In this document: positions 1 through 64,000 of the stretch, one piece after another
How positions within the stretch are numbered: the first letter of the stretch is position 1
How the letters are laid out: every line of letters starts with the position of its first letter
Source: a plasmid
Sequence record: NZ_CP031419.1
DNA length: 64,000 nucleotides
Direction: 5' to 3' (one strand)
Position numbers and translations under genes: made by a program
The notes under the pieces: model-generated
Told to the model about the DNA's origin: nothing
Seen by the model: the letters and a program-made list of their open reading frames with translations, nothing else
The model's database searches: none

Positions 1-1
1 G

Positions 2-153
2 CCCACCGCGAGCGCGTTGATAGACGACCTGCTGACCCGATACGGGCGCGAGACCGTGGACGCGGTGCGTTGGCGGCAGGCCCGTGACCAACTCGACGCA
101 GATCTCAACCTGTACAGCATGTTCGGGACCGCCGGATTGATCGGCGACGACTA
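2..153 (+). CDS. 3' end of a gene starting left of the window (hypothetical)
   Basis: Frame 2 reads as protein (…LLTRYGRETVDAVRWRQARDQLDADLNLYSMFGTAGLIGDD*) with high GC3; stop TAG at 151-153. Confidence 0.3.
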
Positions 154-582
154 GCCCCGCAGCCGCTCGACACCGATCCGGATCGTGGTGACGAACACCG
201 CCGTCGCGGTGCGCGCGGCCGCACGCCGGTCCGCGACCGTCAGGGCCTCGCTCTGCGCGGCCAGCGTCGCCGCGTCGCCGCGTTCGGCGACGGTCAGCGC
301 CAACCGCCGGAACCCGATCGGCACCGGGCTATCAACGCTGTCGAGATCGGCCAAGTCCACCGGAAGCCCGCCCAAGGTGTCGATGACACCGACACAAGCC
401 AGCTCAACGAGCTGCGCCGTAGTCGGCGCGCTCTCGCCGACCAGCACCAAGAGCGGCTCCGGGCACGAGGGGCACTCGTCGTACGCGGCGCCGACGAGCT
501 GGGCAAGTAAATCCGTGTCCACGCCCCATCCGGCCAGCTTGCCGGGTGGGACCTCGAACCCGCTGTGTCCGTGGTCAATCAC
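151..582 (-). CDS. hypothetical protein
   Basis: 143-aa ORF converging on the previous gene; GTG start; no recognisable domain; weak RBS. Confidence 0.35.
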   Translation of the reverse strand: MIDHGHSGFEVPPGKLAGWGVDTDLLAQLVGAAYDECPSCPEPLLVLVGESAPTTAQLVELACVGVIDTLGGLPVDLADLDSVDSPVPIGFRRLALTVAERGDAATLAAQSEALTVADRRAAARTATAVFVTTIRIGVERLRG

Positions 583-707
583 ACGTAGATGGTGTCACCG
601 ATCAGCCCGGAAGTTCGGCCGAACGAGCACGAGAGCCCCAGGGCAGATGGCGCCGGGCTCCCACCCCGACCAATGCCGGGCGTGCCGGTGAGCCTTCCAC
701 GCCAGGA

Positions 708-1376
708 TCAGCGTCGCGGTTTCCTCGCGGTGAACAACGTGACATCTCCTACCTCGCTGAGATTCACCTCGGCGAAGGCGCTTCTCAGCGCCGTCTCCAG
801 TCCGGCGTGGTCGTCCGCTGCGTTGTTGAACGCCCCGACCTCGGTGTAGATCGCAGTCAACACCCGGCCGAACAGCGTGCTGGACTTCCGGTTGAGGATG
901 GTCGATCCGAACAGCACGCCGTCGTCGGCGAGCACCTGGGCGAGATGAGCGAACGCCACACCTTTCTCACCGAAATCGCCCGGTAGGCAGTGAAGAACGA
1001 AGTTGATCCCGATCGAGTCGAACCCAACCCCAGCGCTTTCGGGCACGGGGTCTAGAACGCTTGCTGCGACGGTACGAACGTCGCAGCTCCTACCCTCCAG
1101 CCGACGGCGAGTATGCGCCAGCGGCTCCGGGTTCAGATCCATCAGCGTGACGGCGGACTCCGGGGGCAGCTCGGCGTTGGCCAGGTACCACCCGGAACCC
1201 GGGCCCACCTCGAGGTGCTTCCGGCCGATGAACCGGTTGTACTGGTCCAGCATGACCTCTGCCGGGCATTGCCAGGCGAACCGGTCCGACAGCTTGATGA
1301 CCCACAAGTCGTAGACCGCCAAGAACGCGGGCGTATACGGCTCTGCGGCGATGCGGGCGGCATCCTTGCCTGCCAT
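708..1376 (-). CDS. class I SAM-dependent methyltransferase
   Basis: VGPGSGW glycine-rich SAM motif; start ATG at 1376 chosen because GGGAGGA RBS sits 5 nt upstream (track ORF extends to 1481). Confidence 0.75.
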   Translation of the reverse strand: MAGKDAARIAAEPYTPAFLAVYDLWVIKLSDRFAWQCPAEVMLDQYNRFIGRKHLEVGPGSGWYLANAELPPESAVTLMDLNPEPLAHTRRRLEGRSCDVRTVAASVLDPVPESAGVGFDSIGINFVLHCLPGDFGEKGVAFAHLAQVLADDGVLFGSTILNRKSSTLFGRVLTAIYTEVGAFNNAADDHAGLETALRSAFAEVNLSEVGDVTLFTARKPRR

Positions 1377-1528
1377 GGGTCCTCCCAGCTCAAGGAACGG
1401 GTCCGTCCGTCTGGAACCCTCACAACGCCAGCTGACCATGCTGGCGCAGTCCGGGCCCAGGATCTCACACACCCTGGCCACTCGGCGCAGATCGCATTGC
1501 CTCGCACCCGGAAGAGATCATTGTGCGT

Positions 1529-1543
1529 TAATGTATCTAAAGA
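1529..1543 (-). promoter_or_regulatory. TTTAGATACATTA motif copy 1 (upstream of 708..1376)
   Basis: plus strand taATGTATCTAAAga; same orientation relative to the downstream gene as all other copies. Confidence 0.5.
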
Positions 1544-1627
1544 GTCTATAGACACCAACGAGGAAGGAGGCCGCTATCGAAGTGGACGCTGTGGCACACC
1601 CACGACCGTGGCCAGCAGCGATTCATC

Positions 1628-1951
1628 TTGGTTAACCGAAATCAGCGTGTCGCGTGCTCCGGCGCGACTCTCCATGCAAGGATGTCGCACATGGCTGGAG
1701 TAAAGCGCCTGTCTTACTCACGAAAGACGTACGGCTTCAAGCTGCATCAGAACGTCGACAAACTGATCGACGAGTTGGCCGCCGCCGAAACTGGAGGCGA
1801 CCGGAGCAGGTTGCTGACGTTGCTGGTGTGCGAGAGGCGCGGCGTCCCGGTCGACGAGATCCTCGTTCCCGATGAGAACGGCCAGGAGTCACTACTCGAC
1901 GGCACCACGAAAAAGGAGGTCACAAGGAAGCACCGACAATCGGTCGCATAG
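1628..1951 (+). CDS. hypothetical protein
   Basis: 107-aa ORF (TTG start; alternative internal ATG at 1681); no domain recognised. Confidence 0.35.
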   Translation: MVNRNQRVACSGATLHARMSHMAGVKRLSYSRKTYGFKLHQNVDKLIDELAAAETGGDRSRLLTLLVCERRGVPVDEILVPDENGQESLLDGTTKKEVTRKHRQSVA

Positions 1952-2148
1952 TCCGGGGCTAGCTCACGCCAGCACGCCCTGAAGACCAGCGGAGACCAAA
2001 GACCACAAACTGAACAATCGACCGGGTTAACCACATGGACGGAAGCCCTCAGCCACGCCTAGCCGAGAGCTCCCGGTTCGTCCATGGGGGATGAGCATTC
2101 GCCTTCTCATCTCCACGGTGTACCCCCTCAGCAACGAAAGGCCATCCC

Positions 2149-4026
2149 TTGCTGAAGGAACCCAGGGTCGAGGATACCGCACGCCCGAAATCCGGTTCAA
2201 CCGAAACCGCAGAGTGTGTCGAAAACTCACCCTCCTCAAACCGAAGCGGCAGCCCACCAGGGCCACCATCACAGCTCAGATTGCGCGAGTTGGACCATGT
2301 CCTCTACTCCGGTCCCTACGTTCTCATCGACGCCGACAACCATTCGCCGCGCCGGACCCGGTCTCTCGACAGGGCGTACGCCGCGATCGACGCCGGCGAG
2401 GTTGCTACGGCTGGTGGGACTCTCCGGCCTGGCAACGTCGGCGCAGACATCGACCCCCTCCCAGAGCACGCTGTGCTCGGTGACGCGGTCGCCGAGGTAC
2501 TCGTCGGGTGGCTCCACGATCAGGGCATCTTCTACCTGGCGCGTGAGTCCGGTCGGCCCGGAGGTCGGCACGTTGTAGGCGTCGGCGCATCGCCGGACCA
2601 GATGGAGGAATGGAACCGCCTGTGCGCCGATACCGCGCAAGCGTTCGGCGTTCCGGTCGACGACCGCTCTGGCGGCGTGCTGAGACTGCTCGCCGCCCCG
2701 CACCGCAAGGGATACTCCGCACCTGTTCTCGGCGGAACGCTGACGCTGAACGCCCCCACCGTGAGGACGCGAGCCAGCCGGGTCCGCGGTGCGCGGCCGG
2801 CGCGTCGACGGCCTTCGCCTAGCTCTCGCCCGGCGCCCGCTGGTCCCGACACCTCCCGCTCTGCGCGGGAGTACGGGCAAGTCTGCGCCATGATCCGCCG
2901 TGGATGCACCCCTGCCGAGGCGTGGCGGGCCCAGAACCGCCCCGGATCGAAAGCTTCCGAGCGTGGAGAGCACCGGTGGCGGCGCTTCGTCTGGCTCGAT
3001 GCCCACACCACCGTGTGCGCCGAGGAAGGGCTTACGCCGGAGCAAGCATGGCAGCGGGTCAGCGCAGCAAGTCCGGCCGTGTGCCGCAAGATCGGACGGC
3101 GAGCATGGCAGCGCCTCTGGGAGCGTGCGGTCGAGCAGGCGGCCATTCAGCGGCCGCGCCGGCGGCGCCTGCCGTCCGACACTGTGAATAGGTCGACGGG
3201 AGCGGACAACGCGCGGATCGCCGCTGTCGCAGCGGGCCTCAAAACAGCACTCGATGCGACAGATCTGGGCGTGCGCCCCCAACGACGGAGGAACTGCGAG
3301 ATTCTGCTGCTGAACCTCGCGCCGGTCTTCGTCAGGCGGGAGGGTTCAATCTCGGTGCGGGATATCGCTCTTCGTGCGGGCATCGACGTGAAAACGGTCC
3401 GGGTGTGCCGCGACCTACTCATCGCCCACGGACTTCTCGCGACGACGCACCACTACGCAGGCGGCGCGTCGGACAGCCACGCTTACGCGATGGGACCAGC
3501 GGCCCGTCCTTACGTCGACGACGCAGTTTCGAAAATTTCCCCCACTTGTCCGAAGGACACCCCCCTCCCCCCAACGCCCTCCGGCCGCGCCGACCGCTCC
3601 CTCCTCCGCTCCCGCTTCCGCCGTGAACGCCACCACTGGCGCATCCGCTGCGCAGCCCTAGCCGACCTACCCCCTGGTGAATCCCTGGCCAGCAGCTCGT
3701 CACCCGCGGTGAAGGCGTACCGCTCGCTGCGCTACCAGCAGCGCTGGTGGCGCAGCCTGTCGTGCGACGACCAGGAGGCGCGTCGGGCTGCCAGGCGCGC
3801 GACACTCGAGGCGCTGACCCCCAGCGCCCGCTCGGCCTGGTTCAACTGGCTGGACCGGCGGAACAGCCTGGTGGCCGTGGTTGATCGGGCTGCCGCCGGA
3901 ACCTTCACTTCGACCGACCGATCTGTCCTGGCTGCTGCGCCTCGAACTGTGCACACGGGGCTGCAAGACCCCAGCTGGCAGCCCTGCCGCCCTCGGAGCA
4001 GACAGCTCGTCTTGGCGGCGGCTTAG
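2149..4026 (+). CDS. plasmid-type replication protein, Prim-Pol (primase-polymerase)-like N-terminal domain with C-terminal wHTH
   Basis: hhhDhD motif 'YVLIDADNH' and sGxH-like 'GGRHVVGV' as in Prim-Pol/RepB' proteins; C-terminal 'ISVRDIALRAGIDVKTVRVCRDLL' HTH; lies immediately upstream of the iteron array; TTG start with GAAAGG RBS. Confidence 0.5.
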   Translation: MLKEPRVEDTARPKSGSTETAECVENSPSSNRSGSPPGPPSQLRLRELDHVLYSGPYVLIDADNHSPRRTRSLDRAYAAIDAGEVATAGGTLRPGNVGADIDPLPEHAVLGDAVAEVLVGWLHDQGIFYLARESGRPGGRHVVGVGASPDQMEEWNRLCADTAQAFGVPVDDRSGGVLRLLAAPHRKGYSAPVLGGTLTLNAPTVRTRASRVRGARPARRRPSPSSRPAPAGPDTSRSAREYGQVCAMIRRGCTPAEAWRAQNRPGSKASERGEHRWRRFVWLDAHTTVCAEEGLTPEQAWQRVSAASPAVCRKIGRRAWQRLWERAVEQAAIQRPRRRRLPSDTVNRSTGADNARIAAVAAGLKTALDATDLGVRPQRRRNCEILLLNLAPVFVRREGSISVRDIALRAGIDVKTVRVCRDLLIAHGLLATTHHYAGGASDSHAYAMGPAARPYVDDAVSKISPTCPKDTPLPPTPSGRADRSLLRSRFRRERHHWRIRCAALADLPPGESLASSSSPAVKAYRSLRYQQRWWRSLSCDDQEARRAARRATLEALTPSARSAWFNWLDRRNSLVAVVDRAAAGTFTSTDRSVLAAAPRTVHTGLQDPSWQPCRPRSRQLVLAAA

Positions 4027-4348
4027 GCTAGACGGGGGTACTGAGCGCGCGGCGGATCGTAACCGGCAGGTGGAGGTCCGATAGCTTTGGAAGAGCCGTG
4101 AGCCCCGGCACTATTGGGGCTCTGCGGGCTTGTGGCGGACACGGACGCGGCGAGGGTAACGACTGAACTCTGACACGGTCCAGCGGGTTGAGCAGTGCCG
4201 GTGTCGGGCTCCGTCGGCTGGGCCGTACGGCATACACACCGCGTGAGCAGGGAGGCCAGGCGACCGGACTGGGCCCAGCAGTGCGAGCCGCCTCGCGCCT
4301 CGAACCTGATGTGGCGGGTCGAACGGTTCGAGCTGCGTGCTCAAGAGC

Positions 4349-4539
4349 GAAACTTCCCACACAACTTCGGAGTTGGGCCGGTTAAGGAGTGTTCGGTGCC
4401 AGCGGAAACTTCCCACACCGCGAATATCGGGTAAACCACGGTTTACCCGAGCCCGGGTTGAATCCGGCGCTGACGTCAGCAGGTCGAAGAACTTCACTAC
4501 GTGCGTGAGGTCGCAGGCCAGAGTGGAAACTTCCCACAC
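4349..4539. repeat. iteron array: GAAACTTCCCACAC x3 (4349-4362, 4405-4418, 4526-4539) plus variant GAAGAACTTCAC; nested TCGAAC palindromes at 4300-4340
   Basis: exact 14-bp direct repeats in a non-coding stretch between rep and parA; 2 more copies at 7007-7020 and 7086-7100. Confidence 0.7.
4429..4448. promoter_or_regulatory. parS-like palindrome GGGTAAACCaCGGTTTACCC
   Basis: one-mismatch copy of the 16-bp palindrome GTAAACCGCGGTTTAC found 3 more times downstream of parB. Confidence 0.55.
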
Positions 4540-4713
4540 TGACCACAATCTCAAAACGTCCGTTTTGGAAGCGTGGCAGGGCCGCGTGAACGGCAAGGAT
4601 TCCGCCGAGCCCTTCCGGGTCGACCGGCGACCGAGGGCCTCAGCGCGTCGTCACAGTGACGAAATGGTTTGGGGGAAGGCAGTGGTTGGTAAACGCAGTC
4701 TCTCGGCCCAACT

Positions 4714-4980
4714 TCAGGTTTGGTTCGAGGGGACCTCGGGCATGCGTCCGTGTTCGTCGGGTCGCGGCACGCCGGCCGAATCGAGCCAGGCGTTGACGGC
4801 ATCGTCTACGGTCTTAGAGATGACGTAGCCGCGCTTCTTGATCCAGTCGAGACGAGCGATCGTCGAAGCATGGAGTTGCGTCCCAAACTGCTTCTTGCCG
4901 ACGCCTTTTCGAACCGGCAGCTCCACGGCCGCGGCTACTGAGGAATCTCCGCTGGTAGGTGTACTGCGCGAAGCATTCAC
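4714..4980 (-). CDS. small basic protein, possible RHH/ParG-like DNA-binding protein divergent from parA
   Basis: 88 aa from GTG with GGAGGAG RBS 5 nt upstream; KKQFGTQLHASTIARLDWIKKRGY segment; position typical of a partition-operon regulator. Confidence 0.45.
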   Translation of the reverse strand: MNASRSTPTSGDSSVAAAVELPVRKGVGKKQFGTQLHASTIARLDWIKKRGYVISKTVDDAVNAWLDSAGVPRPDEHGRMPEVPSNQT

Positions 4981-5168
4981 GGTAACTCCTCCAATGAAGA
5001 TGGACATCCGGTTCTTCAGTGCGGTTTCGGCGAATCGCCGCCGTAGCCGTTGACACTAGAAAACTATCTTATATCCTCTCTTACAGTCGCAGTTACCACC
5101 GCGGCGATTCTCAAACCCAAATCCGAAGTAGCCCACACGATGTGGGCGAAGTACACGGAGGTAGAACC

Positions 5169-5882
5169 ATGGCATACGTCGAGGTTGTTCTGAATCAGAA
5201 GGGTGGCGTCGGCAAGTCCACGCTCACCGTCAACCTGGCGGCCACCACCGCGGATGCGCTGTCGAGCTCGGAGCCGGGCACCATCTCTCCCGTTGCGGCG
5301 GTCAGCATCGACCCCCAGGGGTCGGCAGTCTGGTGGGCAGACCGAGTTGCGGATCTGCCGTTTCATATCGTCCAGGCGCACAATGACATTGAAGGACTGC
5401 GCGCTCTCCGGAACAGCAGCAGCATCGACCACTTCTACGTCGACACCCCAGGCTGGATCGGCCACGACGAAGATGACGAAGCAGCTGCCGACCCTCTCGG
5501 CAAGGGGCCCGCGGCCGAGGCGCTGCGCGCTGTGCTCGAATCCGCTGACCACGTGATCGTGCCGATCGAGCCCGAGCCGCTCGCGTTCGATCCGACGGCT
5601 CGGACAATCGAGAAGGTCATCAAGCCGCGTGGGTTGGATTTCCTTGTCGTAGTCAACAACTGGGACCCACGAGACGGTATGGCGGACTTGGAGCAGACCA
5701 AGGACTACGTCAAGGCCAACGGGTGGCCTCTCGCGAATACCGTGATCCGCCACTACAAGGTTCACGCACGTGCCGCAGCCGAAGGCACCGTGGTGACGGA
5801 GTACCCGCGCAACCGAGTTAGCTTGGAAGCGCGTGCCGATTTCAGCAAGCTCGCTCTTGAGCTCAAGGCCGGGGCTCGCTGA
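5169..5882 (+). CDS. parA: ParA partition ATPase
   Basis: deviant Walker A 'NQKGGVGKST'; GGAGG RBS; ATGA overlap with parB. Confidence 0.9.
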   Translation: MAYVEVVLNQKGGVGKSTLTVNLAATTADALSSSEPGTISPVAAVSIDPQGSAVWWADRVADLPFHIVQAHNDIEGLRALRNSSSIDHFYVDTPGWIGHDEDDEAAADPLGKGPAAEALRAVLESADHVIVPIEPEPLAFDPTARTIEKVIKPRGLDFLVVVNNWDPRDGMADLEQTKDYVKANGWPLANTVIRHYKVHARAAAEGTVVTEYPRNRVSLEARADFSKLALELKAGAR

Positions 5883-6799
5883 TGGCCGGCCGGGGCGGTC
5901 GTGCGAACCTCGCCGACCTGGTTGGTTCCACTGGGAAGAACTCCACGGTCGACGGTGTGAACGCACGAGCCAGTTCGCCTGCAAAAGGGTCGACACCCGA
6001 GGTGGTGGTCAATGGGGCGCCACTGGAGATCAAGCTGGAAGATCTCGTGGCGAATCCGTTGAACCCGCGCGAGATCATGGATGTGGACGATCTCGCTTCT
6101 ATCATCGAGATTCAGCTGCAACCGGCATTGATCATCGGCCGAGAGGCGTACCTGAAGCTCTGGCCCGAGCTGGAGTCGGAGCTGGGTGATGCCAAGTATG
6201 TCGTCATCAACGGTTGCCGACGTCTGGAGGCTGCCCGAAAGTTCGGCCGGACGACCCTTGAGTGCGTTCGCAAAGACGAAGTCGCTGACTCGAGAGCGAG
6301 TCTGCGAGCGGCGTCCATCCGAGAGAACGTCGAACGGGAGAACCTCGACGTAATCGAAGAGGCGAAGGCCGTCGAGGCGTTGGTTTCGGACTGCGAGGGC
6401 AACGGAGCGCGGGCCGGGCAGATCCTCGGCAAGACGAAAATGTGGGTGTCTCAACGCCGGGCGCTTCTAAAGCTCACACCGGAGCTTCAGGCGAAGCTTC
6501 GGGCGGGCGAGCTTGCTATCCGAGAAGCCCGAGAACTCGGCCGAGTTCCCGCTGAGGAACAGGTCGCCCGCTGGAAGGCTCAGCTGGAGAAGAAGGAGAG
6601 GGAGCAAGAGGGCGAGACGTCGGAGTCGAATACGTCGAGGCGCGATGTCGACACCGTGAAGATCGTCAAGACGCTCAAGAAGTGGGACGCGGACACTGCG
6701 GTTCTCGCCTCCGCGCTCTTCGTGCATCTCGATCGAGGTGGTGTGCACGAGTTGATCGAGCAGCTAAATCAGATGGCTACGTCGAAGGAAGGCGAGTAG
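5882..6799 (+). CDS. parB: ParB partition protein (ParB/Srx N-terminal domain)
   Basis: 'LANPLNPRE' and 'INGCRRLEAA' ParB boxes; coupled to parA. Confidence 0.85.
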   Translation: MAGRGGRANLADLVGSTGKNSTVDGVNARASSPAKGSTPEVVVNGAPLEIKLEDLVANPLNPREIMDVDDLASIIEIQLQPALIIGREAYLKLWPELESELGDAKYVVINGCRRLEAARKFGRTTLECVRKDEVADSRASLRAASIRENVERENLDVIEEAKAVEALVSDCEGNGARAGQILGKTKMWVSQRRALLKLTPELQAKLRAGELAIREARELGRVPAEEQVARWKAQLEKKEREQEGETSESNTSRRDVDTVKIVKTLKKWDADTAVLASALFVHLDRGGVHELIEQLNQMATSKEGE

Positions 6800-6906
6800 T
6801 TCCTCGTCCTCTGTGTGGGAAGTTTCGGGGCCGGTAGACCAATGGTCTACCGGCCCCGACTCAATTCACGTGATCAATTCGTCTAGTCGCGCGATGCGCT
6901 CCATGC

Positions 6907-7134
6907 GGTAAACCGCGGTTTACCCGGAGTGTCCGTGACTGCTGCCGGTGGCCCGCCGTCTCTGGACCTTCCGTCGGGTCCGACGCATGGAATGCGAGCT
7001 GTTGGCGAAACTTCCCACACAACCTCTTCGGCGAGTAAACCGCGGTTTACCGTATGGCCCCACACCCGGCCATCGGCCACAGGGCGAGAACTTCCCACAC
7101 AAACTTCAATGGGGGTAAACCGCGGTTTACCCCC
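6907..7134. repeat. centromere/res-like cluster: palindrome GTAAACCGCGGTTTAC x3 (6907-6924, 7035-7050, 7111-7134) interleaved with iterons GAAACTTCCCACAC (7007-7020, 7086-7100)
   Basis: perfect 16-bp palindromes, each ~10-18 bp after an iteron; sits between the parB stop and the recombinase gene end. Confidence 0.7.
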
Positions 7135-8077
7135 ACATCGCCAGCACTCGGTCGGCTTCCGCTTCTGCCGCATCGAGCAGGGCTTCGACGTCAGCCATGG
7201 ATTCCACTGCGCGCCGCCGGGCTGCGAGACCATGGTCAAAGTGGTCGTTACCGAGGGGTGGGCACTGGCTCTCGAAGGTGGGGTCATGGACGAGGTCGAC
7301 GCCGTCGTCTCGACGGCGTTTCCGTGGGCGATGGGTTGGCACTCTGCCGAGAATGTGCGCGGCGGTGATTACCCCGATCGAGCCGGGGGTGAGTGGCGAG
7401 GGATCGAGAGCCGGGCTACCGTCCCGGTCGAGGGCAAAGAGCAGCGGGCCTGTGGTGTGGGCCGCAGCGGATATGCGCTCAGGGAGCGTCTCGCGCTCGA
7501 GGTGCTGCTCCAGGAGATAGGTCGCGGTCGGCCGGTGCACGACAGCGAGGACTGCCGCCCAACGTCGGAAAGCGGCGACGGGGCAGATCGCGCGGTCGTC
7601 AGCGGCACGAAGGACTACGAGGGGCCCGGCGCCGATCTCGATGCGGTCCGAGCGGATCGCGACCTCGGATCGGTCAAGTCCTGCGATGAGCGGAAAGGAG
7701 AGGCCGGAGCGGGCTAGGTGGAGCAAGACCGCGTCGCGGCGGCCGAATAGCCCCGCAGGCCAGCCCCAGGTAGGAAGGTTCGGCAGGGCCGCTTCGATTA
7801 GTCCGTGAAGCCGCTCGGTCCTGGCGGCGCGGGCAGGATTCATCAAGTTGCGGACGTATGGTGATCGGCCGGGTGCGGGAAATCCAGCATTGCGGTGCGC
7901 CCAGTTGATGGCACTGAGGCGGCCTCGTTGGGTTGACGGTGCCGCCGGCGCGGACGCCAGGTACTCGCCGACCGCGCTCGGGTCGGCGGGCATCGGCGTA
8001 TGGCCATGCACGGCGCACCAGTCAGCGAAGCGGGAGTAGTCATAGCGGTAGCGCGCGGTGAGGGCATCGCTCACCAT
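7127..8077 (-). CDS. tyrosine-recombinase-like protein (SAM-like N-domain; catalytic motifs not clearly conserved)
   Basis: N-terminus 'YDYSRFADWCAVHGHTPMPADPSAVGEYL' resembles integrase core-binding domain; overlaps the upstream integrase stop by 7 nt. Confidence 0.55.
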   Translation of the reverse strand: MVSDALTARYRYDYSRFADWCAVHGHTPMPADPSAVGEYLASAPAAPSTQRGRLSAINWAHRNAGFPAPGRSPYVRNLMNPARAARTERLHGLIEAALPNLPTWGWPAGLFGRRDAVLLHLARSGLSFPLIAGLDRSEVAIRSDRIEIGAGPLVVLRAADDRAICPVAAFRRWAAVLAVVHRPTATYLLEQHLERETLPERISAAAHTTGPLLFALDRDGSPALDPSPLTPGSIGVITAAHILGRVPTHRPRKRRRDDGVDLVHDPTFESQCPPLGNDHFDHGLAARRRAVESMADVEALLDAAEAEADRVLAMWG

Positions 8078-9321
8078 GGCAGCCGGGTGGCGGCGTTGCC
8101 GACCAGAGGAGCGTGTTCACGGGCATACACCCGGAGCATGGAGACTGACTTGTGTCGGGTTTGGCGCTGGATCTCGTAGTCGCTGGCGCCGAGTCGGTAG
8201 CCCTGCGTAACGAAGCCGCTGCGAAGGGAATGGCCCGCGAATAAGGCTGCGGTCTCTTTGTCGTACCCGACTGCCATTAATCGGCGGCGCAGCATATCGC
8301 CGACGGCTTCGGCCGTCAGCGCGGTAGATGCGATGTTCCCGTGGCGGTCGACCGCACGGAAGGCGGGGTTTCGCGAATTGGTGAGTTCGGGCCAGCGGCC
8401 GCGGCATACGTGCCGCTCGCAGTAGTCGTCGGTCTTGTTCAGCAGCTCCTGCACAGCAATGCGACCGCCGGCGTCGCGCGCTGCCACGAGGTCGAGCCAG
8501 CGCCGCCACGCGCACGGCGGGCATGTTGCGGGCTCGCTGCCCCGTGGGAGTGCGACCACCACTTCCTCTTCCTGCGATCCCTTCGAGATTCGCAGCCGGA
8601 CGTGGAGGCCGTCGAGCCTGTGCGGAGTGATGTCCTCAAGCCAGCGCTCGGTCATCTCCGAGGCACGGAACGCGCCAGTGAACCCCATCAGCAGCAGTGC
8701 GGCGTCGCGGTGGGCGGCGATGCGCTGAGCGTCGTTCACCGCCTGGCGGCGGGCCTGGGTGACGAGCTCGCGCACGTCGTCGACGAGTACCGGTTCGGCG
8801 CGTTTGGGGCGGCGCTCGCCCTTCTCTCGGCAGGCCCTCCGGATGCCGGTCAGTACCTCGGCGACGATCCGTGCCGAGCCCGGATGCGGGTAGCCGGCCG
8901 CCCGGTGGCGGTCCCCGATCGCGGCAACCCATCGGGTGAGGGTCGGCGGAGCGTAGCGGCGTCGTCCTTTGCTATCGCGCAGTACGGCGGCTTCGCTGAT
9001 GTAGAGGGCCACGGTGAGTGGATGGGCGGGCAGCGCCTGGTGCCCCTGCGTAGCGTTCACCGCGCACCAGCGCTCGAACCGCCGCCAGTCCGTCGCGTAG
9101 GAGCGAATCGTGTTGCGGGCCTGGGCGGTGGCGGTGGACTCCCCGATGAGCCGGAGATCCTCGCTTGACAGCGACGGCAGCGGCGCCAATGCCAATTCCG
9201 CGTCGGAGTCCACATCGGCAATTCCAAGAGGCGTCAGCACCTCCCGAATGCGGTCGATCTCCGCGTCGGCCAGCGCCGGTGCTGCCGCCTGGCGGTAGAC
9301 CTCGATCTCCTTGCCGGTCAT
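8071..9321 (-). CDS. tyrosine recombinase / integrase (XerC/D-phage integrase family)
   Basis: box I 'LLLMGFTGAFRASEM', box II 'HSLRSGFVTQ', catalytic Tyr region 'LRVYAREH'; start at ATG 9321 (MTGKEIEVY) or 9363. Confidence 0.85.
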   Translation of the reverse strand: MTGKEIEVYRQAAAPALADAEIDRIREVLTPLGIADVDSDAELALAPLPSLSSEDLRLIGESTATAQARNTIRSYATDWRRFERWCAVNATQGHQALPAHPLTVALYISEAAVLRDSKGRRRYAPPTLTRWVAAIGDRHRAAGYPHPGSARIVAEVLTGIRRACREKGERRPKRAEPVLVDDVRELVTQARRQAVNDAQRIAAHRDAALLLMGFTGAFRASEMTERWLEDITPHRLDGLHVRLRISKGSQEEEVVVALPRGSEPATCPPCAWRRWLDLVAARDAGGRIAVQELLNKTDDYCERHVCRGRWPELTNSRNPAFRAVDRHGNIASTALTAEAVGDMLRRRLMAVGYDKETAALFAGHSLRSGFVTQGYRLGASDYEIQRQTRHKSVSMLRVYAREHAPLVGNAATRLPW

Positions 9322-9410
9322 GTGGAGGAGCTTAGCCGTGTGGGCCGACATCCTCACTGGCACAAAACGTTCTGTGTCGGCGGATTGGAAGAGGCCCCGA
9401 AGTGTCGAGG

Positions 9411-10807
9411 TCAGTCGGTCTGCGCCGTCGTGTTATCCAGGCCAGCGGGCAGCGCGCGTTCGAAGAACCCGTCGTAGACCTCAGCCGGGAGCGTGCCCGA
9501 CACGCGAAGGCATTCGCGGAGCGTGCGTGCGATAGTGCCCCGGCTGAGTTGCAACTCGGGCGAGCGGTCGGCTTCGCCGACGACCTCACCGACCAAGCTT
9601 CGTGCGCGCGCCGGGTTGTGCGCGATGAGCCAGTCCAGGTTCCTGGCGACAGGGCCCGCGATCATGATCCAGTCGCTGGAGGGGCGTAGCCGCTCTCCCC
9701 GCCGCAACTGGTCGCGCAGCGCGTAGAACAGGGTGTCGCGCTGGTTGTCCATGCCCGCGATCCGGTCGAGGTCGTTGACCACGAAGAGCGCGAGATCTCG
9801 GGCGACCGCGGTGACTTGCTCCTTGTTGCGCTGTCCGATGACCCACCAACGCCGTCGTTTCGGGACGCCCCAGAAGTAGTGGGTGTACTCCTCCGTGAGC
9901 CGGTCGAACAGCGCGGCGATTCCGCGTGGCATCGGATTGTCGGGGCTGGTGGCGAGTACCTCCCCGATCCCGGCGGCTGACCGCTCACGGGCTTCGACCC
10001 AGTCGGCGGCGACAGGCCGGGACCACAATGCCCTGCCCCCGAGGACCAATTGAGGGTCGGGCAACAGCCCCTCCCCGCGAGCGCGATATCCGCGCACAGT
10101 GCCCGGCGCCAGTCCCGCCATGGCCGCGAGTTGGGTGGCGTTGATGAGCTGGTCCGCGCGGCCAGTTCGGGGGCATGCAGACTGACCACGCAGTCTTCGA
10201 GAGGGCGGCCGTCGCTGGTCCGCAAGTGCTCCCAGAGCGCGAGATCGTCGAGCCAGTGCGGTGATCCCTCGCTGTCGAGTTGGACATCCTCGACTGAAAG
10301 CAGGCGGCCGCGTCCGGGATCGGCTGGGGCGGACGCCAATTGCTGTGCTGCTGTGACAGTTTCGGCGTTGGCGACTTGCCGAAGGGCGTAGCCGCCGGCG
10401 ACGGTGTCGACCACTTGCCGCGGGCGGTACCAAGATGTGCCGTCCCACCAGTAGCCCCCGGACCGGAACAGCAGCGGCGAGGGTCGGCCTGCGTCCCAGG
10501 CGGCCCAGAGTTCATGGAGGCCCGCAGCGTCCTCATCGCGCACCAGCAAGACGGTGCGCCCGTGGTCGGGATGGTAGTGGATCGACCATGCGAACTCGGG
10601 ACGGCGTGGATCGGTGGTGAACGCCCACCAACGCTGGCCGCCGGTGCTGTAATCGAAGCGGCCCCAGGTCTTTTCGTCACGTCCCCGGCCTACCCCCTCG
10701 ATGTCCTCCGGGTCGTCTACGGGTATGTGAAGGTCGTCTACGAACGGCAACGACGGAACTGGATGATCGGTGCTGAGCCCGTTCGCGAGCGGCACAACTC
10801 CCAACAT
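9411..10807 (-). pseudogene. hypothetical protein with apparent frameshift (frames 9662..10807 and 9411..10448 join near 10145-10155); C-terminal HTH-like segment
   Basis: N-terminal 215 aa of frame A and C-terminal ~245 aa of frame B both look protein-like while the remainder of each frame is low-complexity; junction '…LHAPELAAR|DQLINATQLAAMAGLAPGTVRGY'. Confidence 0.4.
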
Positions 10808-10827
10808 GCTGACCCTCTTTCCTGAGC

Positions 10828-10865
10828 GTTGTAATGGTGCAGCGTAGGCGCTGCACCATTACAAC
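10828..10865. promoter_or_regulatory. perfect 17-bp inverted repeat GTTGTAATGGTGCAGCG-TAGG-CGCTGCACCATTACAAC in divergent intergenic region
   Basis: read directly; lies between the divergent starts at 10807 and 10962, next to motif copy at 10907. Confidence 0.4.
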
Positions 10866-10906
10866 GCAACCACCGCGCTCGGAGCTGCGGACGCCGCCGG
10901 ATTCAG

Positions 10907-10924
10907 ATGTTTTCGATACACTCG
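10907..10924 (+). promoter_or_regulatory. TAGATACA-family motif variant (ATGTTTTcGATACACTCG) ~40 nt upstream of 10962 gene
   Basis: one mismatch to copy at 37071-37088. Confidence 0.4.
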
Positions 10925-10961
10925 AATAACTAGAACTTTCGACAGGAGGAGGTCTGAACCG

Positions 10962-11420
10962 ATGGAACTGGCGACGTATCCCCAGGTGCCGGGGCAGCTG
11001 GCCCTGTGGGAGCCCGAAGTCGAGCAGCCGCCCGCACGGCCGTCACATCCCCACCGGCCGGCCGGACTGCACACCTGCCCCAACCCGGAGTGCGGCTACC
11101 CCGCGAAGGGGGAAAGCGCACGCGGGCGCCTGCGAGAGGACGTGAAGGTCGTCTGGCTCGTACCCGACCCCGACCAGCCGGACACCCCAGCCGAGCGCCG
11201 CTACTGCAACCGCTGTCGCCCGCGGCCACCGCAGCAAATCGCCGATGTCGAGTGCGCGGCCTGCGACCATGGCGGGCCGCTCCTTGTCGGGGCACTCGCG
11301 ATCACGCTGCGCGCCAAGGGGAAAGTCCCCACCGCCGTCCTCACATGGTTGATGGACCAGGGGTGGCGCGAGCAGGAGGGCGGGGGGCTCCTCTGTCCCG
11401 ACCATCCCGCCCACCGATAA
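10962..11420 (+). CDS. Cys-rich hypothetical protein (putative zinc-binding)
   Basis: GGAGGAGG RBS; CPNPECGY…CNRCRP…CAACDHG…CPDHP cysteine clusters. Confidence 0.65.
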   Translation: MELATYPQVPGQLALWEPEVEQPPARPSHPHRPAGLHTCPNPECGYPAKGESARGRLREDVKVVWLVPDPDQPDTPAERRYCNRCRPRPPQQIADVECAACDHGGPLLVGALAITLRAKGKVPTAVLTWLMDQGWREQEGGGLLCPDHPAHR

Positions 11421-11625
11421 ACATCTAGTTATACAGCTATTGCGACTTGAGCATTGATTCTGGCCAGCGCCGAATGCCCCACCGAGCGTGGCGCACGGCT
11501 CGCGGCCCAGATACAGCCGTGCCCCGGGCGGCATGCTCAGCAGAGGCGGACCCGGGGCGTACGGGAACACGGTAGGCGGCCCGAGAACTTCCGGTCAACC
11601 TAATTTTCTAGCTGCGGCCCCGCAA

Positions 11626-11647
11626 TTCAAAACGGCCGTTTTGGAAT
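11626..11647. terminator. palindrome TTCAAAACGGCCGTTTTGGAA between convergent genes (possible bidirectional terminator)
   Basis: perfect 8-bp stem CAAAACGG/CCGTTTTG; related palindromes at 4548-4566 and 21008-21025. Confidence 0.35.
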
Positions 11648-11689
11648 GCCGGGCGACCCGCTGGCCCGCGGCCGGGCGGGACCCCGGGG

Positions 11690-12193
11690 CTATTCGGCGG
11701 ACTGACGCAGGTGCGGGCGGGTCAGGCCCTTCCCGCGCCGCTCATTGAGTATCTCGACGACTCCGCGTGTGCGGTACACGGTGCGGGCCCCGCGGTCCTC
11801 GTGCTCGACCTTCTCGTCGAAGGTCTCGCGATATTGGGTCACGGTCTTGCCGTCGACGCCGAGCAGGCGGGCGATGGCGCCGAGGGTACGGAACTCGTCG
11901 GGCCCGTCGGGCATGAGGAAGGGAGCCGGCCGGTTGGCGGCTTCCCAGCGCTCGGCGAAGGCGTCGAGTTCGTCGGAGTCGTACTCCGGGGCGGGGGTGC
12001 CTTTGCCGGTGCGCGGGCGGGGTTGCTTCGGGGCCGGGAAGTCGTCGCGACCGGTCCAGTTGTTGCGGATCGAGCCATAGCTGCGGCCGCGCTGTTCGGC
12101 CCATTCCTTCAACGTGATCAGGGTTCCCACGCCCTCATTGTGGTCGGAGGCAGCTCCGGCGTGGTGGTCGGCTGTCGGCGCGGTGGGGATCAT
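11690..12193 (-). CDS. hypothetical protein, HTH-like segment
   Basis: 167-aa ORF; 'FRTLGAIARLLGVDGKTVTQYR' HTH-like; leader box copy G 90 nt upstream. Confidence 0.55.
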   Translation of the reverse strand: MIPTAPTADHHAGAASDHNEGVGTLITLKEWAEQRGRSYGSIRNNWTGRDDFPAPKQPRPRTGKGTPAPEYDSDELDAFAERWEAANRPAPFLMPDGPDEFRTLGAIARLLGVDGKTVTQYRETFDEKVEHEDRGARTVYRTRGVVEILNERRGKGLTRPHLRQSAE

Positions 12194-12289
12194 CGTCGCT
12201 TCTTCTCTCTCGCGGTGGCGGGGTGTCGAAGTGTCGAATCAGGGCGATTCGCTTGCTAAGCTTGGCGATGCCCTTCTTTTGCGAGTGGG

Positions 12290-12330
12290 GCACTTTCGGG
12301 CGGCCTGGCGTGTCCGAGCTGCGGTCTTCG
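12290..12330 (-). promoter_or_regulatory. leader box copy G (TGCGAGTGGG + GTGTCCG loop region)
   Basis: shares CCCCACTCGCA box (coding orientation) with copies A-F. Confidence 0.4.
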
Positions 12331-12364
12331 CGACCGAGGCTTCGCCGGCCGCCCGAGCCATGTC

Positions 12365-13096
12365 CTAGGAGCCCTCCAGGAACGCCGTGAGCGCCGCTGC
12401 GGCGGCGATGCTGGGTTCGGGCTCCCCGGCGTGCGGCCAGTCCTCCACGTGCAAGCTCAGGTCATCCCAGAGCTTTCGGGCTTCGGCGATCAGCACGGCC
12501 CGGTCGATACCGGTGCGGCCGTTCACCCACTCGGCCAAGTTCGGGCAATAGTGCTCCCCGGCCCAACCCTCGGCGATGGCCCTGGCCTCGTACGCGGTGA
12601 TCACGGTGTCGAAGCTGCCGTCGGTGTAGATGCGCTGGGCGACCGCTTCGTAGACGCTGGGCACCGTTTCAGTGGTTTGCCAGACACGCACCTCGGTGGT
12701 GAAGGTCAGCACGTCACCGGGCATCTCCTCGTCGCGACGGTCGAGCCAGAACGGTGCCACCTCGGCTCTGGGGACACTGGTCAGGCTTTCGCGGTCGATG
12801 CACTTGTTGCCGTACATGCCGGAGGTGCCGGTGTAGTCGATGCTCCCATCGGGATCGAGAATGAAGCCGTAATCGGGGTCGTCCCCGCAGGCGAACAACT
12901 CGCCGCTGTAGGCAGTGACCCACAAACGGGAGCGGTACCCGCCGGGGTGAACGAGGATATCGCCGGTCCAGGGGCTGGTGGGCCCGGCCGCACGGGCCAC
13001 GACGCCGCGGCGAGCGCGGGCCTCATCGGCGGTGGTCCAGCGGGAGCGGTCGAACATCGTGAATGGCATCGGAGGAAGTCCTTCCGGAGAAGTCAT
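12365..13096 (-). CDS. hypothetical protein downstream of the Dcm methyltransferase
   Basis: C-terminal ~240 aa of track ORF 12365..14440 is protein-like; starts at 13096 or 13069 (in-frame ATGs); N-terminal remainder of the track ORF is antisense artefact. Confidence 0.5.
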   Translation of the reverse strand: MTSPEGLPPMPFTMFDRSRWTTADEARARRGVVARAAGPTSPWTGDILVHPGGYRSRLWVTAYSGELFACGDDPDYGFILDPDGSIDYTGTSGMYGNKCIDRESLTSVPRAEVAPFWLDRRDEEMPGDVLTFTTEVRVWQTTETVPSVYEAVAQRIYTDGSFDTVITAYEARAIAEGWAGEHYCPNLAEWVNGRTGIDRAVLIAEARKLWDDLSLHVEDWPHAGEPEPSIAAAAALTAFLEGS

Positions 13097-13194
13097 GGGG
13101 GCCAGGGGTTTCAATCGCGGATGGGGTTGCGGGAGTGGACGAGAAAGGAAGGGCCAGGGAGGGGGCCCGGTGTGCGGGCCCCCTCCCTGGTGGA

Positions 13195-14874
13195 TCACGC
13201 CGCCGGGGTGTAGCGGTCGAGCTCTTCGCCGGTGATGGCCTCCACCAGCGCAGAGATCAAAATCTCGGCAGCGGGCGGGGTGACGGCGTTGCCGAGCTGG
13301 CGCACCCGTTGGCGCTTGTTGCCGAGCACGATGTAGTCCTTGCGGAACGCCATCGCGTCCTGGATCTCGTGCGGCTCCAACATGCGGAACCGAGTGTTCT
13401 CGATGTCGCGCTCGGTGATCATGTCGACCAGAGCGAACCGGTCGCGGGTGCTGACCGTGCCCAGCGGTTCGGTGGCGGGCCGGGCGGTGCCGGTGCTGTA
13501 GTAGGGCAGCAGCAGCGTGTTCCACAGCTCGGGCGACATCCCGGCGGGCGGCGTGACCAGGCCGTGGTGATTGCCGCTGGCGGTGACGGTGGCCAGGGCC
13601 TCGGTCACCGGACGCGCGTCCGAGGAACCGCCGCGCAGCTCGGCGACGAAGGGGAGGAACGCCACCGCCGTCTCGTTGCGGGTGGTCTGGGTGCGCAGCG
13701 GCATCGAGGCCAGCTGGGCTTCCTTGCCGTCGCGACCCTCCATCGGAATCATCAGCGGCGGCGGCACGACCAGGCCGTGGTTGGAGCCGTCGGCAACGAC
13801 CGTGGCGAGGGGTTCGTTCAGCCCGATCGTGCGGGGGCGGTCCGAGCGCAGCAGCGCCAGGAACGGCTGCGGGATCGCGAGCCCGTCGTTCTCCCGGGTG
13901 GTGCGGGCGGCCATGGGCCCTGTGACCTGGGTGGCGTCGTCGCGCCAGGTTCCCCCGGCGGGGACCATCATCGGCATCATCGAGGCGTAGCGGCGCATCC
14001 CGACGCGAATGCGTTCCATGGTCTTGGGAGCCAGAGGCTTGTCCCGGTCGCCGATGCGGGTGCCCGGCAGGGTCCAGTCGATCGCGGCGGCCGCCGGGAG
14101 CGCGGGCGGCTCCACGATCGAGTTGCGGCAGCTGACGCGAGGGCAGCGGTACACGTACTGGGTGCGGTAGCGCCCCATGTCGGCATTGGGCTTCTTGAAG
14201 ACCTGGAGGGCGCTCACCCACTCGTCGCAGGCCAGGCAGTACGACAACGGGCGGAGCCACTTGTTCCAGTCGGGCTCGCGGCCGAGCTTGAGATCCCAGT
14301 AGGCGACGTAGAGCCGGTCCCGGGACTGCGGGGCCGCCGGAGTGCGAACCGGCTGGGCATGGCTGGAGTTGAGGGCGATGACCTTGACCCCGTAGCCCAG
14401 GGCCCGGATCTCGCCGATCCAGCGGTTCCACTGGTCCCACTGACGGACCTCGACCACGTTCTCCACGACCCCGGCGCGGACCCGGCCACCGCGCTCGATC
14501 ACGCCGCGCAGGTACATCGGGACCTCTTCCATCAGCGCCCTGCTGCGGTCGGCTTCCTCATCGCGCTGAAGGTCGAGGAGGTCACCTTGGAGGGTGTTGT
14601 CGTAGTCGCGCTTCTTGCCGCGCGCCGAGGACCACTGCGGGCACTCCGGCGAGGCCCAGAAGATATCGGCCACAGGCCATTTCACGATCTGTTCTTTGGC
14701 CTCTTCGGTGCTCAGGTCTCCGAGGAAGTGATCGGCCTCGGGGTAGTTGGTGGCATGGGTCTCGATGGCCTTCGACCAGTGGTTCGCCGCGCGGGTGACG
14801 CGCACACCGGGCACCTTCGATGCGCCCTGAGTGGAGCCGCCAGCGCCGCAGAACCAATCCATCAATTCGAGCAT
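13195..14874 (-). CDS. DNA (cytosine-5)-methyltransferase with enlarged, internally repeated target-recognition region (multispecific-type)
   Basis: motif I 'FCGAGG', PC-like 'SPECPQWS', ENV 'VVENVVEV', motif IX/X 'RMLEPHEIQDAMAFRKDY…QLGNAV'; three repeats 'EPLATVVADGSNHGLVVPP / EALATVTASGNHHGLVTPP / EPLGTVSTRDRFALV'. Confidence 0.85.
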   Translation of the reverse strand: MLELMDWFCGAGGSTQGASKVPGVRVTRAANHWSKAIETHATNYPEADHFLGDLSTEEAKEQIVKWPVADIFWASPECPQWSSARGKKRDYDNTLQGDLLDLQRDEEADRSRALMEEVPMYLRGVIERGGRVRAGVVENVVEVRQWDQWNRWIGEIRALGYGVKVIALNSSHAQPVRTPAAPQSRDRLYVAYWDLKLGREPDWNKWLRPLSYCLACDEWVSALQVFKKPNADMGRYRTQYVYRCPRVSCRNSIVEPPALPAAAAIDWTLPGTRIGDRDKPLAPKTMERIRVGMRRYASMMPMMVPAGGTWRDDATQVTGPMAARTTRENDGLAIPQPFLALLRSDRPRTIGLNEPLATVVADGSNHGLVVPPPLMIPMEGRDGKEAQLASMPLRTQTTRNETAVAFLPFVAELRGGSSDARPVTEALATVTASGNHHGLVTPPAGMSPELWNTLLLPYYSTGTARPATEPLGTVSTRDRFALVDMITERDIENTRFRMLEPHEIQDAMAFRKDYIVLGNKRQRVRQLGNAVTPPAAEILISALVEAITGEELDRYTPAA

Positions 14875-14895
14875 GGGAATCGTCCCTTCGTGATT

Positions 14896-14978
14896 TGCGA
14901 GTGGGTCGAAGAAGGCGGGGTGTCCGGTCCCGCTTCCTTCTATGTCATATATTACCCGTTAAAGTTGATCGAGGTCAA
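14896..14978 (-). promoter_or_regulatory. promoter-leader cassette A: -35 TTGACC, 18 nt, -10 TAATAT, stem-loop (loop GTGTCCGGT), box CCCACTCGCA, RBS, start of Dcm gene
   Basis: read on minus strand; near-identical cassettes at 21807-21888 and 26524-26606. Confidence 0.6.
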
Positions 14979-15082
14979 GAACTTTCTTGACGTGTCTTTT
15001 ATCGAAATTATCTGTGCGGCAACAGCTTTCGATTCTCCTGCCGACCTGGGGATCGGGGCCGCAAACGCTACCGATACAATGG

Positions 15083-15097
15083 ATGTTTTAGATACAC
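15083..15097 (+). promoter_or_regulatory. TTTAGATACA motif copy 2 (ATGTTTTAGATACAC)
   Basis: identical 16-mer GGATGTTTTAGATACA also at 38979-38994; upstream of 15311 gene. Confidence 0.5.
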
Positions 15098-15310
15098 TGG
15101 AAGTGTTCGAAAAGTGCCCGCTCCCCGCGTTCGCCCACGTCAACGGAGCCGGAAGGGCTCGACAACGGCGTCGGGCCCAGCGGCGAACCCGCGAGCAGAC
15201 ACCGATCACACGAGAACCGCTGAGCGCTCGCGCGTCTCGGACCGGCCGCATACGTCGGAACGAGGTGGAAGACTTGCGGGCGAACGAGGCGTGGCCGACG
15301 CAACCGAACG

Positions 15311-16255
15311 ATGGAGCAGCCGATGACCGATGCCAGATCCGACCCCGCCGCACCCGAGGCGAGCCTCGGGGACCTCCAGGCCGAGGCGATCACCCTGCTC
15401 ACCCGCGTCTCGAGGATGCAGCGCTCCCGTCCGGCGGCGAACGGCGCTGCGGCCGCCCGCGCGACCGATCCGATCGACTTCGCCGAATTCGTCACCCAGG
15501 TGATGGCCGGAGTGGCCGCCAACCGGGGCGGCGTCGCCGTGCTGGCCGGTCGGCCCGGCAGCTGGGAGGCCGACAAACTGCGCGACATGCTCTACAGCAC
15601 CGTCGGCGAGGACGAATGGGCGCTGGCCGAGCACCGCACCGAACCCGTGGTGATCCCGCTCGCGATCGAGGAAGTCCTGATCGACGCCGGGGAGCCCGAG
15701 GAATACGAACCCGAGGACCGCGCCCAGGAGATCGTCCGGCGCGCCCAGACCGCCGGCCTCAGCGTGGACGAATGGCTGACCCGCTGGAACGGCCGCGAAC
15801 CGGTCTTCACCCGATGGCGGCCGTTGATGAAGCCCGAGGACCACTACGACGAGCAGGTCAACGCGGTCGAGAACCGCCACGACGATGCCTACACCGCCCT
15901 CGAGGCCCGCTACCCCGAGGACACCGACTACAGCGTCTACGCCGCCGAGGCCGAGCAGCTCGACGCGCAGCGTGACGCCGAACTCGCCGCGCTGCGGGAG
16001 CGGTGGCGTCGGCGCTACCAGCGCTACGCCACCGCATTCGAGGCGGCCGTGCGGGCCAAGGCCGACGAGCTCGGGGTGCGGGTACCGCTCGAAGTCCAGG
16101 TCGAGACGGACCCGGACCGAACCTGGGACGCCCGCCAGAACATCGCTCCCGGCTGGGCCGACGCCGACCGGCTCGCCGTCCGCCTGTACGAGCACGCCCG
16201 CGAAGTCACCCCCACCGCCCTTCTGACCACCGACGAGCCCGACACCGAAGGCTGA
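15311..16255 (+). CDS. hypothetical acidic protein
   Basis: 314-aa ORF, protein-like composition; start may be second ATG at 15323. Confidence 0.55.
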   Translation: MEQPMTDARSDPAAPEASLGDLQAEAITLLTRVSRMQRSRPAANGAAAARATDPIDFAEFVTQVMAGVAANRGGVAVLAGRPGSWEADKLRDMLYSTVGEDEWALAEHRTEPVVIPLAIEEVLIDAGEPEEYEPEDRAQEIVRRAQTAGLSVDEWLTRWNGREPVFTRWRPLMKPEDHYDEQVNAVENRHDDAYTALEARYPEDTDYSVYAAEAEQLDAQRDAELAALRERWRRRYQRYATAFEAAVRAKADELGVRVPLEVQVETDPDRTWDARQNIAPGWADADRLAVRLYEHAREVTPTALLTTDEPDTEG

Positions 16256-16261
16256 GGCCCC

Positions 16262-16579
16262 ATGACCGCCGAGAGCGCCCCCAAAACCCCACCGGCACAG
16301 CGGGTTCTGACCGTCGGGCAGATCCGCGAAGCCCTTGCACAGTTCCCCGACGATCTCCCGCTGATGGTGTGCGTTCCCGTCGACGACGACACCTACGAAA
16401 GCTACGGAGTCACGATGGGCCCCTACCACCAGCGGGCTGACTGGGGCGACGGGCTCGGCCCGGTCGCTGACGAACGCTACGTCGCCATCGACGCCATGGC
16501 GTACTTCCTTGCTCTGCGAGAGGAGCTGGAGATCACCTCCGCCGACTCGGTCGCATCCGAGCAGGAGGCCGGACTGTGA
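16262..16579 (+). CDS. hypothetical protein
   Basis: 105-aa ORF 7 nt after previous stop. Confidence 0.45.
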   Translation: MTAESAPKTPPAQRVLTVGQIREALAQFPDDLPLMVCVPVDDDTYESYGVTMGPYHQRADWGDGLGPVADERYVAIDAMAYFLALREELEITSADSVASEQEAGL

Positions 16580-17019
16580 GCACACCCCGGAACCCGTCGA
16601 GTCGCGAAACCGCCACCACCGGAAGGGAACTCGTCAAGTACGAGCCCTACCTTGAGCTCGTCTCGCGGCTGTGGTTCGCGGCGGCCGTGAACCCGAACCG
16701 CCTCGCCGAGAAGATCGCGAGAACGACCCGCTTGAGCCGCAGCAGCTCGGTCATTTTCGTCGACGAACCGGTGACCTGGGAGACGCTGCCGCAGCGGCTC
16801 GCCGAGCGCCGACGCGACTACGCCGGGTACTTCGCGTCCCTGCCCCCGGTGGAGGCCGCCGCCTCTCGGCGGGGCTTGCTCCAGCGGCCCACGCCGGAGA
16901 TGGAGGCTACCGTCGCGGAGGCCGCCGCGCGGGTCTTCGCGCGGAGACAACAACCCGGCCCGGCTCAAAAATCCCAGCGCGCCAACGACACCCACGCATC
17001 CGAGGGGGAACACCGATGA
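16576..17019 (+). CDS. hypothetical protein
   Basis: GTGA/ATGA-type overlap with neighbours. Confidence 0.45.
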   Translation: MSTPRNPSSRETATTGRELVKYEPYLELVSRLWFAAAVNPNRLAEKIARTTRLSRSSSVIFVDEPVTWETLPQRLAERRRDYAGYFASLPPVEAAASRRGLLQRPTPEMEATVAEAAARVFARRQQPGPAQKSQRANDTHASEGEHR

Positions 17020-17267
17020 AGGATCTCACCGCGACCGACCGACGCTTGGGCGAGGCCCTGGCCCAGCGTGACGAGGCGGCCCTGTCCAAGGTGGCCGACG
17101 AATTCGCCGCCGCCGGGCTGCCCGCCATGGCGCAGCTGTTGCGCGACCGCGGGACCGCAGGCGCAGCAGGGTTGCTGTCGGGGTTGACCGGGTGGTCGGT
17201 TCCGTCGGCGCACGGAGTCCGCCATCACCGTCACGGTGACGTAACTCCCGAGGGTCGTAGGTCGTGA
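17016..17267 (+). CDS. hypothetical protein
   Basis: ATGA overlap with upstream gene; 83 aa. Confidence 0.35.
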   Translation: MKDLTATDRRLGEALAQRDEAALSKVADEFAAAGLPAMAQLLRDRGTAGAAGLLSGLTGWSVPSAHGVRHHRHGDVTPEGRRS

Positions 17268-17527
17268 CGGAGTCATGGCACTGTGAAGCGTACGGACCCG
17301 AAGGTGTCGAAGTCGGGGCCCGGTGTTTCGTCGCGGGCGAGCTGCACGAGCGGGTCTGCACCGATCCGGGCGTGTGTCACCGGACGATGGTGGCAGAACG
17401 CCAGAGGGTTTTCCGGCGGATGAACGAGTTGGCCGCCGGTGGGTCGCCGTGGGCGGCCGACTTGGCGCAGGAGTTCGCCAGCCCCGAGCGGATTCTCGGC
17501 GGCACGGACGAAGACCCCAGTTCCTGA
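17264..17527 (+). CDS. hypothetical Cys-containing small protein
   Basis: GTGA overlap; 87 aa. Confidence 0.35.
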   Translation: MTESWHCEAYGPEGVEVGARCFVAGELHERVCTDPGVCHRTMVAERQRVFRRMNELAAGGSPWAADLAQEFASPERILGGTDEDPSS

Positions 17528-17786
17528 TTCGGCCGTGGCCACGCGTGTGGGATGCCGCGTCTTTGGCATACTGGCTGCGGGCCGTGGCGGGCGGCCCTAC
17601 GGCCTGCTGATGCAGCGGGAGACCCCGTTGAAGAAGCGTATCGCTCCACCCGCCCACTAACATTGATGCCCTGCTGACGCTGATATGGAGCTGAACTGGG
17701 CAAATGCGGTTCTGGCTCCGGATAACTGCCATTATCCGGAGTGACACCAAAAAACACTACGGTGAGATACCCCCGCGCGGAGCACC

Positions 17787-17800
17787 TTTAGATACATTAG
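17787..17800 (+). promoter_or_regulatory. TTTAGATACATTAG motif copy 3
   Basis: ~100 nt upstream of 17897 start. Confidence 0.5.
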
Positions 17801-17896
17801 AATAAATGGGCATGGCGGGAGCGCGATACCCGCGTCCACCAGCGGCGAACGCCGCCGGAGGAGATGACCCAGAGCGACGGGGGAGAGGGGAAACCG

Positions 17897-18796
17897 ATGA
17901 CCAAGGCAAACGACCCGGCGGTAGCGGCGGACGCGGAAGGCTGGCGGCTCGATCCGGTGCGCCTGGACTGGGATACGGTCCTCCTCCGCGATCCCGCATA
18001 CCGTGATCCTGCCGAACTGCTGTTCGCGGGCAAAACGATGGGGATCGGCGGAATTGCCGCTCTGGTCGGCGTACCCGTCACCGCCTTCCTGGCCCTGCTG
18101 ACGGACTGGGCCTCGTGGTGGTGGTGCATTCTCGCCGCAGGCATCCTTATCGTATCCGGGCTGTCGACCGCAGCGATCGGAGCGGCCTTGGATCAGCGGC
18201 AGATGGAGAAGGCCACGCTGACCGGGGCAAGGCTGAAGGTATTGCCGCCGGCCCTCTGCCGTCCGCTGGCCCGCGCGATTCTTGCCATCGAGGACATCAA
18301 GTCCGGCCGGGCATTTCGCGAGAAGTATCTGGGCGAGCTGGAGCTGAGCGCAACGGCCTGGCAGATGGCGCAAACAGCGCTGCGCGGAGGAGAACTGGTG
18401 GCGGCGCGGACCGAGCTGCTCGACGCCGAAGAAGGAGTCATCTCGCCCGCCGACCGTGTTGCGGCCGAAGCCGCGCAGCGGACGGTCGACGAGCTGGTCG
18501 AGGGCCTGGAGCGTGACGCCGAAGCCCTGGCCACCGCAGCGGCATCGGCCCGGACGCTGTCAACGGCGCTGGAGGACACGGAGGCGCGCGCACTGGCGGA
18601 AACCGAGCGGGAACGAATCTCCCGCCAGCAGCTCGCGCGCCGACACCGGCTCGACGCGGCGCTCGCTGCGGTCCGCACCGCCGACGAGGCCAATTCCCCT
18701 GACACCGCAGATCTCGCGGTCGCCCGCGCCGCCGCCTACGCCGAAGTCATGCAGCTCGGTGGGACACCTACCCCCGGCCTGGTACAGCCGGACTGA
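17897..18796 (+). CDS. membrane protein (two predicted TM helices) with long coiled-coil-like tail
   Basis: hydrophobic segments 'GIGGIAALVGVPVTAFLALL' and 'WWWCILAAGILIVSGLSTAAIGAAL'; RBS GGGGAGAGGGG before ATG 17897 (track start 17864). Confidence 0.55.
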   Translation: MTKANDPAVAADAEGWRLDPVRLDWDTVLLRDPAYRDPAELLFAGKTMGIGGIAALVGVPVTAFLALLTDWASWWWCILAAGILIVSGLSTAAIGAALDQRQMEKATLTGARLKVLPPALCRPLARAILAIEDIKSGRAFREKYLGELELSATAWQMAQTALRGGELVAARTELLDAEEGVISPADRVAAEAAQRTVDELVEGLERDAEALATAAASARTLSTALEDTEARALAETERERISRQQLARRHRLDAALAAVRTADEANSPDTADLAVARAAAYAEVMQLGGTPTPGLVQPD

Positions 18797-18816
18797 CGCT
18801 CAGGAACCCCACCGGT

Positions 18817-19011
18817 TCAGGCCGCGGTAATCTCGAACAGGGTCAGCGCCGCGCTGTTAGCGTGTTGTTCGGCACGCTCCTTCACAGCACAGGTTGGGCC
18901 GATCCCCGCGCTCACCGAAGCCGCCGAAAGCAGCCAGCCGTGGCAGCGGCGGCAGTGCACGACGAGCCGCACCGTCGGCTGTTCCTGGTCATCGGTCTCG
19001 GTCGCGGCCAT
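18817..19011 (-). CDS. small zinc-ribbon protein (CxxC…C)
   Basis: GGAGGAGAG RBS 7 nt before ATG 19011; 'VHCRRCHGW…GIGPTCAV'. Confidence 0.45.
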   Translation of the reverse strand: MAATETDDQEQPTVRLVVHCRRCHGWLLSAASVSAGIGPTCAVKERAEQHANSAALTLFEITAA

Positions 19012-19150
19012 GTTCGATCTCTCCTCCGGCCGGGTGGGTCTCTCCCAGGGTGACACAAGTGACCGACAACTCCGGCACGGTAGGGACGGCAAGGTTTTGG
19101 GTCGTTCCGTCCCGCAGAGCATGGGGCAGCCGGGCCCGACTTAAGGGAGG

Positions 19151-19747
19151 TCAGACCGGCAGGGGGTCGATGCGGTCGGCGGCGTAGTGGTAGAGCCGCC
19201 AGACCGATTTCGAGAGCAGCTCCCGGTCGGCGCAGCACACGGTCGCCAGGGCCGGACGGCCGTCCTTGGTGGTGGGGTAGCGGCCCTGGTCGCCGTTGCG
19301 GTCGTGGCGTTCGAGGTCGCGGACGAAGGCAACGATGTCGCGCTCGGTCTCCCCAGTGCCGAGCAGCGGATCACCGGCCGCGGCGAGGGCGTCGAGGAAT
19401 GCGGTGAGAACGTGGCTCGACCTCAGCGCGGGGATGCCGGAGTAGGCCGGATACAGCGCCTTGAGCGACAACTCGGCGAGCTGACGCGACAGGAAGAACG
19501 CCGGCTGCGCGGCCCCGGCGTCGATGGCGGCTTGGGCGGCCGAGGCGAATTCGAACAGCGTCGTCGAGGGCGCGTTGATCGGATGCTCGCGGGACATGCA
19601 GAGCACGTCGTCTCGGCTGTCGTGGTCGACCGTGGGGTCGCCGAACGGACTGATGTAGGCCACGGACGGGAATTCTGCTCCCCGATCCGGGGCGGGGGAA
19701 GCGGTTTTCGCGGCCCGTGCTGAGGCGGTCCGCGCCGTCTCCGGCAC
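19151..19747 (-). CDS. hypothetical protein
   Basis: 198-aa ORF with protein-like composition. Confidence 0.5.
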   Translation of the reverse strand: MPETARTASARAAKTASPAPDRGAEFPSVAYISPFGDPTVDHDSRDDVLCMSREHPINAPSTTLFEFASAAQAAIDAGAAQPAFFLSRQLAELSLKALYPAYSGIPALRSSHVLTAFLDALAAAGDPLLGTGETERDIVAFVRDLERHDRNGDQGRYPTTKDGRPALATVCCADRELLSKSVWRLYHYAADRIDPLPV

Positions 19748-19760
19748 GCGGCCGTGCTTG

Positions 19761-20075
19761 TCAGAGATCGAACCGGACGGCGAGCACCATCTTGATGAAG
19801 TCGAGCATCTCGGTAGTCACCGTCCCGTCGTAGGTTCCGGCCTCGAGTACCGCTCGCACGCAGGGAATGAACCGGTGTACGGCGAGCACGCGGCCCTCGT
19901 CCCAGCCCACCGAGAAGATTCGCAGGTCTTGCGGCATCTCCCGGGCGTCGACGACCGGCACCGCCAGCGCCACATCACGATGGCGCAGCAACGCCTGGCC
20001 GTCGACGATCACCACGGTCAGATAGCCGTCACCGGCGGCGATGGTGTAGATGTCGCCCTGGTGCAGTTCCCTCAC
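19761..20075 (-). CDS. MazF/PemK-family-like type II toxin
   Basis: 104 aa; 'GDIYTI…', 'VALAVPVV' and C-terminal 'DGTVTTEMLDFIKMVLAV' align with MazF/PemK blocks; 4-nt overlap with upstream antitoxin. Confidence 0.55.
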   Translation of the reverse strand: MRELHQGDIYTIAAGDGYLTVVIVDGQALLRHRDVALAVPVVDAREMPQDLRIFSVGWDEGRVLAVHRFIPCVRAVLEAGTYDGTVTTEMLDFIKMVLAVRFDL

Positions 20076-20281
20076 AGGGACATGCCCATGCCGATGCGCA
20101 GCAAGTCGGCATCGCTGTACTTCGGCGGGTTCTGTTGCTCGTGCGCGGCGATGCGCCGCAACTCCTTGTCCGCGAGCCGCTGGAGCACGGCCCGGTTGAT
20201 CTCGGCACTGACGTTGCCCTCCGCGCTCTCGCGCAGAGCCTGGGCCGTCGCGTCCGGGAGGCTGATGTTCAGTTTCGCCAT
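20072..20281 (-). CDS. ribbon-helix-helix (CopG/ParD-type) antitoxin
   Basis: 69 aa, 'MAKLNISLPDATAQALRE…' typical RHH N-terminus. Confidence 0.55.
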   Translation of the reverse strand: MAKLNISLPDATAQALRESAEGNVSAEINRAVLQRLADKELRRIAAHEQQNPPKYSDADLLRIGMGMSL

Positions 20282-20285
20282 GCCA

Positions 20286-20314
20286 CCACGGTAAAGCGTG
20301 TCGCTTTACCGTGG
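20286..20314. promoter_or_regulatory. 13-bp perfect inverted repeat CCACGGTAAAGCG-TGT-CGCTTTACCGTGG abutting the antitoxin start (candidate TA operator)
   Basis: IR ends 5 nt before the antitoxin ATG and overlaps its RBS. Confidence 0.45.
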
Positions 20315-20333
20315 CAAGCGGGCGGGCCGTCGA

Positions 20334-21038
20334 TCAGAGCGGGAACAGCGACGGTTGGGCGTTGGCATTGCCAGTCCAGGACAAAACGTTGGGGAGGTTC
20401 GCGTCCGGGGCGAAGGTGAGGTAGGTCCCATCGACACTGTCGCAGCCGATCGCAGTCGCGTAGTCATAGCGGCGGCGCGAGTTCACCCGGCCCATATGGA
20501 CCCACTTGCCGAGGCTCGAGGCGACCGCGGCGAGGTTCGCCGCCGCCGGGCCGAGCTTCCAGGCGGTGTCCCCGGCGAGGAACAGACAGTCAATCTCGTC
20601 CCACGGGTCCCAGGTGTCGAACTCCATGAAATTCTGGGCCGCGAAGGCGACGGGAAACCCGAGATCGCGGATGCGCCGCAGCATCGGCAGAGAGCGGGCG
20701 AGCGTGGCGAAGTGGTCGCCGACAACGTCGGGCGCCACCACGAACAGACAGCGGTCGGCGTGCGGGCGCAGCCGGCCGAGCCAGTTCAGGTAGGCGTCGT
20801 CACCGGGATAGGCCCCGCCGAACACCCCGTTGTCGGCACACCACAGCGGGTAGTCAGCGCTCAGGCGGTTGCCTTGAGCGGGAGTCATGATCGCGCCCAG
20901 TTCCTCGGCGCGGATTCGGTCGCGGATCGCGGGTGTGCTGGGTGGGGTGAGGTAGAGCGGAGCGCCAGGAGTGCAGTCGTGCCAGCGCTCGGCCGCCCAG
21001 CTCTCATTAAAACGTTCGTTTTGGTTATCGGCAGGCAT
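20334..21038 (-). CDS. hypothetical protein
   Basis: 234-aa ORF, 'LWCADNGVFGGAYPGDDAYLNWL' core; no family assigned. Confidence 0.55.
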   Translation of the reverse strand: MPADNQNERFNESWAAERWHDCTPGAPLYLTPPSTPAIRDRIRAEELGAIMTPAQGNRLSADYPLWCADNGVFGGAYPGDDAYLNWLGRLRPHADRCLFVVAPDVVGDHFATLARSLPMLRRIRDLGFPVAFAAQNFMEFDTWDPWDEIDCLFLAGDTAWKLGPAAANLAAVASSLGKWVHMGRVNSRRRYDYATAIGCDSVDGTYLTFAPDANLPNVLSWTGNANAQPSLFPL

Positions 21039-21137
21039 GGATGCTTCCCTCCCACTGTGGCGGGGTGCGGTCGGAGACGGGAGAAGAAGGGCGGCGGACG
21101 AAGACCCCGGACCGCCGCCCCGCTCCCGATGGGAGGA

Positions 21138-21785
21138 CTAGAAGGTGAGTGTGAACCGCAGCGCGGCGCGGTACTCCTCGAACTCGACATCGAGGATCTT
21201 GCCGGTGAACTTCTCCCAGTTGCCCACAACGACGAAGTGCCGTTCGGCCAGCTGGCGCGTGGCTTCCTCGGTCGTGTCGACTGGAGTGGCTGGCGGGTCG
21301 AGCGGGACAAAGGTGCCCATCGGGTGGTCCTCGTAGTCGAAGACCTCGACCGTGCCGCCCGGGGACCAGGTCGCGCGCACCGTGATCACGCCCCGGAACT
21401 CGGCCTCCATGGCCCTGACGATTTCGGTCAGCTGATCGGCTGCGGTGAACAGCGCGGTCGCGCGCTCGTGCAGATCCGGGCGGTTACCAGCGAACAAGCG
21501 ATCCATGTACGCGCGGGCGGTATCGGTGTAGGTGTTGACGGTGTCGCCCAGGACAGCGAGCACGCCGTCGCCCTCGGCGCCTCCGTGGAAGTGGCCGACG
21601 GCGGCCGCCGCCGCGAGCGCGCGAACGGTCAGGTCGGCGGCGCAATCGACGAACCCGTCGGCGTCCTGGACCGCCAACTCCTGCGCGACCTCGGTCAGGA
21701 ACCGCACGACCTTGCTGGTCTCGGTCGCGGGCCGGGTGTCCTCGGTGGCGGGGCGCAGCGGGAACGGGTTGCTGATGATCTCCAT
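21138..21785 (-). CDS. hypothetical protein
   Basis: start ATG 21785 (MEIISNPF) with GAAGGGA RBS; preceded by cassette B. Confidence 0.55.
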   Translation of the reverse strand: MEIISNPFPLRPATEDTRPATETSKVVRFLTEVAQELAVQDADGFVDCAADLTVRALAAAAAVGHFHGGAEGDGVLAVLGDTVNTYTDTARAYMDRLFAGNRPDLHERATALFTAADQLTEIVRAMEAEFRGVITVRATWSPGGTVEVFDYEDHPMGTFVPLDPPATPVDTTEEATRQLAERHFVVVGNWEKFTGKILDVEFEEYRAALRFTLTF

Positions 21786-21806
21786 GATCGGGAGTCCCTT
21801 CAAGGT

Positions 21807-21888
21807 GTGCGAGTGGGGGATGAAGGGGCGGGGTGTCCGGTCCCGCCGCCTTCTGTGTCATATATTACCCGTTATCTGGAATGAGTCA
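21807..21888 (-). promoter_or_regulatory. promoter-leader cassette B (-35 TTGACT, 16 nt, -10 TAATAT, stem-loop, CCCCCACTCGCA box)
   Basis: see cassette A. Confidence 0.6.
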
Positions 21889-21922
21889 AGTCTTCCCGCG
21901 TATGTGTGGTGTGTGTCGCCGG

Positions 21923-23197
21923 TCAGGCCGATATTGGGAACAGCGCCAGGTCGGTGCCGGTGGCCTGCGCCCACCAGTCGGCGAATCCTGGCCGTTCCTT
22001 GTCGGCGACGACGGCGGGGGCGACGACGAAGAAGTGCTCCAGCTCGTGCGGGCTCGTGCCGTCCCGGCCGGGGACGACCGCGCGGGCGATGCCGTCGTCC
22101 CCGAGCTCGCGGCGGGTGTCGACGAGCGCCGGGGAGCCGTCGGGCCCGCCGATATCGACCCGCAGCGGAGCGCCGTCGAGCCAGGCGGCCATCTCTTCGC
22201 GAGAACCGACGTCGACCGACCGCACCGATCGCGCGACCATCTTGGCCCCGCCGGTTTGGGTGCGCCGGGCGAGGCGGCGGACCTCGTAGAGGGCGTGAGG
22301 TTGTTCGGCGAGCGCACTCTCGAAGGCGGCCAGGACGCCGGTGAGTCCGGCCGCGCGCACGTAGTCGATGGCGCGCTTGCCGCCGACGAGGCCCTGTTTG
22401 GCGTTGAGCGCGAGTGCGGTGTGCTCCATCAGCAGCATCCGCGCCCCGGCGTCTGGGAACGCCGCGTAGCGCGCCAGGGTGGCGACTCGATTGGCAGCGG
22501 TGACCAGCGCGAAGGGACAGAACACGCACGCCGACTTCTGCCATGCTCGGCCGGTCTTCTCCCGGATGTAGGCCAGCACCTGTTCCCGGTCCCAGCCCCA
22601 GGAGATCAGTGGGTACTCACCACGCCGCAGCGCGGTGTCGTATCCGGCGTCGCGGCGGGCCCGCGTCAGCTCGCCTGCCTCGAATCCGACGACGTGCCGG
22701 TACGGCCGTCCGTGTGTAATCGCGGCGATCACCGGGTCGAGCACTTCGCCCTTGGCCGACATGCTGCACCGACGACTGCCACCGACCTGCGGCTGAGTGC
22801 CGGCCGTGAGCATCTCGGTGCCGAGGGTGTAGGCGCCCTCGATATAGAGGCGGTGCGGCGATCGGGAGTCGTCGAAGACGATGACGCCGGTGCCATCAGC
22901 GCGCACCCGGCGGTCGGCCCGCCCGACCTGGATGAACCGAATCCGGTGCTGGGCCAGTAGCGGGAGCACGACCTCGGCCACGTCCCGTGCGGTGTCTTCC
23001 CATTCGTCGCCCACCATGGCGGTGACGACGGCCAGCTCCGCCAGGTCGAAGTCGCGGCTGTCGGGGTCGAAGATCCAGCGCAGCAGCAGGGCGGTGCTGT
23101 CGGCCCCAAGTCCATAGGACAGCACGACTCGGGGCGCGGGTTCGTGCGCGGCGAGCTGCTCCCGCAGTGCCGCGGGCACAGCGGGCCCGGTCACCGG
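21923..23197 (-). CDS. PAPS-reductase-like (PP-loop ATP-pyrophosphatase fold; DndC/IbrA-like) protein
   Basis: 'VVLSYGLGADSTALLLRW' PP-loop-like motif; GTG start 23197; upstream part of the track ORF is low-complexity. Confidence 0.55.
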   Translation of the reverse strand, partial: PVTGPAVPAALREQLAAHEPAPRVVLSYGLGADSTALLLRWIFDPDSRDFDLAELAVVTAMVGDEWEDTARDVAEVVLPLLAQHRIRFIQVGRADRRVRADGTGVIVFDDSRSPHRLYIEGAYTLGTEMLTAGTQPQVGGSRRCSMSAKGEVLDPVIAAITHGRPYRHVVGFEAGELTRARRDAGYDTALRRGEYPLISWGWDREQVLAYIREKTGRAWQKSACVFCPFALVTAANRVATLARYAAFPDAGARMLLMEHTALALNAKQGLVGGKRAIDYVRAAGLTGVLAAFESALAEQPHALYEVRRLARRTQTGGAKMVARSVRSVDVGSREEMAAWLDGAPLRVDIGGPDGSPALVDTRRELGDDGIARAVVPGRDGTSPHELEHFFVVAPAVVADKERPGFADWWAQATGTDLALFPISA

Positions 23198-23502
23198 TTC
23201 GCCCGATCGCGGACGCGCAGGGCCACCCCGCCCGAGCCCGGCGGGCAGGTGCAGCCCGCCGCGTGCAGCTCGTCGGTGATGCGCCGCCAGGCGCGGTAGT
23301 GCCGTAGTCCGCCCTCGACGGCCACCGCACCGGCGAGGAACATCAGGCTGGAGATGATCGCGGGGAACTCCGACGACACTGCGCCGAGGGCGTACATCGA
23401 GCCCCCGGTCAGCCAGCCGGTGGCCACAACGGCGTGTGCCTGGGCGAGCCAACTCTGGTCGTGCTGTTCGTCATGACGTCGGTCGTGCTGGAAGTTGTTC
23501 AC
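23191..23502 (-). CDS. small membrane protein
   Basis: GTG 23502 with GGAGGAG RBS 7 nt upstream; 'MYALGAVSSEFPAIISSLMFLAGAVAV' TM segment; leader box copy E (23522-23534) just upstream. Confidence 0.5.
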   Translation of the reverse strand: MNNFQHDRRHDEQHDQSWLAQAHAVVATGWLTGGSMYALGAVSSEFPAIISSLMFLAGAVAVEGGLRHYRAWRRITDELHAAGCTCPPGSGGVALRVRDRANR

Positions 23503-23521
23503 GGGAAAACTCCTCCGGGAA

Positions 23522-23534
23522 TGCGCGAGTGGGG
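23522..23534 (-). promoter_or_regulatory. leader box copy E (TGCGCGAGTGGGG)
   Basis: immediately 5' of RBS of 23191..23502. Confidence 0.4.
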
Positions 23535-23549
23535 ATGGGCGGATGGCGG

Positions 23550-24167
23550 TCAGCGCGCCGTGTCCGGTTCGGCGTCGGTGCCGCCCGCGACGAGAGAGCG
23601 CGGGCGAAAGTCGCGCGCGAACCGGTCGGTGAGCTGCGCCAGCAGCGCGAGCAATTGGTCGCGGGGAACGTCGACCGACTGGAAGGACCCGCCGAAGCGC
23701 ACCGCGTCGGCGTCCGGGGCGATGGTGAGCCGTTCCCGGCCGTCGCCGAGGTCGGTGACCTCGAGCCGGTCGCCGTCGGCGTCTTCGAAGACGGTGTGCG
23801 GCATGACGCGGATGCTGTCGGGCAGGCCCGCCGGGCGGACGCCGTGGCGCAGCAGGGCGACGGTCTCGGGCGTCAGCGCGCTCGCGGTGCGCAGCCGGAG
23901 TTCGAGTTCGCCGTCGTCGCTGTAGGCGATCAGCCGCCCGTCGAGGTCGTAGAAGTCGAGCCAGAGCCCGAACTCGTCGGCGCGGTCGGTGGCCGCGCCG
24001 ACGGCCAGCCCGTTGGCCAGCAGCCCGCGAATGATCCAGCCGGTCGGCCCGAGCGGGGTCACCTGGGCGGAGTCGACGCTGTAGCGGTCGATGAGGTCGA
24101 GCTCGTCGCGGAACGGGGTGTCCAGCACCGAGGACCACGCCCGCGCGTCCTGGTCTTTGCGCGACAT
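23550..24167 (-). CDS. hypothetical protein
   Basis: ATG 24167 overlapping stop of upstream gene by 1 nt; 205 aa. Confidence 0.5.
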   Translation of the reverse strand: MSRKDQDARAWSSVLDTPFRDELDLIDRYSVDSAQVTPLGPTGWIIRGLLANGLAVGAATDRADEFGLWLDFYDLDGRLIAYSDDGELELRLRTASALTPETVALLRHGVRPAGLPDSIRVMPHTVFEDADGDRLEVTDLGDGRERLTIAPDADAVRFGGSFQSVDVPRDQLLALLAQLTDRFARDFRPRSLVAGGTDAEPDTAR

Positions 24168-24826
24168 CACGCCCGCCCCTCGTCGGTCAGCGAGGCCCAC
24201 CAGCCGTCGACGAGGCCGTGCGCTGTCCAGTCCGCGAGCTGGGCGTGCGCGCAATCGCGGTGTGCGACCACCGCCGCGGCGCGCTCGATCGGGTAGCAGT
24301 GCGAATGCGTCGAGCAGCCCTGAGTCCAACCGGGTACGTCCTCGTCGAGCACGATGACGTTCGTAGGGACCAAGCCGTCGGAGGTGAGCGGGCCGAGCAG
24401 AGTGGCTTCCCGGTCCGGGTCGCCGAGCGCGGCGGCGGGCAGCATCGCGAAATCCCAGCGCCGGGAAGAGGACAGGACTGCGACGCGGACCGGATCGTGC
24501 AGCAGCGCGGCGGCGGCCTGCACGGCGGCCACGGCGGTGTAGCCGTAGCAGAAGATCTCGAGCGGGGTGCCGTCGAGACGGGAGTAGACCGAGGCGCACC
24601 ACTCGGTGCTAGCGGCGATTTCGTCCGCGCCGAGCGCCAGGCCGTCGCCGTTGCACACGAGCATCTCCAGCGGGATGCCCCGGACTTCGCCGACGGGAAT
24701 GTAGATGTTCACGTGGCCGACGACGCGGACCTGCGCGTCGTAACCGAGTTCGGTCAGCGCGGTCAACTCAGGTGCGTAGCGCACCTGTGCCTCGGCGACG
24801 AGAGCGTCGAATTTGGTGGAGGGCAT
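24167..24826 (-). CDS. hypothetical protein
   Basis: 219-aa ORF preceded by leader copy C. Confidence 0.5.
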   Translation of the reverse strand: MPSTKFDALVAEAQVRYAPELTALTELGYDAQVRVVGHVNIYIPVGEVRGIPLEMLVCNGDGLALGADEIAASTEWCASVYSRLDGTPLEIFCYGYTAVAAVQAAAALLHDPVRVAVLSSSRRWDFAMLPAAALGDPDREATLLGPLTSDGLVPTNVIVLDEDVPGWTQGCSTHSHCYPIERAAAVVAHRDCAHAQLADWTAHGLVDGWWASLTDEGRA

Positions 24827-24849
24827 TGCCCTGCTCCCTTCGGGGGATT

Positions 24850-24895
24850 TGCGAGTGGGGATCGAAGGGGGCGGGGTGTCCGGTCCCGCCCGGCT
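24850..24895 (-). promoter_or_regulatory. leader copy C (TGCGAGTGGGG + stem-loop GGGGGCGGGGTGTCCGGTCCCGCCC; no -10/-35)
   Basis: sequence identity with cassettes A/B/D leader. Confidence 0.5.
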
Positions 24896-24915
24896 TCGGT
24901 GTTGCTCAGGTGGTG

Positions 24916-25572
24916 TCAGTGGCGCTCGCGCGGTTCTGCGGTGGCGAGCAGTTCGAGCAGGGCTTCGATGTCGCTAGAGCCCGCGAGGCGGGCGGCGAGG
25001 GGTGTCCGCATGCGGGTGATTACGGCGTGCAGCGTGCCGCGCGGACCATCGGACACTGGATGCCGGTCGCCGGTGCGCGGGTCCACGAGCTCGCCGGTGA
25101 CCTGGATGTCGATCAACGGGTTCCGGCGGAACACCAGGAAGCAGCGCGTGGTGACGTAGTCGAATTCGATGTCGGCTCCGAACGCAAGGGCCGGTTCGGG
25201 GGCGTCGCGGACGATGACCTCGAAGTAGCGGTAGCCAGAGAAGATCGCGGTGAACGGTGCGGTGCACACGGTGACGCTGAGCCATTGCCGGGTGCCCGCG
25301 TGCCAGGCGGTGTAGGGGCCGGTGCGGGTGAGATCGGTCAGGGTCTCCACGAACGCCGCGTGACGCGCCTCGTAGTCCGGCGTCCGCCACCATGCGCGGC
25401 TGTCGCCCCGATGGAACCGGGCGATACAGAACAACACGGTCCCGCTGACGAGCAAGCCCGCGACGTCGAGCCAAGCGCGCCGTTGCACCGCCGTGTACAG
25501 GCTGGAGCCGATCGCGGCGGCCGCCACGAACATGGTCAGGGGGAACAGCTTGTTGAGAATCTTGCGGATCAC
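24916..25572 (-). CDS. membrane protein (two N-terminal TM helices)
   Basis: 'LTMFVAAAAIGSSLYTAV…LLVSGTVLFCIARF'; GTG 25572 (GAAAGG RBS) or internal ATG. Confidence 0.45.
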   Translation of the reverse strand: MIRKILNKLFPLTMFVAAAAIGSSLYTAVQRRAWLDVAGLLVSGTVLFCIARFHRGDSRAWWRTPDYEARHAAFVETLTDLTRTGPYTAWHAGTRQWLSVTVCTAPFTAIFSGYRYFEVIVRDAPEPALAFGADIEFDYVTTRCFLVFRRNPLIDIQVTGELVDPRTGDRHPVSDGPRGTLHAVITRMRTPLAARLAGSSDIEALLELLATAEPRERH

Positions 25573-25622
25573 GATCGAAACCTTTCGTCGATAGGAAAAG
25601 GAGGGAGGGAGCCGGGCGCGGC

Positions 25623-26006
25623 TCAGCCGTTGACCCACTCGATCGGCACTTCCACGCCCCAGAAGCGGCGGTGGAGCAGCCGCCGGGCGTTCTCGGCGTC
25701 GGTCAGCCGTCCGTCGCGGCGGCGGAAGTGGACGATCGGGCAGCCCTCGATCGAGGGCCAGAAGGTGCCGTCGGCGTGCCGGATTCCGGACTGGATCAGG
25801 GCGTACGCCTCGCGGCCGGAGCCACCCGAGTTGCACGCGGTCACCCGGACGACGGGCACCCCGGCGGCGATCCGCGCGTCGCGCTCGGCGACGGCCTCGG
25901 CGGTGTCGAAGTACTCGGGGTCGTGATTAGAGGCGTAGAGAGCGGCGCGGATCTGCTCGGCGGTGCACTGCACGTTCAGCTGTCCGGCCGCGGCGGTGGA
26001 GGGCAT
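25623..26006 (-). CDS. hypothetical protein
   Basis: ATG 26006 with AAGGAG RBS; leader copy F upstream. Confidence 0.5.
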   Translation of the reverse strand: MPSTAAAGQLNVQCTAEQIRAALYASNHDPEYFDTAEAVAERDARIAAGVPVVRVTACNSGGSGREAYALIQSGIRHADGTFWPSIEGCPIVHFRRRDGRLTDAENARRLLHRRFWGVEVPIEWVNG

Positions 26007-26023
26007 GAGGTGCTCCTTCGGCG

Positions 26024-26068
26024 ATGGCGAGTGGGGGAGCGACGGGCGGAAGTGTCCGGTTTCCGCCC
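26024..26068 (-). promoter_or_regulatory. leader copy F (GGCGAGTGGGGG + stem GGGCGGAA-GTGTCCGGT-TTCCGCCC)
   Basis: same loop GTGTCCGGT as other copies. Confidence 0.5.
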
Positions 26069-26092
26069 CGTCGCTTCGGGTGACGGAAAGGG

Positions 26093-26503
26093 TCAGAAGG
26101 GTGCTTCGTCGTCGCCCCACGGGGCGCTTGAGTCACCGCGCCCGTCGGCGGGCTCGTCGTCCTCGTCGTCGGGGTTCCAGTCGTCGGGGACGCCGTCGGC
26201 CCACACCACTGCCTTGGCGTTGTGGTCCCAGGTGACGTTGGCGAGGGCCTGCACGTTCTCCAGCGAGGCGTCGTCTTCGACGCGAACGCCCGCCGGGATG
26301 TGCCACAGGTCGCCCCGGAAGTCCCAGGCCGACCCGCTGCGCTGGGCCGAGGAGCTGACTTCCTCGGCCGCCCAGGCGCGGGCGTCGGCCTCGGTGACGA
26401 ATTCCTTCTCGTCGAGGGAGCGTCGCTCGGACGCGGGCGGGACGTCGGAGAAGACGACGTAGAAGCGATCGTGGTCCGCGACCACTGCTGCCAGAGGACT
26501 CAT
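26093..26503 (-). CDS. hypothetical acidic protein
   Basis: 136 aa, D/E-rich C-terminus; preceded by cassette D. Confidence 0.5.
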   Translation of the reverse strand: MSPLAAVVADHDRFYVVFSDVPPASERRSLDEKEFVTEADARAWAAEEVSSSAQRSGSAWDFRGDLWHIPAGVRVEDDASLENVQALANVTWDHNAKAVVWADGVPDDWNPDDEDDEPADGRGDSSAPWGDDEAPF

Positions 26504-26523
26504 GGGAATGCCCTTTCGTAGGG

Positions 26524-26606
26524 TGCGAGTGGGGTCGAAGAAGGCGGGGTGTCCGGTCCCGCTTCCTTCTATGTCATATATTACCCGATATATCGGCGAA
26601 GGCCAA
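26524..26606 (-). promoter_or_regulatory. promoter-leader cassette D (-35 TTGGCC, 17 nt, -10 TAATAT, stem-loop, CCCCACTCGCA box)
   Basis: see cassette A. Confidence 0.6.
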
Positions 26607-26663
26607 GCACTTTCCGATGGGTGAGTCGGATTGGTTCCCGCCCGATCGGTCTCGGGCGGGAAG

Positions 26664-27128
26664 TCAGTCGGTGCTGTAGGAGTGCCGGTGCCGGGCCGGG
26701 GCGCATTGCCGACGGCGCAGCACGGCGAGCCGTCGCGTGTCCTGCGATCGGGCGGGGCTCGATGGGCGCGCCGCCGGGCATCCCTCCGGTTCGCCGAGCG
26801 GTGCGGTGGCAGACAGAACAGCGAGGGCCGCCTCCCAGCGATCGGCCCGGTCCGCCGCCCGCAGCTGCACCGCCAGAACGGTCAGGCTCGCCGCGCCGAC
26901 ACCGACGGCGACCACGGCGAGCGGCGCGGACAACGGCATGGTCGCCACCGCCCACAGGAACGACAGCGCCGCGAGGCAGCCGTGCGCCGCCGACAGCGTG
27001 GTCGCGCCGGGTCGCTCGCCGGTGGCGGGGAACCGTTGCGCGTCTCGGCGGTAGGAGAGCGCGAGCGCGGCGAACACGACACCCGGCCCGCCGAGGAGCA
27101 GGGCCGGGACGGCGTACGAGGCGGACAC
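26664..27128 (-). CDS. putative membrane protein
   Basis: hydrophobic segments; weak start (GTG); region has several overlapping GC-rich ORFs. Confidence 0.35.
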   Translation of the reverse strand: MSASYAVPALLLGGPGVVFAALALSYRRDAQRFPATGERPGATTLSAAHGCLAALSFLWAVATMPLSAPLAVVAVGVGAASLTVLAVQLRAADRADRWEAALAVLSATAPLGEPEGCPAARPSSPARSQDTRRLAVLRRRQCAPARHRHSYSTD

Positions 27129-27133
27129 AGCCG

Positions 27134-27670
27134 TCAGCTCCGCACCCGTGCGGCGGCTGGCGCGCCCGCGTCGGCGGCAGCGACCCGAACCGGATCGGCA
27201 GCGGCGGACGGACCGCCGGAACCGGCTGGAGCCGGATCGGGTTGTGGGACGGCGGCGGACGGGGTGACCGGCGTGCCCGGGGAGGTCGACTCAAGTTCGG
27301 AGTCCTCCGCCGGCGGCGGAGTCAGCGGCGCTTCGGCCGCAGCGGTCGACGCACGTGAGGGGCGAGGCCGAGGCTTGGCCTTCGCCCGCTTCGCCACAGC
27401 ACGGATAGCGTCGGTGGGCTTGAGTCCGATCCGTTCCAGCGCGGCCGCCTCGGCTCCGGCATTGGTGGCCGCCTCGTAGGCAGCCACCACGGCATCCTCG
27501 GCAGCTTCCTCATCGGCGATCAACCGCGCTGTCTCGGCCCGGCGCGTCTCGGACGCCTGCTGCCATTCCCCGACCTTCACCGCGAGTTCGCCGATGCGCG
27601 TCTCCATATCGTCGTCGATGACCGCCCGCCGGTACGCGGACAGAGCATCGGTCGCCATCTTCTTCGCCAT
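27134..27670 (-). CDS. hypothetical protein (coiled-coil N-terminus, Pro/Ala-rich tail)
   Basis: 178-aa ORF; upstream region carries two TGTATCTA copies. Confidence 0.5.
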   Translation of the reverse strand: MAKKMATDALSAYRRAVIDDDMETRIGELAVKVGEWQQASETRRAETARLIADEEAAEDAVVAAYEAATNAGAEAAALERIGLKPTDAIRAVAKRAKAKPRPRPSRASTAAAEAPLTPPPAEDSELESTSPGTPVTPSAAVPQPDPAPAGSGGPSAAADPVRVAAADAGAPAAARVRS

Positions 27671-27717
27671 GGGAAACCTCTCGTCGCTCAGCGCTCACTA
27701 ATGGAGCGATCGAACCT

Positions 27718-27738
27718 AGTGTATCTAATGTATCTACA
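27718..27738 (-). promoter_or_regulatory. tandem TGTATCTAATGTATCTACA motif (copy 4)
   Basis: two overlapping motif units upstream of 27134..27670. Confidence 0.5.
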
Positions 27739-27989
27739 GAACGGAGGTGGTCAACCATGCGAACGGGAGTCGGGTGAGTGCGCGCCTTGCTCGCCGGGTG
27801 TCCCGTTCGTTCAGTCTGCGCACCGGGGCGGGCTGGGGTCGGGCGCCCGCAGCCTCGATCCAGCCCCCCTCGTTCACGGCACCGGCCTCGTCGCGTATCG
27901 CGCCCGCCCAGCGAACGAAAGCGTTTTCCACGTGGAGCTCACCGTGAGCCGCAGCGTGGCTGACCAGCCTTTTCCGGTGAGCAAGATAT

Positions 27990-28085
27990 CCCAAAACCCC
28001 GGGGTTTTGGGTTGCGCCCGGGGACGGGCGCGAGACACACTCGAAGTGATTCGAGTGTGTCTAAAGCCTCCAGAGGATCTGGAGG
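27990..28085. promoter_or_regulatory. candidate oriT: palindromes CCCAAAACCCCGGGGTTTTGGG (27990-28011), GACACACTCGAA-GTGA-TTCGAGTGTGTC (28033-28060), CCTCCAGA-GGA-TCTGGAGG (28067-28085)
   Basis: three strong inverted repeats immediately upstream of mobC-relaxase; typical oriT architecture. Confidence 0.45.
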
Positions 28086-28189
28086 CGCCGATGTACCCAG
28101 ACCTGCGGTCCGGCCACATCGGCTGGCCCGGCAGGCGACTGCCGGCCCTGCGAGCGCACCAGTGCGCCCGGTAGGCGAAAGGACGTGAA

Positions 28190-28609
28190 GTGCCCCCGAA
28201 GAGCAGACAGGGCCATCGGCCTCACTCCGTCGAGAAGCGGACGCGCCGCCATGAGGCGCTGTTCGCACCCGCGGAGTGGGCACTAGTGGCCGCCGCGGCG
28301 GCCACTGTCGGGCTGAAGCCTGGCGCCTTCATCGCCAAGGCAGCCGTTGGTGCCGCGCGTGCGTTCGCCGCACAGCGCAATGGCTCAGCCGTCCGCACCA
28401 GCGGCCAGGTGGAGATCCTCATCGCCGAGGTTCGGGAGTTGCGCCGACTGCTGGGCAACGTGGCCGGGAATGTGAACGATGTCGCCAAGCACGCGAACTC
28501 CACCGGCGAACTCGGCCAGAACGCGGACGCGGTGCTCGCCTACACCCGCAAGATCAACGGCCGCATCGACACATGGTTGGTTGAACAGCTTCGGCACGGT
28601 GCGCTGTGA
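28190..28609 (+). CDS. mobC: MobC-like relaxosome accessory protein
   Basis: 'RRHEALFAPAEWALVAAAAATVGLKPGAFIAKAAV' matches MobC-family pattern; GTGA coupling to relaxase. Confidence 0.65.
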   Translation: MPPKSRQGHRPHSVEKRTRRHEALFAPAEWALVAAAAATVGLKPGAFIAKAAVGAARAFAAQRNGSAVRTSGQVEILIAEVRELRRLLGNVAGNVNDVAKHANSTGELGQNADAVLAYTRKINGRIDTWLVEQLRHGAL

Positions 28610-30237
28610 TCGGCAAGGCGATCAGGGGATGGGACGGGCAGCGGCTCGTGCGGTACCTGTTCTCGAAGGGCAAGTACAACGAGCACACCAACCCCACCGT
28701 GATCGCAGCATGGCAATCCGACCCCGACGCCCTTCAACCGGTATGGGTCGGCCCCGACGACTGCGACTTCGCGCCCGGTGAGATCGGCAAACTCGCCAAC
28801 CAGGTAACCGCCCTGTCGGATGCGATCGGGCTGCCCACCGAACAGCCCGAGCCCGGCCAGCCGGGCTACACCAAGCACGGCTACATCTGGCACCTGCCGG
28901 TGGCCATCGGCGCCGAAGACGGGGAACTCGGCCACGACACCTGGCGGCGCATCGCCGAGGACATGCTGCACGAGACCGGGATCGCGAAAGCGGGAGACGC
29001 CGGGGCGTGCCGGTGGATCGCGGTGCACCACGGCAAGTCCGTCGACGGCAACGACCACATTCACATCGCCGCGGTCCTCGTGCGCGCCGACACCGGCAAA
29101 CGCTTCTACCCCGACAACGATTGGAAAGCCGTACGCCGCGTCGCCCGGCGCTGGGAACAAGCTCTCGGTCTGCGAATGACCGCCATCAACGACCCGTCGG
29201 CCGTACCCACCCCGACGCGCGGGGAACAGGAAAAGGCGAAGCGCCGCCACGCCGCCGGCGACGACGGCATGCTGCGAGCGACACCAGGTGCCGCGGCACG
29301 GGTACAGCTGCGGCAGATGATCACCGAGACCGCCGCCGTCGCGACGAGCGCCGACGAATTCGTTGCCCGGCTCCGCGACGCGGGCATGCTCATCGACTTC
29401 AAGTACGACGCCATCGGGCAGATCAAGGGATGGGCGGTCGCCGCTCCCGGGGACGTATCGGCGAGAACCGGCGAGCCCATCTACTTCGCGCCCAGCCGGC
29501 ACTTGGGCGCAGATATGTCTTGGCCGCGGATCACCGCCCGCTGGTCGGCCTCCGTGCCCGGCCGTCCCGGCGCCGCGCGGGAAGCGGCCGCCACCGACAC
29601 AGCACGCGAGCCGCATGCAGTGCTGGCCGACAGCGCTGAGCGGGTCCGGTCGGTCACCACCGCAGTGCGCGGTGGCCGCGCCGACGTGGCGACCGTGGCC
29701 CGCGAGTTGCAGGACGTCATCAGTAGTTGGGCATCCATCGCCGACGGTGCGGCGCGCCAGGGCCCGCTCTCCCGGGCCGCCTGGGTCTACGACCGCGCCG
29801 CCCGCACCCGGCGCGGTCTGGCCGCCGTTCCCGCCGGGCAACTCGCCGCCGAACTGCGTGAGGTCTCGCGCGGACTCGCTGCGGTCCGAATGCTGTCCGG
29901 TCGCGGCCTGCAACGAGATCCGAGCCTGCAACTCGGGCTCGCTATCGCCGAACTGTTGCTGGAGATCGCCGCATGGCACCAGCAGAACCAGCGCATCGCT
30001 GCCGCGCGCAGTGCCCGCGAAGCCGCCGGCCTGGTGCGCGCGCACGGGGAGGCCACCGGTGCCGTCCCGGGCCAGCTCCCGCCGCGGCGCGCCCCGGCGG
30101 GCACCGGGCACACGCCCACCGTCACAGCACACCCCGGTCCGGCCGCGCGGCCGGGCGAAGGCCGCCGCGAACTGCCTGCGGTGCGCGGCGTCCGTGAACT
30201 GCCGTCCGGCCCAACAAGGAAGGAACACCGACGATGA
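28606..30237 (+). CDS. relaxase / mobilisation nuclease (MobA/VirD2-like)
   Basis: 'HHGKSVDGNDHIHIAAV' HxDxxHxH three-His motif; downstream of MobC and oriT-like region. Confidence 0.8.
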   Translation: MIGKAIRGWDGQRLVRYLFSKGKYNEHTNPTVIAAWQSDPDALQPVWVGPDDCDFAPGEIGKLANQVTALSDAIGLPTEQPEPGQPGYTKHGYIWHLPVAIGAEDGELGHDTWRRIAEDMLHETGIAKAGDAGACRWIAVHHGKSVDGNDHIHIAAVLVRADTGKRFYPDNDWKAVRRVARRWEQALGLRMTAINDPSAVPTPTRGEQEKAKRRHAAGDDGMLRATPGAAARVQLRQMITETAAVATSADEFVARLRDAGMLIDFKYDAIGQIKGWAVAAPGDVSARTGEPIYFAPSRHLGADMSWPRITARWSASVPGRPGAAREAAATDTAREPHAVLADSAERVRSVTTAVRGGRADVATVARELQDVISSWASIADGAARQGPLSRAAWVYDRAARTRRGLAAVPAGQLAAELREVSRGLAAVRMLSGRGLQRDPSLQLGLAIAELLLEIAAWHQQNQRIAAARSAREAAGLVRAHGEATGAVPGQLPPRRAPAGTGHTPTVTAHPGPAARPGEGRRELPAVRGVRELPSGPTRKEHRR

Positions 30238-31967
30238 ACCAGCCGGTCATTGAAACGCCCGTGATGGGCATCCCTCGCGAGGACACCATGCGCATGGCAC
30301 TGGCAGCACGCACGCTGTCGGGAGTGCTGAGGCAGCTACGGGAACGGCGGGGCCGCTCCGCCTGGGACGACGCCGAGAACGCCGCCCGCAAGAACGCGGT
30401 CCTCGACCGCCACACGGTCAACCGATTCAGCCGTGCCGACGCCGAGGAATGGAACACTGCGGAAAGGGAAGGTCGCATCCGAGCCGAACGGCACCCGGAT
30501 ACCGGCATGACAATTCGTGTGGCCCCACTCTCGCGCGGCCGATTCGGGGTGCAAGCCGGATGGGAGGACAACCACGCCGAGGCAGTGTTCGGCTCCGAGG
30601 ATCTTGCCGCCCGGGTGGCCGACTGGCTGCGAGCCGACGGCTCAGCCGATGCTGTCGACGATCTACGCCGCAATGTCGAGGACATGCACGCCACGTCCCG
30701 GCCACGGCAGCAACGGACTCTCCGAGACATCGAGCTCGCCGAGGCCCGCAAATGGGCACAAGAGAACGATGCCGACTGGTACCGCTGGTGGGAGTTGAGC
30801 TACACCAACGCCGACACCATCGATGGACGCCGCCTCGACGAGGCCGAGATCATCAACAAGTGGGTCGACGCCACCGGCGGCACCACCCGCAGCGCCGTCG
30901 GCGTGGCCCGGCGCTGGCTGGCCGAACACGATCCGGAGTGGACCAAGAACTGGGTGGCCGAATACGACAACTGCGACACACGCGACGGACGCCGCAGCCT
31001 CGAAGCTGAGATCGTTCGCCGATGGCGCGCCCAGTCTCGCGCTGGGCGTGGACGTGGCGGAGCCGGCCAGGACCAGGGCGCTGACGCAGGTGCCGCGGAA
31101 CAGGGCAGCGGTCCGCAGGACCAGCGCACTCCGACCCCACTCGCAGACCGACTGCGGGGGCGAGTGCCTGATCGTGTTCTCGATGATCCGCGTTGGCATG
31201 TCGCCGAGGACCAGTTTGCTGTGCTCACCTCGCAGGGCGCCGACCCGGACACCCTCATCGAATCCGTTGCCGCGATCGACTTCAACAACGGCCAGATCCG
31301 CGCACCCAGCGGCTTCGCCGCCTGGGCAATGCGCGAAGCCGCGAAGAAGGGGAAAGCAGCCAACGCGCACACCCGCAGCGAGGAAGATGCTCGCCGCTCG
31401 GTGGCAGAGGAATGGCTCATGAGTGCGGACCCGGACTCACCGTTCGACCGAGCCCGCGCGGCGCAGTTGGTCGGCGAGATCGACGATGACTTCGACGCCC
31501 TGCTCGCCCGCAAGTACCCGGGCATCCTCGATGGCGATGCCGAGCAGGCGCGAGCCAAGGCCGCACAGCACGAGAGCAACGCCGATACCGCTGACGACCA
31601 GGCTCGCAAGGACAACGCCGCGGCCCAGCAGACCGCGGACGAGGACGAGGCTGAGGACACGGTGTTCGTGGTCGACAGCGACGGCACCGTCATCACCGTG
31701 CCGTTCGTTCCAGCACCGGAACCCCCGCCCGAAGCCGAAGCCGAAGCGGCCAGCCACGCCGCCGACGCCGACCGCGAGCACGAGGCCGCCGACCGCGAGC
31801 ACGACACCGACTCCCAACACCGCGCCACCCGCACCGCCGAAGCCGCAGCGCAGGCTCCGCTCACCCCACCCAAACAAGCCAAAACCAACGCCAAGACCCG
31901 TCGGCGAACCCCACCGCCGGCCAAACCCGCGGCGACGCACACCCGGAACCGGGGCCGCGCGCACTGA
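30234..31967 (+). CDS. hypothetical protein (relaxase-associated, low-complexity C-terminus)
   Basis: ATGA overlap with relaxase; 577 aa. Confidence 0.55.
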   Translation: MNQPVIETPVMGIPREDTMRMALAARTLSGVLRQLRERRGRSAWDDAENAARKNAVLDRHTVNRFSRADAEEWNTAEREGRIRAERHPDTGMTIRVAPLSRGRFGVQAGWEDNHAEAVFGSEDLAARVADWLRADGSADAVDDLRRNVEDMHATSRPRQQRTLRDIELAEARKWAQENDADWYRWWELSYTNADTIDGRRLDEAEIINKWVDATGGTTRSAVGVARRWLAEHDPEWTKNWVAEYDNCDTRDGRRSLEAEIVRRWRAQSRAGRGRGGAGQDQGADAGAAEQGSGPQDQRTPTPLADRLRGRVPDRVLDDPRWHVAEDQFAVLTSQGADPDTLIESVAAIDFNNGQIRAPSGFAAWAMREAAKKGKAANAHTRSEEDARRSVAEEWLMSADPDSPFDRARAAQLVGEIDDDFDALLARKYPGILDGDAEQARAKAAQHESNADTADDQARKDNAAAQQTADEDEAEDTVFVVDSDGTVITVPFVPAPEPPPEAEAEAASHAADADREHEAADREHDTDSQHRATRTAEAAAQAPLTPPKQAKTNAKTRRRTPPPAKPAATHTRNRGRAH

Positions 31968-32150
31968 GGCGGCCTCTTCATCGTCGGGTGGCCTGCGCGG
32001 GCGAGATCCTGCGCGGGCCACCCGGGATCGGCGTCGCCAGACAGAATCGCCCGCCCATCGTCTGCGGTGCTTATGCTGGGCCCTGAGCAGTGGAACGCGA
32101 ATCACTGGCTGCTCTGGGACATGGCCCTCCCCTCCGGCCATGTACACGAA

Positions 32151-32190
32151 GATGCCCATCGGTTGAATCCGATGGGCATCTCTTTCCTCG
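32151..32190 (+). terminator. intrinsic terminator GATGCCCATCGG-TTGAAT-CCGATGGGCATC followed by TCTCTTTCC
   Basis: 12-bp perfect stem with T-rich tail downstream of 30234..31967. Confidence 0.55.
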
Positions 32191-32234
32191 TCCAGTCCCG
32201 GCGATCCGGGGGTAAGCCGCCGGGGCGGCTGCGG

Positions 32235-32510
32235 TCACAGGATCGCGCGGAACTCGATGGTCACCACCACGCTGACCAGATACTCGATCGGTGCGGCGAG
32301 CAGCGGCACGATCGTGTGGTCGATGCCGACGACGGTCGGCGCGTAGGTCTCACCGGTCAGGGTGGTCTCTTCGGCCGCCGCAGTGCGAGCACGCTCCTGA
32401 CACTGTTCGACAAGAGCCTCGACGCTATCGGGAATCTCGGCGGATGAGGAGACGGTCCGGGTGGCCGCATACGCGACCACATCGTCGTGCAGGGAAGTCG
32501 GGCTGCTCAT
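32235..32510 (-). CDS. hypothetical protein
   Basis: 91-aa ORF. Confidence 0.4.
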   Translation of the reverse strand: MSSPTSLHDDVVAYAATRTVSSSAEIPDSVEALVEQCQERARTAAAEETTLTGETYAPTVVGIDHTIVPLLAAPIEYLVSVVVTIEFRAIL

Positions 32511-32588
32511 GATCTCGTGTCCTTATATCGGAGGGAATGGGGTCCTCGGCCCATGCCCAACTAGCGGGCATGCACCGGAGTCGGTGGT

Positions 32589-33299
32589 TCAGCGGTCAGC
32601 GCTGGTGACAGTGTCGATGAACGTGCGCCCGTCGCGGTCGACGGTGGTCACGTTCTGGCGGTAGGTCTTGGTCTCGCCGGATGGCCTGCGCTCGAATACC
32701 TCGACGAGGTGCCGCGCAGGTTCCAGCTCGGTGATTGTCAGGCAGTAGCTCGTCTTGTCGGGGATGGTGTTGATTCCCTTCTGGATCGTGTCCGCAGAGG
32801 AGACGGGGGCCTCCGGCAGCACCAGGGCACGCACTTGCTCCCCTGACCGGGCGACATAGTAGGCGTGCTGGAAGGCGAAGATGACGGGCACGCTCCCGAC
32901 CAGACCGCCCTGGTTGTCGCCGCGATGTACCTTGCCCTCCGCGGTGTTCGGGCACTTCCCGCCAGCGAGAAAGCCCACCGTTGTGGTCACCGCTGGCGGT
33001 GGTGGTGGGGCCACAGACAGAGCGGGTTGCGGCGGCGGGGTGGGCTCCAAGCTGTTGAGCCCCACAGCGAGCGCACCCAGTCCCAGCGCACTGACGGCGG
33101 CTGCAATGCCGAGCGCCTTGTACCGAGGTCGGCGACTGGGCACGGGCGCCGGCTCGGGGGCTCTCTCAACGGCGTCCGCCGGTTGGAACTCGAGGTCCTG
33201 TTCGTCGGGCTCCGGCAGGACCTCTGGAATTTTCAGGGGCGATAGAACCGGGGTCCACCGGCCAGAAGCCGGGACGGGTCGATCGGTGTTTGCGTTCAT
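32589..33299 (-). CDS. membrane-anchored Pro-rich protein
   Basis: single TM 'ALGIAAAVSALGLGALAVGL' then 'PPPQPALSVAPPPPPAV'. Confidence 0.5.
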   Translation of the reverse strand: MNANTDRPVPASGRWTPVLSPLKIPEVLPEPDEQDLEFQPADAVERAPEPAPVPSRRPRYKALGIAAAVSALGLGALAVGLNSLEPTPPPQPALSVAPPPPPAVTTTVGFLAGGKCPNTAEGKVHRGDNQGGLVGSVPVIFAFQHAYYVARSGEQVRALVLPEAPVSSADTIQKGINTIPDKTSYCLTITELEPARHLVEVFERRPSGETKTYRQNVTTVDRDGRTFIDTVTSADR

Positions 33300-33312
33300 C
33301 CTCGTTCCCCTT

Positions 33313-35184
33313 TCAACGTCCGCGTCCGGGAGTCCGCTGCGGGGCAGCGCTGGTATTTGCTCTACTGGCCGGGGTCATCGACGTACCGGCGGCCGCGGGC
33401 GCTCCGGCAGACGGGGTCAGCGGTCCGTTCGCCGCCCGCAGCGCCTGTTCCCCGCGCCGGGCCTCTTGCAGCTGGGCGAAGGTTGGGCGCCCACTGCCGT
33501 TGCGGGCGGTAGCCGTCACCGTCGAGGTCTGGCTGCGTGCTACGGGGGCGGTAGCTTCGGCGGCGCTGGCCTGCTGCACGTAGCGCAGGGCGGCCTCCAC
33601 CACCGCGCCAGTCTTGCGAGGGTCACCGTTGGGAAGTGCGGCCCACTGCGGTGAGCCAACCTCTGGGATCTCCCCCCGCCGCATGGCAGCGCGCAGATAC
33701 GGGCCTGCCCACGCCTGTACCGCGTCGACGCTCAGGCGATCCGCCGTGGATGGAAACCCAGGCTGCACAGCAGCCGCCTCCTGTTCTGCCAGCACATCAG
33801 CGCGCATAACACCGGGCAGGGTCTTGAGCTTGTCGGGACGGAATCCGGAGAACCGAACGTCTCCCGCCTCCACCACCGGCGCGCCCTGGAACCCCATGTC
33901 CAGCAATCGCTGGCGTGCGGCCGAGTCCTGGGTGACATCGACGATCCGATAGTCGAACCCGAGATTGTCGAGGGTGCGCTTGGTGGCATCGCACTGCGGG
34001 CACTGCGGTTTGGTGTAGACGGTTATCTGGACGCCTTCGCCCGGCGCGATTGCGGTCTGTGCCATGGTCGTCTCCGGATTCTGTTGGTTCTGCACTGATT
34101 TCGCGGGCGCACTCTCGATCCCGAGTTCGGTCTCTGCTTCCGGGGCCCACTGCCACCGCCAGCCTGTCTCGGGGTCGAACGACCGCCGGAACACGCCCTC
34201 CATGGCCTTCTCGGCCGCCGCGATGGCCTCGTCCGCACCGGGGAATCCGCGCTCGAGTTGCTCATCGGTGACGGGCACAAACTCGTCGAAGTCGTGCCCG
34301 AGATCGAAGTGGTTGCTGGCGTCCTTGCCGGTCGCCGCTTCCACGACGAGCACTTCCCCCACACGCCCGACCAGCATCCGCTTGACCTGGAGGGCGTGCT
34401 GGTAGCCCGCTGAATCGCGATCAGCGATGATGATTACTCGCCGTGCGCCGGTGAGCTGGCGGGCGTGCTCGAGCCGAAACGAACCGGCACCCATTGCATT
34501 GCAGGTGGCGAACCGCCCGGCAGCCCGAATTCGGTCGACGTCCTTCTCTCCTTCGGGGAGGTGGATGTCTTCGCCGTCAGCGATTGCCTGTACCACCTCG
34601 GGAAGGTGATACAGCACCGGTTCGAACCCGCCTTTGCTCCACCGCCCGCCGGCATCCATCTTGCGCTGGAAGAACATCTTGTCGGTGCCGCGCTCGTGCG
34701 GAACGTGCATTCGCACGACCTCACCGAGGGGGCGTCCTCGGTGGTCGGTGTAGTGGTAGATCGCCGCCTGGTAGCGGGGACCAACCACCTTGCCGAGGCG
34801 TTCCTTCTTTGAGGGCTTCGGCGGAACCTGTGCGTCACGTCGCGCTTCCGGACCTTCCGGTCGCGGCGCTCGCGGCCGCGACGGCGAGCCGGGCGCGCGG
34901 ACCCACTGCCGGTCCCAAATCGCTGATTCAGGCAGGCCGACCGTGGCCAGCACCTCGGTGTCGGAGCATCCGGTAAAGCATCTGACCACGGTCTTGTGCT
35001 TGTCCGCGTTGTAGATCAGGCCCAAGCTCGGATCATCGTCCTGATGCGCCGGGCAGTGGTACATCGTCCACTGCCCGCGCTTCGATGCTGGTCCTGCCGG
35101 GCGACTGTTCTCGAATGCCCACTCGTCGAGTGCCCGGGTGATCCGGGCAAACGACGGAGGTGAGCCGGGCTTATCAGTTCTCAC
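33313..35184 (-). CDS. DnaG-type primase (CHC2 zinc finger + TOPRIM) fused to NrdH/glutaredoxin-like domain
   Basis: 'YHCPAHQDDDPSLG…CFTGCSDTEV' CHC2 finger; 'VIIIADRDSAGYQHA' TOPRIM DxD; 'ITVYTKPQCPQCDATKRTLDNLGFDYRIVDV' CPQC redox motif; GTG start with GGAGGTGG RBS. Confidence 0.8.
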   Translation of the reverse strand: MRTDKPGSPPSFARITRALDEWAFENSRPAGPASKRGQWTMYHCPAHQDDDPSLGLIYNADKHKTVVRCFTGCSDTEVLATVGLPESAIWDRQWVRAPGSPSRPRAPRPEGPEARRDAQVPPKPSKKERLGKVVGPRYQAAIYHYTDHRGRPLGEVVRMHVPHERGTDKMFFQRKMDAGGRWSKGGFEPVLYHLPEVVQAIADGEDIHLPEGEKDVDRIRAAGRFATCNAMGAGSFRLEHARQLTGARRVIIIADRDSAGYQHALQVKRMLVGRVGEVLVVEAATGKDASNHFDLGHDFDEFVPVTDEQLERGFPGADEAIAAAEKAMEGVFRRSFDPETGWRWQWAPEAETELGIESAPAKSVQNQQNPETTMAQTAIAPGEGVQITVYTKPQCPQCDATKRTLDNLGFDYRIVDVTQDSAARQRLLDMGFQGAPVVEAGDVRFSGFRPDKLKTLPGVMRADVLAEQEAAAVQPGFPSTADRLSVDAVQAWAGPYLRAAMRRGEIPEVGSPQWAALPNGDPRKTGAVVEAALRYVQQASAAEATAPVARSQTSTVTATARNGSGRPTFAQLQEARRGEQALRAANGPLTPSAGAPAAAGTSMTPASRANTSAAPQRTPGRGR

Positions 35185-35223
35185 GGCGCACCACCTCCAC
35201 GGGTGCTTATGAATCTGATGGAG

Positions 35224-35238
35224 CTAATGTATCTAAAA
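35224..35238 (-). promoter_or_regulatory. TTTTAGATACATTAG motif copy 6 (~45 nt upstream of primase start)
   Basis: plus strand ctaATGTATCTAAAA. Confidence 0.5.
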
Positions 35239-35276
35239 TGGAGCCCGCGCCAGCGCTGCGAGTCCGCCGGGACTGC

Positions 35277-35522
35277 TTACCTGCGCTTTGCGACTCCGGC
35301 CAGACCGGCCAGCGTCATGCCCACGGCCGCGCCGAGGACACCACCCACTGCTCCCAGAGCCTTCCGCCCCGTCCGCTTACGGCCTCGCGTGGGGGCCGGG
35401 TTCGGGTGCGCCATGTTGACGGCGACCACCACGACCACGATCAGCACAGCAACGACCGGGTACACCAGCAGAAGCGACATTTCTGATGACCTCCTCTTTC
35501 GTCGTCGATGGCCAACCTGCAC
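35277..35522 (-). CDS. small membrane protein
   Basis: GAAAGAGGAGG RBS before ATG (MSLLLVYPVVAVLIVVVVVAV…); motif copy 7 upstream. Confidence 0.45.
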   Translation of the reverse strand: MQVGHRRRKRRSSEMSLLLVYPVVAVLIVVVVVAVNMAHPNPAPTRGRKRTGRKALGAVGGVLGAAVGMTLAGLAGVAKRR

Positions 35523-35530
35523 GTGGTGCG

Positions 35531-35544
35531 AATGTATCTAAAAG
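35531..35544 (-). promoter_or_regulatory. TTTTAGATACATT motif copy 7
   Basis: plus strand AATGTATCTAAAAG. Confidence 0.5.
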
Positions 35545-35574
35545 CAGTGTCGCAGTTTCGCCGGCCGGCCGCAA

Positions 35575-35994
35575 TCATGCCGCCGACCGCTGCTCGGCAG
35601 TGGCTGCGACCTCGGCCCACTCTCGGCAGTAATCCAGGGCCGTGCCCGGAGAGAATCCCGGGACGGTTTCTTCCCAGCTCAGCGACGGATTCACGGTTGC
35701 GCTGAGGCTGGGACCACACACGTACCACGCCCAGCGATTGCCTTCGGGCAGGCGGTCAAGGGTGCGCGGGTCCTGCGGACCGATGAGGAACCAGTGTTCG
35801 CCGACTCGCACGGTGGAGACGTCGTAGGTCGCCATCAGCGTATGCAGCACACGCCGCCAGTCGGCGCCATCGGCCTTGACCAGCAGAGCCAGTCGCAACG
35901 CGCGGCAATACCGCAGTTCAGCGCAGAGATTTCGGACCCGGTAGCGGACGGCATAGACGAGATCCGCAGCGATGGTCGTGGCCCGCGCGTTCAT
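35575..35994 (-). CDS. hypothetical protein
   Basis: 139-aa ORF overlapping next gene stop by 4 nt. Confidence 0.45.
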   Translation of the reverse strand: MNARATTIAADLVYAVRYRVRNLCAELRYCRALRLALLVKADGADWRRVLHTLMATYDVSTVRVGEHWFLIGPQDPRTLDRLPEGNRWAWYVCGPSLSATVNPSLSWEETVPGFSPGTALDYCREWAEVAATAEQRSAA

Positions 35995-36977
35995 CGCGCT
36001 GCCCTCCTCGCCGCAGCGGCCACCGGTGCGGCCTGAGCTGCCGGTGCGGCGCCGAAGGTGAATTCCCGTCTACCGGTGGCTGCTGCTGCGGGTGGCGTCA
36101 GCGGACCGCGGGCGGCCGCCTGGATTTTCGACCACATCCCCTGCCGTTGCGGTTCGGTCTGGCTCGCTTGATGCGCGGCACGCAGTTCCTGGTTGATTCG
36201 GTCGGAGGTGATGCCGAGTTGTTGTGTGCGGGTGAGGGCTTCGTGGAACTCGGTCACCACCGCCGCGAGATCGGTCTCAGCCTCCTTGGCTTCGCGTGCC
36301 TGTGTCGACGCCTTGTCGAAGCGCTGCGCCGCCGCCGTCAGATCGGCCAGGGCAGCGGCTTGGCCGGGCGTGAGCCACGACGAGGGGCCTTCCGGCTGTC
36401 GCGCCTGGTTGTGCATCGCGTCTGCCTGCCACTGAGCCAGCCGGAAGGGAGCTGAACGCAACTGCTGCGTCACGGCGGTGATGCCGAGACGGATCGCGGA
36501 GACCTTCTCCGCGACACGAGCTTTGAGCGCTTCCATGGCACTGTTGACCTCCCACTTCACTCGCACCGCGGCCCCCGGCACAGCGTGCGCCTGCGCCAGC
36601 GCCTCCACGGCCCTACCCCGGTCGGTCGCGCTTAGGTGGGGTAATTCGTGAATCCGTCGCTCAAGTCGGGTAGCGGCGTCACTCAGCTCTGCCTGCTTGC
36701 GGGCCCACGTCTCGTGCTGCTCCTCCTTCTCGGGTTTGAATCCCGCCGCGACGACCGCCTTCTGATGGTGCAGGATGTCCAGTTCGAGCTGCGTGCGCGT
36801 GATCGAGACATCCAGCTGGCGGGAGCGGGTGTCGTTGCGTACGGCGCGCGAGATTTCCCGGCGCACGTGCCGCGGGATCGCCTGGGCGGTCGGGTCCTGC
36901 GCCCGCCACGCGGCGATCGTCTCCGCCACCGCTGCGGCGAGAGTGTTGGGCTCGGGCCCAGCTTTCGCGTCGGCCAT
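35991..36977 (-). CDS. coiled-coil hypothetical protein
   Basis: ATG 36977 with AGGAAGGAG RBS; motif copy 8 ~95 nt upstream. Confidence 0.55.
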   Translation of the reverse strand: MADAKAGPEPNTLAAAVAETIAAWRAQDPTAQAIPRHVRREISRAVRNDTRSRQLDVSITRTQLELDILHHQKAVVAAGFKPEKEEQHETWARKQAELSDAATRLERRIHELPHLSATDRGRAVEALAQAHAVPGAAVRVKWEVNSAMEALKARVAEKVSAIRLGITAVTQQLRSAPFRLAQWQADAMHNQARQPEGPSSWLTPGQAAALADLTAAAQRFDKASTQAREAKEAETDLAAVVTEFHEALTRTQQLGITSDRINQELRAAHQASQTEPQRQGMWSKIQAAARGPLTPPAAAATGRREFTFGAAPAAQAAPVAAAARRAAR

Positions 36978-37070
36978 CGTCGACTCCTTCCTCTCGGTGA
37001 TCGGTCGCTGGCAGTGGGTGCCGGCCACGAATGGGCACAGCACCCAGAGCCGCTAGTTATGTTAATGGTT

Positions 37071-37088
37071 CGAGTGTATCTAAAACAT
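37071..37088 (-). promoter_or_regulatory. ATGTTTTAGATACACTCG motif copy 8
   Basis: plus strand CGAGTGTATCTAAAACAT. Confidence 0.5.
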
Positions 37089-37121
37089 GGTTGGTGTCAT
37101 CCCTGTTGACCAGATCGTTCG

Positions 37122-38309
37122 CTAGCGTCCGGGCCGCACCAGCCCGGAAGTGGGCGAGTACTTCATCGGGAACAGGCCCGCCAGGGTCGCCGCAAGCTCT
37201 CGATAGGCCAGCACCGTGCGCGGGTGCAGCAACTGCGGATCGATGACGCCGCCCTCGTCGAGGTGACGGTCATAGGGGATCTCGTGCACGGCGTGGACCA
37301 AGTGGTTGAACCACCTCGTTGCCGCGCTCGCGTCGAACATTCGCCGGCCGGGCTGCTGATGGGAGATCACGACGACGGTCCGGGACAGCAAGCCCCGGTA
37401 CAGCCAACGGCGCTCGCCCCGTTCGTCCAGCAATGGGTCCCCGGTCACGGGGTCCTTCGCGAAGGCGGTGTGCAGGTACTCGACCGCCGCCACCGCCTCG
37501 TCGGCGGAATCCTTCTTGGCGTCGAGGGGGATCACCAGCGCATCGGCCTCGTCGAGAACGGCCTGGGTGGCTGGGTGGGTGATCCCGGTTCCGCAATCGG
37601 CCAGCATCAGCGGGAAGTAGTCGCTCGCCAGGTCGACCAGCTGGCGGTAGTCGTGGGCGGAGAAGCTGTCGGCCGTCGCCGGATCGGCTGCCGAGGCCAA
37701 GATGTCCAGGCCCGCCGGTGTCAGTTGCGTGTGAGTGCGCACGTCCTGCACCCGCCGCGGCCGCGGTCCGGCCAGCAGGGTCAACGCCGAGGACTCGGTG
37801 CGCGCCGTTGTCCGGCGTGCCAGGTTGCCCCTATCGGGATTGACGTCGAACGCGATTACGCCATCGGTCCGGCAGGCTGCGAAGGCGTTGCCGATCCCCA
37901 TGGCGGTCGTTGTCTTCCCTGATCCGCCCTTGAGCTGTACCACTCCGATGCGGAAATCGGACTCGATCGCGGTGCGGATTCGCCGGTCGAGCTCCCTGGC
38001 GCGCACTTCGGCGGGGCTCTCTCCGAGGTTCAGCGTTTTGCCCGACATCAGATAAAGCGCACGCCGCCAACCCGATCCCGGAGCTGGGCGAACCGGGTCT
38101 CGGCGCCAGTCCCGCGACTCTGGGGTAACCGCCGCTGACCGATCAGACGACGTGTGCCGCCACTCGCCGGCATGCGCCCGCTGGAGCGGGCTGACGCCCT
38201 GTGCGGGAACGCCGTCTGTCCATAGCCCGCTGTCGGCGCGCCCTCCGTAGGCCGCGGTGTCCGTACTCCACGGCGCCACCACGGGCGGGGGCGAGTACTG
38301 CTTGGCCAT
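37122..38309 (-). CDS. ParA/MinD-family ATPase with ~110-aa low-complexity N-terminal extension
   Basis: 'VVQLKGGSGKTTTAMGIGNA' deviant Walker A; second ParA-like gene in the element. Confidence 0.7.
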   Translation of the reverse strand: MAKQYSPPPVVAPWSTDTAAYGGRADSGLWTDGVPAQGVSPLQRAHAGEWRHTSSDRSAAVTPESRDWRRDPVRPAPGSGWRRALYLMSGKTLNLGESPAEVRARELDRRIRTAIESDFRIGVVQLKGGSGKTTTAMGIGNAFAACRTDGVIAFDVNPDRGNLARRTTARTESSALTLLAGPRPRRVQDVRTHTQLTPAGLDILASAADPATADSFSAHDYRQLVDLASDYFPLMLADCGTGITHPATQAVLDEADALVIPLDAKKDSADEAVAAVEYLHTAFAKDPVTGDPLLDERGERRWLYRGLLSRTVVVISHQQPGRRMFDASAATRWFNHLVHAVHEIPYDRHLDEGGVIDPQLLHPRTVLAYRELAATLAGLFPMKYSPTSGLVRPGR

Positions 38310-38326
38310 CCTCTATTCCCTTCTGC

Positions 38327-38779
38327 TCATGAGGTTTTCGATGAGATCTTGTCCTCGGTCGACTCCGATTGGGTGATCCGCTTGTCGCCCTCGGCCTTCT
38401 CGGCGACGGCCTCTTCGGCCCAGTCCGACCACGCCGGGTAGGACTCCGCTTCGGCCCACCATGCGTTGCGCGCGTCCTGCCACACCTCGACAGAGCAGCT
38501 GAACGAGCGCCGAGGCCGAGTGCCGGCCTGATCCGGGGGTGTGCGCCGACCAGGCGGCAATCGGTCCGGGGCGGGCTCGAACGTGGAGATACCGAGGTTC
38601 TGGCGCGTGCGCGCGGTCTTCTCGGCGAGCGCCGCCTCGAGCCATCCGGTCCAGGTCGGGTACTGGCGGAGTTGCTGGCCCCACTTCTTCTTGGCGGCTC
38701 CCCACACCTCGTCACTGCACGAAAAGTTCTCTCGGCTCCATCGACGTCCCCCCGCCGCGTCGGACTGTGTGTCGGCCAC
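38327..38779 (-). CDS. small protein with two ~37-aa internal tandem repeats
   Basis: 'FSCSDEVWGAAKKKWGQQLRQYPTWTGWLEAALAEKTA' / 'FSCSVEVWQDARNAWWAEAESYPAWSDWAEEAVAEKAE'; GTG start with GAGAGGAAGGAAGAG RBS. Confidence 0.5.
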   Translation of the reverse strand: MADTQSDAAGGRRWSRENFSCSDEVWGAAKKKWGQQLRQYPTWTGWLEAALAEKTARTRQNLGISTFEPAPDRLPPGRRTPPDQAGTRPRRSFSCSVEVWQDARNAWWAEAESYPAWSDWAEEAVAEKAEGDKRITQSESTEDKISSKTS

Positions 38780-38844
38780 AGGCTCTTCCTTCCTCTCGAC
38801 GGCGTCGCAGGCTGGGTCGCACCTGACCGCAGCCGCAGGGTTCC

Positions 38845-38996
38845 ACTGTATCTAAAGGTGCGTCCACACCTAATGGTCCGAGTACCCCCGCCGAGCCTTT
38901 CGGATCTATCGCACCATTAGATACATTAGAGGCATACCAAGTTTACCTGCGGCAACCGTCGCAGGTGAAACCGCAAAACGGATGTTTTAGATACAT
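38845..38996. promoter_or_regulatory. three TAGATACA motif copies in the divergent region (38845-38857 minus-oriented; 38916-38928 and 38981-38996 plus-oriented)
   Basis: CTGTATCTAAAGG / TTAGATACATTAG / ATGTTTTAGATACATC. Confidence 0.55.
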
Positions 38997-39061
38997 CAGC
39001 TACAACGGAACCATTGGGGCTGGTGACCATCGCCGCCCCGCCGCCGAACAAGGAGGCGAAC

Positions 39062-42000
39062 ATGGCGCGGCGAATGCGAAGAATGCAGAGCGAAGGCCAG
39101 CTCAGCCTGGAGGCTCTATGGGGTGACCCGGACCCGGCCCCCTCGACCGTCGACAACCGAAAGGACAATGAGCGCGATGATCATCGATCAGGTCAGGACG
39201 TACTACTCGACGTACCTGCCACAGACGACCGCAGCACTGGACGACTCGGAGGAGTTCTTCCAGGAGCTGAGCGACCAGATCAGCCAGCGGGTCGAGCAGA
39301 TCACGGCGCAGCTCGAAACGAACGCGATCGTGCCGGGGCAGGACTACCTGGAGCGAGTGGGAACGCTGAACACCCTGCGAGCGCAGGCACTGGAATCGGC
39401 GCTGGCGGAGCTGCTGTACTCGACACCCCCGGAAGTCGACGAGGACCCGGAACCCAGCCAGACCGAACGCGACCTGCTGGTGATGCAGCAGGAGGAACGC
39501 GCGGTGGATCAGCGGCTGGAGATGGCACCGGGCAGCCCGGAGGCGATCGAGTGGGATCGCCGGTATCCGCATCTGGTCGAGGAAGTGAACTGGATGCTGA
39601 CCGATCACGGGGAGCTGACGGTCGAGCAGAAGCGCGAGCAACTGGCGCAGATCATGCACCGGCAGGACGAAGCGAGGGCCCGGCTCCGTCCGTAGAGCCC
39701 CGCACCGGCGAAGGTGGGGACGTCCTTCCCGCCGGGGAACGGCATTACCTGATCGACGGGCTAGAAGTCTGGGAAGCAACCGCCAGCGACTCCCAGGAGG
39801 GCCGATGGGAACGTGCCCGCAGCATCGGTACGGCCACCAGCGCTGAGGAAGCCATCCGCTTGGCGCAGGCCGACGCAATGTTCACCCCGGCCGAGCTGGC
39901 AACGCTGCGCTGCAAGGTCGAGGACGAGGCGTACTCCTACGGCGGGTACAACCGCCCACTGGAGATCTTCAACCCCGGCACCGCCCCTCGCTACTTGACC
40001 GAGGGGCCGCTCAAGTCGTTGTCCACCGGGGAGCGGTTCGGCCCGACCTGGCTTCTGGTGGAGTCCTACCTGCGCGCGCACCCGGACCTCTACGACGAGA
40101 CACCCACTTCGGTGGAAGCCCGCCAGGCGCAACGCAGTGCGGCCGTCAAATCGCTGACCACCGAGGCCGCCGAGCACTTCCGGGCCGGCCGACTCGCCCG
40201 CGCGCGAGAACTCGTCGATCAGGCCGAACTCGCCAACCCCTACGAGACCGGGACATACGACGGCATCCGCGCCCGCATCGACCGGCTCGCAGGGATCGTC
40301 GACGAACTCGGGCTCTCGCGACCGCAGGAACGGTTCGACGGGCTGCCCGGGGGCAAGCAGGCACAGGTCAGCGTCGGCGACCACAGCTTCTCCCTCGAGC
40401 CCCGAGGGGGCGGCCGTTGGGTCGTCTACCCGAAAACCGGCGGCGTCGAGGACCAATCCACACTGGCGGAACCCATGCCGACCAGCGAGGTAATGCCGCG
40501 CATTCGGACCTACCTGGCAACTCTCTCCGCCCCGCAGAACCCCGAGCCAGCAGCTCACGCTCCCAGCGCTGCGACGACTGCCGCAGAACCGCGCAATCCC
40601 GCGACCCCAGGGGCTGCCCCGGAGGAACCGCTTCTGATCGTCATCGAGCACACCGCGGAGGGCACGCTCGTCCGCAACACCGACAAGAACAACCTCGAGC
40701 TCCGGCAGGCCCTGCATGACGCCAAGTTCAATTGGTCACGCCCGCAAAAGTTCTGGTACCAGCGGCGGGCAACAGATTTCGCGGTGCGTACCCGTCGAGT
40801 CGGTTACCTCCGGGCCTCGCTGACCAGGCTCGGGTTGCCCTTCACGGAGACGAATCCGGCGAGTGCCTTGTCCGCCACCGCGGCCGCGGACGCCGTTGAG
40901 GTCGCGGCTCCGGAGAGAGCGCACGAGCAGCGAACACCCACTGAAACCCAACGTGATCCGGCAGCGGAGTCGGTGGCCTCCGCCGAGGTTTCACCGACGG
41001 CTTCGAGCACGCCGACGCCGCCTTCACTGTCACCTGAAGGCACTGCTAACACCACGACGGCGACATCGACGGCGGTTCCTACCTCCCGAACCGAACCGCC
41101 CGCCGACCAGCCGGACAGCGCCGCCGGAATTGCCGAAGTCCCGGCACCCGAACAATCGCCGGCTCCGAAGGTCGAGGTGCCACGCTCGACCCAGCGCCGC
41201 ATCGAGGCGAACCTGGCAGCGATCAGGACTCTCCAGCTGGTCGAGGCCGAGAGCCGTCAGCCGACCGACGCCGAGCGGGAAGTGCTGGCGAAGTGGACCT
41301 CGTGGGGTGCTGCTCCCCAGATCTTTGACGCTGAGCGCGAAGAGTTCCGTTCGGACGCCGAGTCGCTGCGGGCCCTGATCGGCGAGGAAGGCTGGAAACA
41401 AGCCAATCGCACCGTCCTCAATGCCCACTACACCGATCCGATGATTGTTCGGGCGATGTGGGACCACCTTCGGGCACTCGGGTTCACCGGCGGTCAGGTA
41501 CTCGAGCCAGGTTGCGGGGCGGGGGCCTTTATCGGGCACGCTCCGCAGGCGGCATCGATGACCGGCATCGAGCTGGACTCCACCACAGCGCGCATCGCGC
41601 AAACGCTGTACCCGCGCGCCAACATTCGCGTCGAGTCCTTCGCGGACACCCGGCTCCCGGAGGGGCACTTCGACGCCGCGATCGGAAACGTGCCGTTCTC
41701 CTCGGCCCGCCTCCACGACCCGGTCCACAACGCCGGCGAGCACACCATGCACAACCACTTCATTCTCAAGTCGCTCGCGCTGACCAAGCCCGGCGGCGTG
41801 GTGGCGGTGGTGACCAGCTCGTTCACGATGGACAACAAGAACCCCGCTGCTCGCCGCGAAATCGCCGCGCAAGCGGACTTTCTGGGCGCAATCCGACTTC
41901 CCAACGGTACGCACCGACGGGTCGCGGGCACCGACGTGCTCACCGACATCCTGATCCTGCGCCGCCGCGACGGTGAAGCCCGCCGACCCGGCGGGCCCTT

Positions 42001-45000
42001 CGAGCTAGCCGTCACCGCCGAGCTCCCGCTGACCCGGGGACAAGGGGAGACAGAATCGGTACTGGTCAACGAGTACTTCCTCAACAATCCGGAGATGGTG
42101 CTCGGTGACCTGCGGGCGGGCACCAGCGTTTACGGTGGGCTCGCGGTCGAAGTGCTCGGCCGCGGCGACCTGGAGCAGCACCTGCGCGACGCGCTGGCTC
42201 GAATCGCCGAACGCGCCCTGTCCGAGGGCATCGCCCATCAGCCCAGGGAGCTGGCCAGTGGCGAGCGTCGGGCAGCCGCAGCCGCTCCCGGTGATCCGAA
42301 CGAATTCCCTGGCCATCTGCGCACCACGGCGAGCGGATTCGAAGTGCTGCACACCGATGGCACCTACAGCGAGCTGAAGGTGCCCAGCACCCAAGCCGAG
42401 GAGCTGCGGGCACTGCTCGGCTTGCGAGACACCGCGGTTGACCTCTTGGAAAACGAGGCCGCCAACGCCGAGGACTCCGACGAGATCGAGGCCCTGCGCA
42501 CGCGCCTCAACCAGCGCTACGACCGCTACGTCGAGCGCTATGGAGCGATCAACCGATGCTCCTGGCATCCGACCGGCCGTGTCGACGACGCCGGGGAACC
42601 GGTGATGTCCGTACGCCGGCCGCCGGTGATGCGGGTGTTCCGCGACGATCCGCACGCGCCGGTTGTGCTGGCCCTCGAGGACTACGACGCCACCACCGAC
42701 AGCGCGGTGAAGATGGCCATCATGCGTCAGCGCGTCGTCGCGCCGCGCAGTCCGCGCCTGGGTGCGGATACTGCCGAGGACGCGGTGGCGATCTGCCTCG
42801 ACACCCACGGCAAGATCGATCTCCCGGTCATCGCGGGCCTGCTCGGCGTAGACGACGACGAAGCCCGCGTCCAATGCCGAGGTCTCATCTACCCCGACCC
42901 CGCCGACAACGGCCGGTACGTTCCAGCGGCGGAATACCTCTCGGGGAACGTGCGGGTCAAACTCGATCAGGCCCGCGAGGCGGCTGCGGCGAACCCGGAG
43001 ACCTACAGCGACAACGTCACCGCGCTCACCGCGGTCATCCCGCCCGACCTCGGACCGGCCGAGATCGACGCCCGCCTGGGCGCGGTGTGGATCGAAGCGC
43101 CCGACGTGCAGGCGTTCCTCAACGAGATCCTCAACGATGACACGATCACCGTCGAGCACACCAAGGCGGGGGAGTGGAAGGTCACCGGCGGCCGTCGCGG
43201 CATTCTGTCGACCCAGGAATTCGGCACTTCCCGCGTCCCGGCGCCCAAACTCGCCCAGGCCCTGCTGCGGCAGGCCCCGATCCGCGTCTACGACCCGGAC
43301 GAGAACGGTGAGGCTCGCATCCCCAACCCCACCGAAACCGAAGCCGCCAACGAGAAGGCCGAGCAGCTCAACGAGCGGTTCTCCGAATGGGTGTGGGAGA
43401 ACCCGGTCCGGGCCGCACGCCTGAGCGAGGAATACAACCGGCGCTTCAACAACCTGGTGCTGCGCAACTACGAGGCCGACGGCAAGATGCTCAGTCTGCC
43501 CGGCCTGTCCAAGGTCTACACCCCGCGTCCGCACCAGCGCGCCGCGGTGGCTCGCATGATCGCCGAACCGAACGTGGGCCTCTTCCACGCGGTCGGCGCT
43601 GGCAAGACCCTCGAAATGGCGATGGGCGTCATGGAGCTCAAACGCCTGGGCCTGGTGAACAAGCCTGCCATCATGGTGCCCAACTCCATGCTCGACCAGT
43701 TCGCCCGCGAATTCCTCCAGGCATACCCGCAGGCGCGCATCCTTGCCGCCGGCACCGAGGATCTGGCCGGGGAGAAGCGGCGGCAGTTCGTCGCTCGCGC
43801 GGCCACCGGGGACTGGGACGCGATCATCCTGACCCGCGGGTCATTCCAGCGCCTCGAGGTCTCCCGCGAGACCGCGCACTGGTACTTCGATCGTGAGATC
43901 GAGCCCCGGCGCCAGTACCTGGCGGAACTGATGTCCGGCAGCGCGAAACGCAGCGTCGTCAAGCGTATCGAAGACGCGATCCTCAAGTCCGAGGAGAAGC
44001 TGAAGAAGAAGCTCGGCGGTCCCACCGATCCGGGCATCACCTTCGAGCAGTCCGGCATCGACTACATCGTGGTCGACGAGCTGCACGACTTCAAGAATCT
44101 GGCTACCGACACCCAGATCGAGTCCGCCGCCATTGCGGGCAGCCAGCGGGCGCAGAAGCTGCACATGGTCGTGGAGTACCTGCGCGACAAGCACAACGGT
44201 CGCGCCATCACCGGCGCCACGGCCACCCCGCTGGCGAACTCGATCACCGAGGCGTACGTCGTGCAGCGCTACCTGCGCCCGGACCTGCTCGAAGAGGCCG
44301 GAATCCGCAACTTCGACGAGTGGGCGGCCACCTTCGGCAAGACCAAAACCGAGCTGGAGATGTCGGTCGACGGCAACTCCTGGAACCTCAAGACCCGGCT
44401 CGTGGGCTTCCGCAACGTTCCTGAGCTGCAACGCATGTTCCATGTCGCCGCCGACGTGAAACTGCCCGAGGATCTGAACCTCCCGGTGCCCAAGCTCGCC
44501 CGCCGTGCCGACGGGCAGCGTGCGCCGGAGGTCATCTCGGTGCCAGCCACCGAGACCCAGCTCGAGTACGTCCGCGACCTCGGGCACCGCGCCCAGATGG
44601 TGAAATCGCGGGCGGTCGACCCGACCCGCGACAACATGCTCAAGATCTCCTCCGACGGCCGCGCCGCAGCGCTGGATCTCCGGCTGGTCAAGTCGCTCGG
44701 CCTCACCCCTGGCGCCGCAGAAGAACAGGGGAGCCCGACGCTGGACACCGCAGAGGGAGCCGCCATTGCCGGATATCTCCACTCGAAATCCCCGAGTCCG
44801 TCTACAGCGAGGTATGTCGCACTGTACGCAGCGCGATCACGCCACGAACCGCAGCGCCAGGAACCGCAGGAGATTGCCGAGGAAGAGTTCGGTCTCAAGC
44901 TCGAGGCGGCGGCGGACTGGATGTTCCAGAAGTGGCAGGCCGCCAAGGATCAGGTCTACCTCGGCCGGGATGGGCAACCCCACGCCCGCCGAGGCGGGCT

Positions 45001-46348
45001 CGTCGTCGCGTTCTGCGATCTGGGCACCCCCGGTGAGGACTGGAACGCCTACGACGAGCTCAAGACGAAGCTCATCGCGCGGGGCGCTCCGCCGGAGCTG
45101 TTCGCCTACATCCACGACGCGAAGAACGACAAGGGCAAAGCGGCGCTGTTCACCAAGGCCCGAAACGGCAGCATCCAGTTCTTGTTCGGTTCCACGTCCA
45201 AGATGGGCGTCGGCGTGAACATCCAAGACCGCATGGTCGCCATGCTGCACGTCGACTGCCCTTGGCGGCCCGCCGATATCGAGCAGCGCGACGGCCGCGG
45301 CATCCGCCAGGGCAATCAGAACGAGGAGATCGCGGTTGGCCGAGTCGTCACCGAAGGCACCTTCGACGCCCGAATGTGGGCGGCCCAGGCGCGCAAGGCG
45401 GCCATGGTCAATCAGTTCATGAAGGGCTCTCTGACCGCCCGCGAGATCGACGACATCGGCGACGCGGCCCTCAACGCCAACGAGGCCCTCGCTATCGCCA
45501 GCGGCAACCCCCTGGTGCTGGAGAAGGCCGAGATCGACATCGAGGTCACCAAACTCGAACGTCTGCGGCGCGCGCACCAGCGCAGCCAGTCCATGCTGCA
45601 AATCCGCATCCGTGATGCCAACGACGCGATCCCCAAACTGGAGGCCGAGATCGACGCCTACACCCGGGCGATCGAGCACCGCAGGCCAACCAAGGGCGAT
45701 GCCTTCGCCGCCAAGGTCAGCGGACGCTTCTACGACCACCGCGGCGACGCCGGCGACGCCTTGGCCGCCCGGCTGCTCAAGCTGATCGAAGACCCCCGGG
45801 CGGTGTGGAAGGAGTTCGAGGACCACGGAGTGGCCGAGATCGCTGGCTTCACCTTGGACGCCCGCAACGTCCCGACGGGCCGCGAAGCCAGGGTGTCGGT
45901 GGTGTTCTCCGACATCGGCGACGATGTCTACGTCACGCTCGACAAGGCGACGCTCCAGAAGGGCGGGACCGCCGTGATGCTCCGCCTGGAGAACGCCGTC
46001 AACGGCTTGGACAAGCGGCTTGAGGTTGCCACCGGGCGGCTCGAAACCGAGCGCACGGAACGAGAGCGCTCCGAACTCCGCCTCGGCAAACCGTTCGAGC
46101 ACAGCGAACGGCTGGATGCGCTCCGGGAACGACAGAAGGAGATCAACAAAGAGCTGCTCGGCAGCAAGGAAACGGAGACCGAGAACGCCTCGACCGATCC
46201 GGCGACGGCGCCCGACGAGGCCGAATCCATCCGGTCGGCCGCAATGCACGACGCCGCAGCAATGGTTCACCAGATGGGAGGTGCCGCAGTGGTCAACAGC
46301 CCCAGTGGGATCACGATCATCAGCGATCGGGGCGGGCGGGCTCGGTGA
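39062..46348 (+). CDS. giant N6-adenine DNA methyltransferase / SNF2-family helicase (DarB-like antirestriction-type protein); 5' end uncertain
   Basis: MTase motif I 'VLEPGCGAGAF' and motif IV 'GNVPFS'; helicase motif I 'AVGAGKTLE', II 'VVDELHDF', VI 'QRDGRGIRQG'; AAGGAGG RBS before ATG 39062, but 39170-39695 of this frame is low-complexity while the +1 frame is protein-like. Confidence 0.8.
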   Translation: MARRMRRMQSEGQLSLEALWGDPDPAPSTVDNRKDNERDDHRSGQDVLLDVPATDDRSTGRLGGVLPGAERPDQPAGRADHGAARNERDRAGAGLPGASGNAEHPASAGTGIGAGGAAVLDTPGSRRGPGTQPDRTRPAGDAAGGTRGGSAAGDGTGQPGGDRVGSPVSASGRGSELDADRSRGADGRAEARATGADHAPAGRSEGPAPSVEPRTGEGGDVLPAGERHYLIDGLEVWEATASDSQEGRWERARSIGTATSAEEAIRLAQADAMFTPAELATLRCKVEDEAYSYGGYNRPLEIFNPGTAPRYLTEGPLKSLSTGERFGPTWLLVESYLRAHPDLYDETPTSVEARQAQRSAAVKSLTTEAAEHFRAGRLARARELVDQAELANPYETGTYDGIRARIDRLAGIVDELGLSRPQERFDGLPGGKQAQVSVGDHSFSLEPRGGGRWVVYPKTGGVEDQSTLAEPMPTSEVMPRIRTYLATLSAPQNPEPAAHAPSAATTAAEPRNPATPGAAPEEPLLIVIEHTAEGTLVRNTDKNNLELRQALHDAKFNWSRPQKFWYQRRATDFAVRTRRVGYLRASLTRLGLPFTETNPASALSATAAADAVEVAAPERAHEQRTPTETQRDPAAESVASAEVSPTASSTPTPPSLSPEGTANTTTATSTAVPTSRTEPPADQPDSAAGIAEVPAPEQSPAPKVEVPRSTQRRIEANLAAIRTLQLVEAESRQPTDAEREVLAKWTSWGAAPQIFDAEREEFRSDAESLRALIGEEGWKQANRTVLNAHYTDPMIVRAMWDHLRALGFTGGQVLEPGCGAGAFIGHAPQAASMTGIELDSTTARIAQTLYPRANIRVESFADTRLPEGHFDAAIGNVPFSSARLHDPVHNAGEHTMHNHFILKSLALTKPGGVVAVVTSSFTMDNKNPAARREIAAQADFLGAIRLPNGTHRRVAGTDVLTDILILRRRDGEARRPGGPFELAVTAELPLTRGQGETESVLVNEYFLNNPEMVLGDLRAGTSVYGGLAVEVLGRGDLEQHLRDALARIAERALSEGIAHQPRELASGERRAAAAAPGDPNEFPGHLRTTASGFEVLHTDGTYSELKVPSTQAEELRALLGLRDTAVDLLENEAANAEDSDEIEALRTRLNQRYDRYVERYGAINRCSWHPTGRVDDAGEPVMSVRRPPVMRVFRDDPHAPVVLALEDYDATTDSAVKMAIMRQRVVAPRSPRLGADTAEDAVAICLDTHGKIDLPVIAGLLGVDDDEARVQCRGLIYPDPADNGRYVPAAEYLSGNVRVKLDQAREAAAANPETYSDNVTALTAVIPPDLGPAEIDARLGAVWIEAPDVQAFLNEILNDDTITVEHTKAGEWKVTGGRRGILSTQEFGTSRVPAPKLAQALLRQAPIRVYDPDENGEARIPNPTETEAANEKAEQLNERFSEWVWENPVRAARLSEEYNRRFNNLVLRNYEADGKMLSLPGLSKVYTPRPHQRAAVARMIAEPNVGLFHAVGAGKTLEMAMGVMELKRLGLVNKPAIMVPNSMLDQFAREFLQAYPQARILAAGTEDLAGEKRRQFVARAATGDWDAIILTRGSFQRLEVSRETAHWYFDREIEPRRQYLAELMSGSAKRSVVKRIEDAILKSEEKLKKKLGGPTDPGITFEQSGIDYIVVDELHDFKNLATDTQIESAAIAGSQRAQKLHMVVEYLRDKHNGRAITGATATPLANSITEAYVVQRYLRPDLLEEAGIRNFDEWAATFGKTKTELEMSVDGNSWNLKTRLVGFRNVPELQRMFHVAADVKLPEDLNLPVPKLARRADGQRAPEVISVPATETQLEYVRDLGHRAQMVKSRAVDPTRDNMLKISSDGRAAALDLRLVKSLGLTPGAAEEQGSPTLDTAEGAAIAGYLHSKSPSPSTARYVALYAARSRHEPQRQEPQEIAEEEFGLKLEAAADWMFQKWQAAKDQVYLGRDGQPHARRGGLVVAFCDLGTPGEDWNAYDELKTKLIARGAPPELFAYIHDAKNDKGKAALFTKARNGSIQFLFGSTSKMGVGVNIQDRMVAMLHVDCPWRPADIEQRDGRGIRQGNQNEEIAVGRVVTEGTFDARMWAAQARKAAMVNQFMKGSLTAREIDDIGDAALNANEALAIASGNPLVLEKAEIDIEVTKLERLRRAHQRSQSMLQIRIRDANDAIPKLEAEIDAYTRAIEHRRPTKGDAFAAKVSGRFYDHRGDAGDALAARLLKLIEDPRAVWKEFEDHGVAEIAGFTLDARNVPTGREARVSVVFSDIGDDVYVTLDKATLQKGGTAVMLRLENAVNGLDKRLEVATGRLETERTERERSELRLGKPFEHSERLDALRERQKEINKELLGSKETETENASTDPATAPDEAESIRSAAMHDAAAMVHQMGGAAVVNSPSGITIISDRGGRAR
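39177..39695 (+). CDS. hypothetical protein encoded in +1 frame inside the annotated 5' end of the giant ORF
   Basis: 'MIIDQVRTYYSTYLPQTTAALDDSEEFFQELSDQISQRVEQ…' has normal protein composition, unlike the overlapping frame; ends TAG 39693-39695. Confidence 0.45.
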   Translation: MIIDQVRTYYSTYLPQTTAALDDSEEFFQELSDQISQRVEQITAQLETNAIVPGQDYLERVGTLNTLRAQALESALAELLYSTPPEVDEDPEPSQTERDLLVMQQEERAVDQRLEMAPGSPEAIEWDRRYPHLVEEVNWMLTDHGELTVEQKREQLAQIMHRQDEARARLRP

Positions 46349-46367
46349 CCTTGACGATCACCTATCC

Positions 46368-46405
46368 GCATACGGTGCGGCGGCCTGCGCGGCCGCACCG
46401 TATGC
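46368..46405. other. 14-bp perfect inverted repeat GCATACGGTGCGGC-N10-GCCGCACCGTATGC just after giant gene (terminator or element-end structure)
   Basis: read directly; no U-tract. Confidence 0.35.
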
Positions 46406-46463
46406 CACGTTGTTGCTGGTGGGAGTGGGAAATGTGGTTGCGGGGTGTGTGAGGATTGTCGGT

Positions 46464-47330
46464 ATGCCATTGCTGCGCGTCGCTGTCCCGAACAAAGGTT
46501 CTCTGAGCGAATCGGCTCTGACGTTGCTCACCGAGGCCGGGTATCGCCTACCGCGGGTGCGGAACAAGGAGTTGAACTGCTTCGATCCCGAGAACGAGAT
46601 CGAGTTCTTCTTCCAGCGGCCCCGCGATATCGCGGTGTACGTGGGCGCGGGAACCCTGGATCTGGGGATCACGGGCAAGGATCTGCTCGACGACGCCGCC
46701 GCGCCGGCGGAGTCGGTTCTCGACCTCGGGTTCGCCCGGTCGACGTTCTATTTCGCGGCGCGTCCGGACGGGCCGAAGTCGGTGGCGGACCTGGCGGGCC
46801 GGTCGGTGGCGACGTCGTATCCGGAACTGGTGCGCAAGCACTTGGCCCAGGCGGGGGTGTCGGCCAACGTCGTGGTGTTGCAAGGCGCGGTGGAGAACGC
46901 GGTCGCCCTCGGCTTGGCGGATGCGATCGCCGATGTGGTGGAGACCGGGACGTCGTTGGAGAACGCGGGCCTGGTCACCTTCGGTGAGCCCCTGATGAGG
47001 TCGGAGGCGGTGCTGATCCGCAGTACCACGGCGGAGTGGACCGATGAGCGGGCCGAGGCGGTGACGGTGATGCTGGACCGCCTCAACGGGGTGTTGACCG
47101 CGCGCCGGTACGTGATGGTCGATTACGACTGCCCGCGGGCGGTGCTCGATGCGGCGTGTGCGTTGACGCCGGGGATCGAGTCGCCGACGGTGTCGCCACT
47201 GGCGGACCCGGATTGGGTGGCGGTGCGGTCGTTGGTGGAGCGCAAGAGCATCAACCGCACCATGGACGACCTCAAGAAGCTCGGGGCCTCCGCGATCCTG
47301 GCGACCGAACTGGCTGCCTGCCGCCTATGA
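46464..47330 (+). CDS. hisG: ATP phosphoribosyltransferase
   Basis: 'MPLLRVAVPNKGSLSESALTLLTEAGY…' full-length HisG-like sequence; GAGGA RBS. Confidence 0.9.
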   Translation: MPLLRVAVPNKGSLSESALTLLTEAGYRLPRVRNKELNCFDPENEIEFFFQRPRDIAVYVGAGTLDLGITGKDLLDDAAAPAESVLDLGFARSTFYFAARPDGPKSVADLAGRSVATSYPELVRKHLAQAGVSANVVVLQGAVENAVALGLADAIADVVETGTSLENAGLVTFGEPLMRSEAVLIRSTTAEWTDERAEAVTVMLDRLNGVLTARRYVMVDYDCPRAVLDAACALTPGIESPTVSPLADPDWVAVRSLVERKSINRTMDDLKKLGASAILATELAACRL

Positions 47331-47344
47331 CCCACGCACCCGTG

Positions 47345-47608
47345 TCATCGCTGGTGTTGGCCGCCGTCGGCGCGGCGCTGGACGGCGGTGGCGATGAGTC
47401 GTATATCCCGCCCGGCGCCGTGTGCGGCAGCAACGGCTTCGCGTAGCGCGGCGATTTCCTCTGGCCGCAGCGCGGCGAGCGGCACATCCTCGCCGATCAC
47501 CTGGAGCGCCTGTTGGGAGGCGGTTTCCAGCTCGTCGGCGCACTTGACCAGCTGGGCAGTGAGCGGAAATCTCGCCTTGTCTGCGGTCAGCAGAAAGTCG
47601 TCAGCCAC
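47345..47608 (-). CDS. hypothetical protein
   Basis: 87 aa, GTG start, weak RBS. Confidence 0.35.
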   Translation of the reverse strand: MADDFLLTADKARFPLTAQLVKCADELETASQQALQVIGEDVPLAALRPEEIAALREAVAAAHGAGRDIRLIATAVQRRADGGQHQR

Positions 47609-47617
47609 GGCGCAAAC

Positions 47618-48976
47618 CTAGCGCCCCCGACCGCCCATGGAGTTCACTTCCGCGGTATCGGGGGCCCGGATCGGCCACAGTGCTGGTACACAGCTTGATT
47701 CGTCGCGCTTACGCCGGATCTCCGGAATCTGGGCCCCCACGGGCCCGGATTCACGATCGGTGGTCAGCGTGTCGAACACCTCGACCGCGCACCGGTCGGT
47801 GTAGGCCGCGACCTGATCAACGACCACCCGGACCCGGGCGGCGTCGGTGTCGGCGCGCAACCACGCCGCGGCGAAGCGGGGTTCGAGCAGGTCGGGGGCG
47901 GCGGTGAGGAGGGCGTCGAAGACGGTGTCGATGACGTGGCGCTGCCACGCCCGGCGGGCCCGCAAAGCGGGTGCACGGAGCACGAAGTGCAGGTGCACGG
48001 CTTTGAGTACCGCGATTTCGGCGCGGACGTGGGCGGGCACGACCAGATCGGCGGTGAACCGGTGGTGCGGGCCGAGTCCGGTGCCGGCTTTTGTCGCCTC
48101 TGTGATCGCGGTGGTGAACCGGGCGGTGAGCGCGTGCTCCAGCGCGGAGATCGCGGCCAGGTCGCCGGGCCCGGGGCGGGTGAGGGCAGCGACGGCGGGC
48201 AGGCCCAGCAGGTCGTTGGTGTGGGCGTCGATGTCGTCGACGGCCACGGTGGTGAAGTGGCCGTGGGCGAGCTTGGCGAACTCGGCGCGCTCGGACGCAG
48301 ACGTGAGCGGGGACAGGGTGATCGCACCGGTGCGCAGCCCGGCGGTCAGGTCGGTGACAGCGTTGGCGATGTCGTCCGCTGTGTCCATGATCTGCGCCTC
48401 CACGCACAGCCGCCGATCCGGTGCGCCGTGGCGGACCCAGGCCAGGGTGTCGGCGTCGTCGGGGTAAGCGCCGAACTTGCGGGCCGGGCCCGGGGTCCAC
48501 GGGTATTTGCAGGTCGCGTCCAGGCTGGCGCGCGTCAGGTTCAACCCGCCACCGGTAGCGGTGCTGGGTTCGAGTCGGGTGAGGATGCGCAGGGTCTGGG
48601 CGTTGGCCTCGAACCCGAGCCCGTGGGCGCGGGCCTTGGTGCGCAACGCCATCTCGCCGTTGTGCCCGAACGGTGGATGTCCGAGATCGTGTGCCAGGCA
48701 ACCGGTTTCGACCAGCGTGGGGTCGGCGCCGACGCCGAGGGCGATGCGGCGGCCGAGGGTGGCCACGGTCAGGGAGTGGGTGAGCCGGTTGTGGGGTACC
48801 GGCCCGGCGTCGGGTTCGTCGACCTGGGTGATGTTCGACAGTCGGTGCAGCGCGCCGCTGGCGAGCAGCCGGCCGCGGTCGTGGTCGAACACGGTGGCCG
48901 GATCGCGGTAGGGGTGGCCGTGTTCGGGGATGCGGCGAGCCCGGTCGTGGTGGCTGTAGCCGGTCGGGGTCGTCAT
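47618..48976 (-). CDS. dgt: dGTPase-like triphosphohydrolase (HD domain)
   Basis: 'LAHDLGHPPFGH' HD motif; GAGAGGA RBS before ATG 48976. Confidence 0.85.
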   Translation of the reverse strand: MTTPTGYSHHDRARRIPEHGHPYRDPATVFDHDRGRLLASGALHRLSNITQVDEPDAGPVPHNRLTHSLTVATLGRRIALGVGADPTLVETGCLAHDLGHPPFGHNGEMALRTKARAHGLGFEANAQTLRILTRLEPSTATGGGLNLTRASLDATCKYPWTPGPARKFGAYPDDADTLAWVRHGAPDRRLCVEAQIMDTADDIANAVTDLTAGLRTGAITLSPLTSASERAEFAKLAHGHFTTVAVDDIDAHTNDLLGLPAVAALTRPGPGDLAAISALEHALTARFTTAITEATKAGTGLGPHHRFTADLVVPAHVRAEIAVLKAVHLHFVLRAPALRARRAWQRHVIDTVFDALLTAAPDLLEPRFAAAWLRADTDAARVRVVVDQVAAYTDRCAVEVFDTLTTDRESGPVGAQIPEIRRKRDESSCVPALWPIRAPDTAEVNSMGGRGR

Positions 48977-48995
48977 CGGCGTGGTCCTCTCGTCG

Positions 48996-49745
48996 CTATG
49001 GGGTGATCGGCTCGTCGACGGTGGTCGACGCGGCGAACAGGGCCTCGATCTGGGCGGGGTGCAGGTAGCGGGTGATCAGTGGATCGGTCCGGAACCGGGC
49101 GGCCGGGACGCCGAGGAACCGGTGCTCGAGGTACATCAACCGCCGAAACACCAGCCGGTAGATGTGTGCGGGGACGCCGTGGCAGGAGACGGTCAGCAGC
49201 TGCCCGGCGTGGTGGTGGCGGCGGAGTTCGAGGGTGCTGATCAGCCGGTTGGTGTCGAGCAGCCGCAACTGCCCGGCGACGTCGACGACGAGGTTGTCCA
49301 TCGGCGGATCGATGAAGTCCGGGATCAGCGACGCTTCGGCATCGAGGGCGGGCACCGGCGCGGTGTCGGCCAGCAGCCCGCGCACCACGCCGGTGAACAC
49401 GGCGAGCTGGTCGAGGGTTTGCCGCGGGAGCCGGTGGCGCGCGGCGATGCGCAGCGACCAGGCGGGCGCCACCGGCACGAAGTCCTTGACCACCACCGCC
49501 TCGCACAACCGCGCGGACGGGGCGGGCAGCAGCAGGCGCTCGTTCGGGATCAGGCCGGGCAGGACCGGATCGAAGATCGCCCGCAGGTATCGGTACTCGC
49601 GGCGCACCTTGGCCACGGTGAGTTCGGGGGCGTCGGGCCGGAACACCTGCATCACCACCGGGCTGCCGGGCCGGTGGTAGACCGTGGAATGGTTGCCCTG
49701 CCCGATCGCCCGATGCCGCCGGGCCGTCCCGATCACCGCGGTCAT
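48996..49745 (-). CDS. kinase-like protein (glycine-rich loop IGQGNHSTVY, VAKV motif)
   Basis: real part of track ORF 48996..50285 starts at ATG 49745 (MTAVIG…), overlapping GT stop by 4 nt. Confidence 0.5.
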   Translation of the reverse strand: MTAVIGTARRHRAIGQGNHSTVYHRPGSPVVMQVFRPDAPELTVAKVRREYRYLRAIFDPVLPGLIPNERLLLPAPSARLCEAVVVKDFVPVAPAWSLRIAARHRLPRQTLDQLAVFTGVVRGLLADTAPVPALDAEASLIPDFIDPPMDNLVVDVAGQLRLLDTNRLISTLELRRHHHAGQLLTVSCHGVPAHIYRLVFRRLMYLEHRFLGVPAARFRTDPLITRYLHPAQIEALFAASTTVDEPITP

Positions 49746-51076
49746 GCCCGCACCGCCTCGTGGGAGCCGATGACCTGGGCGTAGCCGGTGGCCATCTGCT
49801 CCACCCCGAACCGGGTGGCACTGGCCCGCCCGTTGCGCGCCAGGCGCCGGTGCAGTGCGGTGTCGGTGAGCACGCGTGCCAGGGCGTCGGCGAGCGCGCC
49901 GGGATCGCTCGGTGGCACCAGCAGCCCGGAGCGGCCGTGGTCGATGTAGTCGCGTGGTCCGCCGTGGTCGGTGGTGATCACCGGGGTGCCGGCGAGCATC
50001 GCTTCGATGTTGGCGTAGCCGAACGCTTCCGGGCAGCGCGACGGCAGTACCGCGACCGTCGCGGCCCGGTAGCAGGCCGCGACCTCGACCGGGGAGAGCT
50101 CGTCGAGCAGGAACACCCGCCCGGCCAGGTCGCTGGCGTTGATCAGATCGGTCAGCTCCCGGGTGTAGTCCAGGGCGCGGGTGTCGTGCATGTCGTGGCC
50201 GTTGAACACCGCGAACGCCTCCCCGGCGACACCGCGGGCGGACAGGATGCGCAGGGCGGCGATCAGATCGGCGTGGCCCTTCCACGCCACCCGCCGCGCC
50301 GAGAGCAACACCATCGGCCCGTCCGGAAGCTGGTTGCGGCGCGCGAGGGCGGCGAAGGCGTTCTCGGCGGCGGCCGCGCGCATCCGGGACTCGAACTCGG
50401 CGATGTCCATGCCGTTGGGCACCGTGTGGACCCGCTCGCCGGTGATTCCGGCCTTGGCCAGGTGTTCGGCCACCGCGGTCGACACCGCGACGATCCGCAC
50501 CGAGTGCTCGGTGACCTCGAGACGGCGGCGCAGGTAGTCGAACCGCCGCTCGGCGCCGGCGAGATCGTGCACCACCCCGGTCACGTTCAGGCGGCCGACG
50601 CCGGCCGCGGCCAGCCGACCGGACTGTTCGGCTTTGAGCACCGACACGATCGGATTGATGTTCTGCGCCAGCAGATCCGGTGTATCGGCGGTGGCGATGA
50701 CGTAGGCGTACTGCCGCGCCAAACCCGCATACACCGGATTTGCCGGGTCGTCGATGGCGTCCTCGTAGAAGTGGCGCACCCGCGCGGGGTCCTTGCCGCC
50801 GTCCGCACCGCCGAGGTACTGGCCGAACCCGCTCCGAATCCCTTGGGCCAGCACCACGGTGCCGTCCGGGGTGCGCAACTGGTAGGCGCCGGGGCGGGTG
50901 GCGCCGGTCTGGGTGATCGCCCAGCGCGTCCCAGGATGCCGGGCGGCCAGCGCGGCGAGCAGATGGTGGGTGTGGGCGACCAGACCGGTGTGGCGACAGG
51001 GTTTTCGCTGTCCCGTGGCCACGACGGTGCCGTGCATGTCGTAGGTGAGGATGTGCATCGCCGACGGGAATTCCAT
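49742..51076 (-). CDS. GT4-family glycosyltransferase
   Basis: 'EAFGYANIEAMLAGTPVI' EX7E motif; GGAGGA RBS before ATG 51076. Confidence 0.8.
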   Translation of the reverse strand: MEFPSAMHILTYDMHGTVVATGQRKPCRHTGLVAHTHHLLAALAARHPGTRWAITQTGATRPGAYQLRTPDGTVVLAQGIRSGFGQYLGGADGGKDPARVRHFYEDAIDDPANPVYAGLARQYAYVIATADTPDLLAQNINPIVSVLKAEQSGRLAAAGVGRLNVTGVVHDLAGAERRFDYLRRRLEVTEHSVRIVAVSTAVAEHLAKAGITGERVHTVPNGMDIAEFESRMRAAAAENAFAALARRNQLPDGPMVLLSARRVAWKGHADLIAALRILSARGVAGEAFAVFNGHDMHDTRALDYTRELTDLINASDLAGRVFLLDELSPVEVAACYRAATVAVLPSRCPEAFGYANIEAMLAGTPVITTDHGGPRDYIDHGRSGLLVPPSDPGALADALARVLTDTALHRRLARNGRASATRFGVEQMATGYAQVIGSHEAVRA

Positions 51077-51281
51077 ACCGTCCTCCACGTTCCGAGACGA
51101 CCGGATCAACAACCCCAGCAACCGGTTTCGGTGAACCAGGTCACATCAGGACACCGCGCGTATGGCCGGTCGCGGCAGTGGTGCGCTTGGTGCGTTTCGG
51201 TGCGTTTCGGTGCCGAGAGCGCACCGCGGTCGGTACCCTCGCCGCATCGACGCCGACGATCCGGTCCAGGGGGCGAGGTGG

Positions 51282-52652
51282 GTGAACGCACAGCTGGCCA
51301 CGTTGTTGTCCGACCTGGGATGGCGGCCGGAAACCTTCGCCCGCAAGCTGAGCGAGCACGCCCAGCTGCACGGACGCCGCGAGCATGTCCACCCGAAAAC
51401 CCCCTACAAATGGCTCGCCGGTGCCCGCCCGCGCTCACCCTGGCCGGACCTGGCAGCAGCGCTGCTCACCGCCGAACTCGCCCGGCCGATCACCCCCGCA
51501 GACCTCGGGTGGAACGCCGCCCCCACCGCTCCGCTACTCCCGGCCGACTCCGGGCTGGACGGGCCATGGACAGCGGAAGGGGCCTTGCGCGCCATAGCGG
51601 CGGTCACAGAGGCTGATCCCATGCAGCGAAGGCTCTTCCTCACCCTGATGGGCACCGCGATCACCGCGCCAGCGCACCAGTGGCTACTCGCCGCCGAAGG
51701 CAGCGACCTCACCCACACCGCCGGCACGCGCATCGGGATCGGCACGGTCGAGGAGATCGACACCATGACCGCCAGCCTGCGCCGCATGGACGACCAGCTC
51801 GGCGGCGGCACCCTGCTAAAAATGGTCCGCGCCCACCTGCGCCACGTCCTGAACCTGCTGCGCCACGGCAGCTACGACGACACCACCGGACGCCGCCTGC
51901 ACGCCTCGGCCGCCGAACTCCTGCGCCTGGCCGGATGGCTGTGCTTCGACACCAGCCAGCACGCCCGCGCCCAGCGCTACTGGGTCGCCGCGCTGCGCAC
52001 CGCCCACACCGCCGGCGACCGCGCCCTCGCCGCCAACGTCCTCGGATTCATGAGCTGCCAGGCCAAGGACATCGGCCAACCCCGCGAGGCCGCGATGCTG
52101 GCCGACACCGCGATCTCGGGCTATCCCGGTGCCAGCGCACGAGTTTCAGCGATCCTGCAACTGCGCGCCGCCGAAGCCCACGCCGTCGACGGATCGCCGA
52201 CCAACACCCGCCGCGCCATCGACGCCGCCTTCACCCACCTCGATACCCCTACCGACGGAGCGCCGGACTGGAGCTACTGGCTCGACGAAACCCACGCCCA
52301 CGGCCAAGCCGGATACTGCTACCTGCGCCTCGGAGAACACAGCGCAGCCCGGCATCACCTTCGGGCCGCGCTACGCAACAGCAGCGGCAACGACTCCCGC
52401 GAAGGCGCTCTTCGCTACGCGCTGCTGGCCACCACCTACGCCCGCCAGCCCGAACCCGACATCGACCACGCCCTGCACCACGCCGAACACGCCGTGGACC
52501 TGCTCACCGCCCAGGTCACCTCGACCCGGGTGACCGGCCACCTCACCACGCTGCTCAGCGACCTCACCCCTTACCGCCACCGACCCGGCGTCCGCCAACT
52601 ATCCGACCGCGTCCGCGCACTCCAGGCAGCCACCAGCAGCAGAAGCGCCTGA
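51282..52652 (+). CDS. XRE-like HTH regulator with C-terminal TPR-like domain
   Basis: N-terminal 'LATLLSDLGWRPETFARKLSEHAQL' HTH; C-terminal helical repeats; GTG start. Confidence 0.55.
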   Translation: MNAQLATLLSDLGWRPETFARKLSEHAQLHGRREHVHPKTPYKWLAGARPRSPWPDLAAALLTAELARPITPADLGWNAAPTAPLLPADSGLDGPWTAEGALRAIAAVTEADPMQRRLFLTLMGTAITAPAHQWLLAAEGSDLTHTAGTRIGIGTVEEIDTMTASLRRMDDQLGGGTLLKMVRAHLRHVLNLLRHGSYDDTTGRRLHASAAELLRLAGWLCFDTSQHARAQRYWVAALRTAHTAGDRALAANVLGFMSCQAKDIGQPREAAMLADTAISGYPGASARVSAILQLRAAEAHAVDGSPTNTRRAIDAAFTHLDTPTDGAPDWSYWLDETHAHGQAGYCYLRLGEHSAARHHLRAALRNSSGNDSREGALRYALLATTYARQPEPDIDHALHHAEHAVDLLTAQVTSTRVTGHLTTLLSDLTPYRHRPGVRQLSDRVRALQAATSSRSA

Positions 52653-52687
52653 CACATTCGCGCGGGGGTGGGGAATCCCGGGCAGGT

Positions 52688-53026
52688 TCAGAGGTCGTGG
52701 ACGTCGTCGACGCGCGCCTCGGGGTCCACGTATACCAGGATTCCCAGGGCAGCACCCACGCGCAGGGCGAGGCTCCGAGCCTTGGCTTCAGGCAGGTCGG
52801 CGAAGCCTCGGCAGATCGCCGACAACGGCTGATCGAGAGTCGAGTGGCAGGTGATATGTCCCTCGTCGTGGAGCGCATCCCGCACCATCTGCGACCGGCG
52901 GCCCGGCCGCAGCCTCATGAGGTTTCCGGGGCGGAAGATGCAGGTACTGCACTTGTCCTCACAGACGCGAACCTCGTTGTGCGAGTACACAATAGCGGTT
53001 CGCGCATCGTCCTCCGCGGTGTCCAA
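52688..53026 (-). CDS. hypothetical Cys-containing protein
   Basis: 112-aa ORF 'CEDKCSTC…CHSTLD'. Confidence 0.4.
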   Translation of the reverse strand: MDTAEDDARTAIVYSHNEVRVCEDKCSTCIFRPGNLMRLRPGRRSQMVRDALHDEGHITCHSTLDQPLSAICRGFADLPEAKARSLALRVGAALGILVYVDPEARVDDVHDL

Positions 53027-53130
53027 ATGCCCGCATACCTCCTGTTGCGATGGCCGGTCCGGTTCCGGGAGGCCACGATGGCAATCCAGCGTGCCAGCTT
53101 CCTGGTGCGACCGGTACCGGGAGGCCGGGA

Positions 53131-54198
53131 TCAGTCGTCACAAATGCTGCCTGGTGTTCGGCCGCGTGTCGCCCGGAGACGGGAGTCGTCGTGGCGGAAG
53201 TCGGAGGGGCTGCCGGAGTTGCTGTCGGGTTCGGGGGTGTCGTAGGCGGCGGCTGCGTCGGCGTGGTGTTGTCGTAGCGCAGCGCGGAGTTCGGGGGGTT
53301 GTTCGATGATCACGTCGCTGCCGAAGCTGGCGACGAGTGGGATGAGCCATTTCCAGCGGTCGACGTAGAGGACGATGCGGGTGGTGCCGTCGGGGTCGTG
53401 GTGGACTTCGGAGTCGGGTTTGAGTCCCAGGCGCAGCATTTCCTCGCGGCTGCCGGGGCGCACGCGGATGACGACTCGGGTGGGTCCGCGGCCGAAGTCT
53501 TCGAGTGCTTGGCGCCACCAGTCCTTGAGGTTGAAGGTGGTTTCGGGGTAGACGAACTTCAGGTCGGTGGCGGTGAGCCGGTCGATGTTGTTGAGCTGGT
53601 AGCGCTGGGGTTCTGAGTGTGGTGGTGCGGCGACGAGCCACCATTCCCCACCTTTCCAGACCATGCCGTAGGGCTTGACGATGAGGTGCTGGTGGTCGTC
53701 GCTGTGGTGGACGCGGACGGTGATCTGGATGGCGGTCCCGGTGAGCAGGGCCTCGCGGAGTGTGGCGAGGTGACCGGAGCTTTCGTCGCGCCAGTACCAG
53801 TCGGTGGTGTCGAAGTAGATGCGGTGGGCGAGACGGTGCAGGAACCGGGCGCGTGAGGCGCTGACGTTGTTCCTGCCGGAGTTTGCTTCGCCGCCTGTGG
53901 GTTCGGGGTGGGCGTGTCCTTGTTCGAGGAGGCCGAGGACGTAGAGGCGCAGGGCGTCGTCGCCGTCGACAAGCAGGGAGTCCAGCGGTTGATCGGTGGT
54001 GAGCCGGAATCCGCCGCCGCGGCCGGCCACGGACTCGATCGGGATGCCGAACGCGATCAGTTCCTCGATGTCGCGGTAGATGGTGCGCGCATTGACGCCG
54101 AACCGGGCGGCCAGCGAGGTCGCGGAAACCCATGTGCGGGACCGCAACTGGTGAACGATGGCGGTGTGGCGGGCGTGGCGTGGGTTGGTCGGCGGCAT
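53131..54198 (-). CDS. HTH-WYL domain transcriptional regulator
   Basis: N-terminal HTH 'ATSLAARFGVNARTIYRDIEEL'; WYL-like 'IVKPYGMVWKGGEWWLVA'. Confidence 0.7.
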   Translation of the reverse strand: MPPTNPRHARHTAIVHQLRSRTWVSATSLAARFGVNARTIYRDIEELIAFGIPIESVAGRGGGFRLTTDQPLDSLLVDGDDALRLYVLGLLEQGHAHPEPTGGEANSGRNNVSASRARFLHRLAHRIYFDTTDWYWRDESSGHLATLREALLTGTAIQITVRVHHSDDHQHLIVKPYGMVWKGGEWWLVAAPPHSEPQRYQLNNIDRLTATDLKFVYPETTFNLKDWWRQALEDFGRGPTRVVIRVRPGSREEMLRLGLKPDSEVHHDPDGTTRIVLYVDRWKWLIPLVASFGSDVIIEQPPELRAALRQHHADAAAAYDTPEPDSNSGSPSDFRHDDSRLRATRGRTPGSICDD

Positions 54199-54224
54199 GC
54201 GCGCGAGTCTGCTCGGCGGTGTGG

Positions 54225-55322
54225 TCAGCTCGCTGCGGCGGCCTGCCGGTAGACCTCGATCAGACGGCGGCCGACCGATTCCGCGGTGTAGTTGCTCAGG
54301 TGCGCGGTGACCGCGTCGTGGTCAGCGGGTTCTGCGTCGCAGACGGCGATGATGTTCTTGGCCAGGATCTCCTCGTCGTGCGGGTCGGTGTAGCGGGCGG
54401 CCAGGCCGCCGGTGACTTCGCGGAGGACGGGCAGGTCCGAGCACAGCAGCGGTGTTCCGGCGACGAGGGCTTCCTGGGCGGGGATGCCGAAGCCCTCGAA
54501 CAGGGTGGGGAACACGAACGCGGTCGCGGCCCGGTACAGGGCGGCGAGCTCGGCGTCGCCGATGTGGCCGAGGATCGTGATCTCGGGGTCGCGCATCGGC
54601 AGGCCCCGTTCCCAGCCGCGGCGCCCGGCCAGCAGCAGCCGGGCCGGTACCTGGTCGGGGGCGGCTGCTCGGGCGAGCCGGAAGGCGCGGACGAGGCGGG
54701 GGATGTTCTTCGACGGCATGTACACGCCGACGCCGAACAGGAAGGGCTCGGACGGGGCCAGGGCCGGGTCGGCGGTGCGCAGTTGGTGCGCGAAGTCGGT
54801 GGCCACGTAGTTCGGTACGACCTCAAGGGGTTTGCCGAGATCGCCGAGGGCGCCGACGATATCGGCGCGGGCCGCGTGGGAGACGGTGATGACCGCGCGC
54901 AGGTCCTCACCGGCCAGCAGGGTGTGCAGGCGCGGGTTCTGTACGTCGCGGACTGCGCGGACCATCTGGTCGGGGAACAGGTAGCGGCCGGCGTCGTGCA
55001 GGGTGAACACCGCGGGCCGCGGCAGGGCGGCGGGCAGCGCGAACGGGTAGTGCACGAGGTCGGCGTCGAAGTGCTCGATCTGGCGGTGCAGGTGGTGTTC
55101 GCGCCGGTCCGGCACGGTGAGAACGCGGATACCCGCGCGCTGGGCACGCGGGTATCGGTCGGCATGCTCGGCGGTGAGCACGACGGCGATCTCGACCTTC
55201 TCACCGGTCGCGGCGAGGGCGTCGGTGAGCAGGTGGATGTAGCGTTCGACACCGGTCTGGATGGTGGCGCGCCAGTAGCGGGCGTCGATCGCCACGCGCA
55301 GTGCTCGGTCAGACACGGGCAC
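54225..55322 (-). CDS. GT4-family glycosyltransferase
   Basis: 'FPTLFEGFGIPAQEALVAGTPLL'; last gene of coupled operon. Confidence 0.8.
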   Translation of the reverse strand: MPVSDRALRVAIDARYWRATIQTGVERYIHLLTDALAATGEKVEIAVVLTAEHADRYPRAQRAGIRVLTVPDRREHHLHRQIEHFDADLVHYPFALPAALPRPAVFTLHDAGRYLFPDQMVRAVRDVQNPRLHTLLAGEDLRAVITVSHAARADIVGALGDLGKPLEVVPNYVATDFAHQLRTADPALAPSEPFLFGVGVYMPSKNIPRLVRAFRLARAAAPDQVPARLLLAGRRGWERGLPMRDPEITILGHIGDAELAALYRAATAFVFPTLFEGFGIPAQEALVAGTPLLCSDLPVLREVTGGLAARYTDPHDEEILAKNIIAVCDAEPADHDAVTAHLSNYTAESVGRRLIEVYRQAAAAS

Positions 55323-56262
55323 CGGATTTCACGCCGACCTGCGTGCCCAGCTGCGCTACCCAGGTCTCGGTGTCGGTGGTGAGGAAGTCGAGCACGGTGT
55401 CGCCGAGGTCGCCCCAGCGGTCGGCGATGAACGCGGTGACCGTCTCGGGGGTCGGGTTCGGGTCGTCGAGGTAGAGGCGGCCGATCACGTCGACGACGTA
55501 GGTGTCGACGTGGGCGTGCCCGCCGGTGCCGTAGGACAGGTTCACCGCGAGGTTCGCGGTGTAGGGCCCGACGCCTTTGATCTGGAGCAGGTCGGTGATG
55601 ACCTCGGCGGTGGGGCGGTGGCGCCATTCGTGCCAGCTGTAGCCCGCCTCGGCCAGCGTCGCGGCGGCGGCCGCGAGTCCTTTGGCGCGGAACCCGACCT
55701 TGCAGGCCCGCAGCTGCTCGTCGCTGGCCTGTGCCAGCTGCGCGGGGGTGGGGAAGGCGTAGATCGTGGCGTCGTCGACGGTGGTGTCGGTGGGCACGCC
55801 GAAGGCTTGGGCGAGGTTGCGCATCATCGCGTAGATGCGGGCGAAGTTGGTGCGCTGAGCGCAGATCACCCCGCACAGCGCTTCGAAGATGTCGGGGTAG
55901 AGCTTGCCGCGTCCCAGCCCGCGGTGCGCGACGGCGGCCGCGAGCACCGGGTCGTCGGCGGTGAGGGCGTGCACCTGGTCGTAGGGGTAGTCCAGTTGCA
56001 GGCAGCGGGTCAACGTTTCGGTGACCGCCGCGACGGTGGCGGTGTCGAGGTCGGGGCCGGTCAGGGTGGCGCTCAAGGTGGTCGGCGCGGTCTGACGAAT
56101 CCGGGCGGTGGTGATCGTGGCATCGCCCGGCCCGGTGCGCACGGGCCGCACCAGGTCCTCGCCGTCGCGCACCCACGGGTAGATCAGGTAGGTCTCCAGC
56201 GCGTGGGTGAAGTCGACGTGGCCGTTGACCGGCAGCTCGATCACGGTGGTCTGGTCGGTCAT
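55309..56262 (-). CDS. HhH-GPD superfamily protein (AlkA-like DNA glycosylase fold)
   Basis: 'LQIKGVGPYTANLAV…HAHVDTYV' HhH-GPD with conserved Asp; ATGA overlap with upstream gene. Confidence 0.65.
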   Translation of the reverse strand: MTDQTTVIELPVNGHVDFTHALETYLIYPWVRDGEDLVRPVRTGPGDATITTARIRQTAPTTLSATLTGPDLDTATVAAVTETLTRCLQLDYPYDQVHALTADDPVLAAAVAHRGLGRGKLYPDIFEALCGVICAQRTNFARIYAMMRNLAQAFGVPTDTTVDDATIYAFPTPAQLAQASDEQLRACKVGFRAKGLAAAAATLAEAGYSWHEWRHRPTAEVITDLLQIKGVGPYTANLAVNLSYGTGGHAHVDTYVVDVIGRLYLDDPNPTPETVTAFIADRWGDLGDTVLDFLTTDTETWVAQLGTQVGVKSGARV

Positions 56263-57197
56263 GCGATCACCAGGTCCTCGAGGTAGCGCAGCGTCGGGGT
56301 GCCGGTCAGGTCGACTTCGACGTCGAGGCCGAGCGGCAGCGGGAACTTGGTGGAGGTGTGCCCGAATTCGGCGCCGGTGACGATCGGGAAGTTCCCGCCG
56401 GCGCAGCGCAGGATCAGCTCGTCGTAGGTCTCGTCGGGGGCGTCGTCGCGGGGGCTGTCGACCGGTGCGGCCACGACCAGACCGGCGATGTGGTCGAGCA
56501 CTCCGGCCAGCCGCAGGTGGGTCAGCGCGGCATCGACCTGCACCCACGGCACGAACACCTCCTCGAGGATCAGCACCGCCCCGCGGGTGTCGGGCATCCA
56601 CGGGGTGCCGACGAGGGCGCGGATGGTGCCCAGGTGGCCACCGACGACCGGGCCGGAGAACACCCGCCCGGCCCCGCGCGGCACCCGCCAGTCGCTGCCG
56701 GAGACTGTCTGTCCCTTCACCCGGCCGGACACGATGGACCAGAACCGGTCAGCGGTCGCCGAGTTCACCGGTTCCCGGGTGAAGTCGTAGCCCGTGGGCC
56801 CGTGCACGGTGGCCAGCCCGGTCCGCGCAGTGATCGCATTGGCCACGATCACCGGGTCCGACAAGGCGGTGAACACCGTCGGGTTCTCGGCGATCACCGC
56901 GTAGTCGAGCAGGTCGAGCAGCTGCGCGGCGCCTTTGCCGCCGGTCGCCGGGACGATCAGGCCGATGCCGGGGTCGGCGAAGGCGGCCATGAGGTCGGCG
57001 GCCCGGTCGGCGGGCGGCCCGGCGAGGTAGCCCGTCGCGGCCCGCGCGTGCGCGCCGACGGTGACCGGGTGCCCACGATCAGCGAAATACGCTGTGAGCC
57101 GGTCGAGTTCGTCGCCGGGGACCGGTGAGGAGGTGGAGACGATCGCGACGCCGGTGCCGGGGGTGACGGCGGGAGGCCGGATTACGGGGCGGGTCAT
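56259..57197 (-). CDS. LD-carboxypeptidase (peptidase S66, MccF/LdcA-like)
   Basis: 313-aa real part of track ORF 56259..59222 starting 'MTRPVIRPP'; ATGA overlaps both ends. Confidence 0.6.
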   Translation of the reverse strand: MTRPVIRPPAVTPGTGVAIVSTSSPVPGDELDRLTAYFADRGHPVTVGAHARAATGYLAGPPADRAADLMAAFADPGIGLIVPATGGKGAAQLLDLLDYAVIAENPTVFTALSDPVIVANAITARTGLATVHGPTGYDFTREPVNSATADRFWSIVSGRVKGQTVSGSDWRVPRGAGRVFSGPVVGGHLGTIRALVGTPWMPDTRGAVLILEEVFVPWVQVDAALTHLRLAGVLDHIAGLVVAAPVDSPRDDAPDETYDELILRCAGGNFPIVTGAEFGHTSTKFPLPLGLDVEVDLTGTPTLRYLEDLVIA

Positions 57198-59590
57198 GGT
57201 TGTGGTGCTCCTGCTCGTGTCGTCGGGTCGATGTCGCGCACCACGCGCACGCCGACCAGATGCCCGCACTTCTCGGCGGCTTCCAGCGGGCGCACGGTCG
57301 TGCGCAGGAAGTACGTGTTGGAGGCCACGTCCCCACCCCGGTAGACCGGGTGGCCGCGGTAGGAATCCGAACACCACTGCCAGACATGGCCGGTCAGGTC
57401 GGCGAGACCGAACGGTGATGGCCCGTCGTCTCCGTCGTCGATGGTAGACACGGCCGCACCGCGCTCCAAGCACCGTGGCGGACCGGGCAACGCTGCGCCC
57501 CAAGGGAACCAGCGCCCGTCGCTGCCGCGCGCGGCGTACTCCCATTCGGCCTCGGTCGGCAGCCGGCCACCAGCCCAGCCCGCGTACCGGTCGGCCCAGT
57601 CGAACGGCACGATCACCGGCTCGGCGGGCCGCTCGGCCCGCACCGGGGTCTCGGCGAGGGTGAACCCGCCACCGGCCGCGTGGGCCGCGGCGGCCGCGTC
57701 GTCGGGGGCCAGTGCGGTCAGGAACCGGGCGAACTGGGCGCGGGTGGCCGGGGTGACGCTGAACCACACGCCGGCGATGTCCACCGGCGCCTGCCCGCGT
57801 TCCCCGATGGGCTCGATGCCGAACACCGCCCGCACCACGTCGGCTTCGTCGTCGGTGAGGCCGGGCGCGAACCGGGCGGCGGGCAACCGGATCTCGCGCG
57901 CACCGTCGACCGCGCGCCGCCGTGTCGGCAGACCGGTCGCCGGTTCGGCGGCCGGGCGGGTGGTGAGGTAGTTGGTGAGCACGGTGAGCATGTCGGCGGG
58001 GGCGATGCCGTCGCGGGTCGCGGTCGGGCCGGTGAACCAGGCCCCGCCGTCGCCGATCCCGTCGGGCCCGTGCTCGGCGGCCCACCCGATATCGGCGAAC
58101 CAGGCGGCGTAGGCGTCGTTGCGGCCGTTGGGCCGGAACACCGCGGTCAACGTGGGGATGTCGCGGCGGTGGGCGTCGCGGCGGATGAGATCGAGCATCC
58201 GCTGGTGCGTGCCCGCCCACAGCAGGCGGCAGCTGGCCAGCAGCGAGTCCAGCCGCGCCGTGCCGTCGCGGTAGTCGACCTCGGCGACGCCGACGATTTC
58301 CGGCGCCAGGGCCGTGCCGTGGTAGCGGACCTCGAACGCCAGCACCGCCCAGTCCGGGTCGGCGGCCAGCTTGGCCAGTTCGTCGGCGCTGCGCCGGGGG
58401 GAGGTCATGTTGAACTGGTTGCTGCGCTGGTGCAGCTGCGCGCACCGGTCGAGCACCGCCGGGTCGGTGGGATCGGTCAGGCACACCACTTCCGGGATCA
58501 GCTCGCCGGTGGCCTTGGCCCGATAGAACGCGGTGCGGGCGGTGTCGGAGGCGGTGACCGGCGCCGCACCGGGAGGCGGAAGCTGGGCCAGCAGGTCCGC
58601 GACGAGCAGCGGCGGCCCGGCCACCGACGGCACCCGCAGGTCCGGCCACACCGTGCGGGCCCGTTCCTGCTGCGCCGGGTCGTCGTCGACGAACACCACA
58701 CTGTCGGGGGCGATGCCGTCGAAGAAGCCGAGGATGTCGGTGATCCGGTCGGCCTTGTCGATATCCGGCTGCGCCCACAGCCCGGCCAGCCCGATATCGG
58801 CGGCGTGGGCCTGCACCGCGGCCGCGGCGGCGTCGCGGTCGTTGCGCGACAGGCCCGCCACCAGCGTGCCGTGGGAGCGGCGATCGGCCAGCACCGACCG
58901 CCACACCCGGTGCGGTGCCGCAGCCAGCATGTCGGTGCCGTCGAGACCGGTCGTGCCGTCCTCGGCGACGGTGCCGGGCCACAGGACTCCGTCGAGGTCG
59001 CTGATCACCGCTTTCGGCCCCGGCTGGGTCTGTGCGGCGATCAGCTGCCAGTGCAACCAGGCCGTATCCACCAGCCCCGCCCACAGCGCGGCCGCGCGGA
59101 TGTGTCGCCCCATCGCCCGCAGCGCCGCCGACGTCGCCGGGTAGTCCGCGCCGGCGGACAGCACATCCAGGGACGCGACCCGGTGCAGCGCGGCCACCGT
59201 CACCCCGTGGCGGGCAGCCCACTGCGACAGGGCGCGGTTGGCGTCCTCGATCACCGCATCGATCCGGCCGTCACCGGTGAAGGGCACGGTCTGCACGATC
59301 ACGGCGGGTTCGGCGGCCGCGACCTGTTCGACGGCGTCGACCAGGCCGGTGGCCGCGCCCGCGTCGCCGGTGAAGATCGCGGCGGCTTCCGGCAGGGCAG
59401 CGGTGACCAGCACGGTCGCGGTGATCTCGTCGCGGTCGGGGGCCAGGCGGGCGGTGAGCCGTCCCAGCAGCTCGCCCAGCGCGGGCAACGCCACCGGCTC
59501 GGGCAGCAGACGCAGGCACAGCCCGGCCCCGGGGTCGCCGAACCCGGACTCGAGGCTGGTGAGCCAGTGCAGGTAGTTGGTCTTGGTCAT
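57194..59590 (-). CDS. fusion protein: HAD/FkbH-like phosphatase domain + central domain + C-terminal FGE/SUMF1 (EgtB/PvdO-type) domain
   Basis: 'VISDLDGVLWPG…VVFVDDDP' HAD motifs I/III; C-terminal 'GRLPTEAEWEYAARG…GHVWQWCSD…YRGG'; start ATG 59590 (MTKTNYL). Confidence 0.7.
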   Translation of the reverse strand: MTKTNYLHWLTSLESGFGDPGAGLCLRLLPEPVALPALGELLGRLTARLAPDRDEITATVLVTAALPEAAAIFTGDAGAATGLVDAVEQVAAAEPAVIVQTVPFTGDGRIDAVIEDANRALSQWAARHGVTVAALHRVASLDVLSAGADYPATSAALRAMGRHIRAAALWAGLVDTAWLHWQLIAAQTQPGPKAVISDLDGVLWPGTVAEDGTTGLDGTDMLAAAPHRVWRSVLADRRSHGTLVAGLSRNDRDAAAAAVQAHAADIGLAGLWAQPDIDKADRITDILGFFDGIAPDSVVFVDDDPAQQERARTVWPDLRVPSVAGPPLLVADLLAQLPPPGAAPVTASDTARTAFYRAKATGELIPEVVCLTDPTDPAVLDRCAQLHQRSNQFNMTSPRRSADELAKLAADPDWAVLAFEVRYHGTALAPEIVGVAEVDYRDGTARLDSLLASCRLLWAGTHQRMLDLIRRDAHRRDIPTLTAVFRPNGRNDAYAAWFADIGWAAEHGPDGIGDGGAWFTGPTATRDGIAPADMLTVLTNYLTTRPAAEPATGLPTRRRAVDGAREIRLPAARFAPGLTDDEADVVRAVFGIEPIGERGQAPVDIAGVWFSVTPATRAQFARFLTALAPDDAAAAAHAAGGGFTLAETPVRAERPAEPVIVPFDWADRYAGWAGGRLPTEAEWEYAARGSDGRWFPWGAALPGPPRCLERGAAVSTIDDGDDGPSPFGLADLTGHVWQWCSDSYRGHPVYRGGDVASNTYFLRTTVRPLEAAEKCGHLVGVRVVRDIDPTTRAGAPQP

Positions 59591-60354
59591 GGGAGATCCC
59601 CCGGAATATCGGCGTCCAATCGGATGATCTGGCCGCTCACGTACTGCCACGACGGGTCGCACACCACCGCGACCGTCGTCTGCGCGACCTCGTCGATGCT
59701 CAGCGCGCGGCCCCACGGCAACCGCGCGTAGTAGTCGGCCGGGTCGGTGATGCCTTTGCGGGCCAGGATCTGCTCGGCCATGGGCGAGCAGATCAGCGAC
59801 GGCGCAACCACATTCACGCGCACCCCGTGGCCCGCCTCTTCCTTGGCCAGCGTCCACGCCAACGCCTCCAACGCCGCCTTCGACGCGCTGTAGGCGCCGT
59901 TGCCGGGCGTGCAGGTCGCCGCCGCCTGCGAGCTGAGCACCACAACCCGCGCCCGCCCCGACCGCGCGGCCGGATGCACCGCCCGCCACATCTGGTGCAG
60001 CGCACCGGCATTGACCGTGAACAGGTCGGACAATTCGGCGGGGGATGTCGCGTCCAGGCGGGCCTTGCTCGAGGCCGCGCCGGCGGCGAACACCATCACG
60101 CCCAGGTGCTGCCCGACGGCGGCCGCGAGCCCGCCGAGATCATCGCCGGACCGGGCATCGAACCGGGTCCAGGTCAGGTCCGGCGCGGCTGGGCCGGTGC
60201 CGGTGGTCGAGGTCGCCACGACGCGATGCCCCCGCTCGAGCAGAAGCTGCACCACCGCGGCGCCCACCGCGCCGCTGCCACCGATCACCAGCGCAGCACC
60301 CGCACCGTCGCGCGGTGCGTGCCCGCCCGTCTCAGACTCCAGCGCGGCGGCCAC
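59587..60354 (-). CDS. SDR-family oxidoreductase
   Basis: 'ALVIGGSGAVG' Rossmann motif; 'YSASKAA' catalytic YxxxK; GTG 60354 with GGAAGGAGG RBS. Confidence 0.75.
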   Translation of the reverse strand: MAAALESETGGHAPRDGAGAALVIGGSGAVGAAVVQLLLERGHRVVATSTTGTGPAAPDLTWTRFDARSGDDLGGLAAAVGQHLGVMVFAAGAASSKARLDATSPAELSDLFTVNAGALHQMWRAVHPAARSGRARVVVLSSQAAATCTPGNGAYSASKAALEALAWTLAKEEAGHGVRVNVVAPSLICSPMAEQILARKGITDPADYYARLPWGRALSIDEVAQTTVAVVCDPSWQYVSGQIIRLDADIPGDLP

Positions 60355-60748
60355 GGTCGCCTCCTTCCACCGGGTCGGAGTCGGGGTGGTCGGTGACGAA
60401 CATGTCCTGGAAGCGCATCTGCCGGTCCGGGATGCCGAAGAACGCGCCGATGGCACGGGCCCGCTCGGCGGCCGCCTCGTCGCCGCGCCGGACCTGGACC
60501 ACGACACCGGGAAAGATCACGATCATCAGCTCGTCGTCGAGCAGGTGCGCGTACCACCCATCTGGTGCGAGCACCGCGGCCAGCCGAACCGCGACCTCGG
60601 CGGCGCGTCCCGGCGCGACCTGCACCTCGAGCACCTCGACCGGGATGCGCCGGTCCAGCAGGTGCGGATACGAGCCGGTGAGCACCACCGGCATCGGCAG
60701 CGGCAGGCTCCGATCCGGCAAGCTCTCCCGCAACACGATCCCGCGCAT
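60332..60748 (-). CDS. small hypothetical protein (138 aa) between the B12-rSAM and SDR genes
   Basis: C-terminal portion of track ORF 60332..62263 from 'MRGIVLRESL…' is protein-like; remainder is antisense artefact. Confidence 0.45.
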   Translation of the reverse strand: MRGIVLRESLPDRSLPLPMPVVLTGSYPHLLDRRIPVEVLEVQVAPGRAAEVAVRLAAVLAPDGWYAHLLDDELMIVIFPGVVVQVRRGDEAAAERARAIGAFFGIPDRQMRFQDMFVTDHPDSDPVEGGDRGRRAGV

Positions 60749-60750
60749 GC

Positions 60751-62106
60751 TCAGCTCACCCCCGCGCCGGGTGCCTTGACCAGGCGAGTGTGCGCGCGAG
60801 CGCGGGCCACCATCTCGCTGCTGGTCCACGGCGTCTGCGAGTCGTAGTAGTCGAAGTCCGCCCACTGCGCCAGCGTCGTCGGCGCCTGGAACCCTCGTTC
60901 GAGCGCCAGGTCGAACAGCGGAACGCCCGGGAAGGGCCCGAACAGGTGCACGCGGGTCTCCGGACGCGGGTCCAACGTGCTGATCTCCTCGATCAGGCTG
61001 TAGGTCGCCTCGATCTCGGCCTCGGTCTCGTCCGGGAATCCGACGATGAACGTGTACGCGCCGAGAATCCCGTGGTTGGCGATATCGCGGGCGACATCGA
61101 GAACCTGGGCTCGGGTGACCTCCTTGCGCACCACCTCGCGCAGTACCCGGTCGTCGCCGGACTCGATACCCATCAGCAGTCGGCGGCAGCCGGAATCGGC
61201 GATCGAACCGAGCAGGTCGAGCCGCTGCTTGCGGGCGCGCAGCACGTCGTTGGGGTTGATCGAGGCCGCCCACGCCAGGTCGATGCCGCGCTCGGCCTTG
61301 AGCTGGCAGAACTCCACCGCCCGGCGCACGTTGACGAACCAGTCCGCGTCGTAGAACTTCACCCCGTTGATGCCGTAGCGATCGGCGAGGTCGGCCAGGT
61401 CGTCCAGCAGCGAATCCGCCTGCATCGCACTGTATTTGCGCTGATAGGTCAACTCGTAGCAGAACGCGCACTTGTACACGCAGCCCTGGGAGGACACGTA
61501 GTTCAAGGTGCGCGGCGCCACGGTCGGGTCGTCGCGGATGTAGTCGCCGACGGCCAGCAGGTCCCACGGGTAAGCACCCAGGTTCCCCGCCCGCGGCGGG
61601 TTGATCGGTCCCTCGATCCGGTTGCGGCCGTGCACGGCGAGCAGGCCGGGCACCGAGTCCCAGCCGGCCCGGTTGCGCAGGGCCTCGACGAACGCGGGCA
61701 TCGATGCCTGTCCCGGGCCTGCCAGCGTGACGTCGACCAGCTCGTGCTCGGCGGTCTGCTCGGCGAGCACATTGACGTGCGGGCCGCCGAACACCAGCGG
61801 CGGGCAGCCCGGACGGTTCTGCGCCACCTCGGCCATCTCCAGGGCGTGCCGGATCTGCGCGCCGCCGGTCATGATGCTGATCCCGATACACATCGCCCGG
61901 TCGGCGTGCTCGTCGAGGAAGCCCGGCCACTCGGTCTGCGGACGCTGGTTGCCGTCGAAGATCACCACCTCGACGCCGTTGTCCATCAACGGTTTGGCGA
62001 TGGTGAGCAGCGAGAACGGCATCCAGTGGTACAGGTAGTCCTTCTCGTGCTCCACCTGCGGATACACCAGGATCACCAACGGGCGATCCACCAGCAACGC
62101 GGTCAC
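60751..62106 (-). CDS. B12-binding radical SAM enzyme (class B rSAM)
   Basis: N-terminal cobalamin-binding domain; 'CVYKCAFC' CxxxCxxC; GTG start overlapping upstream gene. Confidence 0.85.
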   Translation of the reverse strand: MTALLVDRPLVILVYPQVEHEKDYLYHWMPFSLLTIAKPLMDNGVEVVIFDGNQRPQTEWPGFLDEHADRAMCIGISIMTGGAQIRHALEMAEVAQNRPGCPPLVFGGPHVNVLAEQTAEHELVDVTLAGPGQASMPAFVEALRNRAGWDSVPGLLAVHGRNRIEGPINPPRAGNLGAYPWDLLAVGDYIRDDPTVAPRTLNYVSSQGCVYKCAFCYELTYQRKYSAMQADSLLDDLADLADRYGINGVKFYDADWFVNVRRAVEFCQLKAERGIDLAWAASINPNDVLRARKQRLDLLGSIADSGCRRLLMGIESGDDRVLREVVRKEVTRAQVLDVARDIANHGILGAYTFIVGFPDETEAEIEATYSLIEEISTLDPRPETRVHLFGPFPGVPLFDLALERGFQAPTTLAQWADFDYYDSQTPWTSSEMVARARAHTRLVKAPGAGVS

Positions 62107-63188
62107 GACGACACCCCCACCACGGGCAGCATCCGAACCCCGCTGGACTGGCCGCCACCGGGGTGGAAGCTCGCCCCGGCGTAGGTCGCCAACGCATCGG
62201 CCAGCGCACGCTCCAGCCGCGCCGGATCGTGCAGGATCGGCGCGAGCGGCACCGAGATCTCATCCCGCAGCAGGCAGAACTGCAACCGGCGATCGGCGGT
62301 CAGCCGCAGCGCCATCAACGCATCATGGCACGGGAAGAACCGGCACCCCGAGCACACATCGCCGTACCAGGCCCCGGCGCGGCTGTCCTTCAGCACGACC
62401 TCGAATCCCGAGGCCAGGGTCATCACCGTCATCGGGTGGCCGAGCCCGCCCTGAGACCGGCTCTCCACCACCACCGCGCGGGCCCGCAGCCCTCCCGCCA
62501 CCTCCTCCAGCGGCACATACAGCGACTCGACCGTGGCACCGCCGCGGGTGATGGCCAGCCGCCGGGCGAAGGACTCGGCGCCGGCGTCCAGGTCGCGGAT
62601 GACATCGAGCAGCTTCAGCGTCGCCACGCCCTCGCTCTCGCACCACGCGGCCAGATCGGGCACCTCACCCGCGTTCACCCCGGCCATCACCACCGTGTTG
62701 ATCTTCACCGGCACACCGGTGGCCACGCAGGCGCGCATCGCCGACTGCACCTCGGCCAGGTCGTCGATACCGCAGATCTGGCGGTGCAGGCCCGCGTCCA
62801 AGGTGTCGATGCTCATGTTGAACTGGGTGACCCCGGCCGCGGCGAGCGCACCGGCCCGCTCACCGATTCGCGGGTGCCGCGAGATCACCTCGATCTCCGA
62901 CATCCCCGCATCCCGCAGCCCCGCCACCGCTTCCTCGAGCGGGGCCCACAGTGCCGGATCACCACCGGTCAGCTTGATCGAGGTCAGGCCACGCTCGACC
63001 AAGGGCGCGACGACGGCCAGCAAGTCGGCCACGGTCAGTTCCTCCCCCGCGGTGGTGGCCACCGCCTCCCCCGAGGGGCGGCAGAAGAAGCACGCCCGCC
63101 CGCACCGCGAATTCACCGTCACCCGGAACTGCGGCAGCCGCTCGGGGAAACCTTGACGTTCCGACATTGCTTTCATACCTGTCATCAT
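62103..63188 (-). CDS. radical SAM enzyme, MoaA-like with C-terminal auxiliary Cys cluster
   Basis: 'CGRACFFC' CX3CX2C; 'SIKLTGGDPALW'; C-terminal 'CSGCRFFPC'. Confidence 0.8.
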   Translation of the reverse strand: MMTGMKAMSERQGFPERLPQFRVTVNSRCGRACFFCRPSGEAVATTAGEELTVADLLAVVAPLVERGLTSIKLTGGDPALWAPLEEAVAGLRDAGMSEIEVISRHPRIGERAGALAAAGVTQFNMSIDTLDAGLHRQICGIDDLAEVQSAMRACVATGVPVKINTVVMAGVNAGEVPDLAAWCESEGVATLKLLDVIRDLDAGAESFARRLAITRGGATVESLYVPLEEVAGGLRARAVVVESRSQGGLGHPMTVMTLASGFEVVLKDSRAGAWYGDVCSGCRFFPCHDALMALRLTADRRLQFCLLRDEISVPLAPILHDPARLERALADALATYAGASFHPGGGQSSGVRMLPVVGVSS

Positions 63189-63222
63189 GAGCCCATCTCA
63201 AGCGAAATTGCCGACAGTACAA

Positions 63223-63268
63223 CAGAATTCGATGTCAGTGTTTCTGTGCGCGGCGCGCGAAACCCTGA
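63223..63268. promoter_or_regulatory. inverted repeat GATGTCAG-N30-CTGACATC upstream of the rSAM operon
   Basis: lower-GC leader region between divergent genes 63188 and 63317. Confidence 0.3.
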
Positions 63269-63316
63269 CATCGAGAGTGCTTCCGAACCACACCGAACCG
63301 GCTTAGGCTCGGCGGC

Positions 63317-63709
63317 ATGATCAAAGGTGTGCTCATCGCCGAAAGCCTCGTCGCGGGCGCGAAGATCGAAGCAATCCCGCTCACCCTCACCGGCGTCTAC
63401 CGGGTCGCGGTCACCGATGCGGCGGACTACCAGCCGCCGGTGTGGACGATCATGTATTTCGACGCCGACGACGCGAACGCTGACACGCTCGCCGAGCGAT
63501 TCGCCGACCAACTCGACGCCCCGGGCTGGTACGTCGACATGCACAACGACACCACCGTCTACGTCGTCTTCCCCGGCAAGGTGTTCCGGTACGCGATCGG
63601 CGACCCCGCCGGCCGCGCCGAAGCAGTCGCCTACGCCACCGGAGTGGCCGGAGTCCCCGACACCCAGCTGTGGGGCGAAGGCAACACCCCCGACCCCGCA
63701 CTCACCTGA
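63317..63709 (+). CDS. hypothetical protein
   Basis: 130-aa ORF with protein-like composition, divergent from rSAM operon. Confidence 0.5.
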   Translation: MIKGVLIAESLVAGAKIEAIPLTLTGVYRVAVTDAADYQPPVWTIMYFDADDANADTLAERFADQLDAPGWYVDMHNDTTVYVVFPGKVFRYAIGDPAGRAEAVAYATGVAGVPDTQLWGEGNTPDPALT

Positions 63710-63821
63710 CCAGCACGCCTCCGCCATACCGTTGAGCGGCGCGCCGAGCGGCGGCGCAGTAATCGGGTTGTCGCCCATTGCATTCCCTCCCAGTAGTAGT
63801 GCTGCTCAACGGTTTTGAGGC

Positions 63822-64000
63822 TCACCCCGGCCGCTGGCATCGAGTGGCCAGCCGGATGCCGAAGGCGTCCTGGTGGATGGGAATCGTGTAGACCGTGGGC
63901 ACCGTGCATCTGCCGGTCAGCAGATCCGCGACCAGGTCGTCGAGGCCGCCCGCGAGTTGCGCGGCGTGGACCTCGGCGAAGTGCACCTCGCTCCCGGTGG
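63822..64000 (-). CDS. 3' end of a gene continuing beyond window (hypothetical)
   Basis: frame reads '…TGSEVHFAEVHAAQLAGGLDDLVADLLTGRCTVPTVYTIPIHQDAFGIRLATRCQRPG*'. Confidence 0.3.
   Translation of the reverse strand, partial: TGSEVHFAEVHAAQLAGGLDDLVADLLTGRCTVPTVYTIPIHQDAFGIRLATRCQRPG

Follow-up and report, generated by a model that had tools for sequence, protein, structure and literature searches.

A putative replication and partition core in a pNF1-family Nocardia plasmid, with two repeat clusters around a parAB cassette

Genes and non-coding clusters at the locus

The window (i.e., the whole 64-kb stretch of plasmid DNA that was analyzed) carries a rep gene (2149-4026, plus strand; start codon uncertain) for a 625-aa protein that has an AEP/Prim-Pol-like domain at its N-terminus and a winged helix in its center and that belongs to an uncharacterized family. 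Pfam and NCBIfam searches with Rep returned nothing except a weak HTH_29 match, and a sequence search of the PDB gave no match. While the Prim-Pol assignment in the original prediction is thus not reproduced by these sequence searches, it is supported at the level of the fold; the motifs D100-x-D102, S134-G-R-P-G-G-R-H141, and P184-H-R are invariant, residues 42-200 of the AlphaFold model have a pLDDT of ~90, and Foldseek found LigD polymerase (LigD-Pol) and CAPP/Prim-PolC as best matches, in addition to a MarR-type wHTH, with E-values for the Prim-Pol fold that are weak (~0.01). Rep homologs were found in only 10 plasmid records, all from Nocardia or Amycolatopsis, and the annotation of two complete relatives shows no other replication candidate. 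Upstream of rep, RHH-1 (1691-1951, plus strand; 86 aa) is possibly a CopG-like regulator of rep; relatives have a small gene at the same position, and the homolog in relative L026 shows a weak PF01402 (RHH_1) match.

The partition cassette includes parA (5169-5882, plus strand), which encodes a short 237-aa Walker-type ATPase without an N-terminal HTH (Pfam CbiA and AAA_31; NCBIfam ParA_partition at 3e-24), and parB (5882-6799, plus strand), which encodes a 305-aa HTH-type ParB (PF17762 HTH_ParB at 7e-11; TIGR00180 at 57.4 bits, below the cut-off of 58.45) with a GCRRLEAA arginine box that can be read from the translation. The small ribbon-helix-helix-like gene RHH-2 (4714-5007, minus strand), which the original prediction overlooked, is divergent from parA. 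Its homologs, found in 44 plasmid records, have a conserved beta-strand motif (F-x-TQLH). In small mycobacterial plasmids they partner a ParA-like ATPase, with an AAA/ParA ATPase gene lying directly upstream of the homolog in pMM23 and M. avium plasmids. The parA promoter (5050-5077, plus strand; TTGACA, 16 nt, TATCCT), with GAATCGCCGC inverted repeats on both flanks, is the sole sigma-70-like site in 3900-7300 as well as the most AT-rich stretch, and six relatives have this block almost unchanged. A hairpin with perfect 17-bp arms (6825-6859), kept in L001, pNF1, and L023, is likely the parAB terminator.

Beyond parB lies a recombinase pair on the minus strand. The gene int (8071-9363) encodes a 430-aa tyrosine recombinase (PF00589 at 8e-6) in which the motifs R, H-x-x-R, and H...Y can be read from the sequence, and rec2 (7127-8077) encodes a 316-aa paralog that shares 27% identity with the int product and begins with a Cre-like domain (Cre N-terminal domain match, E = 7e-4). 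Although rec2 gave no Pfam match and its catalytic motifs are not recognizable by eye, it is intact in all relatives.

Two repeats, a 14-bp motif A and a 16-bp palindromic motif B, are confined to two non-coding clusters on either side of the RHH-2/parA/parB cassette. Cluster 1 is bordered by the 3' ends of rep (which ends at 4026) and RHH-2, and cluster 2 by those of parB and the recombinase pair; since the bordering genes converge in both cases and neither cluster has a promoter-like site, the clusters are not operators. No further copies of motif A or B were found elsewhere in the window, and every copy in a complete 142.5-kb relative falls within the same two clusters. Both repeats had been claimed in the original prediction, and comparison with expectation confirmed them as real. 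Taken together, these features are best explained by a segment that probably represents the replication and partition core (maintenance region) of a pNF1-family Nocardia plasmid, a system of an ordinary kind in a version that is itself undescribed.

Palindromes flanking parAB

Motif B (GTAAACCGCGGTTTAC) matches the window four times, versus 0.08 matches expected, and the four 16-bp palindromes originally proposed were borne out as three exact copies and one copy with a single mismatch. The latter, parS-1 (4431-4446; GTAAACCACGGTTTAC), lies in cluster 1; the exact copies parS-2 (6908-6923; no motif A copy within 80 bp), parS-3 (7035-7050), and parS-4 (7115-7130; inside a 26-bp perfect palindrome at 7110-7135) lie in cluster 2.

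A comparison that took in Nocardia, Rhodococcus, and Mycobacterium plasmids showed that CCGCGG-centered palindromes with A/T arms flank parAB in all examined plasmids with a ParB of the same clade, independently of Rep type and of recombinase presence. The N. salmonicida plasmid and pPE-7, with ParB proteins 53-58% identical and no adjoining recombinase, carry ATTAACCGCGGTTAAT once per side of parAB, and in plasmids with a ParB 43-50% identical and no Rep homolog (i.e., those of R. ruber, R. sp. WAY2, M. arabiense, and Nocardia NBC_01503 as well as M. marinum pRAW and M. avium pMAH135) parAB is adjoined by TTTACCGCGGTAAA, TTAACCGCGGTTAA, or ATTACCGCGGTAAT. R. rhodochrous has 13 palindrome copies in the 1.8 kb upstream of parA. 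A Rep relative with a different ParB carries a different palindrome (ATTCCAATGGAAT, 6-7 copies), and the sequence of motif B hence tracks the ParB clade. This comparison strongly supports the earlier suggestion that the palindromes may be parS sites, and motif B very probably represents the centromere of the plasmid's HTH-type ParB. ParB dimers would load at the four sites, one ahead of the RHH-2/parA/parB cassette and three beyond it, and would segregate plasmid copies together with the short ParA ATPase.

The original prediction had also allowed for the palindromes to be res or crossover sites of the recombinases, as might be suggested by the three copies that adjoin the recombinase pair, one of which (parS-4) overlaps the rec2 stop codon. 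This is very improbable; many plasmids that have palindromes of this family around parAB carry no tyrosine recombinase nearby, or none whatsoever, a perfect palindrome lacks an asymmetric spacer for directionality, and parAB would be excised if 4431 and 6908-7115 recombined as direct repeats. Motif B as a res site was thus rejected, as the palindrome type tracks parAB also in recombinase-free plasmids.

Two further elements were found in cluster 1. Palindrome C (4553-4566; AAAACGTCCGTTTT), with four copies in the window versus 0.04 expected, directly follows the third motif A copy, at a place kept in relatives. Element D (4649-4666, plus strand; CGTCACAGTGACGAAATG), with a single copy in the window, is invariant in seven relatives and also adjoins parA modules in L014 and L027, which lack the window's Rep family, and in L031, which has a distant Rep homolog; judged from this distribution, it is part of the par cassette and not of rep.

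The 14-bp repeat, its candidate binding protein, and the probable origin

Motif A (GAAACTTCCCACAC) matches the window six times, versus 0.21 expected, a number that none of 100 shuffles reached. The five iterons originally noted are exact copies, one of them inverted, and a sixth, degenerate copy can be added. Cluster 1 contains copies 1 (4349-4362; AGAACTTCCCACAC in L001 and pNF1), 2 (4405-4418; 12 bp upstream of parS-1 and invariant when aligned in seven relatives), and 3 (4526-4539), all on the plus strand; copy 3 lies within a partly palindromic 23-bp context (4519-4541) with a 6-bp center, and direct reading shows this palindromy to be more perfect in pNF1 (GTGTGGAAAGTTCCCACAC). Cluster 2 contains the inverted copy 4 (6813-6826, minus strand), 14 bp past the parB stop at a place kept in six relatives, and, on the plus strand, copies 5 (7007-7020) and 6 (7087-7100), each 14 bp upstream of a palindrome (parS-3 and parS-4, respectively). 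Copy 6 (AGAACTTCCCACAC) has two mismatches outside an exact 12-bp core, and its A+B unit (7089-7131) is an 81% copy of 7009-7051. The predicted counts of three iterons and one palindrome between rep and parA were hence correct, but RHH-2 intervenes; likewise, the two iteron-palindrome pairs and lone palindrome beyond parB were recovered, but with a degenerate copy as partner of the last palindrome. The predicted iteron 10-18 bp ahead of each palindrome was found in three of four cases (12, 14, and 14 bp), but 81 bp separate the palindrome at 6908 from its nearest motif A copy.

In five plasmid lineages, about three quarters of the parS copies (~15/20) have a motif A copy 12-29 bp away, which hints at replication-partition coupling; polarity and spacing vary among lineages, and for three motif A copies the nearest parS is more than 50 bp away. 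Relatives with a Rep 53-77% identical retain the 12-bp core unaltered, whereas the intergenic core is gone at 46% Rep identity, and no intergenic repeat arrays were seen in distant Rep relatives (37-46% identity). As this pattern parallels the presence of the highly conserved integrase pair, a recombinase or a par protein is a possible binder of motif A. RHH-1 is an unlikely one, since its identity to the window's protein falls to 29-41% in L025 and L026, where motif A is identical.

An indirect link to Rep, as originally proposed, is provided by a variant of motif A inside rep itself (3532-3545, plus strand; AAAATTTCCCCCAC, or GAAACTTCCCCCAC in other lineages), within the variable linker that follows the winged helix. 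Among 10 rep genes from at least 5 deep lineages (36-57% protein identity), 9 share its codons TCC CCC ACT; ACT accounts for just 9-19% of the Thr codons in these genes, although part of the conservation signal is at the protein level, since the S-P-T peptide that the codons specify is itself conserved. Each locus has a single copy of the 9-mer, invariably at this position in rep, and the variant is kept at synonymous positions also in L029, L011, and L028, all without a tyrosine recombinase; L029 and L011 in addition have par systems other than the window's. The variant thus tracks the Rep family. A literature search found no binding or replication experiments on any of the compared plasmids; this nucleotide-level conservation makes it somewhat more probable than not that the motif A repeats are binding sites of Rep.

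Both partition and recombination offer competing explanations. Motif A could be a second partition motif, bound by a second domain of ParB or by RHH-2 as a type Ib-like centromere-binding protein, with each A+B unit a composite centromere unrelated to Rep; P1 ParB, for example, binds both box A and box B. The frequent proximity to parS in five lineages, the placement of a cluster on either side of the par cassette, the partnership of RHH-2 homologs with ParA in pMM23-type plasmids, and the 79-97% identity of RHH-2 among plasmids containing motif A all fit this explanation. We nevertheless regard it as unlikely, because L006/L028 and pPE-7 have ParB and RHH-2 homologs as well as parS-type palindromes yet no motif A, RHH-2 homologs with F-x-TQLH are accompanied not by motif A but, ahead of parA, by inverted repeats of the CATG(T/C)A type, the variable A-B polarity and spacing are unlike a rigid composite site, three motif A copies stand apart from any parS, and the variant in rep is kept in plasmids with unrelated par systems.

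Alternatively, motif A could be bound by the Cre-like pair of int and its degenerate paralog rec2, the clusters forming a multimer-resolution site with 4519-4541 as its core and accessory direct repeats, comparable to the sites of Tn4430 TnpI. Int is the most conserved protein among relatives (87-93% identical in L001, L022, L023, and L025), matching the unchanged core; int and rec2 are present in all plasmids that contain motif A and have enough sequence, while the N. salmonicida plasmid lacks both recombinases and intergenic motif A; and copy 3 is partly palindromic around its 6-bp center and rec2 adjoins the distal cluster. However, the variant in rep is kept in L028, L029, and L011 without these recombinases, copy 3 is non-palindromic in L022-L026, Int homologs of L021, L027, L030, and L031 (36-53% identity) have no nearby intergenic A-like repeats, and recombination-proficient copies in both orientations around parAB would delete or invert the par cassette. 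Recognition by the recombinases therefore seems quite improbable.

If Rep, which combines its Prim-Pol-like domain with a winged helix, is the binder of motif A, an ancestral copy of its site would sit within the rep ORF, and the three copies downstream of rep would mark the probable origin region. The original placement of an origin beside rep agrees with the cumulative GC skew of a complete relative (CP026745), whose global minimum at 80-81 kb coincides with the rep 3' end and the proximal cluster; the window has its minimum at ~4 kb, while the 49-kb N. salmonicida plasmid has a broad trough (21.5-27.5 kb) that does not point to rep specifically. A classical iteron origin, by contrast, was not upheld, given that the copies are dispersed (56-126 bp apart) rather than tandem, that their orientation varies between relatives (mixed in L025 and L022), and that an adjacent DnaA box or AT-rich unwinding element is absent; no DnaA boxes were found in the clusters with up to one mismatch allowed. 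The three distal copies, interleaved with parS, may serve copy control by pairing or replication-partition coupling.

Comparison with known systems

ParABS systems with an HTH ParB use palindromic parS sites, e.g., the chromosomal TGTTTCACGTGAAACA or the 16-bp palindromes of F sopC. The window shares with these an HTH ParB with a ParB N-terminal domain, a Walker ParA, and a 14-16-bp perfect palindrome in several copies beside parAB whose sequence tracks the ParB clade. It differs in that the predicted site, WWW-ACCGCGGT-WWW, is unrelated to chromosomal parS, in that copies flank the operon on both sides, and in the third small RHH-like gene divergent from parA.

Iteron theta replicons such as P1 (oriR/incA) and F (incB/incC) have two clusters, the second of which serves copy control by handcuffing. 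A short direct repeat in a rep-side cluster, a more distant second cluster, and a partly palindromic version of the repeat are likewise present here, but the Rep has a Prim-Pol-like domain and a winged helix rather than being a WH1-WH2 (Rep_3-type) initiator, the repeats are dispersed rather than tandem or phased, without nearby DnaA boxes, and the second cluster lies beyond parAB, interleaved with parS. In the RepA_N family of Firmicutes, the origin or Rep site is inside the rep gene. The same applies to repC of repABC plasmids (PMC3155836). The window similarly has a Rep-associated element within the rep coding sequence, in a variable linker and conserved at the nucleotide level; its origin role is putative, and it is a single 14-bp site in an unrelated protein family rather than an AT-rich region or iteron array.

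Primase-type plasmid initiators include ColE2 Rep, RSF1010 RepB', and pRN1 ORF904. Here, too, an AEP/primase-like domain is combined with a module for sequence-specific DNA binding, and the predicted origin is close to, or just 3' of, rep; by contrast, the window's Rep has no sequence similarity to these proteins (Pfam, NCBIfam, and PDB sequence searches being negative) and no helicase domain, and would use multiple dispersed sites instead of one origin site. Finally, on Vibrio cholerae chromosome II, parS2-B and ParB2 have been shown experimentally to act at RctB sites (PMC3141006, PMC3688505). A centromere site within or beside initiator sites, as predicted for the window, would provide a similar physical route from ParB to initiation, although the window shows adjacency alone, which is conserved across lineages and variable in polarity.

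Repeat clusters and conserved elements around parAB

Four Nocardia plasmids, among them pNF1 of N. farcinica IFM 10152, match a segment of the window at 89% identity. A small plus-strand gene (RHH-1; 1691-1951) precedes rep (2149-4026, plus strand, 625 aa), and a small ribbon-helix-helix-like gene on the minus strand (RHH-2; 4714-5007) is followed by parA (5169-5882) and parB (5882-6799), both on the plus strand, with the parA stop overlapping the parB start at 5882. On the minus strand lie rec2 (7127-8077), a degenerate recombinase paralogue, and int (8071-9363), which encodes a tyrosine recombinase. Rec2, a paralogue of Int, has a Cre-like N-terminal domain but shows no recognisable catalytic motifs; its gene is intact in pNF1 and merely absent from the PLSDB gene table, and we thus reject its reading as a pseudogene there. 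Int (87-93% identity) is better conserved among relatives than Rep, ParA or ParB, and similarity to these relatives stops just upstream of int, at about 9381.

The A and B repeats described as flanking parAB are present. Motif A (GAAACTTCCCACAC, 14 bp) occurs exactly at 4349, 4405 and 4526 (plus strand), 6813 (minus strand) and 7007 (plus strand), with a sixth copy, AGAACTTCCCACAC, at 7087 (plus strand); these six matches compare with 0.21 expected in the 64-kb window, and no shuffle reached six. Motif B (GTAAACCGCGGTTTAC, a 16-bp palindrome) occurs exactly at 6908, 7035 and 7115 and with one mismatch at 4431, i.e., four matches compared with 0.08 expected in the same 64 kb, all within 0.8 kb of the par cassette; the rest of the 64 kb contains no further copy of either motif. 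Three details of the original prediction needed correction. Five exact A copies do exist, but one is inverted; an A copy does precede three of the palindromes at a distance of 12-14 bp, but the one in front of the last palindrome is degenerate; and it is the convergent ends of rep and RHH-2 that bound the first cluster, which is not immediately beside parA. Because each cluster is flanked by convergent genes and the sole sigma-70-like promoter within 3900-7300 is that of parA (5050-5077), we interpret the repeats as cis-acting maintenance sites and not as operators. An Rfam search of 1500-9500 matched no known RNA family.

Several other elements are conserved in this region. A third palindrome, AAAACGNNCGTTTT, has four copies in the window (4553-4566, 11629-11642, 21009-21022 and 38975-38988; 0.04 expected), the first of them immediately 3' of the third A copy, where it is conserved in relatives; the complete 142.5-kb relative CP026745 carries five dispersed copies, and this palindrome may be the operator of a putative plasmid-wide regulator. 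Element D (CGTCACAGTGACGAAATG, 4649-4666) is invariant in seven relatives and also adjoins the parA modules of M. arabiense, R. rhodochrous and a further locus (L031). Since the M. arabiense and R. rhodochrous plasmids lack the Rep family of the window, element D is not a Rep origin site and appears to belong to the par cassette as a cis element. The parA promoter block (TTGACACTAGAAA.CTATCTTATAT.CTCTCTTACAG, 5025-5115) is nearly invariant in relatives and is bracketed by inverted GAATCGCCGC repeats, which are likely an operator, possibly for RHH-2. A 5'UTR hairpin (GCCCACAcgaTGTGGGC, 5131-5147) is located just ahead of the parA ribosome-binding site; compensatory changes preserve its stem in N. 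salmonicida (GCCCACAAgcaTTTGGGC) as well as in R. rhodochrous (GCCCCAcccTGGGGTG), which suggests an RNA or operator structure controlling parA. Wherever an RHH-2 homologue occurs outside the pNF1 group, parA is preceded by inverted repeats rich in CATG(T/C)A (2964-3005 in locus L019, 2843-2896 in L020, 9780-9835 in the N. salmonicida locus L006, and upstream of parA in pPE-7); these are probable binding sites of the RHH-2 protein family.

Motif B and the ParB clade

The window encodes both partition proteins, ParA and ParB. ParA is a Walker-type protein encoded directly upstream of parB, with CbiA and AAA_31 matches and a ParA_partition match at 3e-24. ParB matches PF17762 (7e-11), PF02195 weakly (3.6e-3) and TIGR00180 at 57.4 bits, slightly below the cut-off of 58.45, and its translation contains the arginine box GCRRLEAA; it thus combines the N-terminal ParB domain, arginine box and HTH of a ParABS system.

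The palindromes had been proposed to act either as parS sites or as recombinase res sites, and comparison across plasmids strongly supports the former. All five B copies in CP026745 (142.5 kb) lie by the par cassette, and A and B are placed alike in four close relatives as well as in loci L022-L026, in which Rep is merely 53-77% identical. CCGCGG-centred palindromes were also found beside parAB in nine further plasmid lineages with ParB proteins 43-58% identical and with a different Rep or recombinase, or none. In N. salmonicida CP108015 and pPE-7 (ParB 53-58% identical), ATTAACCGCGGTTAAT has exactly two copies, one flanking parAB on either side, and the complete N. salmonicida plasmid is devoid of any tyrosine recombinase. 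Palindromes with a ACCGCGGT core adjoin parAB in six further plasmids whose ParB is 43-50% identical and which lack a homologue of the window Rep, with TTTACCGCGGTAAA found in R. ruber (four copies), R. sp. WAY2 (two copies) and M. marinum pRAW (two copies), TTAACCGCGGTTAA in M. avium pMAH135 and M. arabiense, and ATTACCGCGGTAAT in Nocardia NBC_01503 (two copies); an R. rhodochrous plasmid has 13 palindrome copies within 1.8 kb upstream of parA, typical of a centromere array. By contrast, Rep relatives paired with another ParB have another palindrome, ATTCCAATGGAAT, in six to seven copies. As the palindrome type tracks ParB and neither Rep nor the recombinases, motif B is very probably the parS site of the window ParB. 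The res reading fails because the same palindrome type is found in plasmids without a tyrosine recombinase; motif B is, moreover, a perfect palindrome without a spacer and does not co-occur with the recombinase across replicons.

The putative parS copies are often embedded in longer palindromes of 26-40 bp with outer arms that vary by copy (e.g., 7110-7135 in the window, 4367-4402 in locus L018 and about 4396-4435 in L013). Hairpin or cruciform potential around parS may be under selection, and long palindromes immediately 3' of the parB stop may also serve as terminators. Relative to rep, the RHH-2/parA/parB cassette with its bounding palindromes has the opposite orientation in N. salmonicida and pPE-7 to that in the pNF1 group (4714-6799 in the window versus 8033-10087 in L006).

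Motif A, Rep and the predicted origin

Rep has no match in Pfam, NCBIfam or a PDB sequence search, and its alignment contains invariant DxD, SGRPGGRH and PHR motifs. In the AlphaFold model, the N-terminal domain is predicted with confidence and best matches LigD polymerase and CAPP/Prim-PolC in Foldseek, while the central domain matches MarR-type winged helices; because the E-values of the former matches are weak (about 0.01), the Prim-Pol-like assignment holds at the level of predicted fold. Rep is the only replication candidate on complete relatives. The cumulative GC skew of CP026745, an indirect marker, reaches its global minimum at 80-81 kb, which corresponds to the 3' end of rep and the cluster on the rep side; the minimum of the window is at about 4 kb, and the trough on a 49-kb relative is broad and imprecise. 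With regard to the rep start, CACAC-type palindromes near it in L006 and pPE-7 were considered as Rep operators and rejected as they lie inside the N-terminal coding region, and no equivalent was found in the window. A peptide, (V)EDTARP or QDNARP, is conserved near the Rep start in most family members (2170-2190 in the window, about 6005-6020 in L006, and in loci L008, L009 and L010), and the true rep start codon is upstream of several database annotations.

The iteron origin proposed for this region is not supported in its classical form. Motif A copies are dispersed rather than tandem and phased, being spaced 56 and 121 bp apart in the window and, in relatives, 91-126 bp apart, and are in mixed orientation in L025 and L022. 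Neither TTGTCCACA nor TTATCCACA occurs as a DnaA box in the repeat clusters at up to one mismatch, A itself aligns to a DnaA box at best with three of nine positions mismatched, no AT-rich unwinding element lies beside the A copies (the AT maximum is the parA promoter), and no convincing repeat arrays were found near distant Rep homologues. Rep, with a Prim-Pol-like predicted fold and one MarR-like wHTH, is also not a winged-helix initiator of the Rep_3/RepA/Pi/TrfA kind. One iteron property, linkage of the repeat to the rep family, is provided by an A-variant inside the rep ORF (3532-3545).

This intragenic variant weighs most among the candidate A-binding proteins considered (RHH-1, Rep, RHH-2, ParB and Int/rec2). 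Of 10 rep genes compared, from at least five deep lineages with 36-57% protein identity, 9 share its codons TCC CCC ACT, even though ACT accounts for just 9-19% of threonine codons in these genes; conservation across the Rep family thus extends to synonymous sites. The 9-mer occurs once per locus at a constant position, and in three lineages the variant reads GAAACTTCCCCCAC, which is also seen as intergenic A in pNF1 and locus L001. Intergenic A copies are confined to the pNF1 subgroup. As the intragenic variant is conserved across rep genes, A is tied to the Rep family; we put Rep as the predicted A-binder at slightly better than even, with the A copies representing dispersed candidate Rep-binding sites. 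Binding of A by Int or rec2 could account for the presence of both genes in every A-containing plasmid, and Int is the most conserved protein among relatives; however, the intragenic variant also occurs in loci L028, L029 and L011, which all lack a tyrosine recombinase (L029 and L011 also have other par systems). Neither A nor B consists of two inverted arms around an asymmetric 6-8-bp spacer, as in resolution sites of the dif/cer/loxP/IRS type, and only the third A copy is partly palindromic, a feature that is not conserved. We consider Int/rec2 a quite improbable A-binder.

Binding by ParB or RHH-2 is also unlikely. In pMM23 and small M. avium plasmids, an RHH-2 homologue is encoded by the gene immediately 3' of that for a ParA-like ATPase, a position that indicates a type Ib-like centromere-binding or regulator protein; however, these plasmids, like L006 and pPE-7, have inverted repeats of the CATG(T/C)A type upstream of parA and no A, and the RHH-2 beta-strand motif is nearly unchanged in them. 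We also rejected A as the RHH-2 operator, since the RHH-2/parA intergenic region lacks A and has conserved elements of its own, i.e., the GAATCGCCGC inverted repeats, the promoter and the 5'UTR hairpin. RHH-1 is an unlikely candidate as it falls to 29-41% identity while the A core is unchanged.

Proximity of A and probable parS sites and relation to known systems

An A copy lies within 12-29 bp of about 15 of 20 parS copies in five lineages, and the A end that faces parS varies between lineages. Duplication of entire A+B units explains part of this adjacency; in L022 and L025, the altered polarity speaks for proximity itself being under selection and against a rigid composite site. Only one match to the exact A-N(8-30)-B module was found among 185,579 species genomes, in Nocardia neocaledoniensis. 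On a more speculative reading, which we consider less likely than not, replication control would be physically coupled to partition on this plasmid: predicted sites of Rep, as an initiator of a new Prim-Pol/winged-helix family, would lie within about 1.5-3 helical turns of most parS copies on both sides of the par operon, with the ancestral site inside rep, and complexes of Rep and of ParB would affect one another. Rep might present ParB clamps with a roadblock or an anchor; alternatively, ParB might modulate Rep pairing and initiation.

Literature searches on the pNF1/Nocardia replicon, parS and the palindrome sequence found no description of this parS family, Rep family or the pNF1 replicon. 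We propose WWW-ACCGCGGT-WWW as a candidate parS consensus of a large clade of ParB proteins encoded on Mycobacteriales plasmids; ParB homologues are present in 463 plasmid records, pRAW, pMAH135 and Rhodococcus megaplasmids among them. The analysis also points to a probable replication protein, and probable cis sites, for pNF1-type plasmids, which bear resistance and catabolic genes in clinical Nocardia isolates. Both results have uses in Nocardia vector construction, plasmid typing and annotation. The components (a ParABS system, a primase-type initiator and its cognate sites, and a Cre-like recombinase) are of kinds already known. A link between the replication initiator and ParB complexes has been demonstrated experimentally for V. 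cholerae chromosome II (PMC3141006, PMC3688505), and Rep and ParB complexes may be functionally linked here as well; if the conserved proximity of predicted Rep sites to parS has a function, these plasmids would provide a second, plasmid-borne example of cross-talk between replication and partition.

Follow-up and report, generated by a model that had tools for sequence, protein, structure and literature searches.

A promoter-leader module reiterated before seven genes most likely marks a co-regulated establishment gene set on a Nocardia conjugative plasmid

The window analyzed here is a stretch of 64,000 nucleotides from the plasmid sequence record NZ_CP031419.1. The source DNA, a MOBP conjugative plasmid, belongs to the Nocardia pNF1 family and is not a phage. 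It carries the following mobilization features.

27671-28189, plus strand: candidate oriT region, containing three inverted repeats
28190-28609, plus strand: NikA/MobC-like gene, beside the candidate oriT region
28606-30237, plus strand: MobA/VirD2-type relaxase gene, beside the NikA/MobC-like gene

The leaders described below all lie across from this oriT-NikA-relaxase region (27671-30237), and their genes point away from it. The leader-bearing side of the NikA and relaxase genes is probably the side entering the recipient first, and the oriT-proximal leader region is probably a leading or "establishment" region; DNA transfer would run leftward, from 27.7-28.2 kb. A plasmid protein encoded at 33313-35064 gave weak, below-threshold Pfam matches to the Toprim domain, which is typical of primases. 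A second reiterated promoter-region motif, TAGATACATTAGA, is present on the plasmid in four copies.

The genes following the leaders fall into three operons.

21923-26503, minus strand: P1 operon, genes A (26093-26503), B (25623-26006), C (24916-25572), D (24167-24826), E (23550-24170), F (23191-23502) and G (21923-23194)
18817-21785, minus strand: P2 operon, genes H (21138-21785), I (20334-21038; phrog_15826, E 6e-70), J (20072-20281), K (19761-20075), L (19151-19747; weak HEPN match) and a DUF6011 gene (18817-19122)
11690-14874, minus strand: P3 operon, with a C5 cytosine DNA methyltransferase gene (13195-14874), gene O (12365-13069) and, as its last gene, a MerR/excisionase-like HTH gene (11690-12193)
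21085-21130: terminator-like hairpin downstream of gene H
13154-13190: terminator-like hairpin downstream of the methyltransferase gene

Gene G is PAPS-reductase-like (phrog_424), and the methyltransferase is an orphan; no family matched genes A to F. Searches of the cargo genes against Pfam, NCBIfam, PHROGs and PDB sequences returned almost nothing, and no candidate RNA-binding protein was found. The three operons also contain several genes that have no leader.

Seven copies of the element, three promoter-plus-leader cassettes and four leader-only copies, were present on the minus strand where the initial annotation had placed them.

26524-26606, minus strand: cassette P1; -35 TTGGCC 26601-26606, -10 TAATAT 26578-26583, conserved ATGACAT, hairpin 26537-26570, loop ACCGGACAC 26549-26557, box CCCCACTCGCA 26524-26534, then a Shine-Dalgarno sequence and the ATG of gene A (26501-26503)
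26026-26074, minus strand: leader only, gap between genes A and B; hairpin 26039-26074, loop 26052-26060, box CCCACTCGCC 26026-26035, then the ATG of gene B (26004-26006)
24850-24898, minus strand: leader only, gap between genes C and D; hairpin 24863-24898, loop 24876-24884, box 24850-24860, then the ATG of gene D (24824-24826)
23524-23588, minus strand: leader only, overlapping gene E at its 3' end; hairpin extended, 23539-23588, loop 23560-23568, box CCCACTCGCG 23524-23533, then the GTG of gene F (23500-23502)
21808-21889, minus strand: cassette P2; -35 TTGACT 21884-21889, -10 TAATAT 21862-21867, hairpin 21822-21853, loop 21833-21841, box 21808-21818, then the ATG of gene H (21783-21785)
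14896-14978, minus strand: cassette P3; -35 TTGACC 14973-14978, -10 TAATAT 14949-14954, hairpin 14908-14941, loop 14920-14928, box CCCACTCGCA 14896-14905, then the ATG of the methyltransferase gene (14872-14874)
12280-12356, minus strand: variant leader; branched hairpin 12296-12356 whose loop carries CUCGGACAC (12310-12318) on its 3' side, box CCCACTCGCA 12280-12289, SD-like AAGGG after the box

The pattern CGGACAC-N8-35-CCACTCG matched seven times, always on the minus strand and at about 12.2-26.6 kb, against 0.10 matches expected, and none of 100 shuffles gave as many; ACCGGACAC on its own had six matches against 1.05 expected. A repeat search returned the three cassettes of about 80 nt as its top family and also recovered a fourth hairpin copy. 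The loop and box had initially been reported from mixed strands, GTGTCCGGT being the plus-strand reading of the loop and CCCCACTCGCA the minus-strand, gene-sense reading of the box. A -35 of TTGACN had been assigned to all three cassettes, which is right for those starting at 21889 and 14978 but not for that at 26606 (TTGGCC); only the 21889 and 14978 promoters were flagged by a promoter consensus scan.

RNA folding exposed ACCGGACAC as a 9-nt hairpin loop in six of the seven copies. Loop (CCGGACAC) and box (CCACUCGC(A)) are constant, and the stems vary between copies through compensatory changes, for example GCGGAA/UUCCGC to ACGGAA/UUCCGU and GCGGG/CCCGC to UCGGG/CCCGA; the copy between genes A and B combines the common loop with a different stem (GCGACGGGGCGGAA / TTCCGCCCGTCGC). 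Among 21 distinct canonical copies, the full CCGGACAC is fixed with one exception, and GGACAC is the only invariant part of the loop over all 29 copies collected by regular expression. The loop had been described as always identical, as it is in most copies, but the variant leader holds CUCGGACAC in a larger, branched hairpin. In an alignment that was fitted to the model and in which many copies are close relatives, pairing was found in 85.6% of cells (21 distinct copies) versus 45-59% when the partner columns were slid, and 8 of 12 pairs changed on both sides, in 31 cells, a score reached by none of 500 shuffles. G-U (17 cells) and A-C (19 cells) wobbles are equally frequent in the stem and are therefore uninformative as to which strand folds. 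The commonest copy folds with -15.9 kcal/mol as RNA and -7.2 kcal/mol as DNA (DNA z = -1.0), which favors RNA over DNA. The box, of 9-11 bases, follows the stem at a distance of 1-9 nt. The copy overlapping gene E, whose loop encodes ..EPDT.., has a weak covariance-model score (17 bits), and in L001 its counterpart keeps the loop and box with a weakened stem, which also fits recognition by sequence only.

Each of the 29 copies reads in the same direction as the gene after it. The box had been placed 20-25 nt before the ribosome-binding site; its end lies instead 4-11 nt before the Shine-Dalgarno sequence and, in 25 of the 29 copies, 16-24 nt before the start codon. On the upstream side, the distance from the -10 to the hairpin (TAATAT-ATGACAT-AGAAGG) is fixed in 11 distinct cassettes from 6 species. 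The variant leader had been counted among the copies between tightly packed genes; its box is followed by AAGGG, yet no start codon lies close by, the next gene beginning about 85 nt downstream (12193). As this variant, which is also kept in L001, L002 and L103, retains loop, box and AAGGG, the element is not strictly tied to a translation start. No inverted repeat spanning the promoter was found, and so the element is not Frpo-like.

A homology search of the leader, one of the checks proposed in the initial annotation, found conserved copies, and by covariance model true copies occur in Nocardia only, in 4 plasmids and 6 other species; the four promoter-less copies are among those conserved across species. 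The comparison with actinophage elements made at the outset did not hold, since the locus belongs to a MOBP plasmid, the Cluster K SAS consensus is absent, and neither the phage collection nor IMG/VR gave a true match. Covariance-model scans of viral and metagenome data likewise gave no true copy, and no Rfam family matched, antitermination RNAs included. In the whole 142.5-kb plasmid of N. cyriacigeorgica, all six copies lie within about 22 kb beside mobC and the relaxase gene, with none in the other 93.5 kb. Genes B and C are missing from L001 and L003, where the module junction falls inside a hybrid leader with the crossover in or beside the box, and in L085 the ends of present or absent gene modules coincide with leader or cassette positions.

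From the sequence, we consider it most likely that the promoter-leader module before seven genes identifies a set of plasmid-establishment genes under common regulation, among them the C5 DNA methyltransferase and the PAPS-reductase-like gene, with the hairpin at the 5' end or between cistrons. We assign a probability of about 0.5 to the reading in which the leader is a shared mRNA leader of this set, with the loop and box binding a common factor that would control ribosome access or mRNA stability. The three near-consensus sigma-A-type promoters (TTGACN, 17-18 nt, cGGGTAATAT) are predicted to start transcription a few bases before the hairpin, so that the primary mRNA would open with a 5'-terminal stem-loop; promoter-less leaders repeat the element between cistrons within operons. 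Acting as RNA, a stem of arbitrary sequence would display the invariant loop (A)CCGGACAC, with the box CCACUCGCA single-stranded between the stem and the Shine-Dalgarno sequence. Loop and box could then form a joint operator for a trans-acting factor, probably plasmid-encoded, which would set ribosome access, mRNA stability or both in every leader-bearing gene, and would thereby give strong expression after transfer that is coordinated among the genes and may be transient. A by-product may be that the repeats act as a recombination joint for swaps of gene modules. What we infer here is that the promoters are active, where transcription starts, that the leader acts at the RNA level and that the factor exists. 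A cis-acting RNA or regulator-binding site had been suggested at the outset, and it stays the leading reading because a structured sense-strand element with covarying stems and invariant loop and box lies directly before ribosome-binding sites; its mode of action is the conjectural part.

Placed directly after a promoter and repeated inside operons that contain terminator-like hairpins (13154-13190, 21085-21130), the element might instead be a processive antitermination signal in the style of lambda nut, HK022 put or pLS20 conAn, its nascent hairpin and box modifying RNA polymerase, directly or via a factor, for readthrough of the operon terminators, with the promoter-less copies as re-loading sites. 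The boxB-boxA order of rrn leaders, similar to hairpin-then-box, counts in favor of such a signal. It is nonetheless improbable, since antitermination has no need of tight 16-24 nt spacing to start codons, up to four copies per operon would be unusual, no Rfam antitermination RNA matched, and searches for NusG-, N- or Q-like genes were negative. An unlikely alternative of another kind is a signal on the transferred single strand, where leftward transfer from 27.7-28.2 kb would give a T-strand of the same sense as the mRNAs and the hairpin with its 3' box would act as ssDNA, whether as a primase or priming site from which the complementary strand is made (RSF1010 ssiA/ssiB, G4-type ssi), a conversion roadblock or a site-specific recombination joint. 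RSF1010 ssi sites are laid out with the start a few nt beyond the 3' end of a hairpin, which is in keeping with this, as are the confinement of every copy to one strand of the oriT-proximal region, the protein with Toprim matches (33313-35064), the hybrid-leader junction of L001 and L003, and the L085 module ends at leaders or cassettes. The F-plasmid ssDNA promoter, which is a conversion roadblock, also counts for it (bioRxiv 10.64898/2026.01.09.698686). Such a signal leaves the fixed spacing to the Shine-Dalgarno sequence, start codon and -10 box unexplained, the commonest copy forms a weak DNA hairpin, no inverted repeat spans the promoter as in Frpo, and the direction of transfer is itself something we infer. 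Moreover, relaxases and primases recognize the box-adjacent arm of their sites, and here that arm is variable in sequence.

It is quite doubtful that the element is a dsDNA operator for a plasmid repressor, after the manner of p576 Reg at EGeRS2 (PMC8708921) or the phiC31 CIR sites, by which strong promoters would be silenced in donors and released in a burst of expression after transfer. Three strong promoters do have conserved blocks at about +1 to +50, the HTH gene that closes the P3 operon (11690-12193) and the small gene at 20072-20281 are repressor candidates, and TAGATACATTAGA is a further reiterated promoter-region motif. A palindromic operator, however, would be expected to conserve its arms, whereas here the arms vary and covary around a fixed loop; the loop-to-box offset of 20-33 bp has no helical phasing; and four copies have no promoter, yet are conserved across species. 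Rather little likelihood also attaches to a promoter-plus-UTR module that lacks a specific trans-acting partner and is copied passively by recombination in the way of "mobile promoters" or T4 PeSLs, its hairpin only a generic 5' stabilizer or insulator and its box only an unstructured region for ribosome standby. Hairpins at the 5' terminus are known as generic stabilizers of mRNA, the module sits at variable gene-block boundaries with one hybrid leader, and the search for a partner protein came up empty. Against this, CCGGACAC and the box CCACTCGC show little or no variation while stems, spacers and flanking coding DNA (70-80% identity between species) diverge, and their invariance in promoter-less orthologous copies of different species indicates sequence-specific selection.

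The closest precedent for a shared establishment-gene leader is found in the regulatory sequences EGeRS1 and EGeRS2 of the pLS20/p576 family of Bacillus conjugative plasmids (Val-Calvo et al. 2021, PMC8708921), whose reiteration upstream of several establishment operons we count as support. Like these, the Nocardia element forms near-identical repeats before several operons of variable, mostly unknown genes within one plasmid sector; it shares with EGeRS1 a predicted fold immediately upstream of the ribosome-binding site and with EGeRS2 a strong sigma-A promoter, here a predicted one, and the transferred strand is the non-template strand in pLS20 (PMC8708921) and would be so here. The host phylum differs, and the p576 dual heptamer motif was not found on this plasmid DNA. 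EGeRS1 is promoter-less, spans 400-600 bp and contains many inverted repeats, and EGeRS2 relies on dsDNA operators for an RHH repressor, whereas the Nocardia element consists of a single hairpin with an invariant loop and a box in about 50 nt, with or without a promoter and also between cistrons.

The start-associated sequences (SAS) and their extended form (ESAS) in Cluster K mycobacteriophages (Pope et al. 2011, PMC3203893), from the same host order (Mycobacteriales), are also asymmetric conserved motifs in a single orientation just upstream of many gene starts, and ahead of about half of them lies an imperfect inverted repeat whose spacer varies. They are phage rather than plasmid elements; SAS (GGGATAGGAGCCC) includes the ribosome-binding site itself, and ESAS conserves its 17-bp arms and varies the spacer, the reverse of varying arms and a conserved loop. 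Frpo/ssi single-stranded DNA promoters in the leading regions of F and ColIb-P9 similarly are dispersed promoter-element repeats beside oriT, before establishment and anti-defense genes (PMC11541004, PMC8708921). In Frpo, a long hairpin stem recreates the -35 and -10, unlike the ordinary duplex sequence of the Nocardia promoter. A further difference is that the Nocardia genes point away from oriT, so that their non-template strand would be the T-strand. The PeSL (promoter-early stem-loop) cassettes of T4-type phages, reportedly described by Arbiol et al. in 2010, likewise place a reiterated promoter and stem-loop around variable small ORFs as a joint for module shuffling; they are phage elements of unrelated sequence, with neither a conserved loop-plus-box nor promoter-less intercistronic copies, and minicircle evidence is absent for the Nocardia element. 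Translational operators of the CsrA/RsmA and T4 RegA types display a GGA-containing hairpin loop upstream of a second, purine-rich site at the SD, and as with those regulators a single factor might act post-transcriptionally on many cistrons. Searches of the plasmid genes detected neither a CsrA nor a RegA homologue, and CsrA is not known from Actinobacteria. The Nocardia loop differs from these operators as a 9-mer with the invariant CCGGACAC, accompanied by an extra C-rich box.

Reading the minus strand of the window together with a repeat search recovered every element proposed in the initial annotation, namely three cassettes combining a promoter with a leader and four copies of the leader alone. 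The cassettes, each of about 80 nt, make up the largest repeat family in the window, and the search also returned a fourth copy of the hairpin. On the minus strand they share a common order: TTGACN or TTGGCC, a spacer of 17-18 nt, cGGGTAATAT, ATGACAY, and an imperfect, GC-rich hairpin with the loop ACCGGACAC, followed by a spacer of 2-5 nt, the box (C)CCCACTCGCA, a further 8-11 nt, a Shine-Dalgarno sequence (SD) of the GAAGGGA type, and ATG. A -35 element TTGACN had been ascribed to all three; the cassette ending at 26606 has TTGGCC, and the others do have TTGACN. The sequences first quoted had mixed the strands, with the loop given in its plus-strand reading and the box in its minus-strand reading.

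Features of the leader region
26524-26606, minus strand, cassette P1
21808-21889, minus strand, cassette P2
14896-14978, minus strand, cassette P3
26024, 24850, 23522 and 12290, minus strand, leader-only copies
26503 to 21923, minus strand, P1 operon of seven genes (A-G), the last PAPS-reductase-like
21785 to about 18817, minus strand, P2 operon, including genes for a phrog_15826 protein and a protein with a weak HEPN hit, and the DUF6011 gene
14874 to 11690, minus strand, P3 operon, with genes for a C5 DNA methyltransferase, a product without assigned function, and a MerR/excisionase-like HTH protein
27980-28110, three inverted repeats of the candidate oriT, flanked by the leftward genes and the NikA-like gene
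28190-28609, NikA/MobC-like gene
28606-30237, MobA/VirD2-type relaxase gene

The pattern CGGACAC-N8-35-CCACTCG matched seven times in the 64-kb window (0.10 expected); every match is on the minus strand and falls between 12.28 and 26.56 kb. ACCGGACAC alone had six matches (1.05 expected). RNA folding placed the nonamer as a 9-nt terminal loop in six of the seven copies. The exception, the copy at 12290, has CUCGGACAC in a branched hairpin (12296-12356), on its 3' side, so the loop described as invariable is so in the other six only. One cassette heads each of the three leftward operons, and the leader-only copies stand 5' of genes B, D and F and of the HTH gene; where a gene overlaps the one upstream of it, there is no leader. 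Two other hairpins, a degenerate one at 21085-21130 (5' of gene I in the P2 operon) and one at 13151-13189, were rejected as family members, since both lack the loop and the box. At the latter place, the minus strand of the P3 operon has a strong 16-bp GC-rich hairpin (13154-13190; CCAGGGAGGGGGCCCG...CGGGCCCCCTCCCTGG) directly 3' of the methyltransferase gene; it is terminator-like, with a weak T tail.

We assembled 29 copies of the leader, 21 of them distinct in the covariance-model alignment, and found that the stems differ in sequence yet stay paired. Standard pairs filled 85.6% of the cells, compared to 45-59% in controls with the partner columns slid. Eight of 12 pairs were changed on both sides (31 cells; this control does not apply to that count), and none of 500 shuffles reached the observed covariation score, in an alignment that was fitted to the model and in which many copies are related. 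Examples of compensatory change are GCGGAA/TTCCGC to ACGGAA/TTCCGT and GCGGG/CCCGC to TCGGG/CCCGA. The loop shows little or no variation at positions CCGGACAC, and the box CCACTCGC shows none in any copy. This constancy extends to promoter-less orthologous copies, where the flanking genes are only 70-80% identical between species. The covariation analysis suggested in the initial annotation thus had a positive outcome, with stems that covary around a loop and beside a box that stay constant. Among wobble cells, G-U (17) and A-C (19) were equally common and thus uninformative as to which strand folds, and strand assignment by this route was dropped. The commonest copy was predicted to fold with -15.9 kcal/mol as RNA versus -7.2 kcal/mol as DNA (DNA z = -1.0), and by this modeling it is a much better hairpin as RNA than as DNA.

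In the promoter-bearing copies, which come from six species, the block cGGGTAATAT(A/C)TGACA(T/C)(A/G)GA is constant, and so is the distance that separates it from the hairpin. We infer promoter activity, and a start at the usual 6-8 nt past the -10 box would yield a transcript beginning with the hairpin. The box had been placed 20-25 nt before the ribosome-binding site; measured, its end lies 4-11 nt before the SD, and in 25 of the 29 copies the start codon is 16-24 nt away from it. Many copies also have UCCC directly 5' of the AUG, and this UCCC can form pairs with GGGA in the SD.

The element lies on plasmid DNA. By megablast, matches of 92-96% identity were to four large MOBP-typed Nocardia plasmids, N. 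farcinica pNF1 and two others together with one N. cyriacigeorgica plasmid, and the locus is a MOBP plasmid. A phage origin was rejected, as neither megablast nor blastn gave a match among 50,697 phage records; the IMG/VR pattern scan returned 41 loci, all at 20 bits or below with the covariance model, and contained no true leader copy. The candidate oriT adjoins the repeat region on its right: 520 bp between genes, containing three inverted repeats (CCCAAAACCCCGGGGTTTTGGG; AGACACACTCGAA-GTGA-TTCGAGTGTGTCT; CCTCCAGA-GGA-TCTGGAGG). One of its arms, ACACACTCGAA, has CACTCG in common with the leader box, possibly by chance. The related N. cyriacigeorgica plasmid carries an actinobacterial type IV secretion cluster elsewhere.

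The covariance model, built from nine copies, describes a 12-bp stem, the loop, and the box. The loop-plus-box pattern was found at 120 loci at least in 185,579 species genomes, most of them single chance matches. Among the matches listed, only Nocardia loci reached 39-73 bits with the model, and other taxa stayed at or below 26 bits; the high-scoring loci listed were from N. neocaledoniensis, N. amamiensis, N. salmonicida, N. tenerifensis (three copies), and a Nocardia metagenome-assembled genome (MAG) with four canonical copies, in which a regular expression found one further variant of the 12290 type. A metagenome scan gave eight loci, none of them true. Rhodococcus erythropolis plas4, which has the nearest relaxase relative outside Nocardia (50% identity), had no analogous repeated cassette. 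The N. cyriacigeorgica plasmid, whose sequence is complete (142.5 kb), has its six copies within about 22 kb, on the side of oriT facing away from the relaxase, and none in the other 93.5 kb. Rfam 15 gave no match at the gathering threshold over the whole window, and an E-value scan of 11.5-28.3 kb (E up to 5) gave unrelated chance hits only. Judged from the matches listed, the leader is confined to one Nocardia plasmid lineage.

Few of the operon products could be named. Cargo matches were limited to the C5 methyltransferase, the PAPS-reductase-like protein, the phrog_15826 protein, the MerR/excisionase-like HTH protein, and the weak HEPN hit; nearly all other products had no sequence match in Pfam, NCBIfam, PHROGs, or PDB, and domain searches of the cargo and window proteins gave no candidate RNA-binding protein. 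The protein encoded at 20334-21038 (minus strand, P2) matches the actinophage family phrog_15826 (E 6e-70), and the PAPS-reductase-like protein at 21923-23194 (minus strand), in the adjoining P1 operon, matches phrog_424. Taken with the methyltransferase, these matches suggest a cargo of DNA-modification or anti-restriction genes.

In the related plasmids, variable gene blocks are bounded by leaders. Genes B-C (24891-25995) are absent from the N. cyriacigeorgica plasmid and from pNF1, and the junction falls inside a hybrid leader with a hairpin of the 26024 type and a post-box part of the 24850 type, which puts the crossover in or beside the box. In N. tenerifensis, a C-like gene directly follows the P1 cassette, and genes F-G are absent, so that gene E abuts the P2 cassette. 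The repeated module would thus also serve as a recombination joint, which is compatible both with short homology and with something site-specific. Open reading frames at 7127-9357, about 3-5 kb from the leaders, match genes annotated as recombinase or site-specific integrase in the N. cyriacigeorgica plasmid and a second related plasmid. The N. cyriacigeorgica plasmid also has an 8.9-kb insertion (18714-27621 of that plasmid) with a TerC gene and three adjacent genes, two annotated as site-specific integrases and one as a hypothetical protein; it splits the PAPS-reductase-like gene at a position matching 22516-22520 of the window.

We compared the leader with known reiterated elements. It had been likened to the start-associated sequences (SAS) of some actinophages; those of Cluster K phages do not provide a frame for it: no phage record matched, the host DNA is a MOBP plasmid instead of a phage genome, and the 13-bp SAS GGGATAGGAGCCC, with up to two mismatches, had one unrelated hit (655, minus strand) and none in 11-28 kb. 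SAS lie immediately 5' of start codons, and the extended elements (ESAS) have conserved 17-bp arms with a variable spacer, the reverse of the covarying arms and invariant 9-nt loop seen here. In ssDNA promoters of the Frpo/ssi type, the stem of a long imperfect hairpin rebuilds the -35 and -10 elements, and the strand delivered by transfer serves as template. Here none of the three promoters is spanned by an inverted repeat, and the genes point away from the candidate oriT and the relaxase, making the T-strand the non-template strand if transfer has the polarity that we infer. Among the establishment-gene regulatory sequences, EGeRS1, of the pLS20 type, is 400-600 bp long and GC-rich, with multiple inverted repeats and no sigma-A promoter, whereas the leader measures about 50 nt, forms one hairpin, and carries a sigma-A-like promoter in three copies; compared by architecture, the two are alike only in their repetition and position directly 5' of the ribosome-binding site. 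EGeRS2, of the p576 type, is a strong promoter flanked by dual heptamers bound by an RHH repressor. The cassettes have the strong-promoter-like sequence, and the dual heptamer operator TTATCCCnnTTATCCC was not in the window (up to two mismatches).

ANTAR targets need two tandem hexaloop hairpins (A1, G4), unlike the single hairpin and 9-nt loop of the leader, and no ANTAR gene is in the window. Genes for ANTAR-domain RNA-binding antiterminators do occur on related Nocardia plasmids (at 1607-1975 of one locus, for example), and on pNF2-type plasmids one adjoins a DUF6011 gene near an oriT-like region. In integron attC sites the base of the hairpin carries the cores RYYYAAC ... GTTRRRY, and GTT is where recombination takes place; GTTRRRY had only two matches in 15 kb of sense strand and was in none of the seven window leaders. 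A CsrA/RsmA site consists of GGA in a short hairpin loop and a second GGA at or near the SD, and the leader has both, with GGA in CCGGACAC and SDs (GAAGGGA, GGAGG, or similar) 30-45 nt downstream. No CsrA domain was found among the scanned window proteins, and CsrA is, to our knowledge, not known in Actinobacteria. The leader is thus outside SAS/ESAS, Frpo/ssi, EGeRS1, EGeRS2, ANTAR targets, attC, and any Rfam family. By analogy it is closest in concept to EGeRS, as a distinct and compact RNA-type signal that also stands between cistrons.

The reading we prefer, with a probability of about 0.5, is that the leader is an RNA-level cis-regulatory element of an oriT-proximal establishment gene set. 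Strong sigma-A-type promoters would produce transcripts capped by a 5' stem-loop, and the intercistronic copies would mark or protect downstream mRNA segments. A trans-acting factor would recognize the constant loop and the single-stranded box, which borders the ribosome-binding site on its 5' side, as an operator common to these genes, thereby setting ribosome access, mRNA stability, or both, functionally like the T4 RegA and CsrA regulons. The general phenomenon has precedent, and the leader's structure and the selection on it are clear from the sequences compared. On pLS20 and p576, reiterated sequences before several variable operons bring about rapid, transient expression after transfer, and on pLS20 the T-strand is the non-template strand (PMC8708921). 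Plasmid leading regions are enriched in certain gene classes, orphan methyltransferases being one of them (PMC11541004). A trans-acting antisense RNA from the 30234-31967 gene, inside which the minus strand has an anti-box at 31137 and, 108 nt from it, an anti-loop at 31245, was rejected: neither is kept in the Nocardia MAG, which has leaders, and the co-occurrence is by chance.

Terminator-like hairpins inside the operons would suit a processive antitermination signal, yet such a signal would explain neither why the leaders are so closely spaced to start codons nor why there are so many of them, and the window proteins scanned included none resembling NusG, N, or Q; we regard it as unlikely. 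We hold as little expectation that the hairpin and box are read on the transferred strand, instead of or besides in mRNA, as an ssDNA site for priming, conversion roadblock, or strand-specific recombination. That all copies are on one strand beside oriT, the primase-like gene at 33313-35064 with its weak Toprim hits, and a module junction in or at the box are all in its favor, set against a weak DNA hairpin, spacing fixed relative to the -10 box and SD, and a transfer polarity that is itself conjectural. If it did hold, each copy would be a specific entry point on the incoming T-strand, which would share the sense of these genes, for the priming of the complementary strand or for recombination; the leading region would be converted and expressed in gene-sized units, and modules between two sites would be excisable or exchangeable, as integron-like cassettes in an actinobacterial conjugative plasmid. 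Slightly more doubtful is a dsDNA operator, for which the arms should not vary around a fixed loop, the loop-to-box offset of 20-33 bp is unphased, and the conservation of promoter-less copies is unexpected. Just as improbable is a passive mobile promoter/UTR module, against which stands the sequence-specific conservation of loop and box.

If the RNA-level reading holds, the leader would define the establishment regulon of a large plasmid family from a cis motif alone, as with p576 and pLS20, in a genus that includes human pathogens. About 16 genes without assigned function would become candidates for anti-restriction, anti-defense, or establishment roles. The motif is compact (about 50 nt) and absent from Rfam, with clear covariation and two constant single-stranded blocks, making it a tractable handle on an actinobacterial RNA-binding regulator; Actinobacteria, as far as we know, lack Hfq, CsrA, and ProQ. 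Promoter and 5' leader together may provide Nocardia and Rhodococcus genetics with a strong, portable expression module. Because the genes read away from oriT, the arrangement differs from that of enterobacterial plasmids, which rely on ssDNA promoters, and may reveal how early expression is timed on Gram-positive and actinobacterial plasmids.

The window has other reiterated motifs. The motif TAGATACATTAGA is present in three exact copies and one with a single mismatch (0 expected), in sense orientation just 5' of four different operons:
17789-17801, plus strand, before the 17864 gene
27724-27736, minus strand, before the first oriT-proximal gene (27670)
35223-35235, minus strand, before the primase-like gene (35064)
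38918-38930, plus strand, before the helicase operon (39014)
The copy at 27724 overlaps the predicted promoter TTGACC-16-TACATT, and the motif resembles a family of promoters or operators of its own, serving backbone genes. The primase-like gene (33313-35064, minus strand) encodes a 583-aa protein with a clear internal glutaredoxin domain (Pfam E 2e-15) and weak, below-threshold hits to Toprim, typical of primases, and DUF2742. The 2444-aa open reading frame at 39014-46348 (plus strand) combines a methyltransferase domain with SNF2/ResIII helicase domains, and its counterparts in related plasmids are annotated "helicase-related protein". The motif AACTTCCCACACA has six copies (0.01 expected), which flank the parA/parB-like genes at 5169-6799:
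4351-4540, plus strand
6812-6824, minus strand
7009-7101, plus strand
Two of these copies lie inside 43-nt direct repeats ending in the palindrome GTAAACCGCGGTTTAC, and the AACTTCCCACACA repeats are probably centromere-like (parS) sites or iterons.

Follow-up and report, generated by a model that had tools for sequence, protein, structure and literature searches.

The methyltransferase gene and its surroundings

The window analyzed here, a 64,000-nt stretch of sequence record NZ_CP031419.1, comes from a mobilizable Nocardia plasmid of ~140 to 185 kb. Its DNA is 90 to 92% identical to that of plasmids from N. cyriacigeorgica and N. farcinica, among them pNF1, and ParAB, recombinases, and a MOBP relaxase are among the plasmid functions found. 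The gene under study, a complete open reading frame (ORF) of 559 aa with an ATG start and a GC3 of 0.89, lies on the minus strand at 13195..14874 and encodes a putative C5-cytosine DNA methyltransferase. Downstream of it on the minus strand is an ORF of 243 aa (12365..13096) that has no domain matches and no assigned function and is treated here as context only. In the 5′ leader of the methyltransferase gene (14875..14960, minus strand), an AT-rich box (TAATATAT) occurs together with an imperfect hairpin of 12 bp and a GAAGGGA site resembling a ribosome binding site. This leader recurs upstream of three other minus-strand ORFs, at 26532 to 26587 (100% identity over 56 nt), 21827 to 21874 (94%), and 24846 to 24889 (91%). 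An Rfam search and folding of the repeated leader gave nothing significant; the leader may have a regulatory role.

The predicted protein passes the threshold of the Pfam model PF00145 (67.6 bits; gathering cutoff, 22), matches phrog_116 over residues 1 to 551 (E = 1e-49), and is 99% identical to an N. cyriacigeorgica protein annotated as a “DNA cytosine methyltransferase” (P0001). Its score with the TIGR00675 “dcm” model is below the cutoff (55.3 versus 100.65), and that match spans aa 478 to 540. The PF00145 and phrog_116 matches, along with the invariant catalytic residues described below, bear out the C5-cytosine methyltransferase identity given to this gene in the original prediction.

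Motifs I, VI, VIII, IX, and X are found in canonical order, and residues C78, E138, N139, R187, R497, and G528 are all invariant among 143 diverse homologs. Motif I (DWFCGAGG, aa 6 to 13; 14836..14859) is the SAM-binding loop, and F8, G10, G12, and G13 within it show 90% or greater conservation across the same set. It is followed by motif IV (SPECPQWS, aa 75 to 82; 14629..14652), which includes the catalytic Cys78 that aligns with the PPC cysteine of PDB 3g7u; by motif VI (ENV, aa 138 to 140; 14455..14463); and by motif VIII (QSRDR, aa 183 to 187; 14314..14328), in which conservation is 90% or higher at Q183, R185, and D186. Motif IX (RMLEPHE..., RMLEPHEIQDAMAFRKDY, from aa 497) and motif X (GNAVTPP, aa 528 to 534) lie together at 13273..13386, all of these features being on the minus strand. 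The claim that every conserved m5C motif is present therefore holds for these five motifs and for the catalytic Cys but not for the Pro-Cys dipeptide of motif IV. Here, the motif reads S-P-E-C, with Glu before the catalytic Cys and Pro two residues before it, and the canonical dipeptide is missing. The family consensus is SPxC, with ASPEC in 168 of the 230 homologs; the alternatives to Glu before the Cys are A, I, S, V, and G.

An AlphaFold2 (AF2) model built from the 143-sequence alignment has a pLDDT of >90 for the methyltransferase core; an earlier model based on only 19 aligned sequences was poor (pLDDT, 52). Foldseek matched the model to M.HaeIII, M.HhaI, DNMT1, and MET1 (E = 1e-11 to 1e-15), with C5-methyltransferase topology. 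Since the Pro-Cys dipeptide is absent and the TIGR00675 score is below its cutoff, it is from conservation that we infer methyltransferase activity. Judged by its conserved residues, the product of this plasmid-borne orphan gene is an intact C5-cytosine DNA methyltransferase. The gene family has already been annotated, and the novelty in this respect is modest.

A conserved insert and five repeat units between motifs VIII and IX

The region between motifs VIII and IX measures ~305 aa, rather than the ~250 aa originally given for the variable region, and consists of a conserved insert of ~100 aa and a repeat array of ~185 aa. Motifs I to VIII take up aa 1 to 195, and the insert with its helix spans aa ~196 to 297. 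Within the insert is a zinc-ribbon-like set of four cysteines (C213, C216, C244, and C249; 14128..14238, minus strand), of which C213 never varies and the remaining three show 90% or greater conservation; a simple C..C...C...C regular expression matches 155 of 230 homologs. This Cys4 element is modeled as short beta-strands with a pLDDT of >90, and a helix at aa 283 to 297 lies between it and the array. The four cysteines would probably bind a metal.

The array itself (aa 301 to 483) is composed of five units of ~36 aa (30 to 36 aa), each recognized by a repeat HMM with an i-E of 1e-10 to 1e-17. In every unit, a hydrophobic strand is followed by a Gly-rich loop, a TL-type core of the form PLxTxT(T/A), and a closing xH(G)LV strand, and all five carry PxxT(V/Q/R)(T/V/S). 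All five are encoded on the minus strand. The first unit, U1 (type W, aa 301 to 335, PMMVPAGGTWRDDATQVTGPMAARTTRENDGLAIP; 13870..13974; i-E = 1.3e-13), is followed by U2 (type S, aa 337 to 372, PFLALLRSDRPRTIGLNEPLATVVADGSNHGLVVPP; 13759..13866; i-E = 1.5e-10), which is an optional unit, and then by U3 (type E, aa 373 to 408, PLMIPMEGRDGKEAQLASMPLRTQTTRNETAVAFLP; 13651..13758; i-E = 2.4e-13) and U4 (type R, aa 408 to 443, PFVAELRGGSSDARPVTEALATVTASGNHHGLVTPP; 13546..13653; i-E = 1.2e-16). These four are contiguous, and a gap of 10 aa precedes U5 (type Y, aa 454 to 483, LLLPYYSTGTARPATEPLGTVSTRDRFALV; 13426..13515; i-E = 9e-12), the constant unit. The TL motif is a conserved TRD element found 10 to 50 aa before motif IX, and it has served to define the TRDs of multispecific enzymes (PMC2413257). 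U5 sits at this canonical position, ~12 aa ahead of motif IX.

The repeats are real and far beyond chance, as Smith-Waterman z scores against shuffled sequences indicate (14.8 for U2 and U4, 7.2 for U1 and U3, and 4.9 for U4 and U5), but their number is five and not the three first reported. The two copies that had been overlooked are PMAARTTRENDGLAIP and MPLRTQTTRNETAVAFLP. Likewise, the repeat unit first described, (E)PL(A/G)TV…GSNHGLV(V/T)PP, applies in part: only U2 and U4 end in the complete ...G(S)N(H)HGLV.PP, and the third copy, EPLGTVSTRDRFALV, belongs to a different subtype. U2 and U4 have nearly identical TL cores, and their duplication is still visible in the DNA as a repeat (D1) of 61 nt with 74% identity and a spacing of 213 nt, or 71 codons. 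From these sequence similarities, the array looks like an old block duplication, [U1-U2]/[U3-U4], to which is joined a constant last unit adjoining motif IX. The pLDDT of the array in the 143-sequence AF2 model is only 25 to 67, so this model lends no structural support to independent modules. When a profile of 61 units was run against every sequence in the PDB, it retrieved no methyltransferase TRD and only chance matches (E ≥ 0.04).

The family is large, with at least 778 clusters at 50% identity (E ≤ 1e-30). More than 4,700 homologs are encoded by actinobacterial plasmids, ICEs, prophages, and phages of Gordonia, Mycobacterium, and Arthrobacter. Phage records with a homolog number 330, and other homologs lie in a prophage-like region of Streptomyces, an integrative element of Streptosporangium, and an ICE of Nocardia. 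Among 230 full-length homologs, the number of units per protein ranges from 1 to 8, and whole units have been gained, lost, and reordered, with whole-unit insertions and deletions seen between proteins that align at 66 to 77% identity. For example, U2 is missing as an entire unit from P0028, P0070, P0095, P0107, and P0120, and the W unit (U1) is missing entirely from gp72 of phage Dori. The E (U3) and R (U4) types are conserved in phage homologs, including those of Dori and Malibo. The order of units is swapped between P0071 and P0108, and Malibo has Y ahead of M. In P0161, a protein of 419 aa, a Y-type unit is the sole unit. Across the family, 57% of 909 unit junctions have at most one linker residue. 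Unit types (W, S, E, R, M, Y, and P) were assigned by simple regular expressions on loop signatures, and each type keeps its own consensus and loop residues in 27 to 214 nonidentical examples. Because 408 of the 1,310 units were left unclassified, the 123 architectures counted are indicative only. Our literature search returned no characterized member of the family, no methylation data on any member, and nothing relevant on actinophage m5C methyltransferases.

Target recognition and the role of the orphan enzyme

The best overall explanation for this locus is, in our judgment, an orphan anti-restriction methyltransferase with a modular TRD array, a reading to which we give slightly less than an even chance. 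In such an enzyme, Cys78 would attack C6 of a flipped-out cytosine, Glu138 of the ENV motif would protonate N3, and the methyl group of SAM would be moved to C5, with the target sequence being read in the major groove by the repeat array and the zinc-ribbon insert. Plasmid DNA (and, incidentally, the host chromosome) would thereby be methylated in advance and could survive m5C-sensitive type II restriction as the plasmid moves between actinobacterial hosts. Semi-specific orphan methyltransferases are known to serve mobile elements as anti-restriction devices (PMC12707154).

With respect to the array, we tentatively favor the idea that the units are alternative target-recognizing modules, as they are in the Bacillus phage enzymes described below, such that the protein methylates more than one target and relatives with 1 to 8 units differ in the number of targets covered. 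The plasmid might thereby be shielded from several restriction enzymes. A broader and more speculative proposal, which may not hold, is that of a large actinobacterial family of modular multispecific m5C methyltransferases in which the shuffling of ~36-aa TL-type cassettes, drawn from at least seven conserved types, yields enzymes with 1 to 8 specificities.

The same orphan methyltransferase can also be read in another way, with the five units being beta-hairpin repeats that form one enlarged TRD for a single target, possibly a long or degenerate one. The Y unit would then occupy the canonical TL position, the other units would add backbone or base contacts, and gain or loss of units would tune affinity or site length and not add specificities. 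This is a credible explanation that we nevertheless regard as somewhat doubtful. The order W-E-R-Y is conserved among close relatives, and the Y-type unit is last in 142 of 230 homologs, a pattern that a single composite domain with optional inserts would also explain. The near-identity of the U2 and U4 cores and the shortness of the units (only ~36 aa) point the same way, as do the top Foldseek matches DNMT1 and MET1, which are enzymes with one very large TRD. M.HhaI (structure 1MHT) depends on two recognition loops within its one TRD of ~80 aa, which likewise counts for a composite TRD. Trautner and coworkers are said to have mapped the Bacillus TRDs in 1996 as contiguous segments of ~38 to 54 aa without linkers, and, set against that size, the ~30- to 36-aa units count against the multispecific reading. 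However, whole units are dispensable and can be reordered among proteins that are otherwise closely similar, and members with a single unit exist, which would be unusual for an obligate single fold. The conservation of particular loop residues by each unit type also argues against a single composite domain.

Much less probable is an interpretation in which the protein has no DNA m5C methyltransferase activity at all and is instead a degenerate enzyme, one acting on another substrate (RNA or only single-stranded DNA), or a DNA-binding regulator. The noncanonical residue ahead of the catalytic Cys and the TIGR00675 score would be in keeping with this interpretation. Against it are the invariance of all catalytic residues in the 143 homologs and the purifying selection acting on a large family in both phages and plasmids. 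Furthermore, the residue that precedes the Cys is free to vary (E, A, I, S, V, and G), which suggests that a Glu is tolerated there.

The least likely explanation is an ordinary type II restriction-modification (R-M) system whose restriction enzyme is the unrecognized product of 12365..13096 or of another neighbor. The ORF is on the same strand and only 98 nt downstream of the methyltransferase gene, and restriction enzymes evolve fast and often have no database matches, so one could have escaped the searches with this product of Pfam, PHROGs, NCBIfam, PADLOC, and PDB, which gave no matches. Its distribution, however, is very narrow: a search of 5.8 billion proteins gave only two clusters of homologs, each of them from Nocardia, and the ORF was found in only four Nocardia plasmids, in contrast to the thousands of methyltransferase homologs. 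In addition, the two genes are not adjacent in sister plasmid L001, in which a gene for a protein of 325 aa lies between the methyltransferase gene and the homolog of 12365..13096. On the grounds of this narrow distribution and unconserved linkage, we rejected the ORF as a restriction enzyme or Vsr endonuclease, in agreement with the original observation that no nuclease motifs could be seen in it. No nuclease domain was found among the ORFs scanned from ~7.1 to 23.5 kb of the window, and five other genomic contexts of the family have no conserved neighbor and no nuclease domain except for phage HNH homing-type genes. The description of the gene as an orphan is thus confirmed as far as these searches reach, and the enzyme appears to have no cognate restriction enzyme. 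Membership in a defense system was also considered and rejected: PADLOC gave only generic assignments (DrmMII, DruM, and MTase_II), and no partner genes of DISARM or Druantia are nearby.

If the cassette-shuffling reading is true, the family would amount to a combinatorial anti-restriction toolkit far larger and more plastic than the Bacillus phage set and to a natural collection of minimal modules that read DNA. If the units are independent, multispecific cytosine methylation would be widespread in actinobacterial mobile elements and not a peculiarity of Bacillus phages, which would help to explain how plasmids and phages cross dense, GC-rich restriction barriers in Nocardia, Streptomyces, and Mycobacterium. 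Dozens of compact, naturally occurring modules that read DNA would then also become available for engineering the specificity of methyltransferases and for premethylating DNA before the transformation of refractory actinomycetes. Were the array one composite domain, the protein would be an ordinary orphan methyltransferase whose TRD is unusual in being built from repeats.

Relation to known methyltransferases

The catalytic fold and motif order are those of M.HhaI, M.HaeIII, and the methyltransferase of Escherichia coli prophage CP-933R (3G7U). These monospecific bacterial enzymes, whose structures have been solved, also carry one TL-type element, ~20 aa ahead of motif IX. Thr250-Leu251 of M.HhaI is ~22 residues before this motif, and in the Nocardia protein, T474-V475 is 23 residues before R497. 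In contrast to the Nocardia protein, these monospecific enzymes have a single TRD of ~80 aa and the canonical PC, lack a tandem array and the Cys4 insert, and are mostly found in R-M pairs.

Fusions of an SNF2 helicase and a methyltransferase on conjugative plasmids, as well as other orphan enzymes, have in common with the protein described here a plasmid context and a presumed function in evading restriction by the recipient. These enzymes differ in having another, unrelated methyltransferase domain and no TL-type TRD array. One such fusion, of 2,459 aa and with a Pfam Methyltransf_25 match, is encoded in the window at 38969..46348.

Closer relatives are the “DNA methylases” of actinobacteriophages, such as Dori gp72 (Mycobacterium) and Malibo gp65 (Gordonia), which belong to phrog_116 and are full-length homologs with ~44% identity. 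Their layout is the same (core, Cys4 insert, unit array, and motifs IX and X), and E-, R-, and Y-type units are common to both groups. They differ in being phage early-region genes and not plasmid genes and in having four or five units of partly other types and order; Dori has no W unit, and in Malibo, an M unit comes after Y. We found no published specificity for these phage proteins, which are annotated by homology only.

The multispecific C5-methyltransferases of Bacillus phages, a handful of which have been known since the 1980s, include M.SPRI, M.Phi3TI, M.Rho11sI, M.H2I, and M.phiBssHII. Identity between these enzymes and the Nocardia protein is ~25% and confined to the core, and the host clade is Actinomycetota and not Bacillus. 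The Nocardia units are shorter (~36 aa), more numerous (five, and up to eight in relatives), and more alike than the Bacillus TRDs, and the protein has the extra Cys4 zinc-ribbon-like insert and the SPxC form of motif IV. Direct homology of the units to the Bacillus TRDs is weak: hhalign of the unit profile gave a probability of 16% (P = 0.0015) with the TL cores in register, and the unit HMM matched SPR, rho11s, and H2 at no unit other than their constant last one (i-E, ~0.01). By BLASTP, U5 aligns with the last unit of SPR, EPAFTVNTIDRHGVAV (E = 0.011). The strict published TL-motif consensus, used as a regular expression, is too narrow and matched neither the Nocardia protein nor SPR, rho11s, or H2. 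SPR, rho11s, and H2 are proven multispecific enzymes, to which the Nocardia protein is likened by architecture.

In that architecture, the two groups have much in common. Both are encoded by mobile-element genes without a restriction enzyme and have a PF00145 core, a long region between motifs VIII and IX, and short head-to-tail modules built around a T(L/I/V)(T/S) core, with a constant unit before motif IX. Tandem TL-core units that are mutually similar are also found in SPR, rho11s, and H2 (z = 5.5 to 10), with three, four, and four modules, respectively, and in both groups, the modules are alike and vary in number between relatives. The likeness to multispecific phage enzymes that was originally proposed thus stands for the layout of the protein but is weak for the units themselves, and the tandem TL-core units, as in SPR, rho11s, and H2, and the turnover of whole modules among close relatives point to a resemblance of the multispecific type at the level of architecture.

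An intact C5-methyltransferase core

The methyltransferase is the product of the minus-strand ORF 13195..14874 (559 aa, ATG start in the ORF list), which has the strongest coding signal of its neighborhood (third-position GC of 0.89 in a window of ~68% GC). It scores 67.6 bits against Pfam PF00145 (C-5 cytosine DNA methylase; cutoff of 22), and residues 1-551 match phrog_116, a phage “DNA methyltransferase” family (E 1e-49); against the stricter NCBIfam dcm model, it remains below the cutoff (55 versus 100.65). A “DNA cytosine methyltransferase” from Nocardia cyriacigeorgica is 99% identical. A word-indexed search found >4,700 homologs, the relatives with E ≤ 1e-30 form 778 clusters at the 50% identity level, and full-length phage homologs (~44% identity) occur in 330 phage records, chiefly from Gordonia, Mycobacterium, and Arthrobacter phages. 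Both the enzyme and its family have existing database entries, annotated as DNA cytosine methyltransferase or DNA methylase.

Reading the sequence together with two family alignments locates motif I (aa 6-13, DWFCGAGG), motif IV (aa 75-82, window 14629-14652, SPECPQWS), motif VI (aa 138-140, ENV), motif VIII (aa 183-187, QSRDR), motif IX (aa 497-514, RMLEPHEIQDAMAFRKDY), and motif X (aa 528-534, GNAVTPP). C78, E138, N139, R187, R497, and G528 are invariant among 143 diverse homologs. The statement in the original prediction that all m5C motifs are present holds for these six, but motif IV (SPEC) departs from the canonical (P/F)PC, with Glu instead of Pro preceding the catalytic Cys. Across the family the motif is SPxC, where x is E, A, I, S, V, or G, and the Pro two positions upstream of the Cys is conserved family-wide. 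An AF2 model based on a 143-sequence alignment has a pLDDT above 90 over the catalytic part, and Foldseek places it with DNMT1, MET1, M.HaeIII, and M.HhaI (E 1e-11 to 1e-15). The C5-methyltransferase core is shown to be intact. By the established chemistry of these enzymes, Cys78 would attack C6 of the flipped cytosine, Glu138 would protonate N3, and SAM would donate the methyl group.

Between motifs VIII and IX lie ~305 aa, more than the ~250-aa variable region first proposed, and the first ~100 of them are not variable. Ahead of the repeats lies a four-Cys cluster (CxxC...CxxxxC; C213, C216, C244, and C249; aa 213-249, window 14128-14238), each Cys of which is invariant or ≥90% conserved across the family alignments. 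Because these conserved residues are modeled confidently as a small beta module (AF2 pLDDT above 90), the cluster is predicted to be zinc ribbon-like. Classical bacterial C5-methyltransferases do not have such a cluster; in the Nocardia enzyme, it may bind DNA or act as a scaffold for the repeat array. The module is followed by a conserved IDW...IGDR segment and then by a helix, PLAxKTxxRI (aa 283-297).

The repeat array and its variation among relatives

The repeat array occupies aa 301-483. Three copies of an (E)PL(A/G)TV...GSNHGLV.PP unit had been described; the repeats are indeed beyond chance, but segment alignment yields five units: U1 (aa 301-335, PMMVPAGGTWRDDATQVTGPMAARTTRENDGLAIP), U2 (aa 337-372, PFLALLRSDRPRTIGLNEPLATVVADGSNHGLVVPP), U3 (aa 373-408, PLMIPMEGRDGKEAQLASMPLRTQTTRNETAVAFLP), U4 (aa 408-443, PFVAELRGGSSDARPVTEALATVTASGNHHGLVTPP), and U5 (aa 454-483, LLLPYYSTGTARPATEPLGTVSTRDRFALV). 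Smith-Waterman comparison against 1000 shuffles gives z scores of 14.8 for U2-U4, 7.2 for U1-U3, 4.9 for U4-U5, and 3.6 for U3-U5, a pattern that points to a block of two units duplicated long ago, plus a fifth unit. At the DNA level, the duplication that links U2 and U4 can still be seen (61 nt, 74% identity, at an offset of 213 nt, or 71 codons). A unit HMM, built from the units of the methyltransferase and iterated over 271 family proteins, recovers all five (i-E 1e-10 to 1e-17; consensus PFLVPYRGRGGGRARPVTEPLPTQTTRDHHGLVVP).

Length differences among 19 close homologs (65-93% identity) are whole-unit indels. For example, exactly U2 is missing from homologs P0028, P0070, P0095, P0107, and P0120, and one or two units are added in P0044, P0071, and P0108. 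Further family members carry additional “ERRPGVRTWPVDEPLTTQTTTATKAVAVPP” and “MRNN...EPxRxLTTAGHQSLV” units. The mycobacteriophage protein Dori gp72 can be aligned over its full length (44% identity) with precisely the W unit missing, and homolog P0161 (419 aa) combines a full core with a single U5-type unit. Among 230 apparently full-length homologs, there are 1 to 8 units per protein (mode, 5), and at 57% of the 909 junctions ≤1 residue separates neighboring units. Unit order is also variable: P0071 differs from P0108, and in phage Malibo the Y unit precedes the M unit.

Rough, signature-based typing distinguishes seven types of unit that recur (W, S, E, R, M, Y, and P), with U1 to U5 being of types W, S, E, R, and Y, and by this rough typing there are 123 unit architectures. 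Each type has its own well-conserved consensus, also at positions outside the defining signature (W, “...AGGTWR..A....PmptRTTREnD”; E, “EGRdGKea.....PlRTQTaRnET”; S, “LRSgR.R.....epLATvVADGsNH”). A W-E-R-Y backbone is common to the close relatives, and P, S, R', and M units are optional. The Y type is the last unit in 142 of the 230 homologs, ending ~12 residues before motif IX.

Because single units can be dispensed with, their order can change, and each type is conserved, we tentatively favor the reading that the units are alternative TRDs, which would give the enzyme two or more specificities. Almost as likely is a single composite TRD, with the constant Y unit at the canonical position and additional contacts made by the other units; this explanation fits the shortness of the units, the conservation of the order W-E-R-Y, and the near identity of the U2 and U4 cores. 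An inactive or differently targeted enzyme is improbable.

Plasmid setting and orphan status

The window derives from a Nocardia plasmid: its bases 8000-20000 are ~90-92% identical to N. cyriacigeorgica p_unnamed and to plasmids of N. farcinica, among them pNF1. Nearby annotations include ParA/ParB, a MOBP relaxase, and two tyrosine recombinases, and the window encodes a MobA/VirD2 relaxase. The methyltransferase gene is 94% identical in the sister plasmid NZ_CP026745.1, and its surroundings are mosaic: window segments 9380-10898 and 15185-17010 have no counterpart there, and the sister plasmid has features of its own, namely, a gene for a CPBP protease, small ORFs that differ from those of the window, and an additional 325-aa gene. 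This last gene, for which no domain match was found, separates the downstream ORF from the methyltransferase.

The downstream ORF (12365..13096, minus strand, 243 aa) has no detectable domain, and the absence of nuclease motifs noted earlier is borne out by Pfam, PHROGs, NCBIfam, PADLOC, and PDB, none of which returned a match. It is present in four Nocardia plasmids only, and 5.8 billion proteins include just two clusters of its homologs, both confined to Nocardia; it is therefore a genus-restricted orphan gene. Elsewhere, family members are found with WhiB, RecE-like, and RNase T genes in a prophage-like early region of Streptomyces; with Prim-Pol, excisionase, and integrase genes in an integrative element of Streptosporangium; with SSB and TrwC genes in an ICE of Nocardia; and in early regions of phages. 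These contexts contain no conserved neighbor and no restriction nuclease. The PADLOC matches of the methyltransferase are to generic C5-methyltransferase models; membership in DISARM or Druantia was rejected, as PADLOC identified no partner genes. With no REase-like downstream ORF, broken linkage, no nuclease neighbor, and no DISARM or Druantia partners, the enzyme is an orphan methyltransferase of mobile elements, in agreement with the original prediction, and a cryptic R-M pair is very improbable. Context and precedent (PMC12707154) suggest an anti-restriction role: premethylation would protect the plasmid from m5C-sensitive restriction when it enters new hosts.

A leader of ~85 nt immediately precedes the methyltransferase start (14875-14960, minus-strand sense); its elements are an AT-rich box (TAATATAT), a 12-bp hairpin that is imperfect, an ACTCGCA box, and, before the start codon, a GAAGGGA site that resembles an RBS. 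Over ~60-100 nt, it is conserved at four sites, the others preceding three minus-strand ORFs: 26532-26587 (upstream of 26093..26503), 24846-24889 (upstream of 24167..24826), and 21827-21874 (upstream of 21138..~21803). The hairpin loop, ACCGGACAC, is invariant among the copies; the leader matched no Rfam family, and its folding is not significant (z-score of -1.0). The leader probably serves as a common promoter/operator or 5' UTR for a coregulated set of genes on the plasmid, the methyltransferase among them.

Several other features of the window were observed. A 2459-aa ORF (38969-46348, plus strand) encodes a fusion of a class I methyltransferase domain (Methyltransf_25) and an SNF2-like helicase (ResIII and Helicase_C), resembling the giant methylase-helicase proteins of conjugative plasmids and ICEs; with it, the plasmid would have another potential function in DNA modification or anti-restriction. 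An HD and HD_assoc (dGTPase-like) protein gene (47618..49075, minus strand) and a GT4 glycosyltransferase gene (49742..51145, minus strand) that also matches Pfam “GT4-conflict” (glycosyltransferase in conflict systems) are ~670 nt apart and may be a defense or counterdefense pair. Two adjacent, slightly overlapping tyrosine-recombinase-like genes (7127-8116 and 8071-9363, both minus strand; ~27% identical) adjoin the sister-plasmid parAB locus, and a weak Phage_integrase match was found for 8071-9363 only. Small plasmid ORFs include 18817-19122 (minus strand; DUF6011, E 3e-10, recurrent across several Nocardia plasmids), 19151-19816 (minus strand; weak HEPN-like match, E 0.003), and 16262-16579 (plus strand; DUF6225, E 8e-7). 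At the far end (57194-62259, minus strand), the gene for a protein of 981 aa whose C-terminal domain is FGE-sulfatase adjoins that for a B12-binding radical SAM enzyme, and the two may represent a peptide-modification or small biosynthetic cluster.

Comparison with multispecific phage enzymes

The TL motif has been described as the conserved element within the TRDs of C5-methyltransferases, located 10-50 aa ahead of motif IX, and is reported to have served Trautner and colleagues in defining and swapping the TRDs of multispecific enzymes (PMC2413257). T474-V475 of the Nocardia enzyme lies 23 residues before R497. In M.HhaI, Thr250-Leu251 is ~22 residues ahead of motif IX. The literature searched contains no description of a modular TL-unit array with a copy number of 1-8 and no proposal that multispecific enzymes form a large family in actinobacteria; our data are suggestive of the possibility of such a family.

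The enzymes compared were those of the Bacillus phages SPR, rho11s, and H2. By BLASTP, the cores of the Nocardia and SPR enzymes are 25% identical (E 7e-4), and U5 plus motifs IX-X align with the last SPR unit plus motifs IX-X (E 0.011). The Nocardia unit profile matched no solved methyltransferase in PDB; in profile-profile comparison with the Bacillus units, the TL cores are in register, with a weak match (P 0.0015, probability of 16%), so that homology of the modules, as part of the proposed multispecific-type resemblance, is not established. The variable region of SPR can be read as tandem TL-core modules (...GLSPTITTNKGEG..., ...AVSHTLSAS..., ...EPAFTVNTIDRHGVAV), rho11s and H2 have four each, three of those in rho11s are mutually similar (z 5.5-10), and the last module does not vary between the three enzymes. 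The architectural resemblance is therefore real, the Nocardia array likewise being built of tandem TL-core modules, and this mirroring of proven multispecific enzymes is a further reason for favoring alternative TRDs.
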